Of a DNA stretch of 64,000 nucleotides, positions 1 to 64,000 are shown piece by piece (the first letter of the stretch is position 1; the number at the start of each line of letters is the position of its first letter). Origin of the DNA: a virus; the IMG/VR virus record IMGVR_UViG_3300045999_010503, positions 2,322 through 66,321 of that record, one strand, 5' to 3'. A program made the translations under genes and the position numbers. The notes under the pieces were generated by a model. The model had not been told where the DNA came from and searched no databases. It saw only the letters and a program-made list of their open reading frames with translations.

Positions 1-234
1 GGTGGTCGGCTCCTTTTTCCGCATCGCCTTCTCCGCATGCCGGCGTAGCCGCTCCCGGTTCCCCGCGCTCGCCACGAAGGGCCAGCTCTTCCGCCGCATC
101 GCCTCCTGCACCACCCCGAGCACGAACTCGGACCGCCCGCCGTCGCCGGCCAGGCCGTCCACCAACTCCAGGAGCGGGGTGGGGAAACTGATGCTCATGG
201 GCTCCACGTCGGTTCTTGGTTTTGCGGTCTTCAT
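1..234 (-). CDS. Ribbon-helix-helix (CopG/Arc-like) repressor, truncated by the window edge
   Basis: Manual translation from ATG 234: MKTAKPRTDVEPMSISFPTPLLELVDGLAGDGGRSEFVLGVVQEAMRRK; alternating strand MSISF, helix, G-R-S-E-F-V helix. Not in the ORF track. Confidence 0.7.
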   Translation of the reverse strand, partial: MKTAKPRTDVEPMSISFPTPLLELVDGLAGDGGRSEFVLGVVQEAMRRKSWPFVASAGNRERLRRHAEKAMRKKEPTT

Positions 235-323
235 CGAGGCGATTGATAACAACCATTAACAATCCGCAAGCCTAAATCTTTTCCTGCTTGATAACAAGTC
301 CTGTTATTACCATCACCAAACCC
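235..323. promoter_or_regulatory. Divergent promoter/operator region
   Basis: AT-rich; TTGATAACAA at 243-252 and 288-297; inverted ATAACA-N5-TGTTAT at 291-307. Confidence 0.6.
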
Positions 324-521
324 ATGCCCAAGCCCGCCCGATCACCCGCCAAACCCGCCCCCAAACGGAAACAGCCCACCCGCACCTTCAGTCTGAGCAA
401 GGAGCTCATCGACGAGACCGAGAAGGTCGCCACGCTCCTCGAGACCAACGCCAGCGACATCGCCCGCCGCGCGCTCCGCCTCTTCAACGGGAAGATTCTC
501 ACGAAGGGGGCTGGCCGATGA
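324..521 (+). CDS. Ribbon-helix-helix DNA-binding protein (Cro/Arc-like role)
   Basis: TRTFSLSKELIDETEKVATLLETNASDIARRALRLF fits the RHH pattern. Confidence 0.7.
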   Translation: MPKPARSPAKPAPKRKQPTRTFSLSKELIDETEKVATLLETNASDIARRALRLFNGKILTKGAGR

Positions 522-814
522 GCTTCCTGACACCCCCCGCCTGGTTTACTCAGCGCCAAGAGGCCCGCAAGGCTCGCAAGGCCGCGGAGGCGGCCGCGCT
601 CGAAGAGGCCCGCCGCAAGGCCCATTCCGATCTGGTCCTAAGAATCCAGGTCGCCACCGACAAGTTCACTAAGCTGGGCGGGGTCTTCGCCGAGTTCAGC
701 TACGCTGTTCCCGAGGACCCAGACAGCCCCCGTGCCGTAGGCTATTTTCTGCTGGCCCGCTGCCTCTACCGAATCGTGGCCACGCCGGACGGATTCAACG
801 TCACCCGCGTATGA
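518..814 (+). CDS. Hypothetical protein
   Basis: ATGA-coupled ORF with genome-typical codon use. Confidence 0.7.
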   Translation: MSFLTPPAWFTQRQEARKARKAAEAAALEEARRKAHSDLVLRIQVATDKFTKLGGVFAEFSYAVPEDPDSPRAVGYFLLARCLYRIVATPDGFNVTRV

Positions 815-1326
815 GTCCCGTCACCACCATCGGCGTGGATAACGGTCCGACCGGATCGCTTGGCATTTTCCGCGACGGCACGCCCGTCCACTTCGGCCCC
901 ATCCCCACGCAGCCCTACCTGCACTACGGCAAGGGCGGCACGATCAGCAACCGGCTCGACCGCGTAGGGCTGCGCGCCCTGGTAAAAACGTCGTGTGGCC
1001 ACTTCGTCGCCGATCCGAAAGCCTCGGTCCGCGTCTACATCGAACGCCCCTTCACCGGCGCCCCGAACATGCTCAAGGCGATGCTCTCGGCGCATCGCTT
1101 CTTCGAGGCCACCATCATCACGCTCGAGGACCTGGGCCTCGGCTACGAGGTCATCGACAGCGGCGTCTGGCAGAAGCCCGTCCTCGGCGACGTGAAGGGC
1201 AGCAAGGAGCTCAAACTGGCCTCCAAACTGCGCGGCGTCCAGATGTATCCACAATTCAAGGACGCCATCACCAAGCAAGGCGACGCCGACGGCTTGCTCA
1301 TCGCGCACCACTTCGCCCGCAAATGA
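811..1326 (+). CDS. RuvC-like Holliday junction resolvase
   Basis: IGVDNG, YIERP, WQK and DADGLLIA motifs. Confidence 0.85.
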   Translation: MSPVTTIGVDNGPTGSLGIFRDGTPVHFGPIPTQPYLHYGKGGTISNRLDRVGLRALVKTSCGHFVADPKASVRVYIERPFTGAPNMLKAMLSAHRFFEATIITLEDLGLGYEVIDSGVWQKPVLGDVKGSKELKLASKLRGVQMYPQFKDAITKQGDADGLLIAHHFARK

Positions 1327-1610
1327 AAACCGTATACCTCGAACTACGTGAGTTCACGCCGCTTGACGGCAAGGAGTGCCAGGCAGCCTCCTACCCAGGC
1401 CCCGGTCTGTATCTCGGCCTCGTGTGGGGCGTGCGGAAGATCATTTCTGTCGGGTCGGGCGGCTGCGTGATGTTCGCCGACCTCCCCATCGGAACCGAGC
1501 CGGCCTCCCTGGAGGCGCGAGCAGCGCCGTCGTCAGGCGTCTCCGAGACGACGCTCCTCAAGACCATCGCCATCCTCACCGGCAAGTCGGTCGCGGAGGT
1601 CCGGCTATGA
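1323..1610 (+). CDS. Hypothetical protein
   Basis: ATGA-coupled ORF MKTVYLELREF. Confidence 0.65.
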   Translation: MKTVYLELREFTPLDGKECQAASYPGPGLYLGLVWGVRKIISVGSGGCVMFADLPIGTEPASLEARAAPSSGVSETTLLKTIAILTGKSVAEVRL

Positions 1611-2191
1611 AACCTACCCTTCAACCGCGCCGATCACGTTCCGAAGTCCGCGCGCTCCTCACCGACTACGCCATGTTCATCGACGGGGTCGACAGCCGGC
1701 TCATCGCCCCGGTCGTCGCCGACGCCCGCTTCTGGGAGGCGCCCGCCTCGGTGAAGTGGCACCACAGCTATGACGGCGGCCTCGCCGAGCACACCCTCGA
1801 GGTGTTGGAAGCCTGCGACGTCATCGCCCACCTCTGCCACGTCCCGATCAGCCTCATCGACCTGCGCGTCGCCGCCTTCTGGCACGACTACGCCAAGGTC
1901 TGGGACTACGAGAAGGGGCCCGCCGCCTCCAACGACGGCGAGCGGGCTTGGACCTGCACCGACCACAGCGGCGACCACGGCCACCTTGTCCGCAGCTACG
2001 CCGAGTGGATGGCCCACGCCCGCACCACCGACATCGGCGAGGCCCGCATGCTGAAGATCGGCAGCATGCTCCTCAGCCACCACGGCCAGAAGGCCTGGGG
2101 CAGCCCCGTCGAGCCCCGCGGCCCCGAGGCCTGGGCGCTGCACCTCGCCGACATGATCTCCGTCCACGTCGTATGCGACCGCGTCGGGTAA
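1607..2191 (+). CDS. HD-domain protein, YhaM/Cbf1-like
   Basis: PAS..WHHSYDGGLAEHTLEV, WHDYAK, SHHG, LHLADM. Confidence 0.85.
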   Translation: MKPTLQPRRSRSEVRALLTDYAMFIDGVDSRLIAPVVADARFWEAPASVKWHHSYDGGLAEHTLEVLEACDVIAHLCHVPISLIDLRVAAFWHDYAKVWDYEKGPAASNDGERAWTCTDHSGDHGHLVRSYAEWMAHARTTDIGEARMLKIGSMLLSHHGQKAWGSPVEPRGPEAWALHLADMISVHVVCDRVG

Positions 2192-2212
2192 CAGAAACCA
2201 ACAAGGCCGCCG

Positions 2213-2662
2213 ATGGACCCCTTCACCCTCGACCCGCGCCCCCGGCCCGGACGCTGCCGGGTGAAGGGGTGCCGCCACCACGTCACCCCCGGCCAGCGCA
2301 GGAAGCAGGGCGGCTTCTGCCGGCGGTGTAAAGAGGACCGCTACAAGGTCCGCCACCCCTACACCTACGCCCTCAACAAGCTCCGCAACAACGCCCGTCG
2401 GCGTGGCCACGCCTTCGACCTTACCCTCGAGGAGTGGATCATGTTCTGCGACCTGACCGGCTACGTCGATGCGCGGGGCAGGGGAGCGGAAGACCTCAGC
2501 ATCGACCGCATCCGCGACTCCGAAGGCTACACCCTCTCCAACATCCGCGTGCTCACTGTATCCGAAAACTCACGACGCGCCGCTGTCCGGCGCAAGATCG
2601 AGTCCTGGGACCGCGCTCATTGGGCCCGCATTGTCGACAGCCTCGTCTCAAATGCCGCGTAA
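2213..2662 (+). CDS. HNH-like endonuclease with Zn finger
   Basis: CRVKGC..CRRC and LSIDRIRDSEGYTLSNIRVLTVSEN. Confidence 0.75.
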   Translation: MDPFTLDPRPRPGRCRVKGCRHHVTPGQRRKQGGFCRRCKEDRYKVRHPYTYALNKLRNNARRRGHAFDLTLEEWIMFCDLTGYVDARGRGAEDLSIDRIRDSEGYTLSNIRVLTVSENSRRAAVRRKIESWDRAHWARIVDSLVSNAA

Positions 2663-2957
2663 GCCCTCCCTCCACAACGTCGAGCGCCAAGCCCTCGCCA
2701 AGGCCCTCGTGAAACGGTTCCCTAAGCACGTCGTCGCGAAGATGATTGGCATGGACCTGGCGGGGCTCACCCACCTCCTGCGCTACGAGTTCAAGTCAAC
2801 CCTGCCGAGCGAGGCCAGCATCAGGCTCGGCCAGGCTCTTGGCGCTATCTTCGAGGCCTCGATCGAGGCCGGGCAGCGCGCGATGGCTCAGGCCCTCCGC
2901 GAGGCCGCGGACGCCCTCGACCGGGGTGCGGTGCCCGTCGCCGACAAGGACCTCTGA
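2652..2957 (+). CDS. Hypothetical protein, possible HTH
   Basis: KHVVAKMIGMDLAGLTHLLR. Confidence 0.55.
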   Translation: MPRKPSLHNVERQALAKALVKRFPKHVVAKMIGMDLAGLTHLLRYEFKSTLPSEASIRLGQALGAIFEASIEAGQRAMAQALREAADALDRGAVPVADKDL

Positions 2958-2959
2958 CC

Positions 2960-3163
2960 ATGCCCTTCTGCCACGACTGCGCCCACTTCGGCGCCGCCTA
3001 TCCCAAGCCCGCCTGCCACCTCAAACGGCCCAAGACCTGGTCGCCGCCGGAGCACGGCCTCGACCTCGCCTACGGCTACATCCCTGACCGCCCCTCCTGT
3101 TTCCAACCCAAAGCCCATGTCCCTAAGCCCGCAACAAATCGACCGCGCGCTCGTCGTCGCTGA
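2960..3163 (+). CDS. Small Cys-rich hypothetical protein
   Basis: CHDCAHF...C...C pattern. Confidence 0.55.
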   Translation: MPFCHDCAHFGAAYPKPACHLKRPKTWSPPEHGLDLAYGYIPDRPSCFQPKAHVPKPATNRPRARRR

Positions 3164-3186
3164 AGCCGTGGTCTCCCTCGCCGCCG

Positions 3187-3495
3187 ATGTCTGGCAACAC
3201 CGCAAGCAACGTGGAGGACGACTGGCTGGCCGAGTGGCCAGCGGACGCGCCGCTCCCCGCAAAGTGGGCGCCAGTCGTCGAGCCAAGACCCGTAACGCCG
3301 CCAAGCGCGCCGTCCCGGCCGAAGTTCAGTAAGGCCCAGCGCCTCGCCTGCGAACGCAAGGAACGCTTCCCCAGCGCCGCCAAGGTGAAGGCCGAGGCGA
3401 TCCGCCGACGCAGCGCCGGCGAGGCCGGCGTGAAGCTCCGCGGCTACCACTGCCCGGGGTGCGACGGCTACCACTTAACGTCACAACCACTATGA
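3187..3495 (+). CDS. Small phage Zn-ribbon protein
   Basis: CERKERF...LRGYHCPGCDGYHLTS. Confidence 0.7.
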   Translation: MSGNTASNVEDDWLAEWPADAPLPAKWAPVVEPRPVTPPSAPSRPKFSKAQRLACERKERFPSAAKVKAEAIRRRSAGEAGVKLRGYHCPGCDGYHLTSQPL

Positions 3496-3659
3496 CACCC
3501 GCACAGACCGCCTACCAAAAAGCCCGCGAAGCCTTCGACATGGCCGTCGAGGGGCTATCGCCCGCCGAATACCTCGAGGTCGTCCAGGAGATGGCCTCGC
3601 ACGTTCAGGGTTGCGAGGACTGCCTCCGCGACGAGTCGCCCGAACTTTTCGAGCAATGA
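3492..3659 (+). CDS. Hypothetical acidic protein
   Basis: Coupled ORF MTPAQTAYQK. Confidence 0.6.
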   Translation: MTPAQTAYQKAREAFDMAVEGLSPAEYLEVVQEMASHVQGCEDCLRDESPELFEQ

Positions 3660-3883
3660 ACCCTCCTTTCCGCGACATCCACCACGAGATGGCCTACGGG
3701 GTGCGCCGCCGCTCCGTCAGGGTCACCGACCTCAACGAGCAGGCTCTCGCCGCCGAGTTTTTCCTGAAGAACGGCGGACAGCGCACCCGGACCCTCGCCG
3801 GCGCCATCGGCGTCACGGGCAAACGGGCACGGAAACTCATCAAGGCCGCCCGTCGCGCCAACGCTCAGGAGGGCTCGGCATGA
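3656..3883 (+). CDS. Hypothetical protein, possible HTH
   Basis: TRTLAGAIGVTGKRARKLIK. Confidence 0.55.
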   Translation: MNPPFRDIHHEMAYGVRRRSVRVTDLNEQALAAEFFLKNGGQRTRTLAGAIGVTGKRARKLIKAARRANAQEGSA

Positions 3884-4101
3884 TGTCCTTCCGCGACATG
3901 ACCTTCTGCCCGGGCGACGGCTGCGCCAAGTTCGACACCTGCCCGCGGGCGCTCACGACCGCCGTGCAGGACGCCGCGAAGCGTTGGTGGGGCGGTGACG
4001 GCGCGCCGATCAGCCGCTTCACCGATCCGCGGGCGCTGACGTGCTACGAAGCGACGGCGCCCTACTTCGACCCGACTGATCCGACCATCCCACTCGAATG
4101 A
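3880..4101 (+). CDS. Hypothetical Cys-containing phage protein
   Basis: DMTFCPGDGCAKFDTCPRAL. Confidence 0.65.
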   Translation: MMSFRDMTFCPGDGCAKFDTCPRALTTAVQDAAKRWWGGDGAPISRFTDPRALTCYEATAPYFDPTDPTIPLE

Positions 4102-4478
4102 AACGCATCGAAGACACCTTCAACTTTATCGCCGACCGCGCGGCCGAGCTTGATCGCGTCCTCGCCTCCAGCGGACGCCCTGCGCTCGACGTTGTCGCCG
4201 ACTTCCTCGTCAAACGCTTCCGCGAGACCGTTCCCAGCACCGTTTACGAGGCCTTCAGCCGCACAACCGGCTATGCGGTCCAGAGCCTCCAGAACGCCGT
4301 GTGCGTGTGCCGCAAATACCCGAAGAAGGGGCGGCCGTTGGTCCTGACCGTCGACCACCTCTCCGTCCTCGCCGGCGCCGACATCGCGCCCACCGCACTG
4401 AACTGGTGGGCGGATAAGATCGTCTCCGAGAACCTCACCGTCCGCGGGCTCCGTGCCCTGCTCGGCAGTCGCGCATGA
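4098..4478 (+). CDS. LmbU-like HTH protein, distant paralogue of 39983-40624
   Basis: TGYAVQSLQNAVCVCRKYP...WWADKIVSENLTVRGLR aligns with TGLAEQTLRNAATVCRRLP...WVDYVSQGGVSVRQLR. Confidence 0.55.
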   Translation: MKRIEDTFNFIADRAAELDRVLASSGRPALDVVADFLVKRFRETVPSTVYEAFSRTTGYAVQSLQNAVCVCRKYPKKGRPLVLTVDHLSVLAGADIAPTALNWWADKIVSENLTVRGLRALLGSRA

Positions 4479-4651
4479 ACGTCCTCCACTTCCTCGGCGC
4501 CACCTGCGCCGCGCTCACGTCGCTCGTGGCTCTCGTTCACATCGCGACCGGCCTAATTCCGCAGTCTTTCGCGAGGCTCTACGCGGCCTCGACTGGGATT
4601 CTCACCCTGCTGGCGGCCATCGAAGGCTACCGGAGGGTCTTTCTGGGATGA
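4475..4651 (+). CDS. Small two-TM membrane protein
   Basis: Manual translation MNVLHFLGATCAALTSLVALVHIATGLIPQSFARLYAASTGILTLLAAIEGYRRVFLG; ATGA overlaps at both ends. Confidence 0.6.
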   Translation: MNVLHFLGATCAALTSLVALVHIATGLIPQSFARLYAASTGILTLLAAIEGYRRVFLG

Positions 4652-7515
4652 CCGTCGCCCTCTACGATTGGCAGCAGCCCTCCGCGGACGACCTGGCCTA
4701 CTCCCTCGCCACCTACGGCGTGGCGGCCGACGGCTCCGAGATGGGCACCGGCAAGACGATCAAGTCATGCGTGGTCGCCAAGCGCCGCAACCGCCACCTT
4801 GTCGTCGTATGCCCCAAGGCGGTCGTCGCGGATTGGCGCTACTGGGCCGAGCAGGTCGGCGTGCCGATCGCCGTCTGCAACTACGACAAGGTCCGCACCG
4901 GCAAGACCCCGCTCGGGCGCTGGAGCCACCACAAGACCGTCTACAAGGGCAAGGCCGCGAAGAAGGTCCCCGCCGTCTTTGAGTGGACGCTCCCGGCCGA
5001 CGCCGACCTCGTGTTCGACGAGGCGCACAAGCTCTCTGGCATCGACACCCAGCAGAGCCTCCTGCTCATCGCCGCCAAGCGCCAGGGCATCCCCCATTCC
5101 CTGCTCTCAGGCACGCTCCTCGACTCCCCGCTGAAGTGCCGCGCCCTCGGCTACTCGCTCGGCCTGCACAACCTCCTGAACTTCTGGCAGTGGGCCAAGG
5201 CCAAGGGCGTCACCCAGGGCACCTTCGGGATGGAGTGGCGCCCCACCGCCAAGCACGGCGCCGCCATCATGGAGGGCATCCGGCAGGAGCTCGGCCGGAA
5301 GTTTACCCGCATCCGCAAGGCCGACGTCCCCAGCTTCCCCAAGAAACAGGTCATCCCGACTTTCGTCGAGACCGACGAGATGCCCGACGAGGAGGCGCTC
5401 GATGGTGGGCGCTATGGCTACGAGGCGCGCATGAAAGTCGAGTTCCTCAAGGTGCCGGGCATCGTCGAGCGTGCGAAGGAGCTCATCAATGACGCCGGCC
5501 ATAGCGTAGCGATCTTCGTCAACTATCTCGGCACCTTAAACGCGCTCCTCGAACATTTTCCCGAGGCGTCGGTCATTCGTGGTGGACAGAGCGAAAACGA
5601 GAGAATAACAGCTCTTAACAATTTCCAATCGAACAAAACTCACGTCGCGCTCGTCATGCTTCAGGCCGGCGGAACCGGGGTGAGTCTCCACGACCTGCAC
5701 GGCCGCCCGCGCTCCTCCATAATCTGTCCCGGCAACAGCGCCATCGACTTCCTCCAAGCCATCGACCGCATCCACCGCGCCGCCGCCCTGAGCGACGCCA
5801 CCATCTACGTCGCCTTCGCCAGCGGCGTCCCCGTCGAGCGCCGCATCCGCGGACGCCTCGAGTTCAAGACCAACAACCTCTCCGCCCTCAACGACGCCGA
5901 TTTTGAGGCACCGATAACAACTTCCCACAATGCCCAACCCACAAACGATCAACCTGCTGGAGCTCTACCTCCAAGTCTCGGAACTACTCAACCGCCACTC
6001 GCCGGCCAGCCCGACCAACGTGGCCTCGGTGGCAATCAACCAGGAGGTCGACCCCAACGGCCGACCTCACGTCCAGATCGTGACGGTCACCGAAGCGGAG
6101 GCGCTCGCCCAGCTCGCCGTGCTGGAGGACAAACCGGCCTCGTCGGAACCCTCGAAGGCTTCGACGACGACCCCCTCCCCACAGCCGGCGAGGCCGAGGG
6201 AGTTCAACTGCCCGCCGAAAACTTCGTCGATCGCGAAGTCGGTGGCTCAGCAGACCTCAGCACCGCAGGAGGGGAACCAGAAATGGGAGTGAAGATCCTC
6301 ATGCCGGAGGAGCCTGCGGTCGTTCCGGCCCCGGCCCCCACTACCGACGCCACGGGCAACCACGTCGTCCGCAAGCACGCCCGCTGCTCGCCCTCCAAGT
6401 TGAAGAACTTGGAGATCTGCCCGAGCTACGAGGGCGACAACGACGGCCCCGTCCACCCCGTCACCCTTCGTGGGACCGCGATGCACGAAGCCCTGGAGAC
6501 TGGCAACGACAGCGGCCTCCTGACCGAGAACGACAACGAGGAGCTCCGCCTCGTGATGATGTGCCGCGAGTTCCAGGACGCCGAGCGCGTGGAGGGCGAG
6601 GAGGTCATCACCGAGCCGCACCTCAAGACGCACGACCCCGACGTCATGGGCTTCGCCGACCGCGTCGTGCTGGAGCCTCCGCGGGAGGTCCTCGGGCACT
6701 CAGTCCGTCGGGCTCGCTGCCGCGACTACAAGATGGGGTTCAACGCCGTCGACGGCCCCGAGAACAACCCGCAGGCCATCGCCTACACCGTCGCCATCTT
6801 CCTGCGTTGGGACGACGTCGCCGAGGTCGACTTCGCCTTCCTGATCCCGCGCCTCGACCTGGTGCTCCAGCACACGTTCAAGCGCGAGGACCTGCCCGCC
6901 CTCAAGCTGCGCCTCAGCCTCATTGCCGACCGCGTCCGCAAGCTGGCCGGCAAGGAGTTCAACCCGAACAACGAGAACTGCCTCTACTGCGGCCGCAAGG
7001 CCACCTGCAAGGCGCTCATCGACAAGACGCTCACCATCGCCCGCGGCTACGACGACGGCAGCAAGCTCCCGCTCCCCGCCGTCCTCGACCCCACGCAGAT
7101 CGTCGACCCGCAGCAGATCGCCTACGCTCTGAACGTCGCCAGCGTCGCCGAGAGCTGGATCGAGCAGACCCGCAAGCGGGCCCACCAGATTCGCACCGAG
7201 CTCGGCTTGGAGATCCCCGGCTACGACCTCATCGAACGCCAGGCCAAGCGTGAGATCGCGAACGTCCCCGGCACCTTCGAGATCGTCACGAAAGAGTTCG
7301 GCGTCCCTCCCGAGGAGGTGCTCTCCGCCTGCAAGGTCAGCATCACCCAGCTCGAGAAGGTCGTCACCGACCGCGCGGGCCACGGCGAGAAGGCCAAGGT
7401 CGCCGAGAAGTTCACCGACCGCCTCATGGACGAGGGCTACCTCACCCGCGGCGCGTCGTTCCACGTCCTCCAACGCAGCCGCAAGAAGGCCCCGAAGAAG
7501 GTCGAGGCCGCCTAA
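4648..7515 (+). CDS. SNF2-like helicase fused in frame to a DUF2800/Cas4-like PD-(D/E)XK nuclease
   Basis: MGTGKT, DEAH, SGT, QAIDRIHR; then HARCSPSKL, GTAMHEALE, GFAD, DYKMG, CLYC. Confidence 0.85.
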   Translation: MTVALYDWQQPSADDLAYSLATYGVAADGSEMGTGKTIKSCVVAKRRNRHLVVVCPKAVVADWRYWAEQVGVPIAVCNYDKVRTGKTPLGRWSHHKTVYKGKAAKKVPAVFEWTLPADADLVFDEAHKLSGIDTQQSLLLIAAKRQGIPHSLLSGTLLDSPLKCRALGYSLGLHNLLNFWQWAKAKGVTQGTFGMEWRPTAKHGAAIMEGIRQELGRKFTRIRKADVPSFPKKQVIPTFVETDEMPDEEALDGGRYGYEARMKVEFLKVPGIVERAKELINDAGHSVAIFVNYLGTLNALLEHFPEASVIRGGQSENERITALNNFQSNKTHVALVMLQAGGTGVSLHDLHGRPRSSIICPGNSAIDFLQAIDRIHRAAALSDATIYVAFASGVPVERRIRGRLEFKTNNLSALNDADFEAPITTSHNAQPTNDQPAGALPPSLGTTQPPLAGQPDQRGLGGNQPGGRPQRPTSRPDRDGHRSGGARPARRAGGQTGLVGTLEGFDDDPLPTAGEAEGVQLPAENFVDREVGGSADLSTAGGEPEMGVKILMPEEPAVVPAPAPTTDATGNHVVRKHARCSPSKLKNLEICPSYEGDNDGPVHPVTLRGTAMHEALETGNDSGLLTENDNEELRLVMMCREFQDAERVEGEEVITEPHLKTHDPDVMGFADRVVLEPPREVLGHSVRRARCRDYKMGFNAVDGPENNPQAIAYTVAIFLRWDDVAEVDFAFLIPRLDLVLQHTFKREDLPALKLRLSLIADRVRKLAGKEFNPNNENCLYCGRKATCKALIDKTLTIARGYDDGSKLPLPAVLDPTQIVDPQQIAYALNVASVAESWIEQTRKRAHQIRTELGLEIPGYDLIERQAKREIANVPGTFEIVTKEFGVPPEEVLSACKVSITQLEKVVTDRAGHGEKAKVAEKFTDRLMDEGYLTRGASFHVLQRSRKKAPKKVEAA
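5930..6292 (+). CDS. Nested +1-frame ORF inside the helicase-nuclease linker
   Basis: AC-rich leader TAACAACTTCCCACA; high GC3 over about the first 68 codons. Confidence 0.45.
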   Translation: MPNPQTINLLELYLQVSELLNRHSPASPTNVASVAINQEVDPNGRPHVQIVTVTEAEALAQLAVLEDKPASSEPSKASTTTPSPQPARPREFNCPPKTSSIAKSVAQQTSAPQEGNQKWE

Positions 7516-7523
7516 ACCACCTT

Positions 7524-7607
7524 ACGGGAGTCGCCGGCACGCATGAAAGAGCCCGGCGAGTAACACCACAAGCCTAACGACCAGTCGTCAGACCGTCGGC
7601 GTCCCGT
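7524..7607 (+). ncRNA. Structured leader upstream of the putative SSB gene
   Basis: ACGGGA/TCCCGT closing stem with inner TCGCCGG/CCGGCGA and ACGAC/GTCGT hairpins. Confidence 0.4.
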
Positions 7608-7661
7608 GCTCCCTCCCCTTTCCGATTCGTCGGATAACAGAAACCAACAATAGATCCCACC

Positions 7662-8528
7662 ATGCCTAGCGTAACCTCATTCCGCAAGTCTCCCGCCAAC
7701 GCCACCGCCAACGCCGCTCCTGCCGCGGCCCAAACCCCCGCTCCGGCGCCTGCCAACGCCGCCGAAGTGGTCACCAAGGTCCCGGCCGCCGCGAAGGCCG
7801 TCGCGCCCGTCAAACCCGCCGCGACCCCTGTCGCCCAGCCCGAAGACACCGCGGTTGCCACCGTCGGCAGCACCGACGTCGTCCCCGCCGACTTCTACAA
7901 CGGCGTCGGGGGCTTCGAGGGCGAGTTCACCTCGAACGACATCCGCATCCCCTACCTCTCGATCTGCGGCAAGACCTCCAAGATTTTCGACGAGCACCCC
8001 GAGTTCCTCGGCCAGTTCGTCTACAACAAGAACATCGCTCTCGGCGACGAGATCCGCGCCGTCTTCGCCAAGGTCACGAAGTTCTGGGTCGAGGACCTCC
8101 CCTTCGGCACCGAGGCGATCCCGCAGCGGTTCAAGTTCATGGACGACGCCCGCGCTGCCGGCTTCAACCCCTCCCAGATGAAGGAGCAGGCCGAGCTCGA
8201 CCTCCTCATCGAGCTCCCCCTGACCGACGAGAACGGGGAGGCGACTGGCGTTGACGAGTTCGCCGACCTCTTCGTCGGCGACAAGGCCTACCTGCTCACC
8301 CGCTACACCGTGCAGAGCAGCGCCTACGGCAAGACCGTGCCGACCCTCCGCACCGACATTGGCGGCTTCCTCAAAGGCAACCTCGTCAACGGGTTCTACA
8401 TCATCAAGACCCAGAAGGTCGAGGGCAAGAAGGGCACTTACTACGTGCCCGTCCTGAAGACCGACGGCCCCACGCCCCAGGAGCTCCGCACCGAGATCGT
8501 CAAGCGGTGCTCTCCGGTGGCGGTTTGA
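7662..8528 (+). CDS. Putative ssDNA-binding/annealing protein
   Basis: Lies between nuclease and PolA; Ala/Pro-rich N-terminus then DIRIPYLSI and a beta-rich domain. Confidence 0.5.
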   Translation: MPSVTSFRKSPANATANAAPAAAQTPAPAPANAAEVVTKVPAAAKAVAPVKPAATPVAQPEDTAVATVGSTDVVPADFYNGVGGFEGEFTSNDIRIPYLSICGKTSKIFDEHPEFLGQFVYNKNIALGDEIRAVFAKVTKFWVEDLPFGTEAIPQRFKFMDDARAAGFNPSQMKEQAELDLLIELPLTDENGEATGVDEFADLFVGDKAYLLTRYTVQSSAYGKTVPTLRTDIGGFLKGNLVNGFYIIKTQKVEGKKGTYYVPVLKTDGPTPQELRTEIVKRCSPVAV

Positions 8529-8543
8529 CGCTTCGACTCACTC

Positions 8544-8650
8544 GAGAAGCGGGGCGCCCCGAACTAAGGAGCGCCCGCAAGGGCACTCATAGGCACGGCC
8601 AGACCGCGAAGCCTTGCGCCCCAGGTAACGGAGCCAGCGCCCCGCTTCTC
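8544..8650 (+). ncRNA. Unknown structured RNA closed by a 14-bp stem
   Basis: GAGAAGCGGGGCGC/GCGCCCCGCTTCTC perfect stem; inner GCCC-GCAA-GGGC GNRA hairpin. Confidence 0.55.
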
Positions 8651-8656
8651 TTTCAC

Positions 8657-8732
8657 GACTCCATCTTCTAGGTGCCCAGGAACCCGTTTCTCAACGGGGA
8701 ACGAGGCGGCGCAACCCCTCTGGAGTCTCCCA
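8657..8732 (+). tRNA. Degenerate tRNA-Glu(CTC)-like element
   Basis: Acceptor GACTCCA/TGGAGTC, Glu-like D arm TTCT..AGGA, CCCGT/ACGGG stem with a 6-nt loop TTCTCA, altered T arm, ends TCCCA. Confidence 0.6.
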
Positions 8733-8859
8733 CCCATTTTCCTGCTAGCGGGAAACGCACGTCACGCCGCTCACGGAACAGTGCCTAAACGACAGTGAGC
8801 AGAGGAGCCTCATCTCAAGAGGCCGCCCGCCGGGAGCGTTATCCCGGCTCCATCTTCTC

Positions 8860-10719
8860 ATGCCCGAGACCTGCTCATCCACGCCCCACTGGCCCGCCAC
8901 GACTTCCTTCGCGGTCGACTTTGAGTCGACCTACTCGAAAGGGAAGCGCGACATCTCCACGCTGGGCACGGCTCAGTATCTCCGCCACCAAGAGACGAAG
9001 ATCTACCTCGTCTCGATCTACGGCGTCTTCCCCGACGGCACCGCCATCAGCTACTCCGGCCCCGTCGAGCAGGCGCCCTGGCACCGCATCAACGGCCATC
9101 ATTGGGTGAGCCACAACGCCGCCTTCGACGCCCAGGTATTCATCGAGTGCCTACGCCGCGGCCAGGCCCCCGAGGACGTCGCCCCGAGCGCGTGGGACTG
9201 CACCGCCGACCTCGCCGCCTTCCTCGGCTCCGGCCGATCCTTGGCCGCCGCCTGCGAGTTCCTCCTTGGCGTCACGGTCGACAAGACCGTGCGCGACGAG
9301 ATGAACAACAAGACCTGGGAGACGATGACGCCTGAGTTCCGCCAGGCCGCCATCGACTACGCGCTCAACGACGCCAAGCGTTGCTGGGAACTGTGGCAGG
9401 GTTACGGCGCCCAGTGGCCGGCCAAGGAAGTCGCGATCAGCCGCCACACCGCCGACATGGTCATTCGCGGTATCCACGTCGACAGCGCCTACGTCGACGA
9501 GGGCATCAGCACCCTCAATAAGGCCATCTTCGAGGTCGAGGGCCGCATCCCCTGGCTCGACGAGAAGGACGCGAAGGGCAAGTTCTACACCGTCGGCAGC
9601 AAGAAGGCGATGGCCAAGGCTTGTGTCGCCGCCGGCATCCCGCCGCCCACGTCCACGGCCGACAAGAACGAGCTCTTCGACCGCTGGTGCGAGCAGTTCG
9701 CCGACCGCGCGCCCTTCGTCGCCGCGGTGAAGGAACATCGCTCCATCAACCGCACGATCGACGTGCTGGAGAAGATCCGCGACCGCACGCTCGCCGACGG
9801 GCGGATGCCCTACGGGCTGAAGTATTTTGGGGCCCATACGGGGCGATTTTCGGGCGACTCCGGCCTCAACCTCCACAACCTCACCAAGAAGAAGATCGCC
9901 GGCGTCGACCTCCGCGGCTGCCTCGTCCCCGCGCCCGGCAAGAAGTTCATCGTCGCCGACCTCAAGCAGATCGAGGCGCGCGTCTCCCTCTGGTTTGCCG
10001 AGGACTGGGCGCAGCTCGAACTCCTGCGCAACGGCATGGACGTCTACGAGGCCCACGCCCGCCAGACGATGGGCTACAAGGACCCGATGCCCTTGTCCGA
10101 GTGGGTGAAGTTGCCCGAGCGCACCGACGCCGAGAAGAACGTCCGCCAGATCGCCAAGGCGCGCGTCCTCGGCCTCGGCTTTGGTATGGGCCACGCCCGC
10201 CTCATCGACTATGCGAAGGCCCAACTCGGCCTCGAGCTGACCGTGCAGCAGGCCAAGGCGATCGTGAACGGCTTCCGCAACGCCAACCGCGGCATTGTCC
10301 ACCTCTGGAACAAGCTGGGCCGCGCGATGGAGACCCACGCTGGCGGCCCGAACCGCCACGCACCCTTCGTCATCGAACTCCCGAGCTGGCGCCAACTCGA
10401 GTATTACGACGTGAACTCGTCAGACGGGCTCCAAGCCCGCGACGAGATCGGCGGCCGGATGAATTACTACCACGGCCCGAAGCTCGCCGAGAACGTCGTC
10501 CAAGCCACCGCCCGCGACGTGCTCGTCGAGGCCATCCTCCGCATCGAATCGGTCTTCCCCGGCTCCGTCGTCCTCCACGTCCACGACGAAGTCGTCTGCG
10601 AGGTCGACCTGTCCGTCGACCCCGCCGAGATCGAGGCGCTCATGTCTGTCACCCCCGACTGGGTCGAGGGGCTGCCGGTAGGTTCCTCGGTCGAGGAAGC
10701 CGAACGCTATTTCAAGTAA
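8860..10719 (+). CDS. Family A DNA polymerase with 3'-5' exonuclease
   Basis: DFES, HNAAFD, YALND, DLKQIEAR, KARVLGLGFG, ENVVQATARD, HVHDE. Confidence 0.93.
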   Translation: MPETCSSTPHWPATTSFAVDFESTYSKGKRDISTLGTAQYLRHQETKIYLVSIYGVFPDGTAISYSGPVEQAPWHRINGHHWVSHNAAFDAQVFIECLRRGQAPEDVAPSAWDCTADLAAFLGSGRSLAAACEFLLGVTVDKTVRDEMNNKTWETMTPEFRQAAIDYALNDAKRCWELWQGYGAQWPAKEVAISRHTADMVIRGIHVDSAYVDEGISTLNKAIFEVEGRIPWLDEKDAKGKFYTVGSKKAMAKACVAAGIPPPTSTADKNELFDRWCEQFADRAPFVAAVKEHRSINRTIDVLEKIRDRTLADGRMPYGLKYFGAHTGRFSGDSGLNLHNLTKKKIAGVDLRGCLVPAPGKKFIVADLKQIEARVSLWFAEDWAQLELLRNGMDVYEAHARQTMGYKDPMPLSEWVKLPERTDAEKNVRQIAKARVLGLGFGMGHARLIDYAKAQLGLELTVQQAKAIVNGFRNANRGIVHLWNKLGRAMETHAGGPNRHAPFVIELPSWRQLEYYDVNSSDGLQARDEIGGRMNYYHGPKLAENVVQATARDVLVEAILRIESVFPGSVVLHVHDEVVCEVDLSVDPAEIEALMSVTPDWVEGLPVGSSVEEAERYFK

Positions 10720-10731
10720 CAACTTCTAACA

Positions 10732-11013
10732 ATGCGTGCCACCCTTCGTCTCTACGCCCACTCACGACTCAGCCTCGCGAGCTCCCTCCACCTGAAGCGC
10801 GTCCTCGACGACGCCCCGCCCGTCCTCTTCCCCGGCGTCGGCGTCTGCCTCCACGTCGGCGGCCCGGTCCACAAGATCAAGTGGACCACCTACGATCCTG
10901 CGACGCGGTCCCTCTCGGTGAAGCTGGAGGATTTCTTGCTTCCTACCGGCCTCGGCGCGTGGCAGGACCGCCTGGCGGAGCTCTACGCCGAGGGCTGGGA
11001 GGACGACGTATGA
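10732..11013 (+). CDS. Hypothetical protein
   Basis: AC-rich leader, coupled to the next gene. Confidence 0.65.
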   Translation: MRATLRLYAHSRLSLASSLHLKRVLDDAPPVLFPGVGVCLHVGGPVHKIKWTTYDPATRSLSVKLEDFLLPTGLGAWQDRLAELYAEGWEDDV

Positions 11014-11402
11014 TCCCGCAGTCCTGGCTGGTGCTCGGCACTGCCTCCGTTCTCGTGGGGTTCCTGCTCTACGACGTATTCGGCCCTAAGGCGGGAGAGG
11101 GGGTAAACCCCGACGCGCTCGTCGGCAAGGCGTCTTGGTATGGCGAGGAGCTCCGAGGCCGCCCGATGGCGAACGGCAAGCCCTTCGACCCCGACCGCCT
11201 CACCTGCGCGTCCTGGCACTGGCCCCTCGGGGCGCGACTCCGGGTCACCCACGGCCAGCGCAGCATCGTCGTCACGGTCACCGACCGCGGCCCGAACAGG
11301 CGTTTCCCCGACCGCATTGTTGACCTCTCCTATGGCGCCTTCGCCCACCTGGCGCATCCCGACGTCGGTTTGATCGAGGTGACGGTCGTCCAGGTTCCTT
11401 GA
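11010..11402 (+). CDS. RlpA-like DPBB lytic transglycosylase with N-terminal TM anchor
   Basis: GKASWYG..GRPMANGKPFD..LTCA..LG..VTVTDRGP..RIVDLSYGAF; true start ATG 11010 inside track ORF 9621-11402. Confidence 0.85.
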   Translation: MIPQSWLVLGTASVLVGFLLYDVFGPKAGEGVNPDALVGKASWYGEELRGRPMANGKPFDPDRLTCASWHWPLGARLRVTHGQRSIVVTVTDRGPNRRFPDRIVDLSYGAFAHLAHPDVGLIEVTVVQVP

Positions 11403-11405
11403 CCC

Positions 11406-13565
11406 ATGTTCTTCTCCCTCCCCAATCTCTCAGCCCACTCCATCCAAAACGTCGACGCGCCCTGGGCGCTGGACCTGACGCGCCCGCAGTTCGCGACGAA
11501 GGACGAGTTCCGTCTTTGGTGCAACAACCCCCAGACCGCTCACGCTTTCCTGTCCTGCGTCCAGGGCGTCCAGCCCGCGCTCCGCGTCAGCGAGGCCAAC
11601 CCGCCCACCCGCATCACGGGGCTCATCCTCGACTACGACGCCCACCCCGGCGCCGACGCCGCCGCGATGGTGCTGACCAACGCGCCCTCCGACTTCCGCC
11701 CCGCCTACGTCTGCCGCACCTTCAGCGGCCACGCCCGCGTCATCTACCGCTTCGAGGAGCCGATGCCGCTCTTCAACCTCGACTTCGCACGCGAGTTCCT
11801 GAAGCGCGTCGGCCGCGAACTCAAGCTGCGGAAGCTGCTCCCTGGATTCGAGAACGAGGCCCTGGCCGACCTCGCCAAGCACTACGAGCTCGGCACGCAC
11901 TGGACCCCGGTCGGCGACGGCGCGGCCGTCATCCCGACAGCCAACCTCCTTGTCTGGCTCACCGAGGTCTCTCGCAAATACAAGTGGGACAAGGTCGACA
12001 CCGTCGTCCCCATCGAGTTCGTCCGCGAGGAGGCCGAGAAGCGGTTCCCTGGCGGCTGGCCGGGCGGCTGGGATCTGTTTGCCGTCGGCGCTCGCGGACC
12101 TCGCTTCTGGGACGCCAGCGCGAGCGACCCGACCGCGGTCATCGTGCGCGAGAGCGGCTGCCAGTTCTTCAGTGACGGCGGCGGCTGGATGTCATGGGAG
12201 GCCATCTTCGGCGGCGACTTCATTCGTCGCTGGACCAGCGACCGGATCGGCAACGCGATCAAAGACCTCTGGTTCGACAGCAAGTATTACTGGCGTAAGA
12301 CGCCGCTCGGCGACTGGCAAAACGTGACCAAGGAGGACATCCGCCTCGACCTGTTCACCCATCGGCGCCTCAGCAGCAAGAGCCCCAAGGCCGGCTGCCC
12401 GAGCGAGATCGACGAGGCCCTCTACGACATCCAAACTACCCACCATGTTCGCAAGGCGATGCCGTTCCTGTTCCGCCCGGACGGCCCCTACACCTACAAC
12501 GGTAAGAGGTATTTGAATACATCCACCGTCCGACCGATCCCGCCCGTAGATCACTCGGTCGAGTGGGGCGAAGGTTTCCCCTGGCTCGCGCAGTTCCTCC
12601 TCACGCTCTTCGAGCCGGACGACCAGCTCGACTACTTCATGGCCTGGCTGAAGCATTTCTACCTGGGGGCCTACTCGCAGGACCCGGCGCGCGGTCTGGC
12701 GCTCTTCATCGCGGGCCCCGTCGGCGCGGGCAAGACCGTGCTGAACAAGGCCATCATCGGCCAGCTCATGGGCGGGCGCCAGGATGCCGGCGCCTACCTC
12801 ACGGGCTCCGACAAGTTCAACGACGCGCTCTTCAGCGCGGCCGTTTGGAACGTGGACGACGAGATCGCGCCCGACGACAAAAAGCGCCCGGTCTACACCC
12901 AGATCCTCAAGAAGATCATCGCCAACGACAGCTTCACCTACCGGCCGATGCACGTCAGCGGCGAAGACATGGAGTGGGTCGGCCGCCCGGTGCTCACGCT
13001 CAACGACGACCCCGAGTCGCTCCAACTCCTGCCCGAGACCGAGCGCAACATCCTCGACAAGATCATGCTCCTCCGCTCGAAGAGCCCGGAGGTCGACTAC
13101 TGGCCGAGCGACGCGGAGATCGCGGCCGAGCTGCCCTTCTTCGCCGCCTTCCTCCGGGACTGGACGCCGCCGCCCGAGACCGTGCCGCCACCTAACAAGA
13201 AGCGGTTCGGCGTGAACAGCTACAAGCACCCCGACCTCCTGCTCGCCGCCAACGCCACCAACGCCACCAGCAGCTTCGAGGAGCTCCTCGAGCTCTGGCG
13301 GACCGAGTGGTTTGCCCCCGGTGGCGCGGGCGAGAGCCAGCTTTACTGGGAAGGCACGCCCACCGCCCTCAGCCAGGACGTCAGCCGCAATGACACCCTC
13401 GCGAACATCCTCGACCGCAACTTCAGCAGCGTGACCGCGCTCGGCACCCATCTGACCAAGCTCGTGCGTCGCCACGAGGGTCGCCCGAACCCGCTTGTCA
13501 CCCGCACCGGCCACCGCCGCTACCGCATCAGCCGACCCAATGCCGCTACCGATAACAACTCCTAA
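11406..13565 (+). CDS. Primase-helicase (primase-like N-terminus, SF3/DUF5906 ATPase)
   Basis: LDYD and TFSGH primase-like motifs; GPVGAGKT Walker A; WNVDDE Walker B; TLN. Confidence 0.85.
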   Translation: MFFSLPNLSAHSIQNVDAPWALDLTRPQFATKDEFRLWCNNPQTAHAFLSCVQGVQPALRVSEANPPTRITGLILDYDAHPGADAAAMVLTNAPSDFRPAYVCRTFSGHARVIYRFEEPMPLFNLDFAREFLKRVGRELKLRKLLPGFENEALADLAKHYELGTHWTPVGDGAAVIPTANLLVWLTEVSRKYKWDKVDTVVPIEFVREEAEKRFPGGWPGGWDLFAVGARGPRFWDASASDPTAVIVRESGCQFFSDGGGWMSWEAIFGGDFIRRWTSDRIGNAIKDLWFDSKYYWRKTPLGDWQNVTKEDIRLDLFTHRRLSSKSPKAGCPSEIDEALYDIQTTHHVRKAMPFLFRPDGPYTYNGKRYLNTSTVRPIPPVDHSVEWGEGFPWLAQFLLTLFEPDDQLDYFMAWLKHFYLGAYSQDPARGLALFIAGPVGAGKTVLNKAIIGQLMGGRQDAGAYLTGSDKFNDALFSAAVWNVDDEIAPDDKKRPVYTQILKKIIANDSFTYRPMHVSGEDMEWVGRPVLTLNDDPESLQLLPETERNILDKIMLLRSKSPEVDYWPSDAEIAAELPFFAAFLRDWTPPPETVPPPNKKRFGVNSYKHPDLLLAANATNATSSFEELLELWRTEWFAPGGAGESQLYWEGTPTALSQDVSRNDTLANILDRNFSSVTALGTHLTKLVRRHEGRPNPLVTRTGHRRYRISRPNAATDNNS

Positions 13566-13977
13566 CAAACCGCAGCAGTTGACCTGCCCCTGCTGCCGCG
13601 GACCGATCGAGGTCTCCTCGTATCGAGACGAGTCGTTTAGGGCCGCGCAACGGGTCGTCGTGCGGCACCCGCGTCGGCGCGTGGCGCGGCCACGTCCGTC
13701 CATGCTCGCCGCCAATTACGACCCGTTCGACTGCACCGCCTCCGTTGCCGAGGTCCCCGAGCTCGCCCTCGCGTTCCAGGTCGACGACCTGCTCAGTCTG
13801 CACGCCATCGGCGCCTACACCGACCAAATGCTCACCGACGCGGTGAGGCAACTCGGGAAGCGGTGCTTCGAGGAGCTCCAGGGCATCGCCCAGCCCGTCG
13901 CCCCGACACACAAACCCGCGCCCGCGGCCAAACTGTCCACTGGCTTCGGCAAGGACGTTCGGAGGGTCCTGGTATGA
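13540..13977 (+). CDS. Hypothetical protein ending FGKDVRRVLV
   Basis: CPCC motif; Pro/Ala linker then the shared tag. Confidence 0.7.
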   Translation: MPLPITTPNKPQQLTCPCCRGPIEVSSYRDESFRAAQRVVVRHPRRRVARPRPSMLAANYDPFDCTASVAEVPELALAFQVDDLLSLHAIGAYTDQMLTDAVRQLGKRCFEELQGIAQPVAPTHKPAPAAKLSTGFGKDVRRVLV

Positions 13978-14348
13978 AGGTCGTCGACCTCACCATCGAC
14001 TATCCCAGCCACCAGGCGGTCGACTGTTACGGCGACCACGTCGCGACGATGTATGGCCATGCGCGGGTCCGTGCGAGGGCGGCGCTCGACCCCGGCGAGG
14101 CGCCGCCTCTCGCGGGAACGGTAATCGACTTCCCCTCGTTCGGCCCGCTGCTCGTCACGCACGTCACCTATTCGCAATGGCCCTACGTCGACCTCATCGG
14201 CCAGAGCGCCGCTGGCTACGACGCCCTGCTTTTCCCGATGTCGTCGGCCAAGATCACACCACCTCAGCCTGCCCCATCCGCGCCCGTCGCGATGCCGAAA
14301 AACCCGACGCCGATTTTCGGCAAGGACACCCGGAGGATCACCGCATGA
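13974..14348 (+). CDS. Hypothetical protein ending FGKDTRRITA
   Basis: Coupled ORF; Pro-rich linker then the shared tag. Confidence 0.7.
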   Translation: MKVVDLTIDYPSHQAVDCYGDHVATMYGHARVRARAALDPGEAPPLAGTVIDFPSFGPLLVTHVTYSQWPYVDLIGQSAAGYDALLFPMSSAKITPPQPAPSAPVAMPKNPTPIFGKDTRRITA

Positions 14349-14536
14349 CCGCGGACCGCCTGCTCACCGCCGACGAGGTGATGGCCCGCTACGGCTACAA
14401 GGCCCGATCATCCTTCTGGCAGTTCGTCCATGCCAAGGGGGTGCCGCACATCCAGCTCAACGCGCGCAAGATCGTGTTCAGCCCGGCCGCCCTCGAGGCG
14501 TGGGAAGCGAAGCGCACCGTGGGGGCCCGGAAATGA
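14345..14536 (+). CDS. Excisionase-like (AlpA/MerR HTH)
   Basis: LLTADEVMARYGYK..GVPHIQLNARKIVFSPAALEAWE; near the integrase. Confidence 0.8.
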   Translation: MTADRLLTADEVMARYGYKARSSFWQFVHAKGVPHIQLNARKIVFSPAALEAWEAKRTVGARK

Positions 14537-14772
14537 GAGACCGCATCCGCTCCCTGCTCGCCGACGGCCGCGCCCGCACCTGCCGAGAGATCGGCGCCGA
14601 ACTCGGCATCATGGCCGCCCGCGCGCACTTCATTGTGCGGCATCTGGAGGACGTGCTCCGCATCCCCGGCCCGCCAACCTCCAAGCGCGCCCGCGAAGAG
14701 GGATACCGCCGTGGGCGGGGCTCCCTCTGGCGCATCGACCCCAATTTCCAATTCCGATCCTACCAACGATGA
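14533..14772 (+). CDS. Winged-HTH protein
   Basis: IRSLLADGRARTCREIGAELGI...SLWRI. Confidence 0.7.
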   Translation: MRDRIRSLLADGRARTCREIGAELGIMAARAHFIVRHLEDVLRIPGPPTSKRAREEGYRRGRGSLWRIDPNFQFRSYQR

Positions 14773-15437
14773 ACCAACTACCTACCATCTACATCGCCGG
14801 GCCCATGTCCGGCTTGCTCGACCACAACTTCCCCGCGTTCAACGCCGAGGCCTTGCGTCTTCGCGATGCCGGGCACCTCGTCCTGAACCCGGCGGAGAGT
14901 GATGGCGGCAGCACGGACAAGCCGTGGGCCTTCTACATGCGGAAGGCGCTGGCCATGCTCGTCCAGGCGGACGAGGTCCTCGCCCTGACGGGGTGGGAGC
15001 AGAGCCGGGGCGCCCGCATCGAGATACGCCTTGCTCTCTGGCTGGGGATGCCAGTTCGCCGTCAAGGCTCGGGACATCCCGTGTCGTCCTTCGACATTCC
15101 GCCGGAGGCTCACGCCCCGCGGGTTTACCTCGATCAACCTGCGCCTGCGCCCGAGCCAAGCTCGGAGACCGTGTGCCAGGAGGCCGACCGCCTCGTCTCT
15201 GGGGACCGCGGCTCCGCCTACGGGCACCCGCTCGACAACTTCACGCACACGGGCCGCCTCTGGGCGCCCATCCTCGGCCTCGACGAGGTCACGCCTGAGC
15301 AAGTGGCGCTCTGCATGATCGGCGTGAAGCTCTCGCGCGAGTGCCACAAATCGAAGCGCGACAATGCGACGGACATCGCCGGCTACGCCAAGTGCCTCGA
15401 CCTGGTGCGCGAAGAGAAGGCGCGGAGGGCGTCGTGA
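14769..15437 (+). CDS. DUF4406 (nucleoside deoxyribosyltransferase-like) fused to DUF6378
   Basis: IYIAGPMSG..NFPAF..LNPA..GWEQSRGARIE; then RGSAYGHPLDNF..QVALCMIGVKLSR..DIAGYA. Confidence 0.8.
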   Translation: MNQLPTIYIAGPMSGLLDHNFPAFNAEALRLRDAGHLVLNPAESDGGSTDKPWAFYMRKALAMLVQADEVLALTGWEQSRGARIEIRLALWLGMPVRRQGSGHPVSSFDIPPEAHAPRVYLDQPAPAPEPSSETVCQEADRLVSGDRGSAYGHPLDNFTHTGRLWAPILGLDEVTPEQVALCMIGVKLSRECHKSKRDNATDIAGYAKCLDLVREEKARRAS

Positions 15438-15634
15438 AAATCTACCTTGTGGTCTCGCACGACCGATTGGAGCCGTGGAGCTCCGTCCACAAGCGCGCCT
15501 ACCCGACCCGCGAGGCAGCGGCGAAGCGCGTAGCCCGGCTTGAAAACAGCGAAGCCGCAGAGGTCTCTTTCTTCAGAGTGGAGGAGGTTGAGTTGGTAGG
15601 GCAAACCACGCCTCTGCCTCGTCCTTCCGCATGA
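15434..15634 (+). CDS. Hypothetical protein
   Basis: GTGA-coupled KIYLVV...YPTREAA...VEEVEL; convergent overlap with the integrase. Confidence 0.6.
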   Translation: MKIYLVVSHDRLEPWSSVHKRAYPTREAAAKRVARLENSEAAEVSFFRVEEVELVGQTTPLPRPSA

Positions 15635-16733
15635 GCTCCCGGTAGTGGCGGTGCAGCACGCTCGGCGTGTTGCCCGCCTCGATCGAGGTCTCGTTCACGT
15701 TGCCCGTCACCGCCACTCGGGCCGAAATCCAGGAGTGGCGAAATCCGTTGTCGGCGAGGTCGAGCCCCGACGTCCGGCAAATATCCCTGATCCGGTCAAT
15801 CGCGAGATTGGTGCAGATCGGGCCTTTCGTCGTGCCCGGACGCAACGCCCGAAGCCGCGCCACCGCCGCCGTGGGGATTGGCACCATCCGCCGCGCCGGT
15901 GTGCGCGGCTTGGCCTTGCTGACCCGCAGGAACGCGCGATCAAGGTCGATGTCGTCCCAGGTCTGGGCGTGGACCTCCGCGCGCCGTAGGCCGCAAGCAG
16001 AGGCCAAGATGAGGGCCGGCTCATACTCCGGCTTCGCCCGGCGAACCTCGACGTAGGCCAGGGCCAGCTCCGCTGGCGTCACGAGGCCGATCTGGACACG
16101 CTTCGCCCGGACGGTGTCAGTGCGCTCCGCGGCGGTGAGCGTGTCCAGCGGGAGGTAGTTCCGCTTCCGCGCCCACCGGAAAAGGGTGACGATGCGCTGG
16201 CGGTGGCTGTTGCGGCTGTTGGCGTTCGCGAACTGGCCGAGGTAGCCGTCGAGCTCCGCCAGCCCCAGCGACTCCAGGGCGCGCCCCCGGAAGTGATCCC
16301 GGAAGCGCGGCAAGGTGCGGTCGTAGCCGGCCGTCGTGTCGACGCCCACCGATTGCTTTTGCGCGTAGAACTTTGCCACTACGTCCTCAACAAGGGCCTT
16401 GTGAGTAGAAGGTGACGCCTTGTCCCGGGCGGTTCGCCATTCGCGAATTGCGACGAGGAGCGGAGTGTCACCGGCGAGCCCCCGTGCCGCGGCGAGCTCG
16501 GCGCGGTCCTCGGAGGTCATGCCGGCGGCGTCGATCCGACCGGCGTTGAGCTGCTTGGCCTTCAGCCCGGCCTCCTCGAGCGCGGCGGCCTCGTCGGCGA
16601 ACTTCTGTTTCTTGCGGCCCTCGGCGGTTTGCCAGACCAGGACGAAGGCCCAGCCGGTGCGGTTCGTCTCGTGTCTCACGCGGTAGACCTTCACGCTCGC
16701 GTTGCCCTTCTTGATCGTCCTCGGCCAGGCCAT
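15573..16733 (-). CDS. int: Tyrosine integrase
   Basis: GLRRAE, KAK, NGFRHS, AGNT, HRHY catalytic pattern plus an arm-binding N-terminus. Confidence 0.93.
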   Translation of the reverse strand: MAWPRTIKKGNASVKVYRVRHETNRTGWAFVLVWQTAEGRKKQKFADEAAALEEAGLKAKQLNAGRIDAAGMTSEDRAELAAARGLAGDTPLLVAIREWRTARDKASPSTHKALVEDVVAKFYAQKQSVGVDTTAGYDRTLPRFRDHFRGRALESLGLAELDGYLGQFANANSRNSHRQRIVTLFRWARKRNYLPLDTLTAAERTDTVRAKRVQIGLVTPAELALAYVEVRRAKPEYEPALILASACGLRRAEVHAQTWDDIDLDRAFLRVSKAKPRTPARRMVPIPTAAVARLRALRPGTTKGPICTNLAIDRIRDICRTSGLDLADNGFRHSWISARVAVTGNVNETSIEAGNTPSVLHRHYRELMRKDEAEAWFALPTQPPPL

Positions 16734-16818
16734 CGGCAGGGACCAAAAGGGGACAGACCGAGGCGGACAACTCTATTCCACGGCGGACGGGGTTCCTCTG
16801 GACGGGGCCAGCGGAAGG

Positions 16819-16834
16819 CCTGTTCTGGGCACCA
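16819..16834 (+). other. Putative attP core matching a tRNA(-Leu) 3' end
   Basis: CCTGTTCTGGGCACCA (T-stem 3' strand, acceptor strand, ACCA) upstream of int; flanked by GGGACCAAAAGGGGACA and GGAACGGAAAGGGAACA arm-like repeats. Confidence 0.7.
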
Positions 16835-16894
16835 TTCTCCCTCTGAAGAGGGTTTCAGGGAACGGAAAGGGAACAAACCCGACGTCGGGAACCC

Positions 16895-17767
16895 TTAGCG
16901 GGCCTCGGTGACCTCGAAGTCGATCTTGCCACCCTCGTCGTGGAAGATCCGCAGCCAAGCTGCGCCGACCGGCTTCGGCGGGGCGCCCCGCTCGATATGC
17001 CAGCCGCCGTGCCCGTCGCCATACTCCTCCTTGAAACCTGGCGTGCTGACGTGGACCTGGCGGCAATGCTCGACCCGATTCGCCCGGTTGAGTCGGACGC
17101 GGGCGATGGGTAGAATGTAGCCGTCGTGGGTGTGCCCCGTGTGGCAGATGTCGGCGTCAGGGAGAAAGACCGCGTGGCGGTTGGTCTGGATGACGCCGCG
17201 AGTCACCGGGCCGCCGCCCCCGTGCCCGTGGTGATACCAGTAGGTGAGGCTGTGCTTGCTGGTGTGGTTGTAGGTGACGTGGAAGCGGACGTAGCCGCTG
17301 AAGCCCCCGGCCCGCGCCGGACTGCCCATCGCCTGAAGCCGCTCGGTCGTGCGTTCGACGAGGTCGGTCTCGTGCATGCGCTTCACCGCCGACTCGTGGT
17401 TCCCGACCCCCCGCAGGGTGATGATGTCCTTGTAGGGCTCGAGGTAGGCCGCGCCTGTCTCCACGAGGGAGTCGAAATACTTGCTGGTCTGGTGCTCCTT
17501 GCGGATGTCGCTTTTGCTGCCGCGCTTATCGAACTTGCCCTGCATCGCGCAGAACCAGTCGCCGATGTCGAGGACGGGGCAGTCGTCCTTCTTCGCACGC
17601 TTCAGGAGCTTCTCGTAGAGCGCCCGGTCGCAATGGGGGTTGTCCCAGTGGACGTCGCTCGTGAGGAGTGCCCGGAACTCGTCACCCACCCGGGGCAACG
17701 TGAGGTCGAAGCGGTGGACGTTTCGACTGACCTCGTCGAAGACCCAGGGAGCGGACGCGCAGCTCAT
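16895..17767 (-). CDS. Calcineurin-like metallophosphoesterase
   Basis: SDVH, IGD, GNHE, HHGHG, GHTH. Confidence 0.88.
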   Translation of the reverse strand: MSCASAPWVFDEVSRNVHRFDLTLPRVGDEFRALLTSDVHWDNPHCDRALYEKLLKRAKKDDCPVLDIGDWFCAMQGKFDKRGSKSDIRKEHQTSKYFDSLVETGAAYLEPYKDIITLRGVGNHESAVKRMHETDLVERTTERLQAMGSPARAGGFSGYVRFHVTYNHTSKHSLTYWYHHGHGGGGPVTRGVIQTNRHAVFLPDADICHTGHTHDGYILPIARVRLNRANRVEHCRQVHVSTPGFKEEYGDGHGGWHIERGAPPKPVGAAWLRIFHDEGGKIDFEVTEAR

Positions 17768-17979
17768 TTGGAAGCACCACGGCCCTCGATCTGCGCCAGC
17801 TTGATCTCAACGGCGGCCATGCGCTGTCGGAGGTCGAGAAGCTCGCGATCATTCGTCGACTTGGCTTCGACGAGCGCGGAGACCTTCTCGCCGGTCTCGC
17901 TGGTCTTGAAAGCCACCCACCCCGAGACGCCCAGGAGGACGGCGATCAGGATGGTGTTAAGGTTGGTTTCTTTGCCCAT
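17764..17979 (-). CDS. Small TM plus coiled-coil protein (holin/lysis-associated?)
   Basis: ILIAVLLGVSGWVAF then a coiled coil; alternative ATG at 17988. Confidence 0.55.
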   Translation of the reverse strand: MGKETNLNTILIAVLLGVSGWVAFKTSETGEKVSALVEAKSTNDRELLDLRQRMAAVEIKLAQIEGRGASK

Positions 17980-17999
17980 GACGGTCATTGGTGTGTCAA

Positions 18000-18767
18000 T
18001 CAGATTTGAGCCTGGTCTTGCGCCGAGCGGAGCTGGGGCACGAGGGCCGCGATCTTGGCCTGCTGACTCTGCCAGAGCGGCGAGTCGGCCACGCCGCGCG
18101 CGACGGTGGACAGGAACGGCGCCTTGCGGTCGATCAGGGCGAGCAGCTCCCCCGTCGCGGCGGTGGCGTTGCCGGTGGCGAGCTTGAGGTAGATCCCGGC
18201 GGCCCACCCGAGCGCGGTGAGCACCGCCAGGCCGCCGGAGGCCCAGAGGGCTTTGGTGTAACGCCCCGCCAAGACGGCGTTGTGCGCGGCGATGCTGCGC
18301 GCGCGGGCCTCGGAGGCGGCGAGTTCTCCGCGCAGGGCGGTGAGCTGCGCGGAGGCGGACTCGTCGGCGGCGCGCTGCGCGGCACGCAACCGTTCGCCCT
18401 CGGCACGCAGGGCCTCGTTATCCGAGAGCAGGGCCTCGACCTGGGCGCGCACGCTGGCGAGCTGCGCAACGGTGAGCGGACCGTTTACCTCGGCGAGCAG
18501 GGCGGATGCCTGGCCGGCGGCCTCGCTCGCCACTTCGACCGGGCGCGAGGCGGGCGCGGTGAGCAGGGCGATGACGGCCTCCTGCACGCGCTCCTGCGCG
18601 CGCCGCAGCACGTCGCCCTCCGTGGTCGCGACCTTCGCCTCGGCCTTGACCACGGCGCGCTCGCCACGTGCGGCCCACCAGCCGAAGGGGCCGGAGCCGC
18701 CCGTAGTGGAGCAGCCACTACCGACGAGGGCGAGCGTGATGAGCAGGAGGTGGGCGGCGGTTTTCAT
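18000..18767 (-). CDS. Lipoprotein with coiled coil and C-terminal TM (unimolecular-spanin-like topology)
   Basis: Lipobox-like LVGSGC; Ala-rich coil; TM LWASGGLAVLTALGWAAGIYL. Confidence 0.6.
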   Translation of the reverse strand: MKTAAHLLLITLALVGSGCSTTGGSGPFGWWAARGERAVVKAEAKVATTEGDVLRRAQERVQEAVIALLTAPASRPVEVASEAAGQASALLAEVNGPLTVAQLASVRAQVEALLSDNEALRAEGERLRAAQRAADESASAQLTALRGELAASEARARSIAAHNAVLAGRYTKALWASGGLAVLTALGWAAGIYLKLATGNATAATGELLALIDRKAPFLSTVARGVADSPLWQSQQAKIAALVPQLRSAQDQAQI

Positions 18768-18898
18768 CGTGCGAGGTCGATCCAGAGCGCGAGCCCGAGG
18801 CCGGCGAGGGCGAGCGCAAGCGCGACGTGCCAGAGCTCGATTTTCTTACGCGGGCTCATGCCGCGACGAGTCGGGACGAAGGGGTCGGTGTTTTTCAT
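18764..18898 (-). CDS. 44-aa single-TM protein (holin candidate)
   Basis: Manual translation MKNTDPFVPTRRGMSPRKKIELWHVALALALAGLGLALWIDLAR; 4-bp overlaps on both sides. Confidence 0.55.
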   Translation of the reverse strand: MKNTDPFVPTRRGMSPRKKIELWHVALALALAGLGLALWIDLAR

Positions 18899-20061
18899 GG
18901 CCGGCTAGTGAAGGCCGAAATGTTCGGGAATCGCAGAGCAGAAGAGGAGCCGGGCAGCAGGGTCTCCATCGCGGATTGGATGGCTCCGGTTTTGCCAACG
19001 AGGGTCCCCATGCCGTCGTCGTTCACGCCTCCTCCGGTCCACCCCTTGCCGAGAAGCACAAGCTCTCCGTTGACCGGCACTCCGACGAATGAACCTGAGT
19101 CACCGGAAACCCATTCGAGATACCACGGGGCGAGTTCAGATGGACGAGCCGTATTCGACACCCCGAGGCCGGAGTTCAGGAACCCGAGGCCAAGCTGGAA
19201 TCCCTGCGAGCCTCCGAACTCACGTTTGCCTTTGACCACTGGCAACCGGGAGGACGCGACGGTTGATCCGGCGCGAAACTTATCCGACCAGTTCGCGGGC
19301 GGGATGGCGATGGGAGTGATGTCTGTGAAGGGCGAGTCGAACATCACGAGCATCTGGTCACCGCCGAGGTCCACGCCTGCTGTCACGGTTCGGGTCTGGA
19401 CTACGTTGCCGTTGGTGATGAGAGCGTGAGTCGAACCGACCACGTTCGCGACCACCCACGGCCAATGATGACACAGGACGCTGAAACGGGGGTGGATCAT
19501 CGCGCCTTGATGCCACCGCGCACCCACCGGACAGTGGATGGCCGACACGTCCCACGGCACCCAGAGGCTCGTGTTGCGGATGTCACTCGGAGCGACATTC
19601 ATCGTGGTCGGGCTTGGGGTCTTTCCAGCCACCGCCGCCTTGATCGCAGCGTCGATATGGTGAGCGAGTGTGCCGGGGGTCCATCCAGTTAGCTCGGAGT
19701 AGACTCCGCCGCTCACGGTGGAGACGAACGTCCCCGCCCGCTTCTTGATTCGGCCCACCTGCACGTTGACCGTGATATTGGACGAATAGGAAGTGGCGGT
19801 GACTCGACCGTTCGAGGCGATAGTGGCCGGCCCGACAACCGACCACTCAGGAGTAGTCGAAGTGCCTGAAACAACCCCTTGAACCTCTTGGACGACTGTG
19901 TCGGTGAACGAGGCATATTGGGAGTCAAAATCCGTAGCGGGGGCGAACCCGGGAGTGACGACTCGGGACACCGGATTCAGAGCAACGGTGAATGGGTCGT
20001 CCGAGACCAAAGGGCCGCGTGACGTGACGCCGGTAGGGGAGCCTCTTCGCGTCGTGCTCAT
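18895..20061 (-). CDS. Ig-like domain plus trypsin-like serine protease
   Basis: WSVVGPATIASNGRVTA (Big2-like); MIHPRFSVLCHH, D in GGDQML, GDSGS. Confidence 0.7.
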   Translation of the reverse strand: MSTTRRGSPTGVTSRGPLVSDDPFTVALNPVSRVVTPGFAPATDFDSQYASFTDTVVQEVQGVVSGTSTTPEWSVVGPATIASNGRVTATSYSSNITVNVQVGRIKKRAGTFVSTVSGGVYSELTGWTPGTLAHHIDAAIKAAVAGKTPSPTTMNVAPSDIRNTSLWVPWDVSAIHCPVGARWHQGAMIHPRFSVLCHHWPWVVANVVGSTHALITNGNVVQTRTVTAGVDLGGDQMLVMFDSPFTDITPIAIPPANWSDKFRAGSTVASSRLPVVKGKREFGGSQGFQLGLGFLNSGLGVSNTARPSELAPWYLEWVSGDSGSFVGVPVNGELVLLGKGWTGGGVNDDGMGTLVGKTGAIQSAMETLLPGSSSALRFPNISAFTSRP

Positions 20062-20459
20062 GGCGTGAAAATCGCGTCGCGCTCAGCTTGGGTGATGACT
20101 TGCGCCTGAACCAACGCAGCGAACCCGGCGATGGTCTGCGGATGATCCATGAACATCTCTCCCTGCCCCATCGCCTCCGAGAGCCAAATGAAGATTGCGG
20201 GGCTTTGTAGTGACGTGGCAACTACACGCTCATACACTCCCGGTGCCTTGGCCCGGCAGTGGCGAACGAACTCCAACCAGTTATCGAAGCGCAGAGGACC
20301 TGCCGGCGCGGACGGCTCACGTTGCCAGCCCTCGGGTAGTTGATCGGCGGATACGAGGGAGTAGCCCTCGGGCGGAGTCCAGTGCTCGGGGATGTCGGGA
20401 CCGACGAAGGTCTGAACACGCCCGGTGGAGATGGAGACGAGTGCGAATTGAGTGCTCAT
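20058..20459 (-). CDS. Tail fibre assembly-like protein
   Basis: Downstream of the fibre; HPQTIAGFAALVQAQVITQAERDAIF C-terminus. Confidence 0.6.
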   Translation of the reverse strand: MSTQFALVSISTGRVQTFVGPDIPEHWTPPEGYSLVSADQLPEGWQREPSAPAGPLRFDNWLEFVRHCRAKAPGVYERVVATSLQSPAIFIWLSEAMGQGEMFMDHPQTIAGFAALVQAQVITQAERDAIFTP

Positions 20460-20465
20460 GGTAGG

Positions 20466-23180
20466 TCAGTAACGGACGGTGAGTCGGAGGATACCGGCGG
20501 CTCCATTGCCGCCTCGCTTTCCGGTCGTGCCATTGGTGGATGCGCCCGCGCCCGCTCCCCCTCCTCCGGGGAAATAACCGTCCCCACCCTGCCCACCTCC
20601 ACCGGCATTGTTACCGCCACCACCGGAAGCCGAGAACGCTCCCCACAAAACAAGGGGACCACCGTAGGTCGCGGTTACTCCGTCTCCGCCACCCGCCGCG
20701 CCAACAGTCGCAGTCCAATTGTTGTTCGTGATAAACGCTGCGGTGCTCGGACCTGATACGCCCCCGCCTGCGTAATGGTTGTTGCTGGCGTCGATGCCGC
20801 CACCCCCTGCGCCACCGCTACCTCCGGGGATTTCAAAGTCAGTCGATATGCCGATAGAGGAGCCCGCCGCGGAGACGCTACCCGCGCCGCCTTGCGTCCC
20901 GGGGCGGTTGCAGTAACCCCCTCGGGTGCTCTGCGCTCCGCCAGTGGTCGTCCCGGCGCGTCCCCGTCCGTTACCGGTGGGGTATAACGTGCCCGGGGCA
21001 AGTATCTGCGTGCCTCCACCGGAAATACTGGTATCCCCACCATGAGTGCCGGGGTTGCCGTCCGTGTTATCAGTCGTGGGAGCCGCTCCGCCAAGCCCAC
21101 CGGCACCGATGGTCGCCGTGATCGTCGCTCCGCCGCCCCCGAAGGTCGAAGCGGGCACCTCGATGTCGAGGCCGTTGCCGCCGCTCCCACCCCCGCCACC
21201 GCCCCGCGCCGTGCCAGCCGCGCCACGTCGGCCAGACCCAGCGCCAGAGCCGCCAGACAGAAGCTCGCAACGAATGGAGCGTGCGCGGATGGGGAGCGCC
21301 CACGTGAACGGACCGGGGAGCGCGCCGGTAGACCCGGCAGGACCGCCAGTGTCGCGACGGAAGATGAAGGACTCCTCCATCGGCATACGTGAAACCAACG
21401 ACCAGTTTGTGCCGTCGAACTGGCAACGCATGACCACCCGGCGAGCGGTCCCGTTGCCGATTGCCTCGTCAATCAGCGTCCCGCCGCTGGTGAGGTTGCG
21501 CAGTTCGATTCGCGGGTTGTTCGAGGCAGGCAGATCAACGTTGACCGTGATGAACGCGCCTGCGTGTGCGTTGGTCGATTGGAGCGTGACCGTGTGGGTG
21601 TATCCACCCGCGCCAGCCCCGGCGGTGATCGTCGCCACCTCGTTCGGCTGAGTCGCCAGAAGCGCGAGATTTGTGTTGCCAGCGGCGGACACGGTGGCCG
21701 TGAACGCACCGGCTAGGACAACCTTCCCCGCGACCGTCGCGGTCGCGTCGGGGACGGTGCCACCAATCGGTTCCTGCGCGAGTTGAATGAAGCTGAACGC
21801 CCCGCCACCTTCATCGACAGTGTGAAACGTCACGATGGTCTGAGCGGGGATCAAAAGATCGTAACCGCCAATCGTGTCGGAGATGTAGGCCCAAACCGTC
21901 CCGATGTTCGCAACCCGGAGGCCCATCCGGGCAGAGTTCACGACAAACAGGGTATCACCGTCACCAAACAGGATCAATTGCGTGCCGTTCTCCACCGTAG
22001 CCCAATTCGTATCATATTTGAGGATACTGCTTCCGCCTCCTGCGGCGAGCACCCCAGCGGTGTTCACGCCGTCGCCGATGCCGAGTTTCACGCGGGTAGG
22101 GGCGGTGAGACTATCGACTCGGGCGAAGAGGTGGCGCAGACCCGGGATCGTGGTCGTGTCACTCTCCAAGAGCATCTGCGGGATGATCGGGCCGACCAGT
22201 TCACCGTTCTCCAGTAGGGCAGGGGTCTTCCGCTCCAGCACCTCCAACCCGTAGAGCCCGCCTTGCGGAATGGAGCTAAACTGGACGGCCTCGCCGGGGG
22301 CAATGACGATTGGACCACCGGTGCCGGAAGAGGTCAGAGTGAAGTCCTCAACACCGAGGTTGTGGACGAGAACAGCGGTGCGGATCGCCGTGGCTGCGCG
22401 ACCGCCTCCGAAGACGACGTAGCTTTCCCCGTCCACAACCTCGGCCCACGCGGCGGGGAGGAGGATGGCGTCGCCCGACGCCCCCGTCGTCAGCCGCACC
22501 CAGACCTTCTCATTGGTGCTGGCCGCGTAATCGTCGGGACGGACAACGCCGGCGCCGACGTCCTCGGCAGTCGTGCCCGCCTGGAGCTGCCAGGTCTGGA
22601 GCAGCCCCCCGATTAGGATCTGCACCAAGACTCCGACGCCTAATCCCGAAGTCGGGATTCCGTCGAGGGCGTCGGTGCCGCCGGTGAGGGCGGTGATCGT
22701 GCGGTAGAAGGTGAGCGTGGTCCCCGTGGGGTATGCGTTCGGCGTGGACTCGCTACCGCGGAACAGATCGTTCTCGATCACGCAGCGCAGCGCACGGGTG
22801 GTCGTCTGGCGCCCGCTGGTGATGAACCCGATCTCCGCGGTGGCGGTGAGACTCGAGACGTCGGTCCCGCCGCCCAAGCCCAGCGCCGCATCGAGCGGGG
22901 TCGTGGCGAGGTTCGGCTGGCAAGTCCAGTAGGCCGTCGTGCCGCTGCCCGACTTCACGAAGTCCGTCGCCAGCACGAGGGGGTCCCCATCATGCACCCC
23001 CGCCGGCTTGACGCAGAAGAAGAGGCTGTCCGGGGTCGGGTCGACGACGACGTTGTTCTGGACGAACTGGATCTCCAGGTCGAGGGCGTCGCCGCGAGTC
23101 AGGTAGAGGCTGGCAACGGCTTGGCGGACGCCAGGGCCCGCGATGACTTGGCGAAGGTCGAGGTCAACGGTGAGACGCAT
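20466..23180 (-). CDS. Tail fibre / receptor-binding protein
   Basis: BppU-like N-terminus (LTRGD), duplicated internal module, Gly-rich C-terminal domain. Confidence 0.8.
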   Translation of the reverse strand: MRLTVDLDLRQVIAGPGVRQAVASLYLTRGDALDLEIQFVQNNVVVDPTPDSLFFCVKPAGVHDGDPLVLATDFVKSGSGTTAYWTCQPNLATTPLDAALGLGGGTDVSSLTATAEIGFITSGRQTTTRALRCVIENDLFRGSESTPNAYPTGTTLTFYRTITALTGGTDALDGIPTSGLGVGVLVQILIGGLLQTWQLQAGTTAEDVGAGVVRPDDYAASTNEKVWVRLTTGASGDAILLPAAWAEVVDGESYVVFGGGRAATAIRTAVLVHNLGVEDFTLTSSGTGGPIVIAPGEAVQFSSIPQGGLYGLEVLERKTPALLENGELVGPIIPQMLLESDTTTIPGLRHLFARVDSLTAPTRVKLGIGDGVNTAGVLAAGGGSSILKYDTNWATVENGTQLILFGDGDTLFVVNSARMGLRVANIGTVWAYISDTIGGYDLLIPAQTIVTFHTVDEGGGAFSFIQLAQEPIGGTVPDATATVAGKVVLAGAFTATVSAAGNTNLALLATQPNEVATITAGAGAGGYTHTVTLQSTNAHAGAFITVNVDLPASNNPRIELRNLTSGGTLIDEAIGNGTARRVVMRCQFDGTNWSLVSRMPMEESFIFRRDTGGPAGSTGALPGPFTWALPIRARSIRCELLSGGSGAGSGRRGAAGTARGGGGGGSGGNGLDIEVPASTFGGGGATITATIGAGGLGGAAPTTDNTDGNPGTHGGDTSISGGGTQILAPGTLYPTGNGRGRAGTTTGGAQSTRGGYCNRPGTQGGAGSVSAAGSSIGISTDFEIPGGSGGAGGGGIDASNNHYAGGGVSGPSTAAFITNNNWTATVGAAGGGDGVTATYGGPLVLWGAFSASGGGGNNAGGGGQGGDGYFPGGGGAGAGASTNGTTGKRGGNGAAGILRLTVRY

Positions 23181-23204
23181 ATCCCGACGTCGGGACGTCA
23201 ACCT

Positions 23205-25142
23205 TCAGAGCACCGGCTCCATACGCACGACCGTCGCGGCCTCGAGGAACACGCTGGCTCCGCGAACGGCCGACGAGACGTAGTAATCCGCGGCGAGCGC
23301 GTTGGCGGGCACCACCTCGGTTCGCTCGATCTCGGAAATGACGTCCCCCTCGGGGTCCGGCTCGTTCAGGGCTACCGGCCGATCCAGATACCAGCCGCCG
23401 GTCGGCGCATAGGTGAAGGTCCGCGTCCATTCACTCGGGGTCCGCGTCACCGTCACCGATCCGAGGCCGTCGCGATGCGAGTGGAAGACATTCACGATTC
23501 CATTGCACGTGCCCGTCTTCACCGTGACCACCCCGATGGTGGACGAGTCCCATTCGGGGAGACCCGTGGTCGCGGAGTAGGCGCGCACCGTGGTCAGGGT
23601 GGCGGTGCCGACGCAGGGCCAGCGATCCGCCGCGTGGTTCTGCGCAGTTCGGACGGTGGTGTCCGTCTCTACCCGGAAGCGAATCGGCACTAGGTCGGTG
23701 CTTGTTCCGTCGAGCGCCGCATGGCCTGCGATCCAGAGCCGGCGGCGCTGCCGGTAGAGCACCCGGAAACCGACTTGTGGGAGTTCTGTGCCGCCTGCGT
23801 CGATCACGTCGGCGTCGTAGAGGTATCCCGTGTCGGTCATGGCCGCCAGGACGACTTCGTGGATCGGGGTTTCTCCGTCGGCGGAGATGGGTAGGTCGAT
23901 GTTGCCCGCCCCGGTGCGCAGTCGGAGCTTCATCCCACTCACCCACTCCGTCTTGTCGGCCAACAATCCGCGCACGCGCGTCGCCCATACGAAGCCTTGC
24001 GCGAGGCTCAAGCCTCCGACCAGTTGGAGGTTCCCGATCCCCTGCCCGTCGCGCCGGTAGCGGAATTGCTTCTCCGCGGTGGCACTCCACCTAAGATCGC
24101 TCGGCGACCACGCGCCAAACTCGTCGTGGTAGGGGTGTGTGATTGGCTCGCTGAGGAGCGTGCTTCGGCTGGCGACGAAGTAGCCGCCAGAGCTATCCGC
24201 GACGACCAGCATCCGGTTGCGTCGCGTGACCTCCTTCCATTTCACGCGGCGCGCGTAGGGCACTGCCGTCCCGCTCAAGCGGTATCGACCCGCAACCGAG
24301 AAAGCCCACCTATCGTCGGCTCCGCCTCCGCTGGCATCTGCGCTATTGGAAGCCACGGGACCATCTCCATTCCCCAGCGGCCCGACGTTCCCGCTAGCCG
24401 CAGCCGCCTGCGCGCGGGCGTAGCAGTCCGCCCACGTGCAGGGGTCGCTCAGTGTCACCGAAAACTCCTCGTCAGCGCAGTCCGGTTCCCGAGCGGCGGT
24501 CAGTCCGTCCGCCGTGGTCCAGGTCTGGCCGTAGCCGGAGTCGCGGAACGAAAAGGGCGCGTAGCGCCCCGGAGTTGAGCTGACAAACGTCCACCCGGAC
24601 AGCGCGCACCCGCTGCCGTCCTCGTATCGCTCCAGCGTGTCCCCCGTGGGCAGCGCGCCGAGCCCCCACACAGTGCCGGTCCACACCAGCCCGGGGTGCG
24701 TCTGCGCCCCGCCCGCGACCCAGTGCTCGTAGTAGGACGTGAAGGGTGGCACACGCCGGGTAGTCCCCGAGCTGGTCCACGTCTTGTAGAGCTTGTAGTC
24801 CACGGCCGGGAGCGGGGGCGGTGGGGGGTCAAAGTCGTAATTGTCCGGCGTAAACGCCTCGAATCCCCACGCTTGAAACGTAACCGTCCGACGTTGGAAA
24901 AAAGCGGCCGTGGTTTCACTGGTCCCACCCACGGCGGTCACCGCGTTCCAGGCGCCGATCTCGGGGCCGAGGAACCCGGCGTCCGGGGCTTCCTCCAAGT
25001 CCGCCCCGTAGGTATGGTTCCCTGGGCGCGTGCCTGAGTGGGCAGCGTCGAAGCTCGCGTTCCAATCCCGCAAAGGGTTCGCGGAGTTAAACCACCGCGC
25101 CCGGCTGAACGGCGCCCGGTAGTCGTTAGGCAACCGCGGCAT
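23205..25142 (-). CDS. Tail/baseplate protein
   Basis: 645-aa Thr/Gly/aromatic-rich ORF in the tail module. Confidence 0.6.
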   Translation of the reverse strand: MPRLPNDYRAPFSRARWFNSANPLRDWNASFDAAHSGTRPGNHTYGADLEEAPDAGFLGPEIGAWNAVTAVGGTSETTAAFFQRRTVTFQAWGFEAFTPDNYDFDPPPPPLPAVDYKLYKTWTSSGTTRRVPPFTSYYEHWVAGGAQTHPGLVWTGTVWGLGALPTGDTLERYEDGSGCALSGWTFVSSTPGRYAPFSFRDSGYGQTWTTADGLTAAREPDCADEEFSVTLSDPCTWADCYARAQAAAASGNVGPLGNGDGPVASNSADASGGGADDRWAFSVAGRYRLSGTAVPYARRVKWKEVTRRNRMLVVADSSGGYFVASRSTLLSEPITHPYHDEFGAWSPSDLRWSATAEKQFRYRRDGQGIGNLQLVGGLSLAQGFVWATRVRGLLADKTEWVSGMKLRLRTGAGNIDLPISADGETPIHEVVLAAMTDTGYLYDADVIDAGGTELPQVGFRVLYRQRRRLWIAGHAALDGTSTDLVPIRFRVETDTTVRTAQNHAADRWPCVGTATLTTVRAYSATTGLPEWDSSTIGVVTVKTGTCNGIVNVFHSHRDGLGSVTVTRTPSEWTRTFTYAPTGGWYLDRPVALNEPDPEGDVISEIERTEVVPANALAADYYVSSAVRGASVFLEAATVVRMEPVL

Positions 25143-25767
25143 CGGGTGTCCTCCACCAAGACAGGGAGCGGGTGAAGTTCAGCACTTGCCCGAGGGCGTT
25201 GGTGCTGACGTTCGCCAAGTGGGTGGCGACCACGATGGACCCGCTGCCAGTGTTTTTGATCTCCGTGATCGCGCCACCCGTCCCGGAGACGACGTATCCG
25301 AGAGGCACATACAGGAACGCAGGCGGGGCGCCGGTCGTCTCGTCGAAAGGGGCCTGGGGATAGGCGGAGGGGTTGGTGTCGAAGACAAAGGCCAGACTCG
25401 TGCAAATCAGCGGTTGGGCTTGGTTGAGCCCGATCTTTGCCCACACGTAGACGGTGCCGGGGCCGTCGAGGTAGAAGAGCGCCGCCGTGAAGGCGCTCGG
25501 TGCGGGCACTACGCCGCCCGCCGTCCCCCAGGTCACCCAGACGGGGTTGCCGAGCTGGCCCCCGGGGCGCACCCAGCCCGGCGGCGCGGTCTTGGTCAGA
25601 GTCAGAGCGCCGGCCTCCGCGGCCGACGTCGCGCGACGCCGGGGCAGATCCGCGGTCAGGATGCGCCGGCCGCCGGGGAGGACCTGCACGCGCAGCCCCG
25701 GCCCGGCCAAGGAGACCGAGTCGATGCCGCTTGACCGACGGATGCCCCGCTCGCGTTTAAGGCCCAT
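25126..25767 (-). CDS. Tail protein
   Basis: Position and beta-rich composition. Confidence 0.55.
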   Translation of the reverse strand: MGLKRERGIRRSSGIDSVSLAGPGLRVQVLPGGRRILTADLPRRRATSAAEAGALTLTKTAPPGWVRPGGQLGNPVWVTWGTAGGVVPAPSAFTAALFYLDGPGTVYVWAKIGLNQAQPLICTSLAFVFDTNPSAYPQAPFDETTGAPPAFLYVPLGYVVSGTGGAITEIKNTGSGSIVVATHLANVSTNALGQVLNFTRSLSWWRTPDAAVA

Positions 25768-26440
25768 AGAGAGTTGAGTTCCAGCCCGCAGGGCCGCTTA
25801 GGAGCCACTCGCGGCGGATGGTGAACGTCTTGGCCTTCTGCTCGTAGCTCAGGCTGCCGAAAAGCCAATTCCGGCCGGACGGGGTCGGCGGCGTCCCGTT
25901 GGGGCTGTCAATCTTGCCGATGCTCGCCAGCTCGCTCCCCGTCGGCCGGGTCTTGCTGACACGCGTCTCCCGCCACACGGCGCTGGCGTTCAGGTAGGCC
26001 TTCACGCCGATGAACTCGCCGGACTTGAAGCCGATGAAGAGGCCGTCCTCGTCAAACACCGCGCCCGCCGTGGTCGACCCGGGGGCGGGCGGAGGGCCGT
26101 CGAGACCCGCGAACGTAGCAAAATCGGGATTGGTCTCCAGCGGCTCCTGGCCGGTGCTGATGTCGAGCGCGTAGATTGGGTCAGGACTGCCCTGGACACC
26201 GAAGTAGTCGCCCACGATGTCCCACGAGCCGTCGTCGCGGCGGCTGATAGTGCGCTTGTCCATCTCGAGGAAGGACCAGCGGGGGTGATTGCTGAAGATG
26301 GCGACCTGCCCCTCGGGATTCGGGCCGTGATACCACCAGACGGCGCGGGCGGCGGACATGCCGTAGCGGTCGGTGACGAGCTGCCCGCCCGTGGTGAGGA
26401 CAAGTTTGGAAGAGGCGTCGTCGTGGAGCGTGAGCGGCAC
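25757..26440 (-). CDS. Tail hub/distal-tail-like protein
   Basis: Follows the tape measure gene; EPLETNPDF and WLLSGPAGWN motifs. Confidence 0.6.
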   Translation of the reverse strand: MPLTLHDDASSKLVLTTGGQLVTDRYGMSAARAVWWYHGPNPEGQVAIFSNHPRWSFLEMDKRTISRRDDGSWDIVGDYFGVQGSPDPIYALDISTGQEPLETNPDFATFAGLDGPPPAPGSTTAGAVFDEDGLFIGFKSGEFIGVKAYLNASAVWRETRVSKTRPTGSELASIGKIDSPNGTPPTPSGRNWLFGSLSYEQKAKTFTIRREWLLSGPAGWNSTLYGP

Positions 26441-26484
26441 GCCGATTGGTTGACGTCAACCAGGGTAGCCGTAGGGTAGACGGC

Positions 26485-26808
26485 ATGAAGAAGCTGATGC
26501 TGGTTCTGGCGATGCTGGCCTTGGTGGGGTGCGGCGGACCGAGCGCGGAGCAGCAAGCAAAGACGACGGAGCTCGTGGCGCTCATTATGGCCACCTCCCC
26601 GAAGGAGGACTGGGCCCCGGTCCACGCCCGCATCGCTGCCGCGGAACTCCCCGCGGATATCTCGAGGCGGCTGTGGTTGCTTGCCGGGGCTCGCGAGGAC
26701 AGCCCCGACATCCTCGACGACCGCCCCTCGGCAAAAGAGCACCGAAGCCGGGTGGTCGCCGAGGCGAGCCGGCTCGCCCCCGATTTCCTCCAGCGCCCTG
26801 TCGACTAG
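26485..26808 (+). CDS. Counter-oriented lipoprotein (moron, superinfection-exclusion candidate)
   Basis: MKKLMLVLAMLALVGC lipobox; own TTGACG-N16-TAGGGT promoter. Confidence 0.75.
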   Translation: MKKLMLVLAMLALVGCGGPSAEQQAKTTELVALIMATSPKEDWAPVHARIAAAELPADISRRLWLLAGAREDSPDILDDRPSAKEHRSRVVAEASRLAPDFLQRPVD

Positions 26809-29800
26809 TCCTCGTCGGGCAGGCGGTCCCGGATCTCGCGGAGTAGACCGTTGGCCGTCTCGATGCCCCGGGCGGACCGCTCCTGAGCGGCGAGAATGGG
26901 GTCGCGGCCCTGGAAGGTGCCGCCACCGCCGCCGATGGACGCGCGCGAGTCGGACACGATCCCCGGCATACGGCCGGCGGCCTGGGCCATGAGCGACGTG
27001 GCGAAGTCGGCATCCGCCTGGCCGGAGGTCATGCCGGCGGCCGCATACTCCTCGCGCATCTTGCGCAGGCGCTCCGCATCCTCGAGGGCCTGGGCGCCTC
27101 GGTTGTCGCCACGGGCCCGGGCATCGTCGATGGCGCGTTGCACCGCGGCGTCCTTGCGGAAGCTCTCCTGGTCGGCTTCGCGCTGGGCGGCGTTGAGCGC
27201 CTTCTGGGCGACGAGCGAGTCGGAAAGGGCCTGGTTCTTGTCCTCGATGGCGGCGGCGATCTGACGGTCGAGGTCGGCCTGTTGCTTCAGGAAACGCAGG
27301 CGCTCGACCTCGGCCTTGTTGCCGCTGGCAACCGCGGTGGCGATGTCCTGGTCGAACGCGGCGCTGGCCTCCAAGTCGGCCCGTTCACGCGCACGCAGGC
27401 GCGCGGAGAGCTCGGCATCCTGACGCGCGTCCTGGGCCTGCTGGCCCAGGTCATTCGCACCTTCCACCCGAGCTTGCGCGTTGGCGTAGTCGCGCTCGAG
27501 GCGGATGAGGTCCTCCCGGCTCGCGCCCTCCTTACGCGCGTCCTCAAGCCGCTGCTTGGCGGCGACACGCTCGTCCGTGGAGCGGAGGTTGATCTGGCGG
27601 ATCTCCTCGTCCCGCGCCGCCGCGCGGGCCTTCTCCTCCGCGTCAATGGCGGCAAGGTCAGCCTGCTGACGAGCCTTGAAGGCGGCCTTCTGGCGGGCAA
27701 TCTGGCGGGCAATCTCGGCGCCGCCCCTTCCCGCCCGGCCCCGACTGACGTTGGCCTTGAACGTCCGCCCGCGCACCGCGGCTCGACGAGAGTCGAAGGT
27801 CGCCTGGTCGAAGCCCGCTTCGTTACGGAGTTGCTCACGGCGGGCCGCGTCGGGGCCGGCGCCGGCGCTGCGCGCGGCGTCCTTCGAGGCCTGGGCCACG
27901 GCGGCTCGCGCCTCCAGTTCGGCGGCGCGTTGCTCCTGCATCCGAACGCGCGCGTCCGGGTCGGTGGTGGCATTGAGCCGGCGCTGGTAATCGCGCTCCT
28001 CGGCATCGCGGCGCTCCGCCTGGTCCTGCCGGAGGTCCTCAATCTCCTTCGGGGTGAGCCCAAGCTGGGACCTGTCTCGAGTGGCTTCGCTCGTGAGCTC
28101 CTTCCGCAAATCCCGGAGATAAGTCACGGTCTCCTCGTTCCGCCCAATCTGCTCCGCCGACTTGTCCTCACCTGCGGCGACCTCGGCGTTGAACTTCGCG
28201 ATGGCCTCGGCCGTCTCCAGGTATTCGGCGCGGAGCTTCTGCATACGGGCCTGCCAGTCGTCGAGGTTCTTCACTCCATCGCGGCCCTTCTCGAGCTCCT
28301 TGCGCATGGCGGCGATGTTGGCGGCCGTCTGCGCGGCGACCCGGGCAGTCTCACGGGCGGCGGCAGTCCAACGGTAATAGGCCATCGCGGCAAGGGTGAG
28401 CGCCCCGATCAGGGCGGTCCACGGGTTGGTGAAGAGGGCGACGGTGGCGGCCTTGAGCTGACCGAGCACGAAGCCCAGGGCGACGCGGACCAAGCCGAGG
28501 CCCTTGGCGGCGACGACCGTGCTGACGCCGAGCGCGTAGTTGGCCACGGCGGCGAGGCCGGTCGCACCCGCGGCGGCCTTCATGCCGGCGGCGTGCAGGA
28601 TCGACATGGTGGCGAGCAGGCCGTTCTTCGCCGCAGCGAGCCCGGCGCTGGCGGCCTCGAGAAACTGGAGACGGGTCAGGCTGGCAGTAACCGCCGAGAG
28701 CGACGCTTTGGCTTTGGTGAGCTGCTCGACCGCGGTCGCCGACTTGCTCGCGGCCGAGGCGGCGCCGAGCGTGGAGAGGAGGAACCCCTTCATCTCGGTG
28801 ATGCCCTTGACGAAGCTGATCGCGGTCATCGCGGAGAGCACGGCGAGTGTGATCTTCACCGCCTCCCAGACGCCAAGCAGGGCCTTCTGCATACCCGGGA
28901 GGGCGAGAGTGTTCTCGACGATGCCGGTCTTGAAGTCGTGGACGAGCCCGCTGACGGCCGCCATGTCGCGACCGACCTGGGCGAGCACGGGGATCAGGTT
29001 GCGCGTGGCCTCGGTCATCACACGGATCGAGTTGGACTGGGCCTCGGTGAAGGGGGCGGCGAAGCCCTGCTCCATGAGGCGGCGGGACTCCTCGAGCTTC
29101 GCGTTCAGCGACTCCAAGGTCTCCATCTCCTTCTTCATGCCGCCCTCGGTGCGGGCGAGGACCTTCTCGACCTCCGCCCACTTGTCGGAGAAGGACGCTC
29201 CGGTCAGTTCGAGATGTTGCAGCTTTTCCGCCAGCTCGTCGGTGACGACGCCCGTGCCCTGAAACTGGAAGAGCACGCGGTCGATGGAGCGCCCCCGCGC
29301 GAGCGCGTCGTAGAGCCGGCCGACGACGTGGGCCATGTCTTGGACCTGGTTGCCCGTGGCCGCAGCGGCGTCGCCGATCATCTCCATCGCCCGGGCACCG
29401 GCGAAGGCGCCTTTCGTGAGCCGGAGCAGTTGCAGGTTGGCGTCGGCGACGGCGTCGAACTTGAAAGGGGAGTTCGCGGTGAAGGCGTAGAGCTCCTGGA
29501 TGCGCTTCTTCGCCAGCTCGGCGCTGCGGAGCAGGGTCTCGAACTTGCCCTCAATGCCCTGGAGCTGGCTGATCGACTTGAGGCCGCGCTCCAGGATGCC
29601 CGACTCCCGGACGATCTTCCGCATCGTGAGTAGGATGCCCGCGAGGCCACCGGCGAAAAGGGCGGTCGGCCCCAGGAGCTTCTCCATGAAGGCGTCTTTC
29701 AGGACGTTGGCGGCGACCTGCATCTTGGACGCGCCTGCGGCAAGGTCGGCGGCCGGGCCGGCGATGGTGGCGGCCCCGGCGACGAGCTGGGAGTTGAGCC

Positions 29801-29831
29801 GGCTGCGGCCAGTGGAAAGGTTGTTGTCCAT
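26805..29831 (-). CDS. Tape measure protein
   Basis: 1008 aa, Ala-rich; FETLLRSAELAKKRIQELYAFTANSPF..IGDAAAATG tape-measure motif. Confidence 0.9.
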   Translation of the reverse strand: MDNNLSTGRSRLNSQLVAGAATIAGPAADLAAGASKMQVAANVLKDAFMEKLLGPTALFAGGLAGILLTMRKIVRESGILERGLKSISQLQGIEGKFETLLRSAELAKKRIQELYAFTANSPFKFDAVADANLQLLRLTKGAFAGARAMEMIGDAAAATGNQVQDMAHVVGRLYDALARGRSIDRVLFQFQGTGVVTDELAEKLQHLELTGASFSDKWAEVEKVLARTEGGMKKEMETLESLNAKLEESRRLMEQGFAAPFTEAQSNSIRVMTEATRNLIPVLAQVGRDMAAVSGLVHDFKTGIVENTLALPGMQKALLGVWEAVKITLAVLSAMTAISFVKGITEMKGFLLSTLGAASAASKSATAVEQLTKAKASLSAVTASLTRLQFLEAASAGLAAAKNGLLATMSILHAAGMKAAAGATGLAAVANYALGVSTVVAAKGLGLVRVALGFVLGQLKAATVALFTNPWTALIGALTLAAMAYYRWTAAARETARVAAQTAANIAAMRKELEKGRDGVKNLDDWQARMQKLRAEYLETAEAIAKFNAEVAAGEDKSAEQIGRNEETVTYLRDLRKELTSEATRDRSQLGLTPKEIEDLRQDQAERRDAEERDYQRRLNATTDPDARVRMQEQRAAELEARAAVAQASKDAARSAGAGPDAARREQLRNEAGFDQATFDSRRAAVRGRTFKANVSRGRAGRGGAEIARQIARQKAAFKARQQADLAAIDAEEKARAAARDEEIRQINLRSTDERVAAKQRLEDARKEGASREDLIRLERDYANAQARVEGANDLGQQAQDARQDAELSARLRARERADLEASAAFDQDIATAVASGNKAEVERLRFLKQQADLDRQIAAAIEDKNQALSDSLVAQKALNAAQREADQESFRKDAAVQRAIDDARARGDNRGAQALEDAERLRKMREEYAAAGMTSGQADADFATSLMAQAAGRMPGIVSDSRASIGGGGGTFQGRDPILAAQERSARGIETANGLLREIRDRLPDED

Positions 29832-29832
29832 G

Positions 29833-30594
29833 TCAGAGTGGTTCGGCGGGCGGGGGCACGGGGCCTTGGTTGGTGAGACGATTGAGGTTGGCCGCGGCCT
29901 TGGCCCTCAGCTCGTCCCGGGCGAGGCGCTCGGCGGTCTCGGGCGTCATGCGCGGGCGGGTGCGGACCAACTCGTCGGCACGGGCCTTGATCGCGGCCTC
30001 CTGTTCCTTGCGGTGGGCCTCGGCGCGCTGCTCGTCCAGAGGCGTCCAGACGCGAAGGTCGCCACCCTTGATCCGGTTCAGGATCGCCGCGCGCCAACGG
30101 AGCTGCCCGAGGGGCATCGTCCAGACGGTCTCCGGCGACAGCTTGAACCCGTGCTCGATCATGCCGGCGAGCTCGAGGTTGTCGTCCAGGTCGCTGCCGG
30201 CGCGGTCGCAAGTGCCTTTGTGGTGGTTGGACCAGAAGCGCGGGCCAGTGGCGAAGTCCCGCATGTAGACCGCGAACTTGGCCGTCTCCATGCGAAGATC
30301 GTAGCGTTGGTAGCGCAGCGACCACGCGAGCCGGGCAAAGAGGCGGCGCGGGACGGCAAGATCGGGGCCGTAGTGGGCCGGGGTCCAGGGCGTGCTCGCG
30401 CACCGGACGGCGGCCCAGAGGTCGTGCAAAGTGGGCTCGCGGTGCCCGAGCAGGAACGGGGACTGGATGAGCTCGAGGTTGAACTGCGTCCAGAGCGAAA
30501 ACGGCAAGAGCCGTTCCCCAAGGACCGTGTGCGGTCGGTTGAGGAACGGCTCTACGAAACGCTCGTCGTGGACGAACTGAACGGCCTCGGTCAT
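29833..30594 (-). CDS. Tail assembly chaperone-like protein
   Basis: Between tail tube and TMP; VLGERLLPFSL, VWTMPLGQ. Confidence 0.65.
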   Translation of the reverse strand: MTEAVQFVHDERFVEPFLNRPHTVLGERLLPFSLWTQFNLELIQSPFLLGHREPTLHDLWAAVRCASTPWTPAHYGPDLAVPRRLFARLAWSLRYQRYDLRMETAKFAVYMRDFATGPRFWSNHHKGTCDRAGSDLDDNLELAGMIEHGFKLSPETVWTMPLGQLRWRAAILNRIKGGDLRVWTPLDEQRAEAHRKEQEAAIKARADELVRTRPRMTPETAERLARDELRAKAAANLNRLTNQGPVPPPAEPL

Positions 30595-30619
30595 GCCGAG
30601 GCGGAGGCGTCAACCCCTA

Positions 30620-31012
30620 TCAGGTGTAGGAGAGGCCCTCGTAGCCTTCGCAGTCCACCTTCACCATGAGCCAGTCCTCGTTGGAGGCGGTGACGGTGAC
30701 GGACATGACCTTGGCGTATTTGCCGCGGATGACCGCCACGGCGCCGGCCACGGGGAGGGTGGCGGTGGTGGTGGCGTAGCCCTCGATGGAGCCGGAATAC
30801 TTGAGGTTGCCGAAGGCGTGGGCGACGACATCGCCGTCCTCGTCCTTGGCGGTGATGTTGGTGTCGTAGCCGCCGGTGAAGTCGGCGGAGACGATGGTGG
30901 AGATGCCCGCGCAGAACGAGCCTTTGGCGGTGACGGCGGCCGCGGCGTCAGCCGCGGTGAGAACGCCGAACTCGAACTCCTTGCCCGTAGCGAAAACTTT
31001 GGAGATGGCCAT
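30620..31012 (-). CDS. Major tail tube protein
   Basis: Position; AKDEDGDV and SVTVTASNEDW motifs. Confidence 0.65.
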   Translation of the reverse strand: MAISKVFATGKEFEFGVLTAADAAAAVTAKGSFCAGISTIVSADFTGGYDTNITAKDEDGDVVAHAFGNLKYSGSIEGYATTTATLPVAGAVAVIRGKYAKVMSVTVTASNEDWLMVKVDCEGYEGLSYT

Positions 31013-31045
31013 AGTGCCATCCCAGGTCTGTCAACCATCCCGACG

Positions 31046-31477
31046 TCAGGATGCGCAGGCCGCCACGCGAAGGGGGACGACATCCATGACCTTCCGGTCG
31101 TTGGAATCCTCCTTGAGGGCGCCGAGGGACCAGGCGATGAGCTTGCAGCCAGTCAGGTAGTCGGGGGCGGGCTGCGGGGCGGCGGTGAGGGCCGTGAGGA
31201 CGCGGTCGCGCCAGTCCTGGCGGACCGCCTCGCCGTGGTCGTCCATGTCGGTCACGAGGCCGATGGCGACGGTGGCGTTGCCGTTGGGCGTGCCGCGCGT
31301 GACCTGGGTGAAGTCGGTGCAGAGCACGAAGGCGTGTAGGGGCCCGACCAATACGTCGCGGTCGCTGGCCGCGACGATGTCGATGCCGGCCGCGAGGGCG
31401 GGGTCGGCGAGGAGGAGCGCCACGAAGGCCCGCTCGATGGCGAGCTTCGGGTCGGTGGTGATGGCGGGGGAGGACAC
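31046..31477 (-). CDS. Tail terminator/completion protein
   Basis: Position and size. Confidence 0.55.
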   Translation of the reverse strand: MSSPAITTDPKLAIERAFVALLLADPALAAGIDIVAASDRDVLVGPLHAFVLCTDFTQVTRGTPNGNATVAIGLVTDMDDHGEAVRQDWRDRVLTALTAAPQPAPDYLTGCKLIAWSLGALKEDSNDRKVMDVVPLRVAACAS

Positions 31478-31480
31478 GGA

Positions 31481-31996
31481 CTAGAACTTCAACCCCTTCG
31501 CCCATTCCTTGGCCGTGTCGCGGCGGCGACGGGACATCTTGACGTAGGCGGCGATGTTGTTCCGGGACTCCGCGGCGCCGGTCAGCGCGGCCCGAACCGC
31601 CCCGGGCTTCGACGTGGCGTGGGGGAGATCGGGCATCAGCTCCTTGATTACGTCGGGGCGCTGGGTAGGTAGCCACTTGGCGACTTGGTCGCCCCGGGCG
31701 AACTCGAGGAGGGCCGCACGGTCGGCGGCGGAGAGCATCTTGGTCTTGCGGTAGTTCCGCAGCATGCCTGCGGTGGTGGCGCGGGCGTCGACCTTGTCGC
31801 CGGCGTAGTAGGCCTTCGCCTCGGACGCCGTGCGGGCGGCGGCGTGGCTCATGCCGGTCTTCTTCAGCGCCTCCACCGTGGGGGCGACGCGGATGTCCCC
31901 GGCCATCGTGCGGCGCATGGCGAACGGGTTCTGGTAGGAGGTCTTGAGCGGGCGCTTGGCCGAGTTCTGGAGGGCTTTTTGGACGTTCGGGTTCAT
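31481..31996 (-). CDS. Basic hypothetical virion protein
   Basis: Start MNPNVQKAL; Lys/Arg/Ala-rich. Confidence 0.6.
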   Translation of the reverse strand: MNPNVQKALQNSAKRPLKTSYQNPFAMRRTMAGDIRVAPTVEALKKTGMSHAAARTASEAKAYYAGDKVDARATTAGMLRNYRKTKMLSAADRAALLEFARGDQVAKWLPTQRPDVIKELMPDLPHATSKPGAVRAALTGAAESRNNIAAYVKMSRRRRDTAKEWAKGLKF

Positions 31997-32001
31997 AGTG
32001 G

Positions 32002-32352
32002 TCAGGTGGTGAGTGGGCCGAGCTGGAGCTCGACGGTGTGGCTGTCGTAGCCGGCGTCCGGGTCGTTCAGGACGCGGAAGGTGCCGCCGGGGATGGTGAT
32101 GTGGGCGCCCTTGGTCTTCTTGCCCTGGGCGACAAGGCGGGTCTTGGCGTCCTCCCATTGCGTGACGGAGAGGATGACGACGCCGGCGGCCTCTTGGCTG
32201 CGGCCGGCGCTCTGGCCGGGGCGGATGCCCTCGCGGAGGTCGAAGCCGTGGATGACGCAGGTGTAGGTCTGCCCGGCGATCGTGCAGGTGTCCCCGAAGA
32301 CCGTCTGGGCGGCCTCGTAGGCGCTGGCGAAGGACTGGGCGAACTCGCTCAT
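32002..32352 (-). CDS. Head-tail joining protein
   Basis: After MCP; FII-like beta pattern. Confidence 0.65.
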   Translation of the reverse strand: MSEFAQSFASAYEAAQTVFGDTCTIAGQTYTCVIHGFDLREGIRPGQSAGRSQEAAGVVILSVTQWEDAKTRLVAQGKKTKGAHITIPGGTFRVLNDPDAGYDSHTVELQLGPLTT

Positions 32353-32356
32353 GTAG

Positions 32357-32390
32357 CAGAAAGCCCCGAGTCAACCAGTGACTCGGGGCT
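32357..32390 (-). terminator. Intrinsic terminator after MCP
   Basis: 12-bp stem AGCCCCGAGTCA/TGACTCGGGGCT followed by TTCT. Confidence 0.7.
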
Positions 32391-32435
32391 CTCCATGCCT
32401 GCAAACCGGACCGCCCTGCCGGGGCGGCCAAGGGG

Positions 32436-33392
32436 TTACGCGAACTGCGTGGCGATCAGGGTGCCGCTGCGGGCCGAGACGATTTTCTCGTCGGTGTTCG
32501 AGCGGACGCGGATCACGTCGGAGCGGATCTGCTCGTTGCGGTAGGTCTCCGTGACGAAGAGCTCGCCGCCGGTGTCCCCGGTCCAGATCAGGGTGCGGCC
32601 CGCGCCGCCGGCGGCGAAGTCGCCGCCCTGGACGTTGCCGATCCAGATGTAGTCGGGGGTCCAGATGCGGCTGAGGGAGGCGGTCTGGCCGTCCTGGGCG
32701 GTGTCGACCACGGCGTCGCCGATGCGGATGTTCGGGATCTCGAACTTCTCGGCGAACATCTGCGGGGTGATCTGCTGGCTGCCGCCGAGTTGGCCGAAGA
32801 AGAACTTGGCGAGCCGGTCGGAACGGCGGATGCGGTTCCAGGACTGGCGGCCGATGACGATGGTGTTGCACTCCTCGCCGCGGGCGCGGATGCGGTCGGT
32901 CGCGGCGATGATGTCCGCCGGGGCGTCCATCGTGGCGAGGTTGGCCTCGGTGTAGGCCGTGGTGGAGTTCACCGAGTCGAACGTGGACGTGTTGAAGAGG
33001 ATCGCCTTGACGCGCTGCTCGTGGGCGAGACGAACGCGACGGAGCAGGAGCTTCGACGCCTGGGCCTCGATCGAGAAAGCGTGAGCGACGTCGGCGGCGA
33101 CGACGTCGTCGATCTTCTGCTCGATGCCGCGGTCGACGGTCAGGTAGCTGTCCTTCGCCCAGGTCCAGTCGACCTCGGGGTAGCTACCCTTCGGGCCGCG
33201 CTTGAGGTCGCCGCCAGACTTGAGGAGCTTGGTGGCGTCGACCGTGAGCTTGCGGTATTCACCCGAAGAACGGTCGACGGTGAAGGCCGGGAGCAGGTCG
33301 AGGCCGATGAAGTAGCGGTCCGCGGCGAGCGCCTCCTCCAGGACGGAGTTCAGCTCGGGGCGGATTTCGGCGGCGGTGTTTTGGTAAGCCAT
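32436..33392 (-). CDS. Major capsid protein (lambda gpE-like HK97 fold)
   Basis: 318 aa after the cement gene; followed by a terminator; strong codon bias. Confidence 0.85.
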   Translation of the reverse strand: MAYQNTAAEIRPELNSVLEEALAADRYFIGLDLLPAFTVDRSSGEYRKLTVDATKLLKSGGDLKRGPKGSYPEVDWTWAKDSYLTVDRGIEQKIDDVVAADVAHAFSIEAQASKLLLRRVRLAHEQRVKAILFNTSTFDSVNSTTAYTEANLATMDAPADIIAATDRIRARGEECNTIVIGRQSWNRIRRSDRLAKFFFGQLGGSQQITPQMFAEKFEIPNIRIGDAVVDTAQDGQTASLSRIWTPDYIWIGNVQGGDFAAGGAGRTLIWTGDTGGELFVTETYRNEQIRSDVIRVRSNTDEKIVSARSGTLIATQFA

Positions 33393-33432
33393 TGTGAGAG
33401 CGGGTCAGTTGTTGAGAGTTGTTATCCGGGCG

Positions 33433-33789
33433 TTAGGGGAGGAGGACCTCCACGATCGAGCCGGCGCCGGTGGCGGCCACGAGGGCGGTGCCGGCGATGA
33501 CGTTGCCGGAAGCGACGTCGTCGACCTGGCCGTTGGCCACGCCGTAGACGACGGCGTTGGCGGCGAAGGAGGTCGCGGCAGTCATGTAGCAGGTGCCGCC
33601 GGAGTTCTTCAGGCGGACGCTGACCGCGGCGTTGGCCTTGACCGGGGTCTCGGTGATGCCGATGTAGTCCTCGGTGGCACCCGCGATGGCGACCGCGGCC
33701 TCACCGCCGATGGCGGTGGTGAGCTTGACGCGGGTGTAGATCGGGATGTCGACCGAGGCGATGAAGGAGCGATTGTGAGAGTTGAACAT
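33433..33789 (-). CDS. Capsid cement/decoration protein (DUF2190-like)
   Basis: IGIT...VYGVANGQV...GTALVAATGAGSIVEVL. Confidence 0.8.
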   Translation of the reverse strand: MFNSHNRSFIASVDIPIYTRVKLTTAIGGEAAVAIAGATEDYIGITETPVKANAAVSVRLKNSGGTCYMTAATSFAANAVVYGVANGQVDDVASGNVIAGTALVAATGAGSIVEVLLP

Positions 33790-33822
33790 AGTCGTGGGCG
33801 CTTGAGGGTTGGCGGTGCGGGG

Positions 33823-35205
33823 TTAGCCCTTGATGCCGCCGGTGCGGACGCGGTAGTCGCGGTAGGCCTCGGGGGCGTCCTTGATGACGGCGGCGAAGGC
33901 GGTGGCTTTGGTAGCCTTGGGGTTGGACTCGAGGTGCTCGATGACGAGAGTCTCGAACTCGCCGTGCTCCTTGGTGCCGAAGTTCACGACGACGCCGGAC
34001 TTCGACTTGAAGCTGACGGTGCCGGCGCCGTGGGAGGCGGCCTTGCCGCCGGTCTTGAGCTGCTCCTGGAGCTGCTTGTTCTGCTCGACGAGGGCGTCGA
34101 ACTTGGTGGCGAGCTCGCCGATGAGCTCGTCCTGGAGGGCCTGCTCGCGCTCGGTCTTGGCGGCGCGGAGCTCGGCGGCGAACTCGGTGAGCTGCTTGGA
34201 GACTTCGGCGGACATGCCGGTGGCGGCGCCCGCAGTCGCGGCACCCGCGGTGGCGGTGGCGGCTTCACCCTCGCCTTCACCAGAGGCCTCGACTTCACCC
34301 ACCTCTTCAGACTCGTCGGACTCGCCCGATTGGGCTTCCGCGATGGCCTCGGCGACGTCTTCGGCGGTGAGGCCGTAGCCGGCGAGCTCTTCGTCGCTCA
34401 TGTTGGCGAGCTCCTCGAGGGAGGGGGGATTGGCGAGGAGACCTTGCTGGGCCTCGAGGGCGTCGATCTTCTCGGTGAGAGGCGCGACGGCCTCGGAGAG
34501 TAGACCCTTGATCTGTTCGAGTTGTTCGGGAGTGAAGGACATAGCGTTCGGAGTTGCGGTTTGGGTGCTGTCAACTTTCGCCGAGAACATTCCGTCAGGG
34601 TTCGCGGCAGGGAGGGTGACGTAATCAACGGAAAGGAGCTCGGAGCAGCGGGCGGCCTTCTTGCCGCTCTTGGTCTTCTCTTCCTTCTCGGGCGGGAGGA
34701 AGGAGGCGGAGAGGCCGACGCCGGCGGGCATGCGCTCGGCGACCTCGAGGATCGTGTCCTTCTGCGGGTGCGTCTTGAGGAGGTGCCAGTCGGCTTTGAG
34801 TTTGTTGCCGTCCAGGTGGAAGTTGGTGAGGAAGCCGCAAACGGCCTCGGCGCCGGACTTGTGATTGATCTTCACCGGCACCTGACGCTTGGACTCGGCG
34901 CAGGTCTTCACCTGGTCGAGCGTCTTGCCGTCGACCTCGAGGTCGTGGCCGCGGGCGACGAGGCCCGAGGTCATCACGCTCACGCCGCGGATGATCGCGT
35001 TGGTCGTGTCGACCTTGTCGGCGGTGAAATCCGAGTAGAACTCGACGGGCGAGATCTGGGCGGAGAACTGGGTGAGAGGGGCAGGGGCAAGGGTGGGGCT
35101 CGTCCAGATCTTGCGGAGGAGCTTCGGGGTCAGGGTGCCGCGAGCGGCAAAGCTGCCATCGGAGGAGCGGAGGCGGGGTTTAGTGACGACGGGCTTCGTA
35201 GGCAT
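33823..35205 (-). CDS. Prohead protease-scaffold fusion
   Basis: ARGH, INH, GLSASF, SVDYVTLPAANPDGMFS protease motifs; acidic coiled C-half with a likely internal ATG at 34543. Confidence 0.8.
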   Translation of the reverse strand: MPTKPVVTKPRLRSSDGSFAARGTLTPKLLRKIWTSPTLAPAPLTQFSAQISPVEFYSDFTADKVDTTNAIIRGVSVMTSGLVARGHDLEVDGKTLDQVKTCAESKRQVPVKINHKSGAEAVCGFLTNFHLDGNKLKADWHLLKTHPQKDTILEVAERMPAGVGLSASFLPPEKEEKTKSGKKAARCSELLSVDYVTLPAANPDGMFSAKVDSTQTATPNAMSFTPEQLEQIKGLLSEAVAPLTEKIDALEAQQGLLANPPSLEELANMSDEELAGYGLTAEDVAEAIAEAQSGESDESEEVGEVEASGEGEGEAATATAGAATAGAATGMSAEVSKQLTEFAAELRAAKTEREQALQDELIGELATKFDALVEQNKQLQEQLKTGGKAASHGAGTVSFKSKSGVVVNFGTKEHGEFETLVIEHLESNPKATKATAFAAVIKDAPEAYRDYRVRTGGIKG

Positions 35206-35213
35206 TTGCCAAG

Positions 35214-35251
35214 AAAAAGCCCGTCAACCCTTGGGAGGGCGGACGGGCTTT
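35214..35251 (-). terminator. Intrinsic terminator
   Basis: GCCCGTC/GACGGGC stem followed by TTTTTCTT. Confidence 0.7.
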
Positions 35252-35275
35252 CGGGACGGACCTCTCTGGTGGAGA

Positions 35276-35950
35276 TTACTGGAGGAGCAGCGGGGCCTTC
35301 GGGCGGAGGCGGTTGCGGAGGGCACCGGCGGCGCCCTTCACGTCGTTCACGGTCATGCCGGCGCCGCGCTTGATGTCGGAGGCGACCGAAGTGGCGGCGC
35401 CTTTGAGCCCGCCCATGCCGCCGTCGGCGTCGAGAACGCCGCGGACGCCGGTGCGGCCCCACTTGCCGCCGTTGCGGGCGAGACGACCGCGGGCGTAGAG
35501 GCCGCCGGCCGCGAGAGCGCCGACGCCAGCGACCTTGGCCGCGGTCTTCGCGCCGGAGTTCTCTTCGTCCTTACGCTGGGCGAAGCCGATTTCGTTGAGG
35601 CGGGAGTCGAAGTGAGCGTTCAGTTCGACGAGACGGGCGGTGGGGACGGTGTTCATGGAAAAGTTTTTGGATTCTTTGAGAGGCTGCTTGCGACGGATGA
35701 GGGTGCCCGCGGCCTCGCCGACCATCGCACCGCCGGCGGTGCCGAGCCCGGTGAGCGCGGCAACCCCGAGCGCGCCTCGGCGGCCCTTCGTGCCGTAGAT
35801 CTTCTTGGCGGTCAGGCCGGAGGAGAGGCCCGCGGTGGCGCCGATCGCGGCGCCGATCGAGCGACCGCGATCCTGGTAGGTGCCGCGGCGGATATGTTTG
35901 TCGTGCGACGCGCGGACGTCGTCGGTGTAGCGGGTGAGCGGGTGGGCCAT
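35276..35950 (-). CDS. Basic Gly/Ala-rich putative internal head protein
   Basis: Head module; glycine-zipper-like hydrophobic segments. Confidence 0.6.
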   Translation of the reverse strand: MAHPLTRYTDDVRASHDKHIRRGTYQDRGRSIGAAIGATAGLSSGLTAKKIYGTKGRRGALGVAALTGLGTAGGAMVGEAAGTLIRRKQPLKESKNFSMNTVPTARLVELNAHFDSRLNEIGFAQRKDEENSGAKTAAKVAGVGALAAGGLYARGRLARNGGKWGRTGVRGVLDADGGMGGLKGAATSVASDIKRGAGMTVNDVKGAAGALRNRLRPKAPLLLQ

Positions 35951-35951
35951 G

Positions 35952-36086
35952 TTAGGGTTTTGGATTTGTCAACCTCGCCTTGCGGCGGAGCGCGGCCTTG
36001 GCGACGAGGTGGCAGAAGGCCCAGCCGCCGACGACAATCGCGACGAGGGACCAGAAGAGGATGCCGGTGAGGGTGAAGAAGATCAT
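35952..36086 (-). CDS. Small membrane peptide
   Basis: MIFFTLTGILFWSLVAIVVGGWAF then a basic tail. Confidence 0.5.
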   Translation of the reverse strand: MIFFTLTGILFWSLVAIVVGGWAFCHLVAKAALRRKARLTNPKP

Positions 36087-37420
36087 GCTTGCTTGGGCGG
36101 GTGCATACGACGGAAGTCGTCGGCGGTCATCGCGCCAGCCGCGGGCTTGGGAGATTTGAGCCGGCGAATCGTCCGGCCCTGGTAGATCGCGAGCCCTCCG
36201 AGACCCGCCGCGGTCACGAGCGCCGCGTTGCGCACGGCGCGGATGTTCTCGGTCTTCTCGCCCCACTCCTTCGGACGGCGCTCCCGACGTCGGGAACCGG
36301 GCGCGTAGACGCGGGCGCTGCGGCCGCGGGCGTCGCGAAGGTCCCAGCCGCGCTCGAGCGGGTCGACGGTGGCGAACTCCACCAGACGGGCGTGCGCGCG
36401 GAGCGCGATGATAAGCCTGTTGGGGCGGGCGGAGAAGGGCACCAGCTTCGAGACTCGGCCCGCGAGCTTCGATTTGCCGAGGCGCTCGTTGACCTTGCGG
36501 TCCCAGCCAGTGACGTCGTCAGCGTGGACGTCCCCGCGGGCGATGGCCCGGCCGCGGCGGTGGCCCTTGGCGACGAGGAGCGGCGCGCCGATCGCTGCGG
36601 TGAGCACGGCGTTCTTGAACCAGCTCTTTTTGTAGAAGGGGTCCTTGGGCTTCCGGCCGCTGGCGATGTCGCCGATGTCTCCGGCCGCGTGGCTGGCGCG
36701 CTTGGCCCAAGGCACGACGCGGCTGGCCTTGCGATAGACCGTGAGGGGCGCGGCGCTCTCGAGGAACTCGCCAGTCTGGGTGTGGCGGTCGTTGAACTGG
36801 ACGGGGGTGACGCGGGCGATGAGCCCCTTGGTGCCGACGCGGACCGTTTTCGCCACCTTGGACTTCGACCGCTGGAGGACAGCCTGGCTCGCCTGCTGGG
36901 CCTTGGTGAGGGCCTTGACCCGGACCGTCGGCTTCACGCCGTAGTCGAACTTGCCGCCGCCCGCGTAGCGGGTCTTCGGGGCCGGCGTGCGCTGCTTGAG
37001 TGTGTCCTCGTAGGTCATGCCGTAGTCAAACTTGCCGCCGCCCGCGTAGCGGGTCTTGGCGGGCTTCGGGGCGGGCGCGGAACGCAGCCCGCCGACATAC
37101 TCGGCGGTCTTCACCTTGTTGCGGGCGTCAGTCTTCTCGGTCTTCGCCGCAATTCGGGTCTGGGCGACCGCCTCCTTGGCGGCGACGCGCTCGGTGCGGG
37201 CAGCCTCCTTGGAAGCGGCCTCGGCCTCGCGCATCGCGGCGGAGCGCGCCTTCTGGGAGGCCTTCTTGCGGGCCGCGCCGGCCCACATCTTGTAGACGCC
37301 GCCGACGACGAGCGCCGGGGCGACGACCGAGGCGACCTTGCCAGCTACGCTGCGGCCTTCCTCTTGCTCGGGTTGGCGAGCGCGGAACTCGATGACGGCA
37401 CGGCGGAGGAGCGGGTTCAT
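36083..37420 (-). CDS. Basic putative internal head protein with an internal repeat
   Basis: After portal; KTRYAGGGKFDYG occurs twice; three hydrophobic segments. Confidence 0.65.
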   Translation of the reverse strand: MNPLLRRAVIEFRARQPEQEEGRSVAGKVASVVAPALVVGGVYKMWAGAARKKASQKARSAAMREAEAASKEAARTERVAAKEAVAQTRIAAKTEKTDARNKVKTAEYVGGLRSAPAPKPAKTRYAGGGKFDYGMTYEDTLKQRTPAPKTRYAGGGKFDYGVKPTVRVKALTKAQQASQAVLQRSKSKVAKTVRVGTKGLIARVTPVQFNDRHTQTGEFLESAAPLTVYRKASRVVPWAKRASHAAGDIGDIASGRKPKDPFYKKSWFKNAVLTAAIGAPLLVAKGHRRGRAIARGDVHADDVTGWDRKVNERLGKSKLAGRVSKLVPFSARPNRLIIALRAHARLVEFATVDPLERGWDLRDARGRSARVYAPGSRRRERRPKEWGEKTENIRAVRNAALVTAAGLGGLAIYQGRTIRRLKSPKPAAGAMTADDFRRMHPPKQA

Positions 37421-39201
37421 TCTTGCTTCGGCTTGGAGTCAACCGGCGCCCCGTCCCCGGACTCGCCCGGCGGCTTGGGCTCGGGCGGGAGATTGGCTTC
37501 GATGGCGACGGGCTGGGGTTCGGGCACGATCGCCTCGGCGACCGCAGGATCGAGCTCGTAGATGCCGACGAGCAGGTTGATGACAGCGTCGCGGGGGAGG
37601 ATGCCGCCGGCCACCTTCTCCAGGACGTCCGCCAGGATGCGGAGGGCGCCGTCGCCGATGTCGGCGGTGGTGGGCTGGGGCGGCTCGACCGCGGCAGCGG
37701 CGGCGGCGAGCTGGTTGGATGCGTCGGGGAATCGGCCGAGCGCGACCATCTCGACGGGCACGCCGGCCTGGGCGCACTTGTCGCGGACGATGATGGCCTC
37801 TTTGACCATCTGGTCGATGAGGTCCTCGAAGTCGTAGCCCTCTTCGCCGGCGATTTCGGACGCGGACTTGAGGCCGGCCTGGAGAAGCTCGAGGTTCGCG
37901 GTGGTGTCGTAGCCGGTGTCGGCGGTGAGGTGCTTGCCGAACTGCCAGCGGCCGTTGTCGAAGTTGATGCCCTTGGGCGGAGCGGGGAGCTCGCCGAGGG
38001 CGATGGCGTTGGAGAGGACGGCGCGCTTGATCTTGTTCAGGACGCTCGTGACCAGGATCTCCTGCCAACGCTCGAAGAGGCGCTGGAGCTGCATGGCCTC
38101 GAGGCGCACGGTCGCGCCGCCGAAGCGGCTCATGTCGAAGAAGCCGAAGGGCACGTTGAGGCCCATCGCGATGTCGCGGAGGGCGGCCTCGATGTAGGCG
38201 GCGAAGGCGCCGGCGGCGCGGGCGCCAGGGTTGAAGGGGGTGACGCCCTCGTTCGATTTGAGGCGGAGGAGCTTGTTGGGCTGGACCTGCTCGGTGGGGT
38301 TGCCGTTGGCGTCCTTGGAGACGCCGTCCCAGAGGCCGGCGCTACCCGCGCCCGCCTTGGCGAGCGGGTCGGTGACGGTGATGACGCCCGCGATGGACGC
38401 GGCCCACTTGGCAGCGCCGCGCTCGAAGGCGAACATCTCGTAGAGGTCGCGGGCCGGGCCGACGATAGGCGCGAGCCAGGAGACGCTGCGGTATTCGTCG
38501 GTGCGGAGCGGCTTGGAAAGGAGGAAGAAGTTCTGCGCGTCGGCGGTGACCTCGAACTCGTAGCGCGTGGTCTTCCGGTCGCGTTTGTAGATGTCGTAGC
38601 CGACGGGCTGGCCGAAGGCGTTGAGCCGGATGCCCTGGACGTAGTCGTCCTCGGTCTGCGTCGCGACGCGGTTCGGGTCGCCGATGCGGTCGGCCTCGAT
38701 GCACTGGATCTGGAGCTTGGGGCCGTTGCGGACCAAGTAGAAGCCGAAGTCGCCGTCGCGGAGGGCGGAGCGGAAGCCGAGCTCGACGAGCATGCGGAAG
38801 TTCCGGCGGCCGGTGATGTCGGCGGTGTTCTCGCACCAGTTGTGCCAGTAGGTCTCGATCAGGGAGTCGTAGGCCGGGTCGCCGGACTGAGACTGGTAGA
38901 GGACCTGGGCGGTGACGTATTGGGAGATGCGGTCGAGAACACAGCGGACGATGGGCATGTTCCGCTCGAGGTCGCGGGCCTCCCAGATGAGCTTCAGGCG
39001 ATCCTGCGCCATCTTGGCGGTCTCGCTGCTGGCGTTCTTCGTCATGCCACCACTACCGCCGCGGGCCATGCCGGGGTTGGCGGCGTCGTAGCCGAAGAGG
39101 GTGAGTCGGTCCTTCGCGATGGCACGCTGAAGGGCGTAGGTCGGGGCGATGGCCGCGATGGCGCGGTCCAGGAAGTTCGGTTTACGGGTGTCGGCGGCCA
39201 C
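37417..39201 (-). CDS. Portal protein, lambda family
   Basis: ARDLERN, RDGD, IEADRI, GIRLNAFGQPVGY, IAMGLNVPF. Confidence 0.92.
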   Translation of the reverse strand: MAADTRKPNFLDRAIAAIAPTYALQRAIAKDRLTLFGYDAANPGMARGGSGGMTKNASSETAKMAQDRLKLIWEARDLERNMPIVRCVLDRISQYVTAQVLYQSQSGDPAYDSLIETYWHNWCENTADITGRRNFRMLVELGFRSALRDGDFGFYLVRNGPKLQIQCIEADRIGDPNRVATQTEDDYVQGIRLNAFGQPVGYDIYKRDRKTTRYEFEVTADAQNFFLLSKPLRTDEYRSVSWLAPIVGPARDLYEMFAFERGAAKWAASIAGVITVTDPLAKAGAGSAGLWDGVSKDANGNPTEQVQPNKLLRLKSNEGVTPFNPGARAAGAFAAYIEAALRDIAMGLNVPFGFFDMSRFGGATVRLEAMQLQRLFERWQEILVTSVLNKIKRAVLSNAIALGELPAPPKGINFDNGRWQFGKHLTADTGYDTTANLELLQAGLKSASEIAGEEGYDFEDLIDQMVKEAIIVRDKCAQAGVPVEMVALGRFPDASNQLAAAAAAVEPPQPTTADIGDGALRILADVLEKVAGGILPRDAVINLLVGIYELDPAVAEAIVPEPQPVAIEANLPPEPKPPGESGDGAPVDSKPKQE

Positions 39202-39222
39202 GGCTCTGTGGCGCCGTCAACC

Positions 39223-39510
39223 TCAGAGCACGGACTTGCTGCCCTGGCACTTCCACTTCCGGCGAGAGAGGTTGTTCGGGCTGTTCGGATCGCTGCGCCA
39301 GTCGCCCTTGATTTTCGCGCTGCGCGCGCAATAAGAGTCCCCCTTGCTAGTCCCAGGACGGATGCGGTCGCCGCCGTCGGCCGCCTTGCCGGCCTGGCCG
39401 TAGCGGACGGTGCGCGTGCGCCCCGTCTCGGGGTTCTTCACGACTTTGGTGAAGCGTTTCCCGGTCGAAAACTCGATGAGGGCGAGGCGGGCTTCGATCT
39501 TCGGGTTCAC
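39223..39510 (-). CDS. Small basic phage protein
   Basis: SYCARS...DPNSPNNLSRRKWKC conserved phage motif. Confidence 0.7.
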   Translation of the reverse strand: MNPKIEARLALIEFSTGKRFTKVVKNPETGRTRTVRYGQAGKAADGGDRIRPGTSKGDSYCARSAKIKGDWRSDPNSPNNLSRRKWKCQGSKSVL

Positions 39511-39770
39511 CAGTTACCTCCGATGCGGACGCCGCTGAAGTCGGGGATCAGGGGCTTGTTGCCGACGCCGTTGCTCGGGCTGCGCTCGTTCTTGACCTGG
39601 TAGGCCGCCTCGAGGCGGTCGCGGATCTCCGCGGTCGAGCGCGAGTAGGAACGGTTGCCCTCGGTCTGGGCGTTGAAGGTGTTACGGCTCTGCCCCTCCA
39701 GCCACGTGATCTCGGCGTCGAGCTTGGCGTCGTCGTAGTTGCGGTAGACCGAATACCATTCCGGGGACAT
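39507..39770 (-). CDS. gpW-like head completion protein
   Basis: Upstream of portal; QTEGNRSYSRSTAEI hairpin-helix pattern. Confidence 0.65.
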   Translation of the reverse strand: MSPEWYSVYRNYDDAKLDAEITWLEGQSRNTFNAQTEGNRSYSRSTAEIRDRLEAAYQVKNERSPSNGVGNKPLIPDFSGVRIGGNW

Positions 39771-39785
39771 GCCTCGGCGCACGAG

Positions 39786-39986
39786 TCAACCCGCGCCAAC
39801 CCTCGCCAGCGTGAAGGTCTTCTTGAACGCCTTCAAATCGCCGCGCCAGGTCATGCCCGCGCCGCCACCCGTGCCAACCTCGCTCCAAAGGACCATGTCC
39901 TGCGGATTGACCTCGACGACGCGGAAGACGTGGCCGGCCAGCGGGCCCGACTGAGACACGGCTTTGAAACGACGGTCCCAGTTCAT
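39786..39986 (-). CDS. Hypothetical protein
   Basis: Coupled ORF. Confidence 0.55.
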   Translation of the reverse strand: MNWDRRFKAVSQSGPLAGHVFRVVEVNPQDMVLWSEVGTGGGAGMTWRGDLKAFKKTFTLARVGAG

Positions 39987-40624
39987 GCGAGGTCGCGGAA
40001 GATGGGGGCAAGAATCTTGCGGAGCTCGACGCGCATGACCGGGGTCATGCCCGAGCGCGCGGCATTGTAGTCGCGCGCGAACTGGCGCGTGGTCTCGAAG
40101 ATCGAGGTGGTGCCGGCGTCGGCCCGCTCGGGGGCGTGCTCGGCGTGGTCGCGGCGGAGCCTGTCGCGGAGCTGGCGGACGCTGACCCCGCCCTGGCTCA
40201 CGTAGTCGACCCAGGCCTCGTGCTCATCGGGGTCGGCGCGGCCAACGATCTCGACGGCGTGGCTGAAGGTGACGTGGTCCCGACGTCGGGAAATGGGGAG
40301 CCGACGGCAGACGGTGGCGGCATTGCGGAGGGTCTGCTCGGCGAGGCCGGTCTTCTCGGATATGTCGGCGTAGAGCTCGGACGGCTCACGGTCGCCCCAG
40401 TGGCTCTTGCGGAAGCGGTCGTTGCCGTAGACCAGCCAATCACCGATGGCCCAGGTCGCCATGCGGTTCACGTCGACGACGGCGCGGCCGACGCGCATCC
40501 AGTCGTCGTAGCTGAGGCCGTCAGGGATGACGAGGCCGTTGCGTTCGGGGATCACGCCCTCCGGGAGCGGCGCGATCGAGGCGGAGGGGGCTGCGGTTGG
40601 TGAGAGCGTATTGGCGGCTTGCAT
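39983..40624 (-). CDS. LmbU-like DNA-binding protein
   Basis: GLVIPDGLSYDDWMRVG..WAIGDWLVYG..QTLRNAATVCR..RRDHVTFSH..SVRQLR. Confidence 0.75.
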   Translation of the reverse strand: MQAANTLSPTAAPSASIAPLPEGVIPERNGLVIPDGLSYDDWMRVGRAVVDVNRMATWAIGDWLVYGNDRFRKSHWGDREPSELYADISEKTGLAEQTLRNAATVCRRLPISRRRDHVTFSHAVEIVGRADPDEHEAWVDYVSQGGVSVRQLRDRLRRDHAEHAPERADAGTTSIFETTRQFARDYNAARSGMTPVMRVELRKILAPIFRDLA

Positions 40625-40949
40625 GGGCGGATTTGTTGTTGAACGACAGGGGGAGGTGGAGGTCGGCGCGGATCTTGCCGACACGCTTAGACACGGCGGC
40701 TTTGGTGATGCCGTGTCGGGCGCCTACGGTGGTCATGGTCTCGCCCTCCAGTTCGGCATCGCCGAGGGCGAGGTAGAGGCAGTCGACCGTCAGGCGGGCG
40801 CGAGGCTGGGAGCGGACGTAACTCACGAGCCTGCGAGCGAACTCGAGCGACTCGGCGGCGTGATTGGCGGTGGGCTGGGGCGGCTCCTCATCGACTTCGT
40901 CGTAAGGAAACTCGGTGGCCAGCTCCCGGGAGTTCTCATGCAGCGGCAT
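40521..40949 (-). CDS. Sigma70 region-4-like HTH protein (late regulator candidate)
   Basis: ETMTTVGARHGITKAAVSKRVGKIRADL. Confidence 0.65.
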   Translation of the reverse strand: MPLHENSRELATEFPYDEVDEEPPQPTANHAAESLEFARRLVSYVRSQPRARLTVDCLYLALGDAELEGETMTTVGARHGITKAAVSKRVGKIRADLHLPLSFNNKSAHASRQYALTNRSPLRLDRAAPGGRDPRTQRPRHP

Positions 40950-40983
40950 CGGGACGATAGACCGCTGAGAACGAGACTCAGTG

Positions 40984-43917
40984 TCAAGAGCGATTGTTAG
41001 GAGTTGTTATCTCCATGAGGCCGGTGGCGCAGGCGGCGGCGAGGGCCATTCGGAGGCAGTTGCCGGCGATGCTCGGGAATCCCTTGCGGCGGACGATCAA
41101 AGTGCCGTTGGGGACCGTCGCGCAGTAGACCGGGCCGGAGTAGGGCACCTTCTCGACGAGGAACTTGTTCTTGCAGTCGCGGAGGAGGACGTGAGGGATG
41201 TTGCGAACTGTTACCCGGTAGTGGGGTAGAGCCACGCCGGAGCGCCCAGCGATGTTCCAGACGCCCTCGGGCATCGCGACCGTGCGCGAGGTGAGGCCAA
41301 CCTTCAGAAGCAGTTCGGCCGTGTCGTCCGCGAGCTGCTTGCTCGTGGTGGAGAGAAGGCGCTTCTTGCCCAAGTGGCCGTCCCCGAGAAACAGGCCCGC
41401 GAGATAGGCAGAGATGACGCGGGGGGTGGCATCTTTGATCCACTGCGGAACTCGCTTGTTCTCGGCCAGATGACCGCACTCGGAGACGAGCGCGGTGAGC
41501 TGCTGGTTTCCGGCGTAATAGGTGCCGCGCTTATTGCGACTGAACTTCCACGGGAGCCGGCTGAGGGTTTCGCGCCACAGCGCGCCATCGCGGACGGTGC
41601 CGACCTTCTGAGACACGTCGGTCTGGCTCGACCCGTCCCGACGTCGGTATAGGCAGCCCTCCGCGGTGAACCAGCCGAGGAATCGGGCCAACACCTCGCG
41701 ATCCACTTCCGTCGCTTTCATGCAGCGGGTGGCGGGTATTTGAACTGGCCCAGTGAGGCCATCGCCCTCCCACACGGACGCCGTGACCTTGATGCGGTCC
41801 CAAAGGGTGAGCTCATCGGCGCGCTTGATTGAGTCGACGAAGCGTTGGCGGAGCGTGCCGAACTCGTCGCGGAAATGCCGACGCTCCTCGACGACCATGC
41901 GGTGGTCGGGCGTGACCGCGAACGACATCGCGCGGTGCTTGCACTCGAGCAGGTGACCGTCGTGGTGCTTAGCGATGAGGGCCTCGGGGCGGTGGTATTC
42001 GATCTGGTCGCGGTCCAGGTTCACCGTCGCGAAAAGGCTGTCGTGGCTCACCTCGGTCCACTTCTTCCAGCCGTCGCGGGTAAGCACCTCAGTCTCGGGG
42101 TCAAAACACGAGCCCCAGTGATCGTCGGGGCGCTTCTGCACCCACTCGGTCTCGATCACGCCGTTGGCCTTCTCGTTGTCCCGGCGCTCGTAGGCGGTGA
42201 GCTGCATCTTGAACTCGTGGAGGTCATCGCCGTTGCCATTGATCTCAAACCGCGGGCCGACGCCGCGCATGCAGGCCTCCGCGCGGTCGAGCATGGAGGA
42301 CTTGCTGAAGAGGAGCTGACGGAGCGGGGCGGCGCGGCCCGCCTGCTCGCTGCCGAGGTAGGGGTCGACGAAGGACCAGGTGTAGGGCAGGCGCAGGGTC
42401 TTGCCGTCGCCGAGCGCGAGGGTGTAGTGCGGGGCCTTGTCGCCCTTCATCGCTTTCCAGGCGTAGTTGCCGTCGGGGAGCTGGCCGCTCTCGAGGATGT
42501 AGCGGTAGACCTCCGCGGCCCAGTGGCCGCTGTCGATGCCGACGTTGGAAGCGGGGACGTGGTAGGTGGTCTGGAGGGCGCGCAGCTCCTCGACGCTCCA
42601 GGCCTTGCCCCAGGCGACGGCGCGGTGGGCGCCGCCCTGGGCAAAGTCGAAGACGCCCCAGTAGAAGTGCCGACCGCCCTTGCCCTGGACGTCGACCATC
42701 ATAAAGCGCCGCGCGGGCACGAAGGGCGGCAGGGTGGCGTCGTTGAAGTCGACGACGCGGTCGTCGATGTAGCTGTCGGATTTGCCGTAGCGCATCCGGT
42801 CGGTCCAGGGCTGACCGAGCTTCTCGGTGATGAAGGCCTTCAGCGGCTCGAAGTCGCCGTAGTCGTTGGCGATCTCGGCCTGGACGAACTGCTGCACGAG
42901 GGCCGACCATTTGATCCAGTAGGGTAGGAGGGCGTTCCAGGTGTAGCTGCGGCGCTCGGCGGGGGCGCTGGGGTTGTGCGGCACCCACTGACCGCGGTCG
43001 GCGAGCGTGCGGCGGATGTCCGGGCGGTCTTGGTGGAGGTGGCCGCAGCGGGGGCAGACGTAACGGACGTGCGGGGCGAGCTTGTCGAAGTCCCACTTGC
43101 CGTCGGGAGTCTTGGCGCCGAGCACGTCCGACCACTTCACGCAGCGGGGGCGGCCGGTCGCGTCGGTCTCGGTCGGGTGCGCGGCCTTCATGTTCGCCCA
43201 GTCGAGCGGGCCGGAGTAGTCGCAGGCCTCGTTCAGGCAGGGGACGTGGTAGTGCCGCTGGTCGCCGTTCAGAAACTCGTTGTGGACGGTGTCGCGCTCC
43301 TTCTCCGGTGTGGTCAGGATGACGATGCGGCTGTTCCAGAAGGTGGTGACGCGGGCCTTGGCCATCGGCAGCGCCCAGGCGGGCCAGTTGCGCACCTCGT
43401 CGCAGAGGAGAAATCGGCGGGGGCGGCTCTGGAGCTTCGCCTTGGCGTTGGCGCCGACCGCCTCCAGCATCATCGTCGGGAAGAGGATCTCAGTCGTCTT
43501 CGCCAAGGTGCGGTCGTCGGGGATGGAGGAGGCGACGGGCGGGCACGACCGCAGAGCGGGCATGAGGCGCTCGTTGCAGAACTTCAGGGCCTCGTCCTCC
43601 GACGACGTGATCCACATGGTCGGGGACGGGTCCTCGGCCACGATCCAGGAGAGGAGGGCCAGCATGGTCTCCGTCTTCGAGGACTGGGCGGAGCAGAGGA
43701 CGGTGATCTGGCGGATCGAGTTGTCGGCGAAGGTCTCCATGACCTCGCGCACCCACGGGGAGGTTTCGCTGCGCCACTTGCCGCCGGCGGAGAGGGCCGA
43801 GACGGGCGGGACATAGTAGTCCTCGGCCCATTGCCACGGCGGACGGCGGTCGGCGGGCTTCCAAGCCAACGTGGCGGCCTTGGCGACCGGGTCGTAGGCG
43901 GGGGCAGGGGTGCTCAC
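40984..43917 (-). CDS. terL: Terminase large subunit, GpA type, with intein
   Basis: SAQSSKTE Walker A, LLCDEV, GDQRHYHVPC, VDVQ, IDSG. Confidence 0.92.
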   Translation of the reverse strand: MSTPAPAYDPVAKAATLAWKPADRRPPWQWAEDYYVPPVSALSAGGKWRSETSPWVREVMETFADNSIRQITVLCSAQSSKTETMLALLSWIVAEDPSPTMWITSSEDEALKFCNERLMPALRSCPPVASSIPDDRTLAKTTEILFPTMMLEAVGANAKAKLQSRPRRFLLCDEVRNWPAWALPMAKARVTTFWNSRIVILTTPEKERDTVHNEFLNGDQRHYHVPCLNEACDYSGPLDWANMKAAHPTETDATGRPRCVKWSDVLGAKTPDGKWDFDKLAPHVRYVCPRCGHLHQDRPDIRRTLADRGQWVPHNPSAPAERRSYTWNALLPYWIKWSALVQQFVQAEIANDYGDFEPLKAFITEKLGQPWTDRMRYGKSDSYIDDRVVDFNDATLPPFVPARRFMMVDVQGKGGRHFYWGVFDFAQGGAHRAVAWGKAWSVEELRALQTTYHVPASNVGIDSGHWAAEVYRYILESGQLPDGNYAWKAMKGDKAPHYTLALGDGKTLRLPYTWSFVDPYLGSEQAGRAAPLRQLLFSKSSMLDRAEACMRGVGPRFEINGNGDDLHEFKMQLTAYERRDNEKANGVIETEWVQKRPDDHWGSCFDPETEVLTRDGWKKWTEVSHDSLFATVNLDRDQIEYHRPEALIAKHHDGHLLECKHRAMSFAVTPDHRMVVEERRHFRDEFGTLRQRFVDSIKRADELTLWDRIKVTASVWEGDGLTGPVQIPATRCMKATEVDREVLARFLGWFTAEGCLYRRRDGSSQTDVSQKVGTVRDGALWRETLSRLPWKFSRNKRGTYYAGNQQLTALVSECGHLAENKRVPQWIKDATPRVISAYLAGLFLGDGHLGKKRLLSTTSKQLADDTAELLLKVGLTSRTVAMPEGVWNIAGRSGVALPHYRVTVRNIPHVLLRDCKNKFLVEKVPYSGPVYCATVPNGTLIVRRKGFPSIAGNCLRMALAAACATGLMEITTPNNRS
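41059..42108 (-). mobile_element. Intein with LAGLIDADG homing endonuclease (350 aa)
   Basis: CFDPETEVLT block A, VTPDHRM block B, FLGWFTAEG and YLAGLFLGDG, VYCATVPNGTLIVRR..GN followed by C. Confidence 0.92.
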
Positions 43918-44408
43918 AGGGGGCTCGTGGAGAGGGCTTGGAGGGCCTCGTCGATCTCACGGCGGAGGCGGGTCTCGATGTCGACCTCGCGGGTGAGGCC
44001 AATGAGCTGCGGGGCCATGCGCGCGGGGATGGCCTGAAGCTGCTGGCGGGCCTTCACGACCATCTTGCCCACCGACTGCTCGATCTCGGTGTTGAGGGTG
44101 TAGTCCTTGCGGCGGACCTGGAGCTCGAACTGGAGCTTCTCGTTCTGGAGTTTCAGCTTCTCCATCTCCAGCTTCGACTTGTCGGAGCCGCTACCGACGT
44201 TCGGGTCGATCAGGCTGCCGAAGTTGGCGTTGATGAAGGCCTGCCACTCGGCAATCTCGTAGCGGCCGTCCTTCGACCGGCCGGGGTTCCCTTCCAGCTT
44301 CAGGGCTTGCTGAATGATTTTCCGGTCACGGGGAGGGGCAAGGTAGCCCCCGAGCTCGGTTTGGCTTTTGGCGAACCGGGGGACGGTTCCAGGCTTGCGG
44401 CGTGGCAT
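43914..44408 (-). CDS. terS: Terminase small subunit (Nu1-like)
   Basis: wHTH-like N-terminus, coiled coil, AIPARMAPQL...IDEALQAL; coupled to terL. Confidence 0.85.
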   Translation of the reverse strand: MPRRKPGTVPRFAKSQTELGGYLAPPRDRKIIQQALKLEGNPGRSKDGRYEIAEWQAFINANFGSLIDPNVGSGSDKSKLEMEKLKLQNEKLQFELQVRRKDYTLNTEIEQSVGKMVVKARQQLQAIPARMAPQLIGLTREVDIETRLRREIDEALQALSTSPL

Positions 44409-44473
44409 TTGGAAATGCCGGAACCGTCAACCGGAGCTTTGGCGCGAAAGATTTCTGAGAGTCTGGGCCGGGC

Positions 44474-44699
44474 TTTACGCCTCGAAAACAGGTGTAATGT
44501 CGGAAGTCGTTGATGGGTTAGCGGCTTCTACGCCTTTACGCCTTTTCGGCAGTTCCAAGTTTCTCTGGGTTGGCGGTGCGCTTTTGGCCTTCTGTATATA
44601 TTTATTCTTCTTCAGTTCAGTAAACTAAGAGAAAGAGGTGTAAGGCGTAAAATCGCTGCGGAAGTCGTTGGTGGGAAGGGAGGTTGCGTCGGTTACACC
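44474..44699. repeat. Iteron-like repeats around an AT-rich core (putative origin)
   Basis: TTAC(A/G)CC copies in both orientations; CGGAAGTCGTTG at 44501 and 44659. Confidence 0.55.
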
Positions 44700-45109
44700 T
44701 GTTTACCGCAAGTGTTTTGCCGTGCCGTTCTTTGATCGGGCGCAGTTCGGGTAACCCCTTGGGGGATTCACCTATGCGCGGCCCCTTGACGTTTCGCTCT
44801 CCGGCCACCACGGTGCGGACTCCGCAGTCTGGAGTGGTATCCTGCTGTGGTTATTTGAGTTGAAGCGCCGCCCGTTTTCTCGGGTGGCGCTTCTTCCGTT
44901 TTTAGGCCATTTTCCGGCGCCACCACGGCCCAGGATCAAGTCGCTGAATGGTAGGGATTTGGGCGTTTTCGTATCCGGTTTGTGGATACACTTAATTATA
45001 CATAAGTAAGCGTAAGTGAACGATTTAGAGCCTGTTTTTTGTGCTTCACGCGGGACGGGGCATCGGGTAAGGTATCGGTCCCGGGCAATTCCGCCCGGCT
45101 CAAATAACC

Positions 45110-46132
45110 ATGAACACCCAGACCCAAACTCAGAACGAAGGCGCGACCATTGCGCGCGCCCTCTTGACGCATGAGCGCAACGCACAAGCGCGGCGCGCGC
45201 TTTCCCCGATGAAAAGCCTTCGTCGATTCCCTGCGCGCGAGGCGCACCTTGAAACCCTACTTCCTCGCGCCCTCCGCTCGCTCGCCGTCGCCGTCGCCGA
45301 CAAGCGCGGCCGGAAGGACGCGCGCGCCCTCGCCCTCCGCGCGGAGTTGGTGACGGAGGCGGAAAGCGCGGCGGGGGAAGCCGTCGCGCTTATTTGCGCG
45401 CGCTTCCCCTTCGCCCTCTCCGCCCTCTCCGCCCGCCTCGCGCTCGTGCGCGCGGGGTATCACAAGCGCGCGTCGTTCATCGGTCCTATTGAGCCCCACT
45501 CTCTCGTGTCTGTTTTCCCTTTGCAGGTGTGGCGCGCCGCGCACAAGGCATGCGATCGCGCTTTACGAAAGATGGCGCGCGAGGTCGCGACGGAAGACCT
45601 TCCTGCCAAGTTTGACGCGGGCGCGCCTGTCTCTGAACCGGTCTTCACCGTTGGCGTGTGGATCAATCCTTGGCACGCTCGGGACGCGCGGATTGAAATG
45701 CAAGTAAGCGCGGAGACTACGCCTGAGGACACCGCCCTTGCCCTAACGGAAACGAAAATCCGCCTCCGCGCGGAACGTCTGCGCGCGGCAATCCGCGCGC
45801 GAGCGGAGGGTGGCAACGGTTATCTTGTCCGCTCAGCCTCCGCTTTCCTCCGGAGAGTTGACGCTTGGCAAGCGCGCGCGCTTGCCCTTGCTCGGGGAGA
45901 GGATTCCGCCCCGCTCCCCGTCCTCTCTTCCCGTCCTGAGAGGGAGCGCGAGACGGTGGAGACGCTGGCAATTTATGACCGCTCGGGGCGCCCGGTTGCG
46001 ACGGATGGACGGGGCGGAGTGAGTGGCACTCGCAAGCGCAAGGACGGCGAACGGTTCGCCGTTTACTCGCGCGCGTTCAAGGAAATTAAGCGTCTAGAAT
46101 ACTTCCTTGGCACGCGTCTGTCCGCCCTCTGA
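45110..46132 (+). CDS. First early gene; possibly a highly divergent ECF-like sigma factor
   Basis: 340-aa ORF with AC-rich leader; weak sigma2/sigma4 resemblance by eye only. Confidence 0.55.
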   Translation: MNTQTQTQNEGATIARALLTHERNAQARRALSPMKSLRRFPAREAHLETLLPRALRSLAVAVADKRGRKDARALALRAELVTEAESAAGEAVALICARFPFALSALSARLALVRAGYHKRASFIGPIEPHSLVSVFPLQVWRAAHKACDRALRKMAREVATEDLPAKFDAGAPVSEPVFTVGVWINPWHARDARIEMQVSAETTPEDTALALTETKIRLRAERLRAAIRARAEGGNGYLVRSASAFLRRVDAWQARALALARGEDSAPLPVLSSRPERERETVETLAIYDRSGRPVATDGRGGVSGTRKRKDGERFAVYSRAFKEIKRLEYFLGTRLSAL

Positions 46133-46346
46133 AGATAGCGGAATCACTCACGCAATACTAAGCGGAGGGGATGCGTTCTCCTCCGCTTTTTCGTGTAGCG
46201 GTTCCGCTGAAAGATAGCGGAATCACTCACGCAATACTAAGCGGAGGGGATGCGTTCCCCTCCGCTTCTTCGTGTAGCGGTTCCGCTGAAAAAGATAGCG
46301 GAATCACTCACGCAATACTAAGCGGAGGGGATGCGTTCCCCTCCGC
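46133..46346 (+). repeat. Three tandem ~80-bp hairpin repeats
   Basis: Units start at 46133, 46212 and 46293; the third is truncated. Confidence 0.95.
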
Positions 46347-46490
46347 GCAAGGGTTTTGGGTTGAATCCCACCTTGCGAAACGTCGCCCGTAGTGGTGACG
46401 CCGATACGCTGCGATAGCGTATCCTATGAGTTAGTTTGAACGTCGCCCGTAGTGGCGGCGTCGATACGGTGCGATACCGTATCCTGTTAA
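46347..46490 (+). ncRNA. Tandem 60-nt repeat with degenerate hammerhead-like architecture
   Basis: Copies at 46379-46425 and 46439-46485; GAAA, stem, GTC, stem, CTATGAG elements; compensatory base change. Confidence 0.45.
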
Positions 46491-46498
46491 ACTTTCGT

Positions 46499-46566
46499 GA
46501 GACGCGCCGAACGGCGCGCCGGGCGGGACTGCAAACCGCGGCGGTGCGCTAGGTGGGCCGTCTCCA
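46499..46566 (+). ncRNA. tRNA-Cys-derived tRNA-like element
   Basis: GAGACG/CGTCTC stem ending TCCA; GCCGAACGGC D-like arm; GCGG..CTGCAAA..CCGC anticodon-like arm; no T arm. Confidence 0.45.
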
Positions 46567-46642
46567 ACTTTCCCACAGCCCGACGAGGTGACGACGCGGC
46601 CATGACGCCGACTCGCGCACCGGGCTCTTTGTCTTTCCTCCT

Positions 46643-46885
46643 ATGAACGCTCCTCTGTCCCCGTCTATGGCCCGGCACGGCCTTGGCCGCGCCTTTCTCA
46701 TCCGGTCGCTTCCGGCCGGTCTCGTTCCCGAGGGCGAATCGCCCACTGTCGAGGACTACGGCATCGCCGCCCGCAATGACGTCGTCTTCGCCCCGGATGC
46801 CGGCGAGGCGCTGCGCCTCTGGGGTGCGTGCAACGCGTCCACCGACCGCGCCTTTGCCATCGTTCTTCCGACCGTCCTGGTCTGA
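46643..46885 (+). CDS. Hypothetical protein
   Basis: ATG after a pyrimidine-rich leader; typical codon use. Confidence 0.55.
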   Translation: MNAPLSPSMARHGLGRAFLIRSLPAGLVPEGESPTVEDYGIAARNDVVFAPDAGEALRLWGACNASTDRAFAIVLPTVLV

Positions 46886-46969
46886 CCCGTCACCCGCTTC
46901 GTCGTCACGTCGAGCCCACGCTTTCCGCGTGGGCTCCCTCGTGCCTACGCACGTCATCAAATAACCACC

Positions 46970-47737
46970 ATGTCAATCGCCACAAAGTTCAACGTCTCGA
47001 CCCTCCGGGCCATGCCCCGCGAGGACGTCGTCAACGAGGTCTGCATCAACCTCATCAGCACCGCCTACACCTACCTCAACGCCGCCAAGGGCATCGTCGC
47101 CCTCGGCGACACCGAGGCCACCCGCGCCGAGCTCACCGCCGCGCTCACCGCCGACGGCTTCAAACCCGAGCGGATCAAGAACCTCATCAAGAACGCCAAG
47201 CCGGCCGTCGACGCCTGGGCCTCCATCGTGGAGCCGGGGCACGCGACGGAGGAGTGGTTCGACCGCTGCACCCGCGACGACTTCATGGCCGCCAACAAGG
47301 CCGTATCCGCGGTGGGCGCCAAGGCGCTCGCCGACGAGGGCTACTTCAAGCTCTCGACCGGCGTCGCATACGGCAAGTTCGAGCTCGTCGTCGAGCGCGG
47401 CATGACGCAGGCCCAATATGAGGCCAAGCAAGCGGACGCGAGCCCCCCGGCCGCGGCATCCGAGTCCGGCACCCAGGATGCCACCGAGTCCAAGACGACT
47501 TCCGAGAAGACGACCACGACCAAGCCCGCGAAGTCGGTGCGCCCGGCCACGGAGGTCTTGGAGGAGAAGGTCGCCGCCGCCGAGAAAGCGGCGCTCGAGC
47601 TCCTCAGCGTCACCGACGAGGTGACGGCGCAGAAGATCCTCACCCGCCTGGCGTCCATCAAGGTCGCCGCCGATGCGGTGGTCGCCAAGCGGTTCTCCGC
47701 CAAGGCGCCCGCCGAGCAGTTGGTCGGCGCGGCCTAA
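46970..47737 (+). CDS. Hypothetical early protein
   Basis: Strong codon bias, AC-rich leader. Confidence 0.8.
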   Translation: MSIATKFNVSTLRAMPREDVVNEVCINLISTAYTYLNAAKGIVALGDTEATRAELTAALTADGFKPERIKNLIKNAKPAVDAWASIVEPGHATEEWFDRCTRDDFMAANKAVSAVGAKALADEGYFKLSTGVAYGKFELVVERGMTQAQYEAKQADASPPAAASESGTQDATESKTTSEKTTTTKPAKSVRPATEVLEEKVAAAEKAALELLSVTDEVTAQKILTRLASIKVAADAVVAKRFSAKAPAEQLVGAA

Positions 47738-47841
47738 GCCCCTCTGACGAGCACGTCGTCCGCACGCCTTCAGAGCGTGGTCCGGTCGACGGGGCTCGTC
47801 GGCATACCGAGCCCACGACGTTCGCCGTCGTGGGCTCCCTT

Positions 47842-48102
47842 ATGCCCTCAACCAAAATCAAAGTCGGCGACCTCGTGAAGGTGGTCGTCCCCGCGGACCA
47901 GCTCCGCGAGCGCGGCATCGTCGGCGCCCTCGCCGACGAGATGGCCGCCGCCCCGTCGCTCGAAGTGACGGAGGTCTGGGAGAAGTCCCTCTGGGTCCGG
48001 CACCCGGTCGTCGCGTCGAGCGAGTTCTCGCTCCCGCACCGATTCTTCCAGCGCACGTCGCCCGGGGTGTCGGCGCCGGTTTCGACCGATAGCGTATCCT
48101 GA
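47842..48102 (+). CDS. Hypothetical SH3/KOW-like protein
   Basis: IKVGDLVKVV start. Confidence 0.65.
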   Translation: MPSTKIKVGDLVKVVVPADQLRERGIVGALADEMAAAPSLEVTEVWEKSLWVRHPVVASSEFSLPHRFFQRTSPGVSAPVSTDSVS

Positions 48103-48391
48103 TTTTCAATACGGTGCGCTAGGACGCCCACTTCTATGTTTCTCTCCCTTTTTCCGGGCGCCGCGCTGACCGTGCCGCGCCCTCAAGAACTTCCCGCGCC
48201 GGCATGCGACCCGCCGGCGCGGGAGACGGCGCCCCCCGAGGGCGATGATAGCCGCCACCCGTTTTCTGGAAAGGCCGCAGGTCTCTGGAACCTGAAGGGT
48301 CGCTAGGAAACTATGACTTGTGACTAAGCCACCCGGAGGCGTTTCCGGGCGCCCGGCGAGACCGCGATAACGCGGCGCCGGGCGTGTTTCT

Positions 48392-48454
48392 GGTGCGCAC
48401 CGCGAGGCGCGGTCGGATGATAGCCCGTCGGGTTCGACTCCCGGCGCACCGCCA
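48392..48454 (+). tRNA. Shortened tRNA-like element (GAT in loop)
   Basis: GGTGCGC/GCGCACC acceptor, GCCA end, GGTTCGACTCC T arm; non-canonical D and anticodon arms; 63 nt. Confidence 0.6.
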
Positions 48455-48466
48455 AACTTTCCCATC

Positions 48467-48802
48467 ATGTCCACCAAATCCAAAGCCCGCAACGTCAAGA
48501 GCCCCACCGGCAGCGCCCGCGCCGAACTCAAAAAGACTCTCGCGAACATGCCCGCCCGGCAGGTCGCGGCCCGTCTCGACGGCACCCGAAACGCGGTGCC
48601 GCCCGTCACGCTCGCCTTCAAGGACGAGCCCGGCCACCGGGACCTCGGCCTCATCCGCCGCAAGGTCAAAGGCATCCGCGTGGCGCCCGAGAAGCCCGCC
48701 ACGAAGGGCGCCTTCGGCGGCGTTACCAAGACCGAGCGTCGGCGCCGTCAGGCCGCCAAGGAGCTCGCCGACCTGGAGAAGAACGCGGCCTTCGTCGCCT
48801 GA
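48467..48802 (+). CDS. Basic hypothetical protein
   Basis: ORF with typical codon use. Confidence 0.7.
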   Translation: MSTKSKARNVKSPTGSARAELKKTLANMPARQVAARLDGTRNAVPPVTLAFKDEPGHRDLGLIRRKVKGIRVAPEKPATKGAFGGVTKTERRRRQAAKELADLEKNAAFVA

Positions 48803-48805
48803 GCC

Positions 48806-49177
48806 ATGAAAACCCACCTCCTCAACCTCTCACCGACCGAGTTCTGCGGCGCCACCGACGCGTGCAGCTCAGGTCGCGACTTCGCCGTCGAGCACGCCAC
48901 GATGGCCGACGTCTGGGACGCCTGCCCTCGCGTCGACTGGCTCTGCTGGATTCTCGAACGCCTCGAAATCGCCCCCGACGAACGGAAGGTCCGCGAGTTC
49001 ATGTGCTGGGCCGTGACCGACACGCCGCTCCACGACGGCCGCAAAACGCTCGACCTCCTCACCGACAAGCGTAGCCGAAACGCGGTCAACGTCGCGCTTC
49101 GGTTCGCCCGCAACGAGGCGAACGCGGAGGAGCTCTCCGCCGCCGAGTCCGCCGCCCGGTCCGCCGCCGGTTCCTGA
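48806..49177 (+). CDS. Hypothetical phage protein
   Basis: DACSSG..VWDACPRVDWLCWIL..DKRSRNAV. Confidence 0.75.
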   Translation: MKTHLLNLSPTEFCGATDACSSGRDFAVEHATMADVWDACPRVDWLCWILERLEIAPDERKVREFMCWAVTDTPLHDGRKTLDLLTDKRSRNAVNVALRFARNEANAEELSAAESAARSAAGS

Positions 49178-49353
49178 ACCCGTTCCGCTCGTGAAAGACG
49201 CCCTTCTCCTCGCCGCGCTGGCCGTCCTCTGGGTGGCCGCCGGCACCATCGACTTCTACTGGCAGCTCCCATGAGACCCACCGCCTGGATCGCCTTCGTC
49301 ATCGTCGCCGTCTTCGCCGTCGGCTGCACCCTCATCGCCCACGGGCTCCTGCC

Positions 49354-50061
49354 GTGAAAACCATCCCCGAAAGTTATCGCCTCAAGGTCACCGCCTGGGG
49401 CAAGGCCAGCAACCGCAACTGGTGCTGCCGTGTCGAAATGGGCCGGCTCGCCTTCGCCGCGACGGCCGCCGAGGTGGACGCGATGATCGACGTGAAGTGG
49501 TCCTATGCCTTCACCGACATCTCACGCACCGTCCGCGCCTACCCGTGGTCGCTCACGGTCTTCGAGAACCCCGACGAGCCGCGCGAGCCCGGCGTCGTGC
49601 AGCACAGCGTCGTCAACACTCACTCGCTCCGGATCGACGTGCCGCACCTGTTCCGCGTCGCGCGGAAGCGGATATGGGACGCCATCGGGCGGGCCTCCGC
49701 AATACACGAGGTCGACTTCGACTACTCACAGATCTTCGACGTCCGGCAATTCGCCAGCAAGCCCGTCACGGTGCCGATCCTCGGCATCCTGACGCTCATC
49801 GACCTCTTTCAGGCGCGCAACTGCATCGCCTACGGCTACTTCCGCCCGGACGACTGGCGCCGTGAGTGGGCGCGGTCGCTCGCACCCTTCCGCGCCACGA
49901 AACCCGAGGCGTGGGCGAACCTGCGCCACTTCCTCGGCCAGCGCCTCCTCAACGGCACCGACCTCGTCCGCCCCGCGGGTCCCGGTGAGCTGGCCTTCCG
50001 CATGGGCGGCATTCACGGCGCGATCATCTGCCGCGGCGACGACTGGAGTTCGCACACATGA
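49354..50061 (+). CDS. Hypothetical protein
   Basis: GTG start; ends HGAII...WSSHT. Confidence 0.7.
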   Translation: MKTIPESYRLKVTAWGKASNRNWCCRVEMGRLAFAATAAEVDAMIDVKWSYAFTDISRTVRAYPWSLTVFENPDEPREPGVVQHSVVNTHSLRIDVPHLFRVARKRIWDAIGRASAIHEVDFDYSQIFDVRQFASKPVTVPILGILTLIDLFQARNCIAYGYFRPDDWRREWARSLAPFRATKPEAWANLRHFLGQRLLNGTDLVRPAGPGELAFRMGGIHGAIICRGDDWSSHT

Positions 50062-50297
50062 GCTACCCGAAAGACATCTATCTCGCCGTTGGCCGCGACG
50101 CCACCCGCGTCGAGAAGGGCCAGCTCGACCGCATCAACATCAAGCATCTCTGGCTCGCCTACACCGCGAAGTCAGAGATCGAGGAACTGGCGTTCAAGGC
50201 CGGCGTCCGCACCGCAGTCGGCGGCTCCATCTCCCACTTCGCCTACCTGGAGCCTGAGACCGTCGCTCTGATGGCGATTCGGGAGGCGAAGGGGTGA
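50058..50297 (+). CDS. Hypothetical protein
   Basis: Coupled ORF. Confidence 0.65.
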   Translation: MSYPKDIYLAVGRDATRVEKGQLDRINIKHLWLAYTAKSEIEELAFKAGVRTAVGGSISHFAYLEPETVALMAIREAKG

Positions 50298-50611
50298 ACC
50301 CGCCCCTCCTTTTCAGGCTTGCCGAGGCCTCGCCGGGCGGGCGCTTCGGACTGGTTCGACCAAGCCACGTTCGGCTAGGCGAGTGGTGTCCGCACGTCTA
50401 CCGTCAGACCTGCGCAGGCAGGGAATACTACGGCGCCGAGGCCCTTCGTTGGACGCTCGGGTCTGACGGGGTCACGGAGACTTGCTGGCACCGCCAACTG
50501 CGCTACCGAGAGGACGTTCAGGCGCCCGGACCCGACGCGGACATCCCAAAACTGGTCGGCGACGCCGACTTGACCGTCCGCACGCTACTCGCCGCGGAGG
50601 GCATCGTATGA
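50294..50611 (+). CDS. Hypothetical protein
   Basis: Coupled ORF. Confidence 0.55.
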   Translation: MNPPLLFRLAEASPGGRFGLVRPSHVRLGEWCPHVYRQTCAGREYYGAEALRWTLGSDGVTETCWHRQLRYREDVQAPGPDADIPKLVGDADLTVRTLLAAEGIV

Positions 50612-51117
50612 TCCCGCCCGCATCCACCTCGAAGCCCAACGCCTCGTCGCCGAGCGCAAAGCACCCAACTACCGCGCCGCCTGCTCGCTCATCGCGAAGC
50701 GTCGTGGTAACAAGAGTCAACAACCCGTCACCCCTCCTCGTGAAATCCCGTCAAACTACCGACTGCCCTACGCCGATTTTTAAGCGCCCGCCGATCACCA
50801 GCAAGCCCGTCACGAAGCTTACCAAGGCTCAACTCCGTGCGGTCTACCTGGAAGCCGCCGAGCGCATCCACGCCGGCGAGAACTACTACGCCTGCTCCGC
50901 TGCCAGCCATGCGGCCGGCGTCTATCAGGACGGCCCGGAACAGCCACAGACCCGCTTGATCTGGGAGACTTTCGCGCCCCATGACACCGAGCGAGACGGG
51001 GCGATATGGGCCAACCCATTCGACACGAAAGAGGACCAGGAGGCCCGTATCCTCGGTCTTCTGCTCCTCCGCGAGATGCTCCGGCCCGAACGTCGCCCGA
51101 GGTGTCGGCAAAAATAA
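50608..51117 (+). CDS. Hypothetical protein (N-terminal half may be off-frame)
   Basis: C-half VYLEAAERI..ARILGLLL looks genuine. Confidence 0.5.
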   Translation: MIPPASTSKPNASSPSAKHPTTAPPARSSRSVVVTRVNNPSPLLVKSRQTTDCPTPIFKRPPITSKPVTKLTKAQLRAVYLEAAERIHAGENYYACSAASHAAGVYQDGPEQPQTRLIWETFAPHDTERDGAIWANPFDTKEDQEARILGLLLLREMLRPERRPRCRQK

Positions 51118-51149
51118 CGCCGGTTACCTGTAACCAAAAGTTTAATACG

Positions 51150-51956
51150 ATGAGCCACGAAGCGCACAGCGAACACTACAAGGGCTGCACGATCCGACTC
51201 GTCTACGACGAGTCGCCCGACTCGCCCCGCGAGTGGAGCAACGTCGGGACGATGGTGTGCTGGCACCGCCGCTACAACCTCGGCGACGAGCAGCCGGACA
51301 GTTCGCCCGACGACTACGTCCTCCAGCTCATCGAGCTGTCTACGTGGCGGGCCGAGCTCCTCCGCCGTCAAGAGGCCGTCCGCGCCGGCGAGCTTTGCTC
51401 GGAGACTTTCGAGACCGACGAGGACCGCGAAGCGGCCGAGCAGGAGTTGGAGAGATCCATCGACGCCGTCGAGTCCGACATGGAGGAGGATGCTGCTCTT
51501 TGCTGGCAACTCTTCGACAAGGACAACATCCGTCTCCCGCTCTACCTCTACGACCACAGCGGCATCAGCATCTCCACGGGCAGCTTCTCCTGCCCGTGGG
51601 ACAGCGGGCAGGTCGGCTTCATCTACTGCTCCAAGGAGCATGCTCGCAAGGAGTGGGGTGAGAAATACAACCCCGGCATCACCGAAGAGGAAATCTGGGA
51701 GAAGGCCGAGGCCTGCCTCCGCGGCGAAGTCAAAACCTACGACGACTACCTCACCGGGCAGGTCGTCGGCTACGTTGCCGAGGACCCCGACGGCGAGCAG
51801 ATTCATTCCTGCTGGGGCTTCTACCCCGACGAGAAGGGCGACTGGCCTGACGCCATCGAGCAGGCCAAGGGCGAGATCGACGCATGGGTTGAGCAGCAGG
51901 AACGCGAAGCCGCCGAGAAAGCGTATTGGGAAACCCGCGACGTGGAGACTGTATGA
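51150..51956 (+). CDS. Acidic conserved phage early protein
   Basis: LPLYLYDHSGISISTGSFSCPWDSGQVGFIY, SCWGFY. Confidence 0.8.
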   Translation: MSHEAHSEHYKGCTIRLVYDESPDSPREWSNVGTMVCWHRRYNLGDEQPDSSPDDYVLQLIELSTWRAELLRRQEAVRAGELCSETFETDEDREAAEQELERSIDAVESDMEEDAALCWQLFDKDNIRLPLYLYDHSGISISTGSFSCPWDSGQVGFIYCSKEHARKEWGEKYNPGITEEEIWEKAEACLRGEVKTYDDYLTGQVVGYVAEDPDGEQIHSCWGFYPDEKGDWPDAIEQAKGEIDAWVEQQEREAAEKAYWETRDVETV

Positions 51957-52092
51957 CCTACTCCCTCGGCATCAACTTCGGCACCACCGTCCGGTGCGTC
52001 GGCCGCTTCCGCGGCTGCTGGGCGCACGGCGGCGGAGAGTTTCTGTTCACTGCCCGGCCGAACCTCATCCCCGCAAAGACTGAGACCCTACC

Positions 52093-52767
52093 ATGACCAC
52101 CTACACCCCCAACCTCCAAACCTTCGCCACCTGGCTCCCCGTCTTCCCCGGCTTCTGCAACACGATCTGGGACGAGTCCGACCGCTACGTCGAATACGAG
52201 CTCGATAACGAGGAGGACTTCCGGCGCAACTACCCGGAGCTCGCCGCCGTCCCGTGGGACTTCATCAAGGAGCATTTCTGGGACGTCATCAACTACCCGT
52301 CCGCCAACGGCGCCGTCGCCCGGGCTGCCCTGGAGGCCCTCCCCCGCATCCTGCCTGACGGCATGGTCACGGCGACCGAGTTCGAGGAGCTGCGCTCGCC
52401 CCGCGAATACAACTTCGGCAACGACGCGGTGAACTGCAAAATCACCGTCGACCTGTCGAACCTCCAGGGCTACCTCGCGGACCACCGTGAGGCACTCGGC
52501 AAGTATCTGCGTCGCCGCTACACGTCCCGCGACGGCTTCTTCAGCAGCTACCCCAACTACGTCGAGGCGTGGGAGGCGGCCACTGCCGGCTGGACCGACC
52601 TTGGCGGCCACTACCTCGGGGCGCTGCTCAACTTCGTCGCCCACAACGAAGATTCCGACCCGGAGTATGTCCTCTACGATGCGGCGAACGTCTCCGAGGC
52701 CTTCTCCAACTCCGCCAACCCCGACGTGGCGCGGCTGCTCGCCAAGTGGCAAGAGGTGTCGGAATAG
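52093..52767 (+). CDS. Acidic hypothetical early protein
   Basis: FPGF, SPREYNFGND, YTSRDGFFS. Confidence 0.8.
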   Translation: MTTYTPNLQTFATWLPVFPGFCNTIWDESDRYVEYELDNEEDFRRNYPELAAVPWDFIKEHFWDVINYPSANGAVARAALEALPRILPDGMVTATEFEELRSPREYNFGNDAVNCKITVDLSNLQGYLADHREALGKYLRRRYTSRDGFFSSYPNYVEAWEAATAGWTDLGGHYLGALLNFVAHNEDSDPEYVLYDAANVSEAFSNSANPDVARLLAKWQEVSE

Positions 52768-52792
52768 GGCGGGGCGGTTTCCTGTAACCAAC

Positions 52793-52975
52793 ATGCCCTC
52801 TGAACCCGAACCCACGCCCGACACCGGCCTCGACGAGTGGTGCAAGACCTATGCCCCGGCCCTCCCGGTCCGCGTCGAGGCCATCGTCAGCGAGTGGAAC
52901 CTCTGCACACCCGGCGAGCGCGAGCTCGTCGTCCGCTCGTTACTGAACGCCGTCCGCCAATCTGTCGCTACATGA
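52793..52975 (+). CDS. Hypothetical protein
   Basis: ATG after TAACCAAC. Confidence 0.55.
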   Translation: MPSEPEPTPDTGLDEWCKTYAPALPVRVEAIVSEWNLCTPGERELVVRSLLNAVRQSVAT

Positions 52976-53298
52976 TCTACCCAGTCTCCCGCACCTCCGC
53001 CGGCTACGACTTCTCCGAAACGCCGCCCGTCCCCGGCGCCATCGAGCGCCGTTACTTTAGAGTGGTCTCCGTCCCGCCCGACTGCCCTGCGGCAAGCAAC
53101 TGGCGCAGAGCCGGCACGGTCTTCACCACCGACGAGAAGGGCTGGCTGTCTCGCCTGGAAGAGACCAGGGAGTGGGCCGTCGAGACCCCCGACCTCGCCG
53201 CCTTCGTCCGCGAGCATGGCCAGTGTGTCGTCAAGTGGGACGCCGAGCGCGCCGACCCCTGCCTTTGCATCGAAATCTACGACGACTACCGCGAGTAA
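52972..53298 (+). CDS. Hypothetical protein
   Basis: Ends IEIYDDYRE, a common phage C-terminus. Confidence 0.7.
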   Translation: MIYPVSRTSAGYDFSETPPVPGAIERRYFRVVSVPPDCPAASNWRRAGTVFTTDEKGWLSRLEETREWAVETPDLAAFVREHGQCVVKWDAERADPCLCIEIYDDYRE

Positions 53299-53322
53299 CA
53301 ACACTCAACACCCGAACCGACC

Positions 53323-54330
53323 ATGAGCCTGTCAAACAAAGTCCTCTGCATCAACCTCCGCACGAGCTGCCTCGGCACCTCGTTCGTCGATAGCACCCTT
53401 ACCGCCCACCTCGAACACGTCACCGGCGCCGACAAGAAGAAGGTCAAGGGCTCCAAGAAGATCCTCGGCGACGCCCTCAAGGAGATCCAGTCCGAGCTCC
53501 GCGGCGTGAAGACCTTCGCCAAGGAGAACAGCCTCCCCGGCATCAGCGACGACCTCCGCATCATCACCCCGAAGCTCCTCGACAAGGTCCGCGCCGAGGT
53601 GCTCGCCACCGAGGAGCGCATCCAGGCGCTCGTCGCCAAGTTCTCCGAGGTCGTCTCGTTCACCCCGGCCACCGTCACCGATCAGGTCGACGAGCGCGGC
53701 CAGCGCATCGTCACGCTCCACGAGCCGATGACGATGACGCTCTGGCAGTCGCTCCAGGAGCAGGACAAGATCGACCTCAAGGGCGCCTTCGACCCGCACG
53801 ACTACCCGCCGCTCGAAAACCTGCCGCAGTTCTTCAGCGTCCGCCTCACCACCTGCGACCTGCCGCAGGGCGACTTCTTCCGCGTCGAGGGTCTCACTGA
53901 CGAGGCCGTGGAGAAGCTCAAGGCCGACCACGCCAAGATGATCGAGTCGATCAGCAGCGCGGCCCGCAACGACGTCCACCGCAAGCTCGTGGAGATGGTC
54001 AACCGCGTCGCCGAGTCGCTCGCCAAGGAAGACATCAGCAAGCTCCACAACACCACCTTCACCAACCTGCTCGACTACCTCGACCAGGTGCCCGACCTCA
54101 ACATCACCAACGACCCGCACCTCGACGCGATGGTCCGCGAGGTCCGCGAGAAGCTCAATTTCACGATGGCGCAGGTCAAGGCGTCCGCCGTGCTCAAGGA
54201 GCAGGCCGCGGCTGCCGCCAAGGACATCCTCAACCGCTTCGGCAAGTCCGAGCGCAAGGTCATCGTCGATCTGTCCCCCGAACCCGTGGCCGCCGAGTCT
54301 TGCCCCGCGTCGGTCGAGTCGGCCGCCTGA
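53323..54330 (+). CDS. DUF3150-like helical protein
   Basis: GSKKIL, SLPG..LRII, FDPHDYP, LNITNDPHL; heads the AAA module. Confidence 0.7.
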   Translation: MSLSNKVLCINLRTSCLGTSFVDSTLTAHLEHVTGADKKKVKGSKKILGDALKEIQSELRGVKTFAKENSLPGISDDLRIITPKLLDKVRAEVLATEERIQALVAKFSEVVSFTPATVTDQVDERGQRIVTLHEPMTMTLWQSLQEQDKIDLKGAFDPHDYPPLENLPQFFSVRLTTCDLPQGDFFRVEGLTDEAVEKLKADHAKMIESISSAARNDVHRKLVEMVNRVAESLAKEDISKLHNTTFTNLLDYLDQVPDLNITNDPHLDAMVREVREKLNFTMAQVKASAVLKEQAAAAAKDILNRFGKSERKVIVDLSPEPVAAESCPASVESAA

Positions 54331-54354
54331 TAACAACTAACAACACTTCATTCT

Positions 54355-54828
54355 ATGAGTCATGTTGAGACAGCACGCGTTACTATAACCGACCTCGATG
54401 CCCTGAAAGCCGCCTGCGCCCGCCTCGGCGTCGAGTTCGTCGAGAACAAGAAAACCTACAACTGGTATGGGCGGCACATGGGCGACTACCCGCCGCCAGC
54501 CGGGTTCAACCCGTCTGACCTCGGCCACTGCGACCACGTCGTCCGCGTGCCGGGTGTCAACTACGAGATCGGCATCGTCAAAGCCCGCAACCCGGACGGC
54601 ACGCCCGCCAAGGGTTACACCTGCCTGTTCGACTTCTGGGGAACGGGTGGCAGCAGCCGCCACGACGGCCAAAAGCTGCTCAAGCAGTTCGGCCAGGGCC
54701 TCGTGAAGCTCGTCGACGCCTATTCCGTCGAGGCGCTCAAGGCGGTCGCCCGCAAGAAGGGCTACACGACCAGCGAGTCCAAACTACCGAACGGCAAAAC
54801 CAAGCTCCTCGTCACGGGGTTCGCGTAA
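54355..54828 (+). CDS. DUF1257 (Ycf35-like) protein
   Basis: MSHVETARVTITDLDALKAACARLG..YEIG..FDFW..AYSVE..KGY. Confidence 0.85.
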   Translation: MSHVETARVTITDLDALKAACARLGVEFVENKKTYNWYGRHMGDYPPPAGFNPSDLGHCDHVVRVPGVNYEIGIVKARNPDGTPAKGYTCLFDFWGTGGSSRHDGQKLLKQFGQGLVKLVDAYSVEALKAVARKKGYTTSESKLPNGKTKLLVTGFA

Positions 54829-54830
54829 CC

Positions 54831-55025
54831 ATGACCAACTTCACCGTAGTCGGGTTCTGGCCCGACACCGACGAACGCTTTGCGGACTCCGTCGACGCCG
54901 ACACGCCCGCAGAAGCCGAAGCGAAGATAGGCCGCAGCCACCCGGGGGTCGCCATCGTCGCGGTTCTCAGTGGGCACGTCGTCGTGGAAGACGCCGACGT
55001 GCTCGTAAATTACACCACACCATGA
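54831..55025 (+). CDS. Hypothetical protein
   Basis: Coupled small ORF. Confidence 0.65.
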   Translation: MTNFTVVGFWPDTDERFADSVDADTPAEAEAKIGRSHPGVAIVAVLSGHVVVEDADVLVNYTTP

Positions 55026-55231
55026 GCAATCTCAAAACCATCGAGTTCATCGTCGGCGACGGCGAAGTCGTCATCGAGGCCTCCGGCTTCAAGGGCGGCG
55101 CCTGCGAGGCCGCCAGCAAAGCCTTCGAGGACGCCCTCGGCGGCAACGTCACCGGCAAGAAACGCAAGGCCGAGTTCTATCAGGCCGCGCCCACCCAGAA
55201 ACTCACGACCGGAGGGAAATCAAATGGATGA
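55022..55231 (+). CDS. DUF2997 protein
   Basis: GEVVIEASGFKGGACEAASKAFEDALG..KAEFY. Confidence 0.88.
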   Translation: MSNLKTIEFIVGDGEVVIEASGFKGGACEAASKAFEDALGGNVTGKKRKAEFYQAAPTQKLTTGGKSNG

Positions 55232-55550
55232 CCACGAAAAGACCCTCGCCGAAATGCTCGGCCGCGCCTCAACCGACATCATCAAGGCCGAGGTCCAACG
55301 GACGGCCTTCCTGGCCCAGCAGATGGCTGAAATGGGCCTCGGCACTACCCTCGCCGCACAGTTTGGCCGCCCACCAGACGCCCCGGACACCGCAGCGACC
55401 ACCGTGGTCATCCTCCTCAGCGGCCGCTTCCCGCAGGATCTTGTCGACGGGCTTATCAAGCACGTGAACGGCCTCATCCAAGACTTCCGGGCCGGCAACA
55501 AGGCGCACTTCGTCGACCTGAGACCCAAGAAGCATGAAACCCCCGAGTGA
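55224..55550 (+). CDS. Hypothetical protein
   Basis: Overlapping ORF within the module. Confidence 0.6.
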   Translation: MDDHEKTLAEMLGRASTDIIKAEVQRTAFLAQQMAEMGLGTTLAAQFGRPPDAPDTAATTVVILLSGRFPQDLVDGLIKHVNGLIQDFRAGNKAHFVDLRPKKHETPE

Positions 55551-55794
55551 GGTCACCCTGATCGTCGGCGACGGCGAGATCACCGCCCTCGCCGGCGGCC
55601 CGATCAGCCTCGCCGACATGGGCGAGCGCAAGACGAAGCGCGTCTCCACGCTCGAGTTCAGCTCCATCGACAACCAGTGGCACGTCTTCGACGCCGCGAC
55701 CGGCGCCGACCTGTATTCGCACCACGACTACGACGTCGCCCTCGCGTGGGAGATCGCCCACTTCAACCGCGTCCTCGAAACCGTCGAGACGTGA
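55534..55794 (+). CDS. Small module protein with a DUF2997-like N-terminal hairpin
   Basis: TLIVGDGEI, RVSTLEF..QW..ALAWE. Confidence 0.7.
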   Translation: MKPPSEVTLIVGDGEITALAGGPISLADMGERKTKRVSTLEFSSIDNQWHVFDAATGADLYSHHDYDVALAWEIAHFNRVLETVET

Positions 55795-55803
55795 CCCATC
55801 TTC

Positions 55804-55889
55804 GGAGTGCGTTCCGGCCCGCGTGAGCGGGTAGCCGGCGAGGGGCGACGGCCCCTGCCCAGGCGACGGCCTGGCGCGAATCTCCACCA
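55804..55889 (+). ncRNA. Unknown multi-stem RNA ending ACCA
   Basis: GGAG/CTCC-ACCA; two C(GACG)G hairpins and a GTGA hairpin. Confidence 0.55.
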
Positions 55890-55894
55890 ATTTC

Positions 55895-55971
55895 CGCACC
55901 GTCTGGCCGAAGGTAGGCTGATCCGTCTGCAAAACGGGGAACAGAGGGTTCGATTCCCTCCGGTGCGTCCA
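55895..55971 (+). tRNA. tRNA-Cys(GCA) with an unusual D arm
   Basis: CGCACCG/CGGTGCG, TCCGT-CTGCAAA-ACGGG, GAGGG-TTCGATT-CCCTC, U discriminator, CCA. Confidence 0.85.
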
Positions 55972-55975
55972 CTTT

Positions 55976-56421
55976 CCGGCAGCCCACGGGCTCCGGCAAT
56001 AATACCAGCAGCCCTGCGTTGGGTCAAAGTCACCGAAGGTCTTCGGGCCACCGGGGTATCTCACTGTCCCGCCTCGTCCGCGGCGAGAGTCACACGCAGG
56101 CCTCGGGCAGGCTGGGTAAGGCGATGGAACCGAACTCGCCACCTCCAATTTCCGCCGCGCGTCGGCCAAAACCGGGTCTGTGGTTATTCCCGGCCCGGCG
56201 CGCGGCGGTTTCCACCTTTCCCTGCCAGGACGAGACTCAAATCCGCCGCATGCAGCGATATGTTGAAAGCCCCGCCTGCGTGGACCCACCGGCCAGATCA
56301 CCGGCCACCCGTGGGGCGATAACTGGCAGGGAAACCCCAATCTCCCACCCCGGCGCAGGCGCAGTAGGGACGTCGTATCCATTCGACCACGACGTCCGCG
56401 ATCCGCGTGCCCGGCGGTGGG
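55976..56421 (+). ncRNA. Array of further stem-closed structured RNAs
   Basis: Closing stems at 56003/56118, 56152/56208 (14 bp), 56217/56334 (12 bp perfect) and 56344/56421. Confidence 0.5.
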
Positions 56422-56436
56422 CTCCTCTGTTCACCT

Positions 56437-56679
56437 ATGGACGAAGAAACCTACTCCCTCTGCGAAGCCGTCGCCGATCTGGCGCTCTGGGCCGGGCACG
56501 ACCTGGCGAAGGGGCTCTGGGAGCGCCCGCCCGACAGCCGAGAGCTCGTGCGCCTGCTCCTCGAGTGGGCGGAAGAGTTCGAGCGCGACAACGCCGGCCG
56601 TGAATGGGACGGCGAATACCTGGAAGCCATCGACAGCTTCTACCGGCAGAAAATCAAAGAACTCTCTCAAACCACATGA
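56437..56679 (+). CDS. Small acidic protein
   Basis: Coupled to the AAA gene. Confidence 0.7.
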   Translation: MDEETYSLCEAVADLALWAGHDLAKGLWERPPDSRELVRLLLEWAEEFERDNAGREWDGEYLEAIDSFYRQKIKELSQTT

Positions 56680-58232
56680 CCGAACGCATCACCAACTACC
56701 TCCGGGCCGGCTATTCCGGCCTCTACGTCGTCAGCCACGAGGAGGCCCGCGCCGAGGCGGCCGTTGCCGACTCGATTGAGCGTCTCAACAGCAAACTCCC
56801 CAAGAACGACCCCAAGGTTCCGACCTTCAAGCTCTTCGCATGGTCCCTCACGCAGGGCACCGTGGACGCCCGCACCGGCGACGCCGTCGGCAAGGACCAC
56901 GGCGTCGAGGAAGTGCTCGTCTGGTTCCAAGAACAGCCCGAGAGCAGCGTCCTCCTGCTCCGCGACTACCACCTGTTCGTCGAGGACAAGAACCCGGTCG
57001 TCTGGCGCCGTCTCCACGACGTCCTCCGCTCCGGCAAGGCCGCCAACAAGGCCGTCGTCATCCTCGCCTGCCGCCTCGCCATCCCGCCCGAGCTCGAAAA
57101 GGAGATCACGGTGCTGGATTTCTCGCTCCCGACCCGCGAGCAGCTCCGCGACACCCTCGCCGATCTCGTCGAGGGCAACAAAATCAAGCCCGAGAAAGTC
57201 GAGGACGCCGGATTGCTCGCCGCCGCTGCCGCCGGCCTCACCGCGGCCGAGGCGGAGCAGGCTTTCGCGCTCTCCCTCGTCGAAACCGGGCGCATCACCC
57301 GCGAAATCGTCTTCCGCGAGAAGTGCCAGGCCGTCCGCAAGAACGGCATGCTCGAAATCGTCGAGGGCAAGGTGACCCTCGACGACATCGGCGGCCTCGA
57401 GAACCTGAAAAAGTGGCTCCTGGAGCGCCGTGACGCCTTCAGCGACGAGGCGCGGGCCTACAACCTCCCGGTTCCCCGCGGCTGCCTCGCCGTGGGCCAG
57501 CCCGGCACCGGCAAATCGCTCACCGCCAAGGCGACCGCGAGCGTATTCGGCGTTCCACTACTGCGCCTCGACGCCGCCAAGCTCTTCGGGTCGCTTGTCG
57601 GCCAGTCCGAGGCCAACTGGCGCGCCGTCCACGCCACCGCGAAGGCGATGGCGCCCTGCATCCTCTGGATCGACGAGGTCGACGGCGCGATGTCGGGCTC
57701 CGGCAGCAGCGGCCAGACCGACGGCGGCACCACCGCCCGCGTCGTCAAGTCCATCCTCCAGGACATGCAGGACAACAGCGAGGGCATCTTCTACATGCTC
57801 ACTGCGAACGACGTGGACGCGTTGCCCTCGCCCCTCCTGCGCCGCATGGACGAGGTCTGGAACGTCGAGCTCCCCACCGCCGCCGAGCGCGAGATAATCT
57901 GGGGCATCCAGCTCCGGCGCGTGAAGCGCGACCCCGCGACGTTCGACCTCACCAAGCTCGCGACGGACAGCGTCGACTACTCCGGCGCCGAGATCGAGAA
58001 GGCCGTGGCCCAGGCGCTCTACCGTGCGTTCCCCGAACGCCGCGAGCCGACGATGGAAGACTTCGCAGCCATCACCAAGGAGTTCATGCCCCTCGCCAAG
58101 ACGATGAGCGCCGACATCGAACGCCGCCGCAAGCGTCTGGAGGGCGTCGCGAAGTTGGCCGGCGGCACGGTCAAGGTCGTGCAAGCGAAGCCGGCGCGGA
58201 AAATCCTGAGCGTGGGAGGGAAGGCCGCATGA
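56676..58232 (+). CDS. Ycf46-like AAA+ ATPase (degenerate N-AAA, active C-AAA)
   Basis: SHEEAR, IPPELEKE, DIGGLENLKKWL, GQPGTGKS, LWIDEVD, TAN, LLRR. Confidence 0.92.
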   Translation: MTERITNYLRAGYSGLYVVSHEEARAEAAVADSIERLNSKLPKNDPKVPTFKLFAWSLTQGTVDARTGDAVGKDHGVEEVLVWFQEQPESSVLLLRDYHLFVEDKNPVVWRRLHDVLRSGKAANKAVVILACRLAIPPELEKEITVLDFSLPTREQLRDTLADLVEGNKIKPEKVEDAGLLAAAAAGLTAAEAEQAFALSLVETGRITREIVFREKCQAVRKNGMLEIVEGKVTLDDIGGLENLKKWLLERRDAFSDEARAYNLPVPRGCLAVGQPGTGKSLTAKATASVFGVPLLRLDAAKLFGSLVGQSEANWRAVHATAKAMAPCILWIDEVDGAMSGSGSSGQTDGGTTARVVKSILQDMQDNSEGIFYMLTANDVDALPSPLLRRMDEVWNVELPTAAEREIIWGIQLRRVKRDPATFDLTKLATDSVDYSGAEIEKAVAQALYRAFPERREPTMEDFAAITKEFMPLAKTMSADIERRRKRLEGVAKLAGGTVKVVQAKPARKILSVGGKAA

Positions 58233-58519
58233 GGGCGCACACTCCGCTGCCGTGGGAAGTCGTAGTTCGCTGTGACCGATACTACGACATCCTCGCAAGC
58301 GAGGGAGGGCCATCGTTCCCCGTCGCCAACCTGTCCGCCTGCTCGGAGCCCTCCGAGCGCAAGGCAAACGCCGCCCTCATCTGCAAGGCCGTCAACCACC
58401 ACGACGAACTCGTGGCGGCGCTGCGGGACGCGGTGCGCCTCATGCCACTCGGCGCCAAGGTCCGCGCAGAGTGGCTGGGCCGGGCCTCCGACGCCCTCAA
58501 GAAAATCGACACGCCATGA
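58229..58519 (+). CDS. Hypothetical phage protein (HTPxPW...ANAxLI family)
   Basis: HTPLPW, ANAALICKAVN. Confidence 0.75.
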   Translation: MRAHTPLPWEVVVRCDRYYDILASEGGPSFPVANLSACSEPSERKANAALICKAVNHHDELVAALRDAVRLMPLGAKVRAEWLGRASDALKKIDTP

Positions 58520-58788
58520 GCGCCGCCCCGATCCGCGTCATCGTCCGCAGCGAACGTCGAAAAGACCCCGCGCCCAGCGTCGTGATCGCCACCCGCTGGT
58601 CCGACGCCGCGCCGCTCACCGTCTGGGACCCCGACTGCGGCCACGGTGGCGCGTCGCTCGCGTGGTATCGCCGCACCCGGCCCGCCACCCGGCGCGAGGC
58701 GGCCCCGCTCCTGGCGAAGCTGCGCCGTCAATACGCTCCCGAGTTCAAACTCGTCGTCGGAAAACGGCTCAACCTGAAGAAACTATGA
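58516..58788 (+). CDS. Hypothetical protein
   Basis: GHGGASLAWYRRTRPAT. Confidence 0.7.
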   Translation: MSAAPIRVIVRSERRKDPAPSVVIATRWSDAAPLTVWDPDCGHGGASLAWYRRTRPATRREAAPLLAKLRRQYAPEFKLVVGKRLNLKKL

Positions 58789-59183
58789 AACCCTTCAACA
58801 ACACCCGCGCCGCCCGCGAGGGCTGGGGCCTCTTCAACCGCGACGTGCTCGGACGCGCGGAGATCCAGCGCGTCGACGGGGACGCCAAGTTCGTGTCCGA
58901 CGCCGCTGCGGTCGCCTACGTGCGCCGCCAGGCCGAGGCCGGTTCCGCCTACCACCAGCGCGCCCTCGACACCCACCTCGCCAACCTGCCTGCGAAGTCG
59001 ATGCGCGAGGTGCGGAAGCGCATCGCCCGGCTCTCCGACAAGCAGAAGAGCGACCTCATCGAAGACGTCGTCCGCGTGCTCTACTGCAACGACGAGGAGT
59101 TCGACCCGGAGGTCGAATGGACGTCCGAGACGGTCGAGTGGGTCGCGGCCTCCGTGAACGACTACCTCAAAGTAAAAGTATGA
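58785..59183 (+). CDS. Hypothetical protein
   Basis: EGWGLF..EIQRVD..FVSDAAA. Confidence 0.7.
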   Translation: MKPFNNTRAAREGWGLFNRDVLGRAEIQRVDGDAKFVSDAAAVAYVRRQAEAGSAYHQRALDTHLANLPAKSMREVRKRIARLSDKQKSDLIEDVVRVLYCNDEEFDPEVEWTSETVEWVAASVNDYLKVKV

Positions 59184-59315
59184 GCAACCCCTCTCCCACC
59201 ATGAGCAACACCACCAAAATCGACCTCACCGACCTGCCCGAGGTGGAGCTCGACGAGACGGAGCCGCGCCCGGGTGGTGCCGCGGGGCACGCAAACCCCG
59301 GCTCGAGCTAAAGAT

Positions 59316-59624
59316 ATGAGACTCGTCCAATTCCCGCCGCTCTGCCCGTTCGGTAGCGAAGATGACGCGGCGCTGATCGAGTCGCCCGGCAGCCGATACT
59401 ACATCATGCCGATCGCGGAGAAAGACATCTTCGTCCGCATCTGCATTCACGAGGGCGGCGAAGTCGCCTACAACATCGCCGAGCAGGTCGAAATCTCGGA
59501 CCTCATGCACGACGCCGTCGCAGGTCTGGAGGACGTTTTCAGGGTCGACAAGACGAGTCGCGAACGGCTCCGCAAGTGGGGCTTCTGCTCGCTGCTGGGT
59601 CGAATAATCTATAACAACACCTAA
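59316..59624 (+). CDS. Hypothetical protein
   Basis: ORF upstream of the ligase. Confidence 0.6.
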   Translation: MRLVQFPPLCPFGSEDDAALIESPGSRYYIMPIAEKDIFVRICIHEGGEVAYNIAEQVEISDLMHDAVAGLEDVFRVDKTSRERLRKWGFCSLLGRIIYNNT

Positions 59625-59629
59625 CAACC

Positions 59630-60628
59630 ATGCCCTTCAAACCTATGCTCGCCGCGCCGTGCGATGACCTCGGCGCCCTCCGCTACCCGCTCCTCGCCAC
59701 ACCCAAGATCGACGGCATCCGCTGCCTGATAATCGACGGTGTCGCGATGTCGCGCTCCCTGAAGCCGATCCCGAACCGCTTCATCCAGTCGGTCATCGGC
59801 AAGCCCGAGTTCAACGGCCTCGACGGTGAGCTCCTCGTCGGCACCACGTTCCAAGACGCGACGTCCGGCATCATGTCGGAGGACGGGCAGCCGGACTTTC
59901 GCTACTACGTGTTCGACATGTGGCGCAACGCGGACCGGCCCGGCGAATACAAGCATCGCGTCGCCTCCTTTATGACGCAGCTCGGGAATCTTGGCGACAC
60001 GCCGGCCACTCGCCGGATTGTCCCGCTGCTCCCGAAGCACCTCAACACCCGCGCCGAGCTCGACACCTACTGTGCCGAAATGCTCGCCGAGGGCCACGAG
60101 GGCATCATGGTCCGCAGCCCTGACGGCCCCTACAAGCACGGCCGCGCCACGTTCAAGGAGGGCTACCTGACGAAGATCAAGCCCTTCGAGGACGCCGAGG
60201 CTACGGTCGTCGGCTTCGAGGAGCGGATGCACAACGCCAACGAGGCGAAGACCAACGCGCTCGGCCGCACCGAGCGGTCGTCCCACAAGGAGAACCTTGT
60301 GCCGATGGGCACGCTCGGGGCGCTGGTCGTGAAGAACGAGAAGCTCTGGCCGGGGAAGACGTTCAATATCGGCACCGGGTTCACGGACGCGCAGCGGGCG
60401 GAGCTGTGGGCGCAAGCCGGCCACCCGCAACCGCGCGCATCGGGCAGACCCCCGATGGCGACTCTCGACGACGGCAGCCGCATCCGTCCCGGCCACCCTC
60501 CGGCACCGCCCCCCGGTCCTCCCCTGATCGGCCGCACCGTAAAGTTCAAATACCAAGCCATCGGCACGAAGGACGTCCCCAGGATTCCCGTGTTCCTGGG
60601 CTTCCGCGACGCGAGGGACATGTCGTGA
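59630..60628 (+). CDS. ATP-dependent DNA ligase
   Basis: KIDGIR, LDGEL, YVFD, EGIMVR, KIK, IGTGF, PRIPVF. Confidence 0.93.
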   Translation: MPFKPMLAAPCDDLGALRYPLLATPKIDGIRCLIIDGVAMSRSLKPIPNRFIQSVIGKPEFNGLDGELLVGTTFQDATSGIMSEDGQPDFRYYVFDMWRNADRPGEYKHRVASFMTQLGNLGDTPATRRIVPLLPKHLNTRAELDTYCAEMLAEGHEGIMVRSPDGPYKHGRATFKEGYLTKIKPFEDAEATVVGFEERMHNANEAKTNALGRTERSSHKENLVPMGTLGALVVKNEKLWPGKTFNIGTGFTDAQRAELWAQAGHPQPRASGRPPMATLDDGSRIRPGHPPAPPPGPPLIGRTVKFKYQAIGTKDVPRIPVFLGFRDARDMS

Positions 60629-60843
60629 GCCTGGAGAGCCGTCTCCGTCGCCGCTACGGGCGTCAGCGGCAGCGACTCGCGAAGCTGGAGAAGGAGTTCG
60701 ACGCCTTCGTCCGCTCCAACATGGACGACCCGGAAGCCCGTGCGGCCTATGCCGCAGAGGCCAACCGCAAATACTTCAAGCTGACCGAGCAGATGGCCAG
60801 CACCCGCGAGCAGTATGCCCGCGCCAAGAACGGACCGCCGTGA
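60625..60843 (+). CDS. Hypothetical coiled-coil protein
   Basis: GTGA-coupled ORF. Confidence 0.6.
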   Translation: MSLESRLRRRYGRQRQRLAKLEKEFDAFVRSNMDDPEARAAYAAEANRKYFKLTEQMASTREQYARAKNGPP

Positions 60844-60964
60844 AACCACAATACGAACGCACCTCCTGGGGCTGGCTCGCCTACGTCTGCCACGCCCGGT
60901 ATCTCTACACCGGACGCGGCGGCACGAAGCGCGAGGCCCGGAGCGCGCTCAAAGCACGACTCGC

Positions 60965-61318
60965 ATGAAAACACTACGCATCTGGGTTCCCGGCTACAAC
61001 CCCTGGGTCATGGGCGGCCACGTCCACTACACGCTCGCCACCGACGTCGAGTGCGACGGCCCGTTCGAGGTCGGGAAGGGCCTCTGCGCCTACACGGCCA
61101 AGGCCCCGAACGGCACCGAGTTCGTGGTCGACAGCGTCAGCCTCGGCGTCGTCGGCGACTCCCTCGAAGCCGTCCGTAAGGACGTCGAGGAGGGCGCGCT
61201 CGACGTCATGCACCGGCAGCAGCGCGACGCCCTGGCTCGCTACGAACGGGACCGCGACCGGGGCGCGGTCGAAGTCCGGGAGCCCGGCTACTTCTGGGCG
61301 AAACTCAACGCGATCTGA
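60965..61318 (+). CDS. Hypothetical protein
   Basis: Start MKTLRIWV. Confidence 0.7.
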   Translation: MKTLRIWVPGYNPWVMGGHVHYTLATDVECDGPFEVGKGLCAYTAKAPNGTEFVVDSVSLGVVGDSLEAVRKDVEEGALDVMHRQQRDALARYERDRDRGAVEVREPGYFWAKLNAI

Positions 61319-61319
61319 A

Positions 61320-61541
61320 ATGACCACCTCCGAACAGATTGCCGCCATCGGCACCGTCGACCGCCCCAAGCATCGCTGGCGAGCCGAGAGCGACGGCGAC
61401 CCGCACCGGAAAGTTTTCTACGTCATCGACTCCTTCACCCTCAACCGCCGCGACTGCGCCTCCATGAAGGACGCGCGGGGGCTGGCGAAGGAACTTAACG
61501 CACAATGCCAAACGTCCTCTACGACTCTCGCCATCCGCTGA
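61320..61541 (+). CDS. Hypothetical protein
   Basis: Adjacent ORF. Confidence 0.6.
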   Translation: MTTSEQIAAIGTVDRPKHRWRAESDGDPHRKVFYVIDSFTLNRRDCASMKDARGLAKELNAQCQTSSTTLAIR

Positions 61542-61837
61542 CGACCTGCGAGTTCGCGAACCTCCACCGCCAGATCGGCGTCCTCGTCCACGCCCCGTTC
61601 CACCACGCCGGCCTGAACCGAGAGATGGTCGACGTCTCCTACGAGATCCCGACCCACAACACCCGCACCTTCGGCCGCTGCTGCGCCCTGGCCGAGTGGC
61701 CGGAGAAGGCGAAGGAGAACACGGCCCGCATCATCGCGGAGATCGACCGGCAGATCGCGGAGCTGACCGCGCATCGCGAGCGCCTGGCGGCCGAGCTGAC
61801 GAAGCCGATCGGGGCCTCCAAACACTGCACGATATGA
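61505..61837 (+). CDS. Hypothetical protein
   Basis: C-terminal coiled coil. Confidence 0.65.
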   Translation: MPNVLYDSRHPLTTCEFANLHRQIGVLVHAPFHHAGLNREMVDVSYEIPTHNTRTFGRCCALAEWPEKAKENTARIIAEIDRQIAELTAHRERLAAELTKPIGASKHCTI

Positions 61838-62172
61838 GCATCTTCTCCCAAGCCCGCGCCGGACTCGCCCAGGGCCTCGCCAAGGCCAAACTCGCCGAGT
61901 TCCTGAAGCCGTATGGCGTCTCCGTCTCCGAGCTCTCGTTCGAGAGCGGCGGGCGCTTCTCCGTCGTGCTGGAGGGCGTTCTGCCGGACGACGAGGAGGA
62001 CGTCGGTCTGTCGGGCCGCATCGCTTTCGAGGGCGACAGAGCGATCCTCACCTACCTCGGCCCAGACCGGCGCTGGGAGTCCCTGACCCGCGCCATCTCA
62101 AAGCACCTCGTCAACACGCCCCTTCCCCTGTCTCCCGATCAAGTGAACCAACTCCGCAAACTCTGGCCCTGA
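61834..62172 (+). CDS. Hypothetical protein
   Basis: Coupled ORF MSIFSQAR. Confidence 0.7.
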   Translation: MSIFSQARAGLAQGLAKAKLAEFLKPYGVSVSELSFESGGRFSVVLEGVLPDDEEDVGLSGRIAFEGDRAILTYLGPDRRWESLTRAISKHLVNTPLPLSPDQVNQLRKLWP

Positions 62173-62173
62173 T

Positions 62174-62656
62174 ATGCCCCTCCCCACCGACATAGTCCAA
62201 GCCAAGCGCACCTTCCGTCAATGCGCCAAGGATTCAGTCGGCACGGTGTTTCACCAGCAGCCCTACGCTTTGGCGGAGGGCACCGCGGTCTTCACGATCA
62301 AGCGCGCAGCCGAAGCTCTTGAGGGTGAGATCATGTTCCCGAGCCGGGCGGCACTCAATGCAGCTACCAAGCGAGGCCCCGTATTTCATGGCACCTTCCA
62401 GTCTAGCGTCGCGGAGGCGGACAGGCGCTATTCGATCCATTGGTTTTACGACCAGTTCGGCGACTGCCCGTTCAGCGCGCTCAAGACGGGCAACTACCGT
62501 GACCTCGACGCGACAGAGTGGGGGACGCAAGAGGTCCTGGACGACTGCATCGACGAGGTGCGGCGCGTCCTGGGCATCGACATCCCCGTCGTCGTGAGCG
62601 CGAAAGCGGCGGCCCCGGTCAAGTTCGGCCGCGCCGTCAGAAAGCTGATCCTGTGA
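62174..62656 (+). CDS. Hypothetical protein ending FGRAVRKLIL
   Basis: Carries the shared C-terminal tag. Confidence 0.7.
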   Translation: MPLPTDIVQAKRTFRQCAKDSVGTVFHQQPYALAEGTAVFTIKRAAEALEGEIMFPSRAALNAATKRGPVFHGTFQSSVAEADRRYSIHWFYDQFGDCPFSALKTGNYRDLDATEWGTQEVLDDCIDEVRRVLGIDIPVVVSAKAAAPVKFGRAVRKLIL

Positions 62657-62778
62657 CTTTCCACCCGAACCTCGGATACCCTTCCGACTCGTCATCATTC
62701 ACGGCGCCGCCGGCGCCCGCACCCAAACCGCCCGCCGTCGTCTTCGGCAAGGAGACGCGGCGGGTCATTCTTCCCTGA
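62653..62778 (+). CDS. 41-aa microprotein ending FGKETRRVILP
   Basis: GTGA-coupled; MTFHPNLGYPSDSSSFTAPPAPAPKPPAVVFGKETRRVILP. Confidence 0.6.
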   Translation: MTFHPNLGYPSDSSSFTAPPAPAPKPPAVVFGKETRRVILP

Positions 62779-62801
62779 CCACGTCAGGGCTTCAACGCAC
62801 C

Positions 62802-63128
62802 ATGCCACCCATCGACCCGTCCAAATGGACCATCACCACCGAACCGGCGCCGAAGCGTCGTAGCGCCGAAGTGCAAGCGGCCTACGACTTCTTCTATGTC
62901 CAGCTCGCGACCGGCGCCTCCGCGCTCATCCCGAAGGAGGAGGCCAGCACCGCCCGCAACGCCGCCGCGCAGCTCAAGAAGGAGAGCGACGGCGCCATCG
63001 AGATCCGCTTCCGCGACGAGCCCGGCCAGCCGACGCTCATCCGCGCGACCAAGGTCAAGGGCCAGTCGCCCGAAGACCTCGCGGCGCTCCAAGCCGGGAT
63101 CGCCGCGTCAGAAGCGGCCACCGAGTAA
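62802..63128 (+). CDS. Hypothetical protein
   Basis: Followed by a terminator. Confidence 0.7.
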   Translation: MPPIDPSKWTITTEPAPKRRSAEVQAAYDFFYVQLATGASALIPKEEASTARNAAAQLKKESDGAIEIRFRDEPGQPTLIRATKVKGQSPEDLAALQAGIAASEAATE

Positions 63129-63147
63129 CAGGAACCAACAACAACAC

Positions 63148-63184
63148 GCCCGATCTCGGGATTCCGAGATCGGGCTTTCTCTTT
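63148..63184 (+). terminator. Intrinsic terminator
   Basis: GCCCGATCTCGG-GATT-CCGAGATCGGGC then TTTCTCTTT. Confidence 0.75.
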
Positions 63185-63187
63185 CAA

Positions 63188-63397
63188 ATGAAACTCGACG
63201 TTCAAAAGGCGATCGAGCAGATCGACGCCGCAATCTTCTCGGGCGATGCCTTCATCGACCCGGCAAACCGAAAGAGCCTTCGGGAATACTTCGATCGGTG
63301 GGAGCGCGGCCTCGAAGGCTTCGACCGGGTGTTCCCCAACGGCGCATGCGCAACCGATTCCCCGGATACTGCCTCAACTGCCGGACGCACGTCCTGA
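63188..63397 (+). CDS. Hypothetical protein
   Basis: ORF after the terminator. Confidence 0.55.
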   Translation: MKLDVQKAIEQIDAAIFSGDAFIDPANRKSLREYFDRWERGLEGFDRVFPNGACATDSPDTASTAGRTS

Positions 63398-63486
63398 AGG
63401 GCGAGGGTCATCCCCAGCGCCACCGCGGCAAATGGGCGGTGCGCTGCCTCAAGTGCGTCCGGCTCCCGAAACACCCAACCAAATGA
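63346..63486 (+). CDS. Small Zn-ribbon protein
   Basis: MRNRFPGYCLNC..V..GEG..CLKC. Confidence 0.65.
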   Translation: MRNRFPGYCLNCRTHVLKGEGHPQRHRGKWAVRCLKCVRLPKHPTK

Positions 63487-63722
63487 CCTCATCCGATTAC
63501 GAGAAACAGCGGAACCAACTCGATCTCCTTCGGCTCGCCTACGAGGAGATCGAAGTCTTCGTCAAACGTCGCGCCTTCCTCGAGCGGGTGTCGCCCGGGG
63601 TCAAGCCAGCCCTCGACCCGCGGCAGGAGGGCCGGGCGCTATTTCTCGACAGCCAGGTCGTCCCCTACCTTCGCGAGGAACTGGGCCTCCCGCGCGCCGA
63701 GCCGATTCTCAAGGTCAATTAA
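63483..63722 (+). CDS. Hypothetical protein
   Basis: Coupled ORF MTSSDYEK. Confidence 0.6.
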   Translation: MTSSDYEKQRNQLDLLRLAYEEIEVFVKRRAFLERVSPGVKPALDPRQEGRALFLDSQVVPYLREELGLPRAEPILKVN

Positions 63723-63726
63723 GGGC

Positions 63727-63954
63727 ATGAAAACCGAAGGCGATTTCATCCAAATCAACGAGACTTGGGCGGTGCGAAAGGACCAAATCGTTTCCGTGTT
63801 CTGGGATCGGAGCGTAAACCAGCTCGAAATCTCCGTTGCTTTTGAGGGCCAAAAAGTTCGATTCAGCGACCGCGCCAGAATCGTAGGCGTCCTGCGGGCT
63901 CTCGGGCTCGACTCTATCCTAGCCCTCGCGCTCAAGGGCTTGGAAGGCTGTTGA
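63727..63954 (+). CDS. Hypothetical protein
   Basis: FIQINETWAVRKDQIVSV. Confidence 0.6.
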   Translation: MKTEGDFIQINETWAVRKDQIVSVFWDRSVNQLEISVAFEGQKVRFSDRARIVGVLRALGLDSILALALKGLEGC

Positions 63955-64000
63955 GAACCCAATTTCAAAACCAATTTCAGAGGCTAGTCGGGTTTCTTCT

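Follow-up and report, generated by a model that had tools for sequence, protein, structure and literature searches.

A shared C-terminal tail on unrelated phage proteins is probably an address label for a Cdc48/Rix7-like AAA+ machine

AAA+ machines such as the proteasome, Vps4, ClpX and p97 are surrounded by networks of short linear motifs that are of central importance to the cell. HbYX tails are carried by proteasomal AAA+ ATPases (PAN/Rpt and archaeal Cdc48), and also by unrelated activators and assembly chaperones. MIT-MIM interactions recruit ESCRT-III subunits to Vps4, the C-terminal XB tail of SspB binds the N-domain of ClpX, and tandem D1-D2 unfoldases use terminal peptides for partner docking. 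Outside this class, clamp-binding motifs include the bacterial QL[SD]LF and the C-terminal gp45-binding tails of phage T4 proteins. To our knowledge, no such short-linear-motif network has been described for a phage-encoded machine. Our literature searches found nothing in print on the tail reported here, and no functional work in phages on the partners of the ATPase concerned.

The window studied here, 64,000 nucleotides of a viral record with a full length of 66,321 bp, encodes several proteins that share a terminal peptide with an AAA+ ATPase (Table 1). As with HbYX tails, a classic-clade AAA+ ring has the peptide at its extreme C-terminus, unrelated proteins carry it too, and it follows a flexible linker; that it has one common site is what we infer. 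The phage motif differs from HbYX in reading R-[RK]-[ILV]-x-hydrophobic, in having no tyrosine and in sometimes being followed by further residues. The phage tails inspected end in RKLAA, RRVLV, RKLIL or RxLDL, none of which is the hydrophobic-Tyr-any sequence of HbYX, and no 20S-like ring partner was recognised among the phage proteins scanned, many of the small ones being unannotated. The likeness to Vps4 and to SspB-ClpX lies in a short C-terminal motif that stands behind a linker and is common to several proteins, which it may tether. However, the phage ATPase carries the motif itself, and its N-terminal part is a degenerate, D1-like AAA domain, not a MIT or zinc-binding domain. Clamp motifs are similar in being terminal peptides common to unrelated proteins and in their replication-gene context, and some proteins of a sister class end in QLDLI or SLELF. 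By contrast, the phage tags are basic, lack glutamine, vary in class by lineage and are strictly linked to an AAA+ module, and no clamp gene was found among the proteins scanned.

The phage ATPase resembles Cdc48/p97, Rix7/NVL and Pex1/6 in having two stacked AAA-type domains, although its identity to tandem AAA+ matches is only 18-22%. Unlike them, it has no N-terminal cofactor-binding domain, and its first (D1-like) domain, with SHEE at the P-loop position, is predicted from the sequence to be inactive. Ycf46 (AAA+), Ycf35 (DUF1257) and DUF2997 of cyanobacteria and plastids represent the same three families that occur together in this phage. According to a review, cyanobacteria have a DUF2997-ycf35-fed7 gene cluster (PMC4284462). 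What distinguishes our set is the phage context and an additional DUF3150-like partner.

Table 1. Tail-bearing genes and module members in the window (all gene calls come from one simple codon-usage caller written for this analysis, so starts are approximate)
Feature	Coordinates	Strand	Length	Description
75-aa protein	3656..3883	+	75 aa	possible degenerate copy GKRARKLIKAARRANAQEGSA, 21 residues before the stop
Gene A	13702..13977	+	~91 aa, start uncertain	directly after a primase-like gene; tag FGKDVRRVLV at 13945-13974, then stop, behind a Pro/Ala linker
Gene B	13974..14348	+	124 aa	tag FGKDTRRITA at 14316-14345, then stop
DUF3150-like protein	53323..54330	+	335 aa	tag FGKSERKVIV at 54238-54267
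DUF1257-like protein	54355..54828	+	157 aa	core module member, no tail; candidate receptor
DUF2997 protein	55022..55231	+	69 aa	core module member, no tail; candidate receptor
86-aa protein	55534..55794	+	86 aa	no tail; conserved with the module in this clade
AAA+ ATPase	56676..58232	+	518 aa	degenerate D1-like N-terminal domain and active AAA domain; tail core at 58188-58208
Gene D	62174..62656	+	160 aa	tag FGRAVRKLIL at 62624-62653, then stop
ORF E	62653..62778	+	41 codons	putative gene; tag FGKETRRVILP at 62743-62775, then stop

A six-frame scan of the window for FG[KR]xx[RK][RK] recovered all five FG[KR]xxR[RK] copies that a sequence-only reading had listed, on the plus strand at 13945, 14316, 54238, 62624 and 62743. 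The only other matches (36270 on the plus strand and 13828 on the minus strand) lie in non-coding frames. Four of the five tags are C-terminal behind a Pro/Ala linker, as that reading had said, with the stop 10-11 residues on; for the remaining one the distance is 30 residues. A gene at record bases 1593-1946, shortly before the window begins, ends in a sixth copy, PFGAEPRRILP. The ATPase tail (KPARKIL), previously noted as a partial copy, is indeed present and, with its ending KPARKILSVGGKAA, is a true seventh copy in the genome. FG, formerly counted as a conserved part of the tag, is not in the conserved core but often precedes it; this core reads R-[RK]-[ILV]-x-hydrophobic and is C-terminal or nearly so, behind a variable Pro/Ala linker. 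The 99 called genes include four strict C-terminal tags, versus a mean of 0.023 and a maximum of 2 when the last 40 residues of every protein were shuffled 2000 times; the tag is therefore not a product of chance. Internal strict matches amount to one in 19,561 residues.

The ATPase matches Pfam PF00004 (E 5e-26) and, weakly, AAA_lid_3. Its best Foldseek matches are Rix7/NVL, Cdc48/p97 and Pex1/6 D1-D2 (E ~1e-23, TMq ~0.6, ~540-580 columns), and by sequence and model it is a classic-clade AAA+ protein of tandem (type II) architecture. The model has a pLDDT of 92; the tail, at 51-55, is undocked in this monomer. Among 85 AAA+ homologues found through the N-terminal domain, the final 20 residues contain R[RK][ILVMF] in 69, most often at position -5. 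R-x-hydrophobic-x-hydrophobic occurs in the last 5-8 residues of 43 of 133 typical-length representatives (shuffle mean 3.4). The tail is a C-terminal hallmark of this large phage family of Cdc48/Rix7-like AAA+ ATPases, and is also native to the adjoining DUF3150-like protein. A relative of the ATPase is encoded on more than 300 viral contigs, and 11,823 cluster representatives match the family at E<=1e-30, some of which may be other AAA+ families.

The DUF3150-like protein matches no Pfam family at E<=0.01 and stays below the gathering score of PF11348. Its homologue P0042 (36% identity) carries PF11348, and its AF2 model (pLDDT 87, tail below 50) matches a viral "DUF3150 domain-containing protein" in BFVD (E 5e-13, TMq 0.67). 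Judged by this homology chain and the shared fold, the protein is a distant DUF3150 member. The tag lies at the end of the last helix, before a disordered extension of 20 residues, and in 26 DUF3150-like sequences R311 is invariant and G307 at least 90% conserved. The DUF2997 assignment rests on PF11211 (44.6 bits against a cut-off of 24.1, E 1.4e-11, whole model covered). The DUF1257-like protein has no Pfam match at E<=0.01; its Atlas feature score is 0.94 to clusters in which 38-44% of members carry DUF1257 (PF06868, Ycf35), and its structure has a TM of 0.74/0.91 to a DUF1257 cluster. This protein is conserved in genomes G001-G005.

The tail is closely associated with the module. DUF3150-like proteins occur in 137 of 139 fetched loci, whereas the DUF1257-like, DUF2997, 86-aa and AAA+ proteins are confined to the 9-10 loci in which the DUF3150-like protein has the ending FG..RK; in loci without the module, the DUF3150 proteins mostly terminate in KF[ED]W. 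All five related records encode the AAA+ protein. A motif scan with a test of co-occurrence with the Ycf46-DUF1257-DUF2997 module had been proposed, and its outcome agrees with the proposal: in six module genomes the strict tag ends 12 of 431 genes, and in 57 control loci, taken from DUF3150 phages lacking the module, none of 1457 (Fisher p = 1.8e-8), while the core tag ends 23 of 431 versus 5 of 1457 (p = 3e-11), where the six-genome counts are not fully independent because G004 and G005 are near-duplicates. Moreover, the tails of the ATPase and of its DUF3150-like neighbour co-vary, with pairs such as TTRKIAKAA/KTRKIAKAA, GNRKLAA/NIRKLAA, YFRKLSI/NMRKLSI (the latter not at the stop) and SRASVLEL/SRAATLDL. 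In 15 non-redundant same-genome pairs, the tails are identical at 3.47 of 7 positions, a value that none of 5000 permutations reached, versus 2.41 when permuted.

The carriers show no match to one another within the genome (all-against-all phmmer, E<=1e-5), in line with the original impression of unrelated bodies. Conservation of the peptide in orthologues, earlier set as a test, was found in the gene D family, where 7 of 7 members keep the tail and R156 is invariant while the linker varies. The gene with the sixth copy (record bases 1593-1946) has a homologue that still ends in RKLFLP, and the post-primase genes of G001 and G003 have the tail on bodies without detectable similarity. Gene B has no Pfam or PHROG match. 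ORF E, whose GTG start overlaps the gene D stop, consists of a Pro-rich linker and the tag, and nothing else; its GC content by codon position is 0.62/0.60/0.76, and it has no counterpart in G001. The 75-aa protein with the possible degenerate copy has no homologue in G001-G005. Carriers in relatives include a HIRAN protein and a reverse-transcriptase protein. These comparisons support the view that the tail is a portable module, conserved at the protein level and found on unrelated bodies, and in this phage lineage it has been added to at least five unrelated early proteins. The host of the lineage is probably Opitutaceae. It counts against a phage-encoded receptor that the clade with extra tagged proteins is narrow and probably belongs to one host group, in which co-occurrence with the module is inseparable from co-occurrence with the host.

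Other explanations of the tail are conceivable. The motif could be a by-product of nucleotide constraints, imposed either by a Shine-Dalgarno sequence that serves a translationally coupled gene behind it or by DNA repeated where genes end. Genes A and B overlap by ATGA, and the CGGAGG codons for RR in gene A double as a GGAGG Shine-Dalgarno sequence for gene B; CGGAGG also encodes RR in gene B and a 58-aa gene, with GGAGG 9-13 nt before an ATGA-overlapping start, and of 45 tail-bearing genes, 18 overlap the next gene or lie directly against it. However, R-K is encoded by CGC-AAA or CGC-AAG, which are not Shine-Dalgarno-like, in 22 of the 45, and 24 are followed by a gap of more than 30 nt or by no gene at all. 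Furthermore, the DUF3150-like copy lies 30 codons before its stop, and the motif is kept in records of 40% to 66% GC. The tags are identical to one another at 14-22 of 30 nucleotides, with no long nucleotide repeat shared in this comparison. The statement that their codons differ applies to some pairs (0-3 of the 3-6 codons at identical residues differ) and is wrong for genes A and B, which use identical codons. This reading, very improbable in our estimation, has already been largely refuted. A second idea is that the ATPase pore directly engages the tail as a degron-like substrate tag, and that early proteins bearing it are thereby unfolded or cleared at set times; the tail would then not serve for stable docking. 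The ATPase does have the fold of a classic-clade AAA+ unfoldase, the tails are disordered and terminal, the carriers are small early proteins, and known C-terminal unfoldase tags are basic-hydrophobic, e.g., the MuA tail for ClpX. On the other hand, the module has no recognisable protease, the tag is found on the ATPase itself and on its constant neighbour, 3-24 further residues follow the motif in several proteins, and the strict sequence conservation suggests a specific pocket, not engagement by pore loops, such that we consider a degron improbable.

A host hub on which the carriers dock, most plausibly the sliding clamp of the replisome or else an adaptor site of a chaperone or protease (ClpX, DnaK), is also unlikely. 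Clamp-binding networks are known in which unrelated proteins have a C-terminal peptide in common. The tagged genes are in the replication region, beside primase, DNA polymerase A and ligase, the relatives' HIRAN and reverse-transcriptase carriers fit this setting, and a DNA polymerase A homologue co-occurs with the DUF3150-like protein in 41 loci. In the sister R-x-L-D-L class, the ~270-aa neighbour of the ATPase ends in PQLDLI, PQLELI, PSLELF or QFGFEL, which we take to resemble the bacterial clamp-binding consensus QL[SD]LF / QLxLxL. Presumably, R-K followed by Leu, Ile or Val also resembles DnaK-binding and ClpX C-motif-2 peptides, which we assume to be basic and then hydrophobic at the C-terminus. 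Yet the window's tags are basic and, unlike clamp-binding motifs, have no glutamine; a glutamine in register for the clamp motif (Q1, hydrophobic 2, 4, 5) is absent from all seven tags of the genome. The tail class changes between phage lineages (RKLAA, RxLDL, EEDL), whereas bacteria in general have the clamp pocket and its motif in conserved form, and this divergence is more easily explained by a co-evolving phage-encoded receptor than by a conserved host hub. Also against a host hub, DUF3150 proteins of phages without the ATPase lack the tail, and the ATPase itself carries one that co-varies with its neighbour's.

We somewhat favour the interpretation that one common site of the AAA+ machine reads the tail as a short linear docking motif, the tail probably being an address label for this machine. 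The sequence-only reading had proposed a routing tag for a DUF3150/DUF1257/DUF2997/AAA+ machine; the tie to the module stands, but the DUF3150-like protein and the ATPase are not merely the machine, given that both carry the tail. The common site might be the ATPase's own D1-like ring, or one of the tail-less partners, DUF1257-like or DUF2997. The DUF3150-like and accessory proteins would be tethered to the ATPase through their tails and possibly remodelled there, while the tail of the ATPase itself would either rival theirs for that site or anchor the ring to it. Proteins that act as receptors do not usually bear the ligand as well, which argues against the ATPase as receptor. DUF1257 and DUF2997 were undetected within 6 kb in 29 of 43 tailed-ATPase loci of the wider R-x-L-D-L class, which argues against a universal receptor role for either. 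Position +3 of the tail and residue 12 of the N-domain covary in a charge-complementary way, but this signal was considered and rejected: it disappears in a phylogeny-aware test, with 1.0 of ~9 independent pairs going the same way.

The partners of the ATPase are all domains of unknown function, and the conserved, portable tail can be used both as bait for a receptor and as a label of clients. The clients, i.e., replication-linked proteins, HIRAN and reverse transcriptase, suggest that the machine acts on the phage replication apparatus. A broader reading, which we advance tentatively and which may well prove wrong, is a peptide address code, in which a transferable C-terminal motif and a co-evolving phage receptor would gather a changing set of early and replication proteins, among them DUF3150-like, HIRAN, reverse-transcriptase and small uncharacterised ones, on a Cdc48-like unfoldase. 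If so, the tail could route any protein to the ATPase machine. The reach of such a code could be wider than phages, as cyanobacteria and plastids have these three protein families too, and the tail would then be the first experimental handle on the Ycf46/Ycf35/DUF2997 set that they share with these phages.

A six-frame scan confirmed the five copies of FG[KR]xx[RK][RK] reported by the sequence-only reading, each in a plus-strand coding frame; two further matches lie in non-coding frames. The carriers are genes A, B and D, ORF E and the DUF3150-like protein. A sixth carrier, which ends in PFGAEPRRILP, lies a short way upstream of the window (record bases 1593-1946), and the C-terminal end of the AAA+ ATPase is KPARKILSVGGKAA. 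Under the strict definition of the tag, 4 were observed among 99 called genes, versus a mean of 0.023 when the last 40 residues of each protein were shuffled. The carriers were also said to have unrelated bodies, and we detected no similarity among them outside the tag. Most carriers have no Pfam or PHROG family. Given the ATPase tails described below, the conserved core is R-[RK]-[ILV]-x-hydrophobic, with FG frequent upstream but dispensable. The ending of a 58-aa protein (4475-4651) probably matches this loose core by chance or through a ribosome-binding-site constraint.

The source of the window is a tailed phage with a GC content of 66%, whose record (66,321 bp, the window being bases 2322-66321) is rated complete by CheckV. 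The minus strand encodes a lambda-type portal and a gpA-type terminase. The plus strand holds the early and replication region, including a helicase with a DUF2800 domain, a family A DNA polymerase, a DUF5906 primase-like protein and an ATP-dependent ligase. The host is probably an Opitutaceae-type bacterium, since the phage's nearest relative, G001, is proviral and several homologous proteins are labelled by their sources as Opitutaceae bacterium TAV1 or Verrucomicrobiota. The LAGLIDADG_3 match in the large terminase points to an inserted intein or homing endonuclease. Among the ATPase homologues there are some of 868-872 aa, one of which (P0046) contains an intein-splicing domain. Homologues of a paralogous gene pair, one member early and one beside the terminase, are present in the related records G001-G003. 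DUF4406, found in a fusion protein, is presumably nucleoside 2-deoxyribosyltransferase-like. An Rfam scan of the window at gathering thresholds gave no match.

Features of the window (gene starts are approximate, from our own gene caller)
Feature	Position	Strand	Remarks
Paralogous pair, first member	4098-4478	+	Early region; phmmer E 1e-8 between members
58-aa protein, apparently membrane-spanning	4475-4651	+	Ends GYRRVFLG; CGGAGG before overlapping start
Gene A	13702-13977	+	Directly after primase-like gene
Gene B	13974-14348	+	
DUF4406 + DUF6378 fusion	14769-15437	+	A little downstream of tagged genes A and B
Integrase-like gene	15573-16733	-	
Paralogous pair, second member	39983-40624	-	Beside terminase
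Large terminase, 977 aa	40984-43917	-	gpA ATPase and nuclease domains; LAGLIDADG_3 at residues 834-882
DUF3150-like protein	53323-54330	+	
tRNA-Cys (GCA)	55895-55971	+	ARAGORN; inside module, in ~640-bp non-coding gap between 86-aa and 80-aa genes
Gene D	62174-62656	+	
ORF E, 41 codons	62653-62778	+	Predicted ORF; GTG start overlaps stop of D

We found 44 homologues of the 335-aa DUF3150-like protein. Aligning 26 of these showed a conserved C-terminal segment, AAKxILxRFG(x2-4)RK[LV], in which R311 is invariant and the conservation of G307 is at least 90%; in shorter homologues, the segment forms the very C-terminus (FGALGxRKLVA). Single-protein locus searches with the DUF3150-like protein and with D returned no relatives, which were found once alignments served as the query. 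Relatives of the DUF3150-like protein are encoded in 504 viral stretches, from which 80 loci were kept. Only 6 of the 80 have a tag-type ending, and the others mostly have ILxKF[ED]W or a different one. In loci L009-L082, from phages without the ATPase module, DUF3150 proteins mostly end in IL(G/K)(K/R)F(E/D)W, a conserved aromatic-acidic C-terminus. Among loci whose DUF3150 protein ends in F[EDNQS][WF], no other ORF had the same ending. The DUF3150 family and a DNA polymerase A homologue occur together in 41 loci.

When every gene of this genome was compared with 139 fetched loci using phmmer, the DUF3150-like protein was present in 137, the DUF1257-like protein, DUF2997 and the ATPase in 10 each, and the 86-aa protein in 9. 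The 10 loci with the module are those that have an FG..RK.. ending and enough flanking sequence. The proposed link of the tag to the module is borne out, in that such DUF3150 endings were found only in loci with the ATPase module. The tag is a native part of the DUF3150-like protein, limited to phages with this module. All five related records that were fetched whole encode the ATPase (51-68% identity), and they have a common five-gene core of DUF3150-like protein, DUF1257-like protein, DUF2997, 86-aa protein and ATPase.

The ATPase tail is itself widespread. R[RK][ILVMF] occurs within the last 20 residues of 69 of the 85 homologues found with the N-terminal 225 residues of the ATPase, usually starting at position -5 (GRKIAA, RRMEL, RKLEV). 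When 1.84 billion representatives were searched with a profile, 11,823 proteins matched at E ≤ 1e-30, some of them possibly from other AAA+ families. Of the 133 top-ranking matches with a typical length, 43 carry R-x-hydrophobic-x-hydrophobic within their last 5-8 residues, versus a shuffle mean of 3.4.

The tails of the ATPase and the DUF3150-like protein co-vary within genomes. They read, respectively, PARKILS and SERKVIV in this genome, KTRKIAKAA and TTRKIAKAA in G004 and G005, NIRKLAA and GNRKLAA in locus L168, GGRKLAN and GARKLAA in L166, and SRAATLDL and SRASVLEL in L191. Across 15 non-redundant genome pairs, an effective sample of fewer than 15 because some tail changes are common to related genomes, ATPase and neighbour tails are identical at 3.47 of 7 anchored positions versus 2.41 when permuted (0 of 5000 permutations reach the observed value). 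In a distant phage with 40% GC (L181/L182), the ATPase tail is NMRKLSIAIGHEE, the gene next to it (334 aa) ends in EYFRKLSI and a 130-aa gene ends in EEFRKLAI.

Sister-class ATPases (loci L206-L262, e.g. L214:8434-10872, L231 and L256) end in R-x-[LI]-D-[LIV]. They are followed by a protein of ~260-300 aa that ends in QLDLI, QLELI, SLELF or QFGFEL, and then by a ~113-aa protein ending in GGxTWHxGH. Other ATPase relatives have the acidic tails EEEDL or DEDDL (L192-L200 and L228; 33-35% GC, most from records of 76-358 kb), and no DUF1257 or DUF2997 was detected near them.

In related phages, the tag extends to further proteins. In G001, it closes a HIRAN-domain protein (FGKAPRKILL; Pfam E 1.3e-13) as well as the homologue of D (FGKSVRKLIL). 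Also tagged there are one gene that follows the primase (FGSAPRKILL), the counterpart of the sixth carrier at record bases 1593-1946 (RPVRKLFLP) and the neighbour of that counterpart (PGRKILLPP). Three consecutive genes after the primase in G003 end in RRKILL, ARKLLL and PRKILV. A reverse transcriptase (RVT_1, E 1.9e-22) in G004, G005 and L176 ends in PFGIFNRKITA behind a Thr/Pro-rich linker.

The sequence-only reading would have been contradicted by a tag that was equally frequent without the module or lost from orthologues, and neither is the case. Comparing six module genomes, including the near-duplicates G004 and G005, with 57 control loci (904 kb) of DUF3150 phages without the module, we counted strict tags in 12 of 431 versus 0 of 1457 genes (Fisher p 1.8e-8) and core tags in 23 of 431 versus 5 of 1457 (Fisher p 3e-11). 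Since most additional carriers come from a narrow lineage, linkage to the module and linkage to one host group are not fully separable in these counts. In the D family (7 members, 48-100% identity), the tail is kept in 7 of 7 and R156 is invariant, and the linker varies in sequence and length. Such a fixed tail behind a changing linker is characteristic of a short linear motif that sits on a flexible tether.

The ATPase model (pLDDT 92, from an alignment of 75 sequences) has its best PDB matches in tandem D1-D2 unfoldases, namely Rix7/NVL, Cdc48/p97 and Pex1/6 (~540-580 columns, TMq ~0.6). Because these matches are full-length, the N-terminal 225 residues are predicted to be an AAA-like domain. 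This domain is probably inactive, as SHEE stands at the P-loop position. NCBIfam gave just generic classic-clade similarity (FtsH, Cdc48, PAN, CdvC). The DUF3150-like model (pLDDT 87), whose tail is disordered from residue 312, matches viral DUF3150 proteins. Foldseek found no PDB match for it, and VIA-align of residues 187-320 gave only generic helical-bundle matches (Z up to 9.3) that permit no functional inference. The 157-aa protein is DUF1257-like by language-model features and predicted structure, and the 69-aa protein passes the Pfam cut-off for DUF2997. DUF1257-like proteins begin Met-Ser-(His/Lys/Gln) (window 54355-54363), and the first two residues, Met1 and Ser2, each reach at least 90% conservation across 22 diverse sequences; a functional role for the Ser exposed after Met removal is speculation. 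A ferredoxin review lists a DUF2997-ycf35(DUF1257)-fed7 gene cluster in cyanobacteria (PMC4284462). The accessible parts of the literature retrieved on DUF3150/DUF1257/DUF2997, Ycf46/Ycf35 and Cdc48-like phage AAA+ proteins contained no functional work in phages.

On balance, we lean towards the tag being an address label, i.e., a docking motif, for the ATPase machine. The tethered peptide would be read by one co-evolving binding site, because it is conserved on the ATPase, on the neighbour that always accompanies it and on a varying group of further proteins, and because the tail diverges between phage lineages yet co-varies within a genome. The claim that the tag routes cargo to the module is partly supported: the link to the module stands, but the DUF3150-like protein and the ATPase are carriers themselves.

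The receptor could be a tail-less module partner, the DUF1257-like protein and/or DUF2997, as a receptor should not bear its own ligand. Against this, neither family is detectable within 6 kb in 29 of 43 tailed-ATPase loci of the R-x-L-D-L class. Alternatively, the tag might bind the D1-like domain of the ATPase itself, where the ATPase tail would compete with it; the only constant pair is the ATPase and its tail-bearing neighbour. The monomer model counts against the D1-like receptor in that it leaves the tail undocked (pLDDT 51-55), although a monomer is no test of docking in the hexamer. We also searched for receptor covariation within the ATPase (295 sequences, 151 with a tail). Residue 12 is basic in 22.9 of 33 cluster-weighted sequences when tail position +3 is acidic, versus 4.1 of 47 otherwise, and residue 199 behaves similarly. 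On the tree, there are ~9 independent contrasts with co-change in ~1, and residue 12 ranks 34th of 124 columns. We therefore treat this covariation as a clade effect, and the failed test also counts against the D1-like receptor. A complex prediction run without controls (ATPase 1-490, DUF1257-like protein, DUF2997 and the 41-aa ORF E) scored 0.01 (mark 0.32), for four chains with a disordered 41-residue partner, unlike the tool's calibration; this value speaks neither for nor against docking.

It is rather unlikely that a host hub, instead of the phage module, reads the tag. The carriers do sit among replication genes and comprise HIRAN and reverse-transcriptase proteins, and the sister-class ATPase neighbour (~270 aa) ends in PQLDLI, PQLELI, PSLELF or QFGFEL. 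These tails of the sister-class middle protein resemble the bacterial consensus for binding the sliding clamp. However, the tags of the window are basic and contain no Gln, the occurrence of the tail follows that of the ATPase, and the tail class varies between phage lineages although the clamp pocket is conserved. A substrate tag engaged by the ATPase pore seems improbable, given that there is no recognisable protease and that the ATPase itself bears the tag.

A nucleotide-level by-product, such as a Shine-Dalgarno sequence, accounts for one detail. Arg-Arg is encoded by CGGAGG in the tags of A (13957-13962) and B (14328-14333), where GGAGG lies 9-13 nt before the ATGA-overlapping next start, and these codons thus specify both the tag and a ribosome-binding site. 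In relatives, Arg-Lys written as CGC-AAA or CGC-AAG mostly stands at this point, and the double use may explain why A and B have RR versus RK in the family. As a general cause this explanation fails: in 22 of 45 carriers, the codons for R-K are CGC-AAA or CGC-AAG, and in 24 of 45 the next gene lies more than 30 nt away or is missing.

Docking by short motifs around AAA+ machines is a known kind of system. Proteasomal HbYX tails are common to ATPases, activators and assembly chaperones, MIT-MIM docking recruits subunits to Vps4, the SspB tail docks on ClpX, and p97 has C-terminal tail adaptors. The phage tag fits this pattern. What would be new here is the proposed motif-based docking in a phage system made wholly of uncharacterised families.
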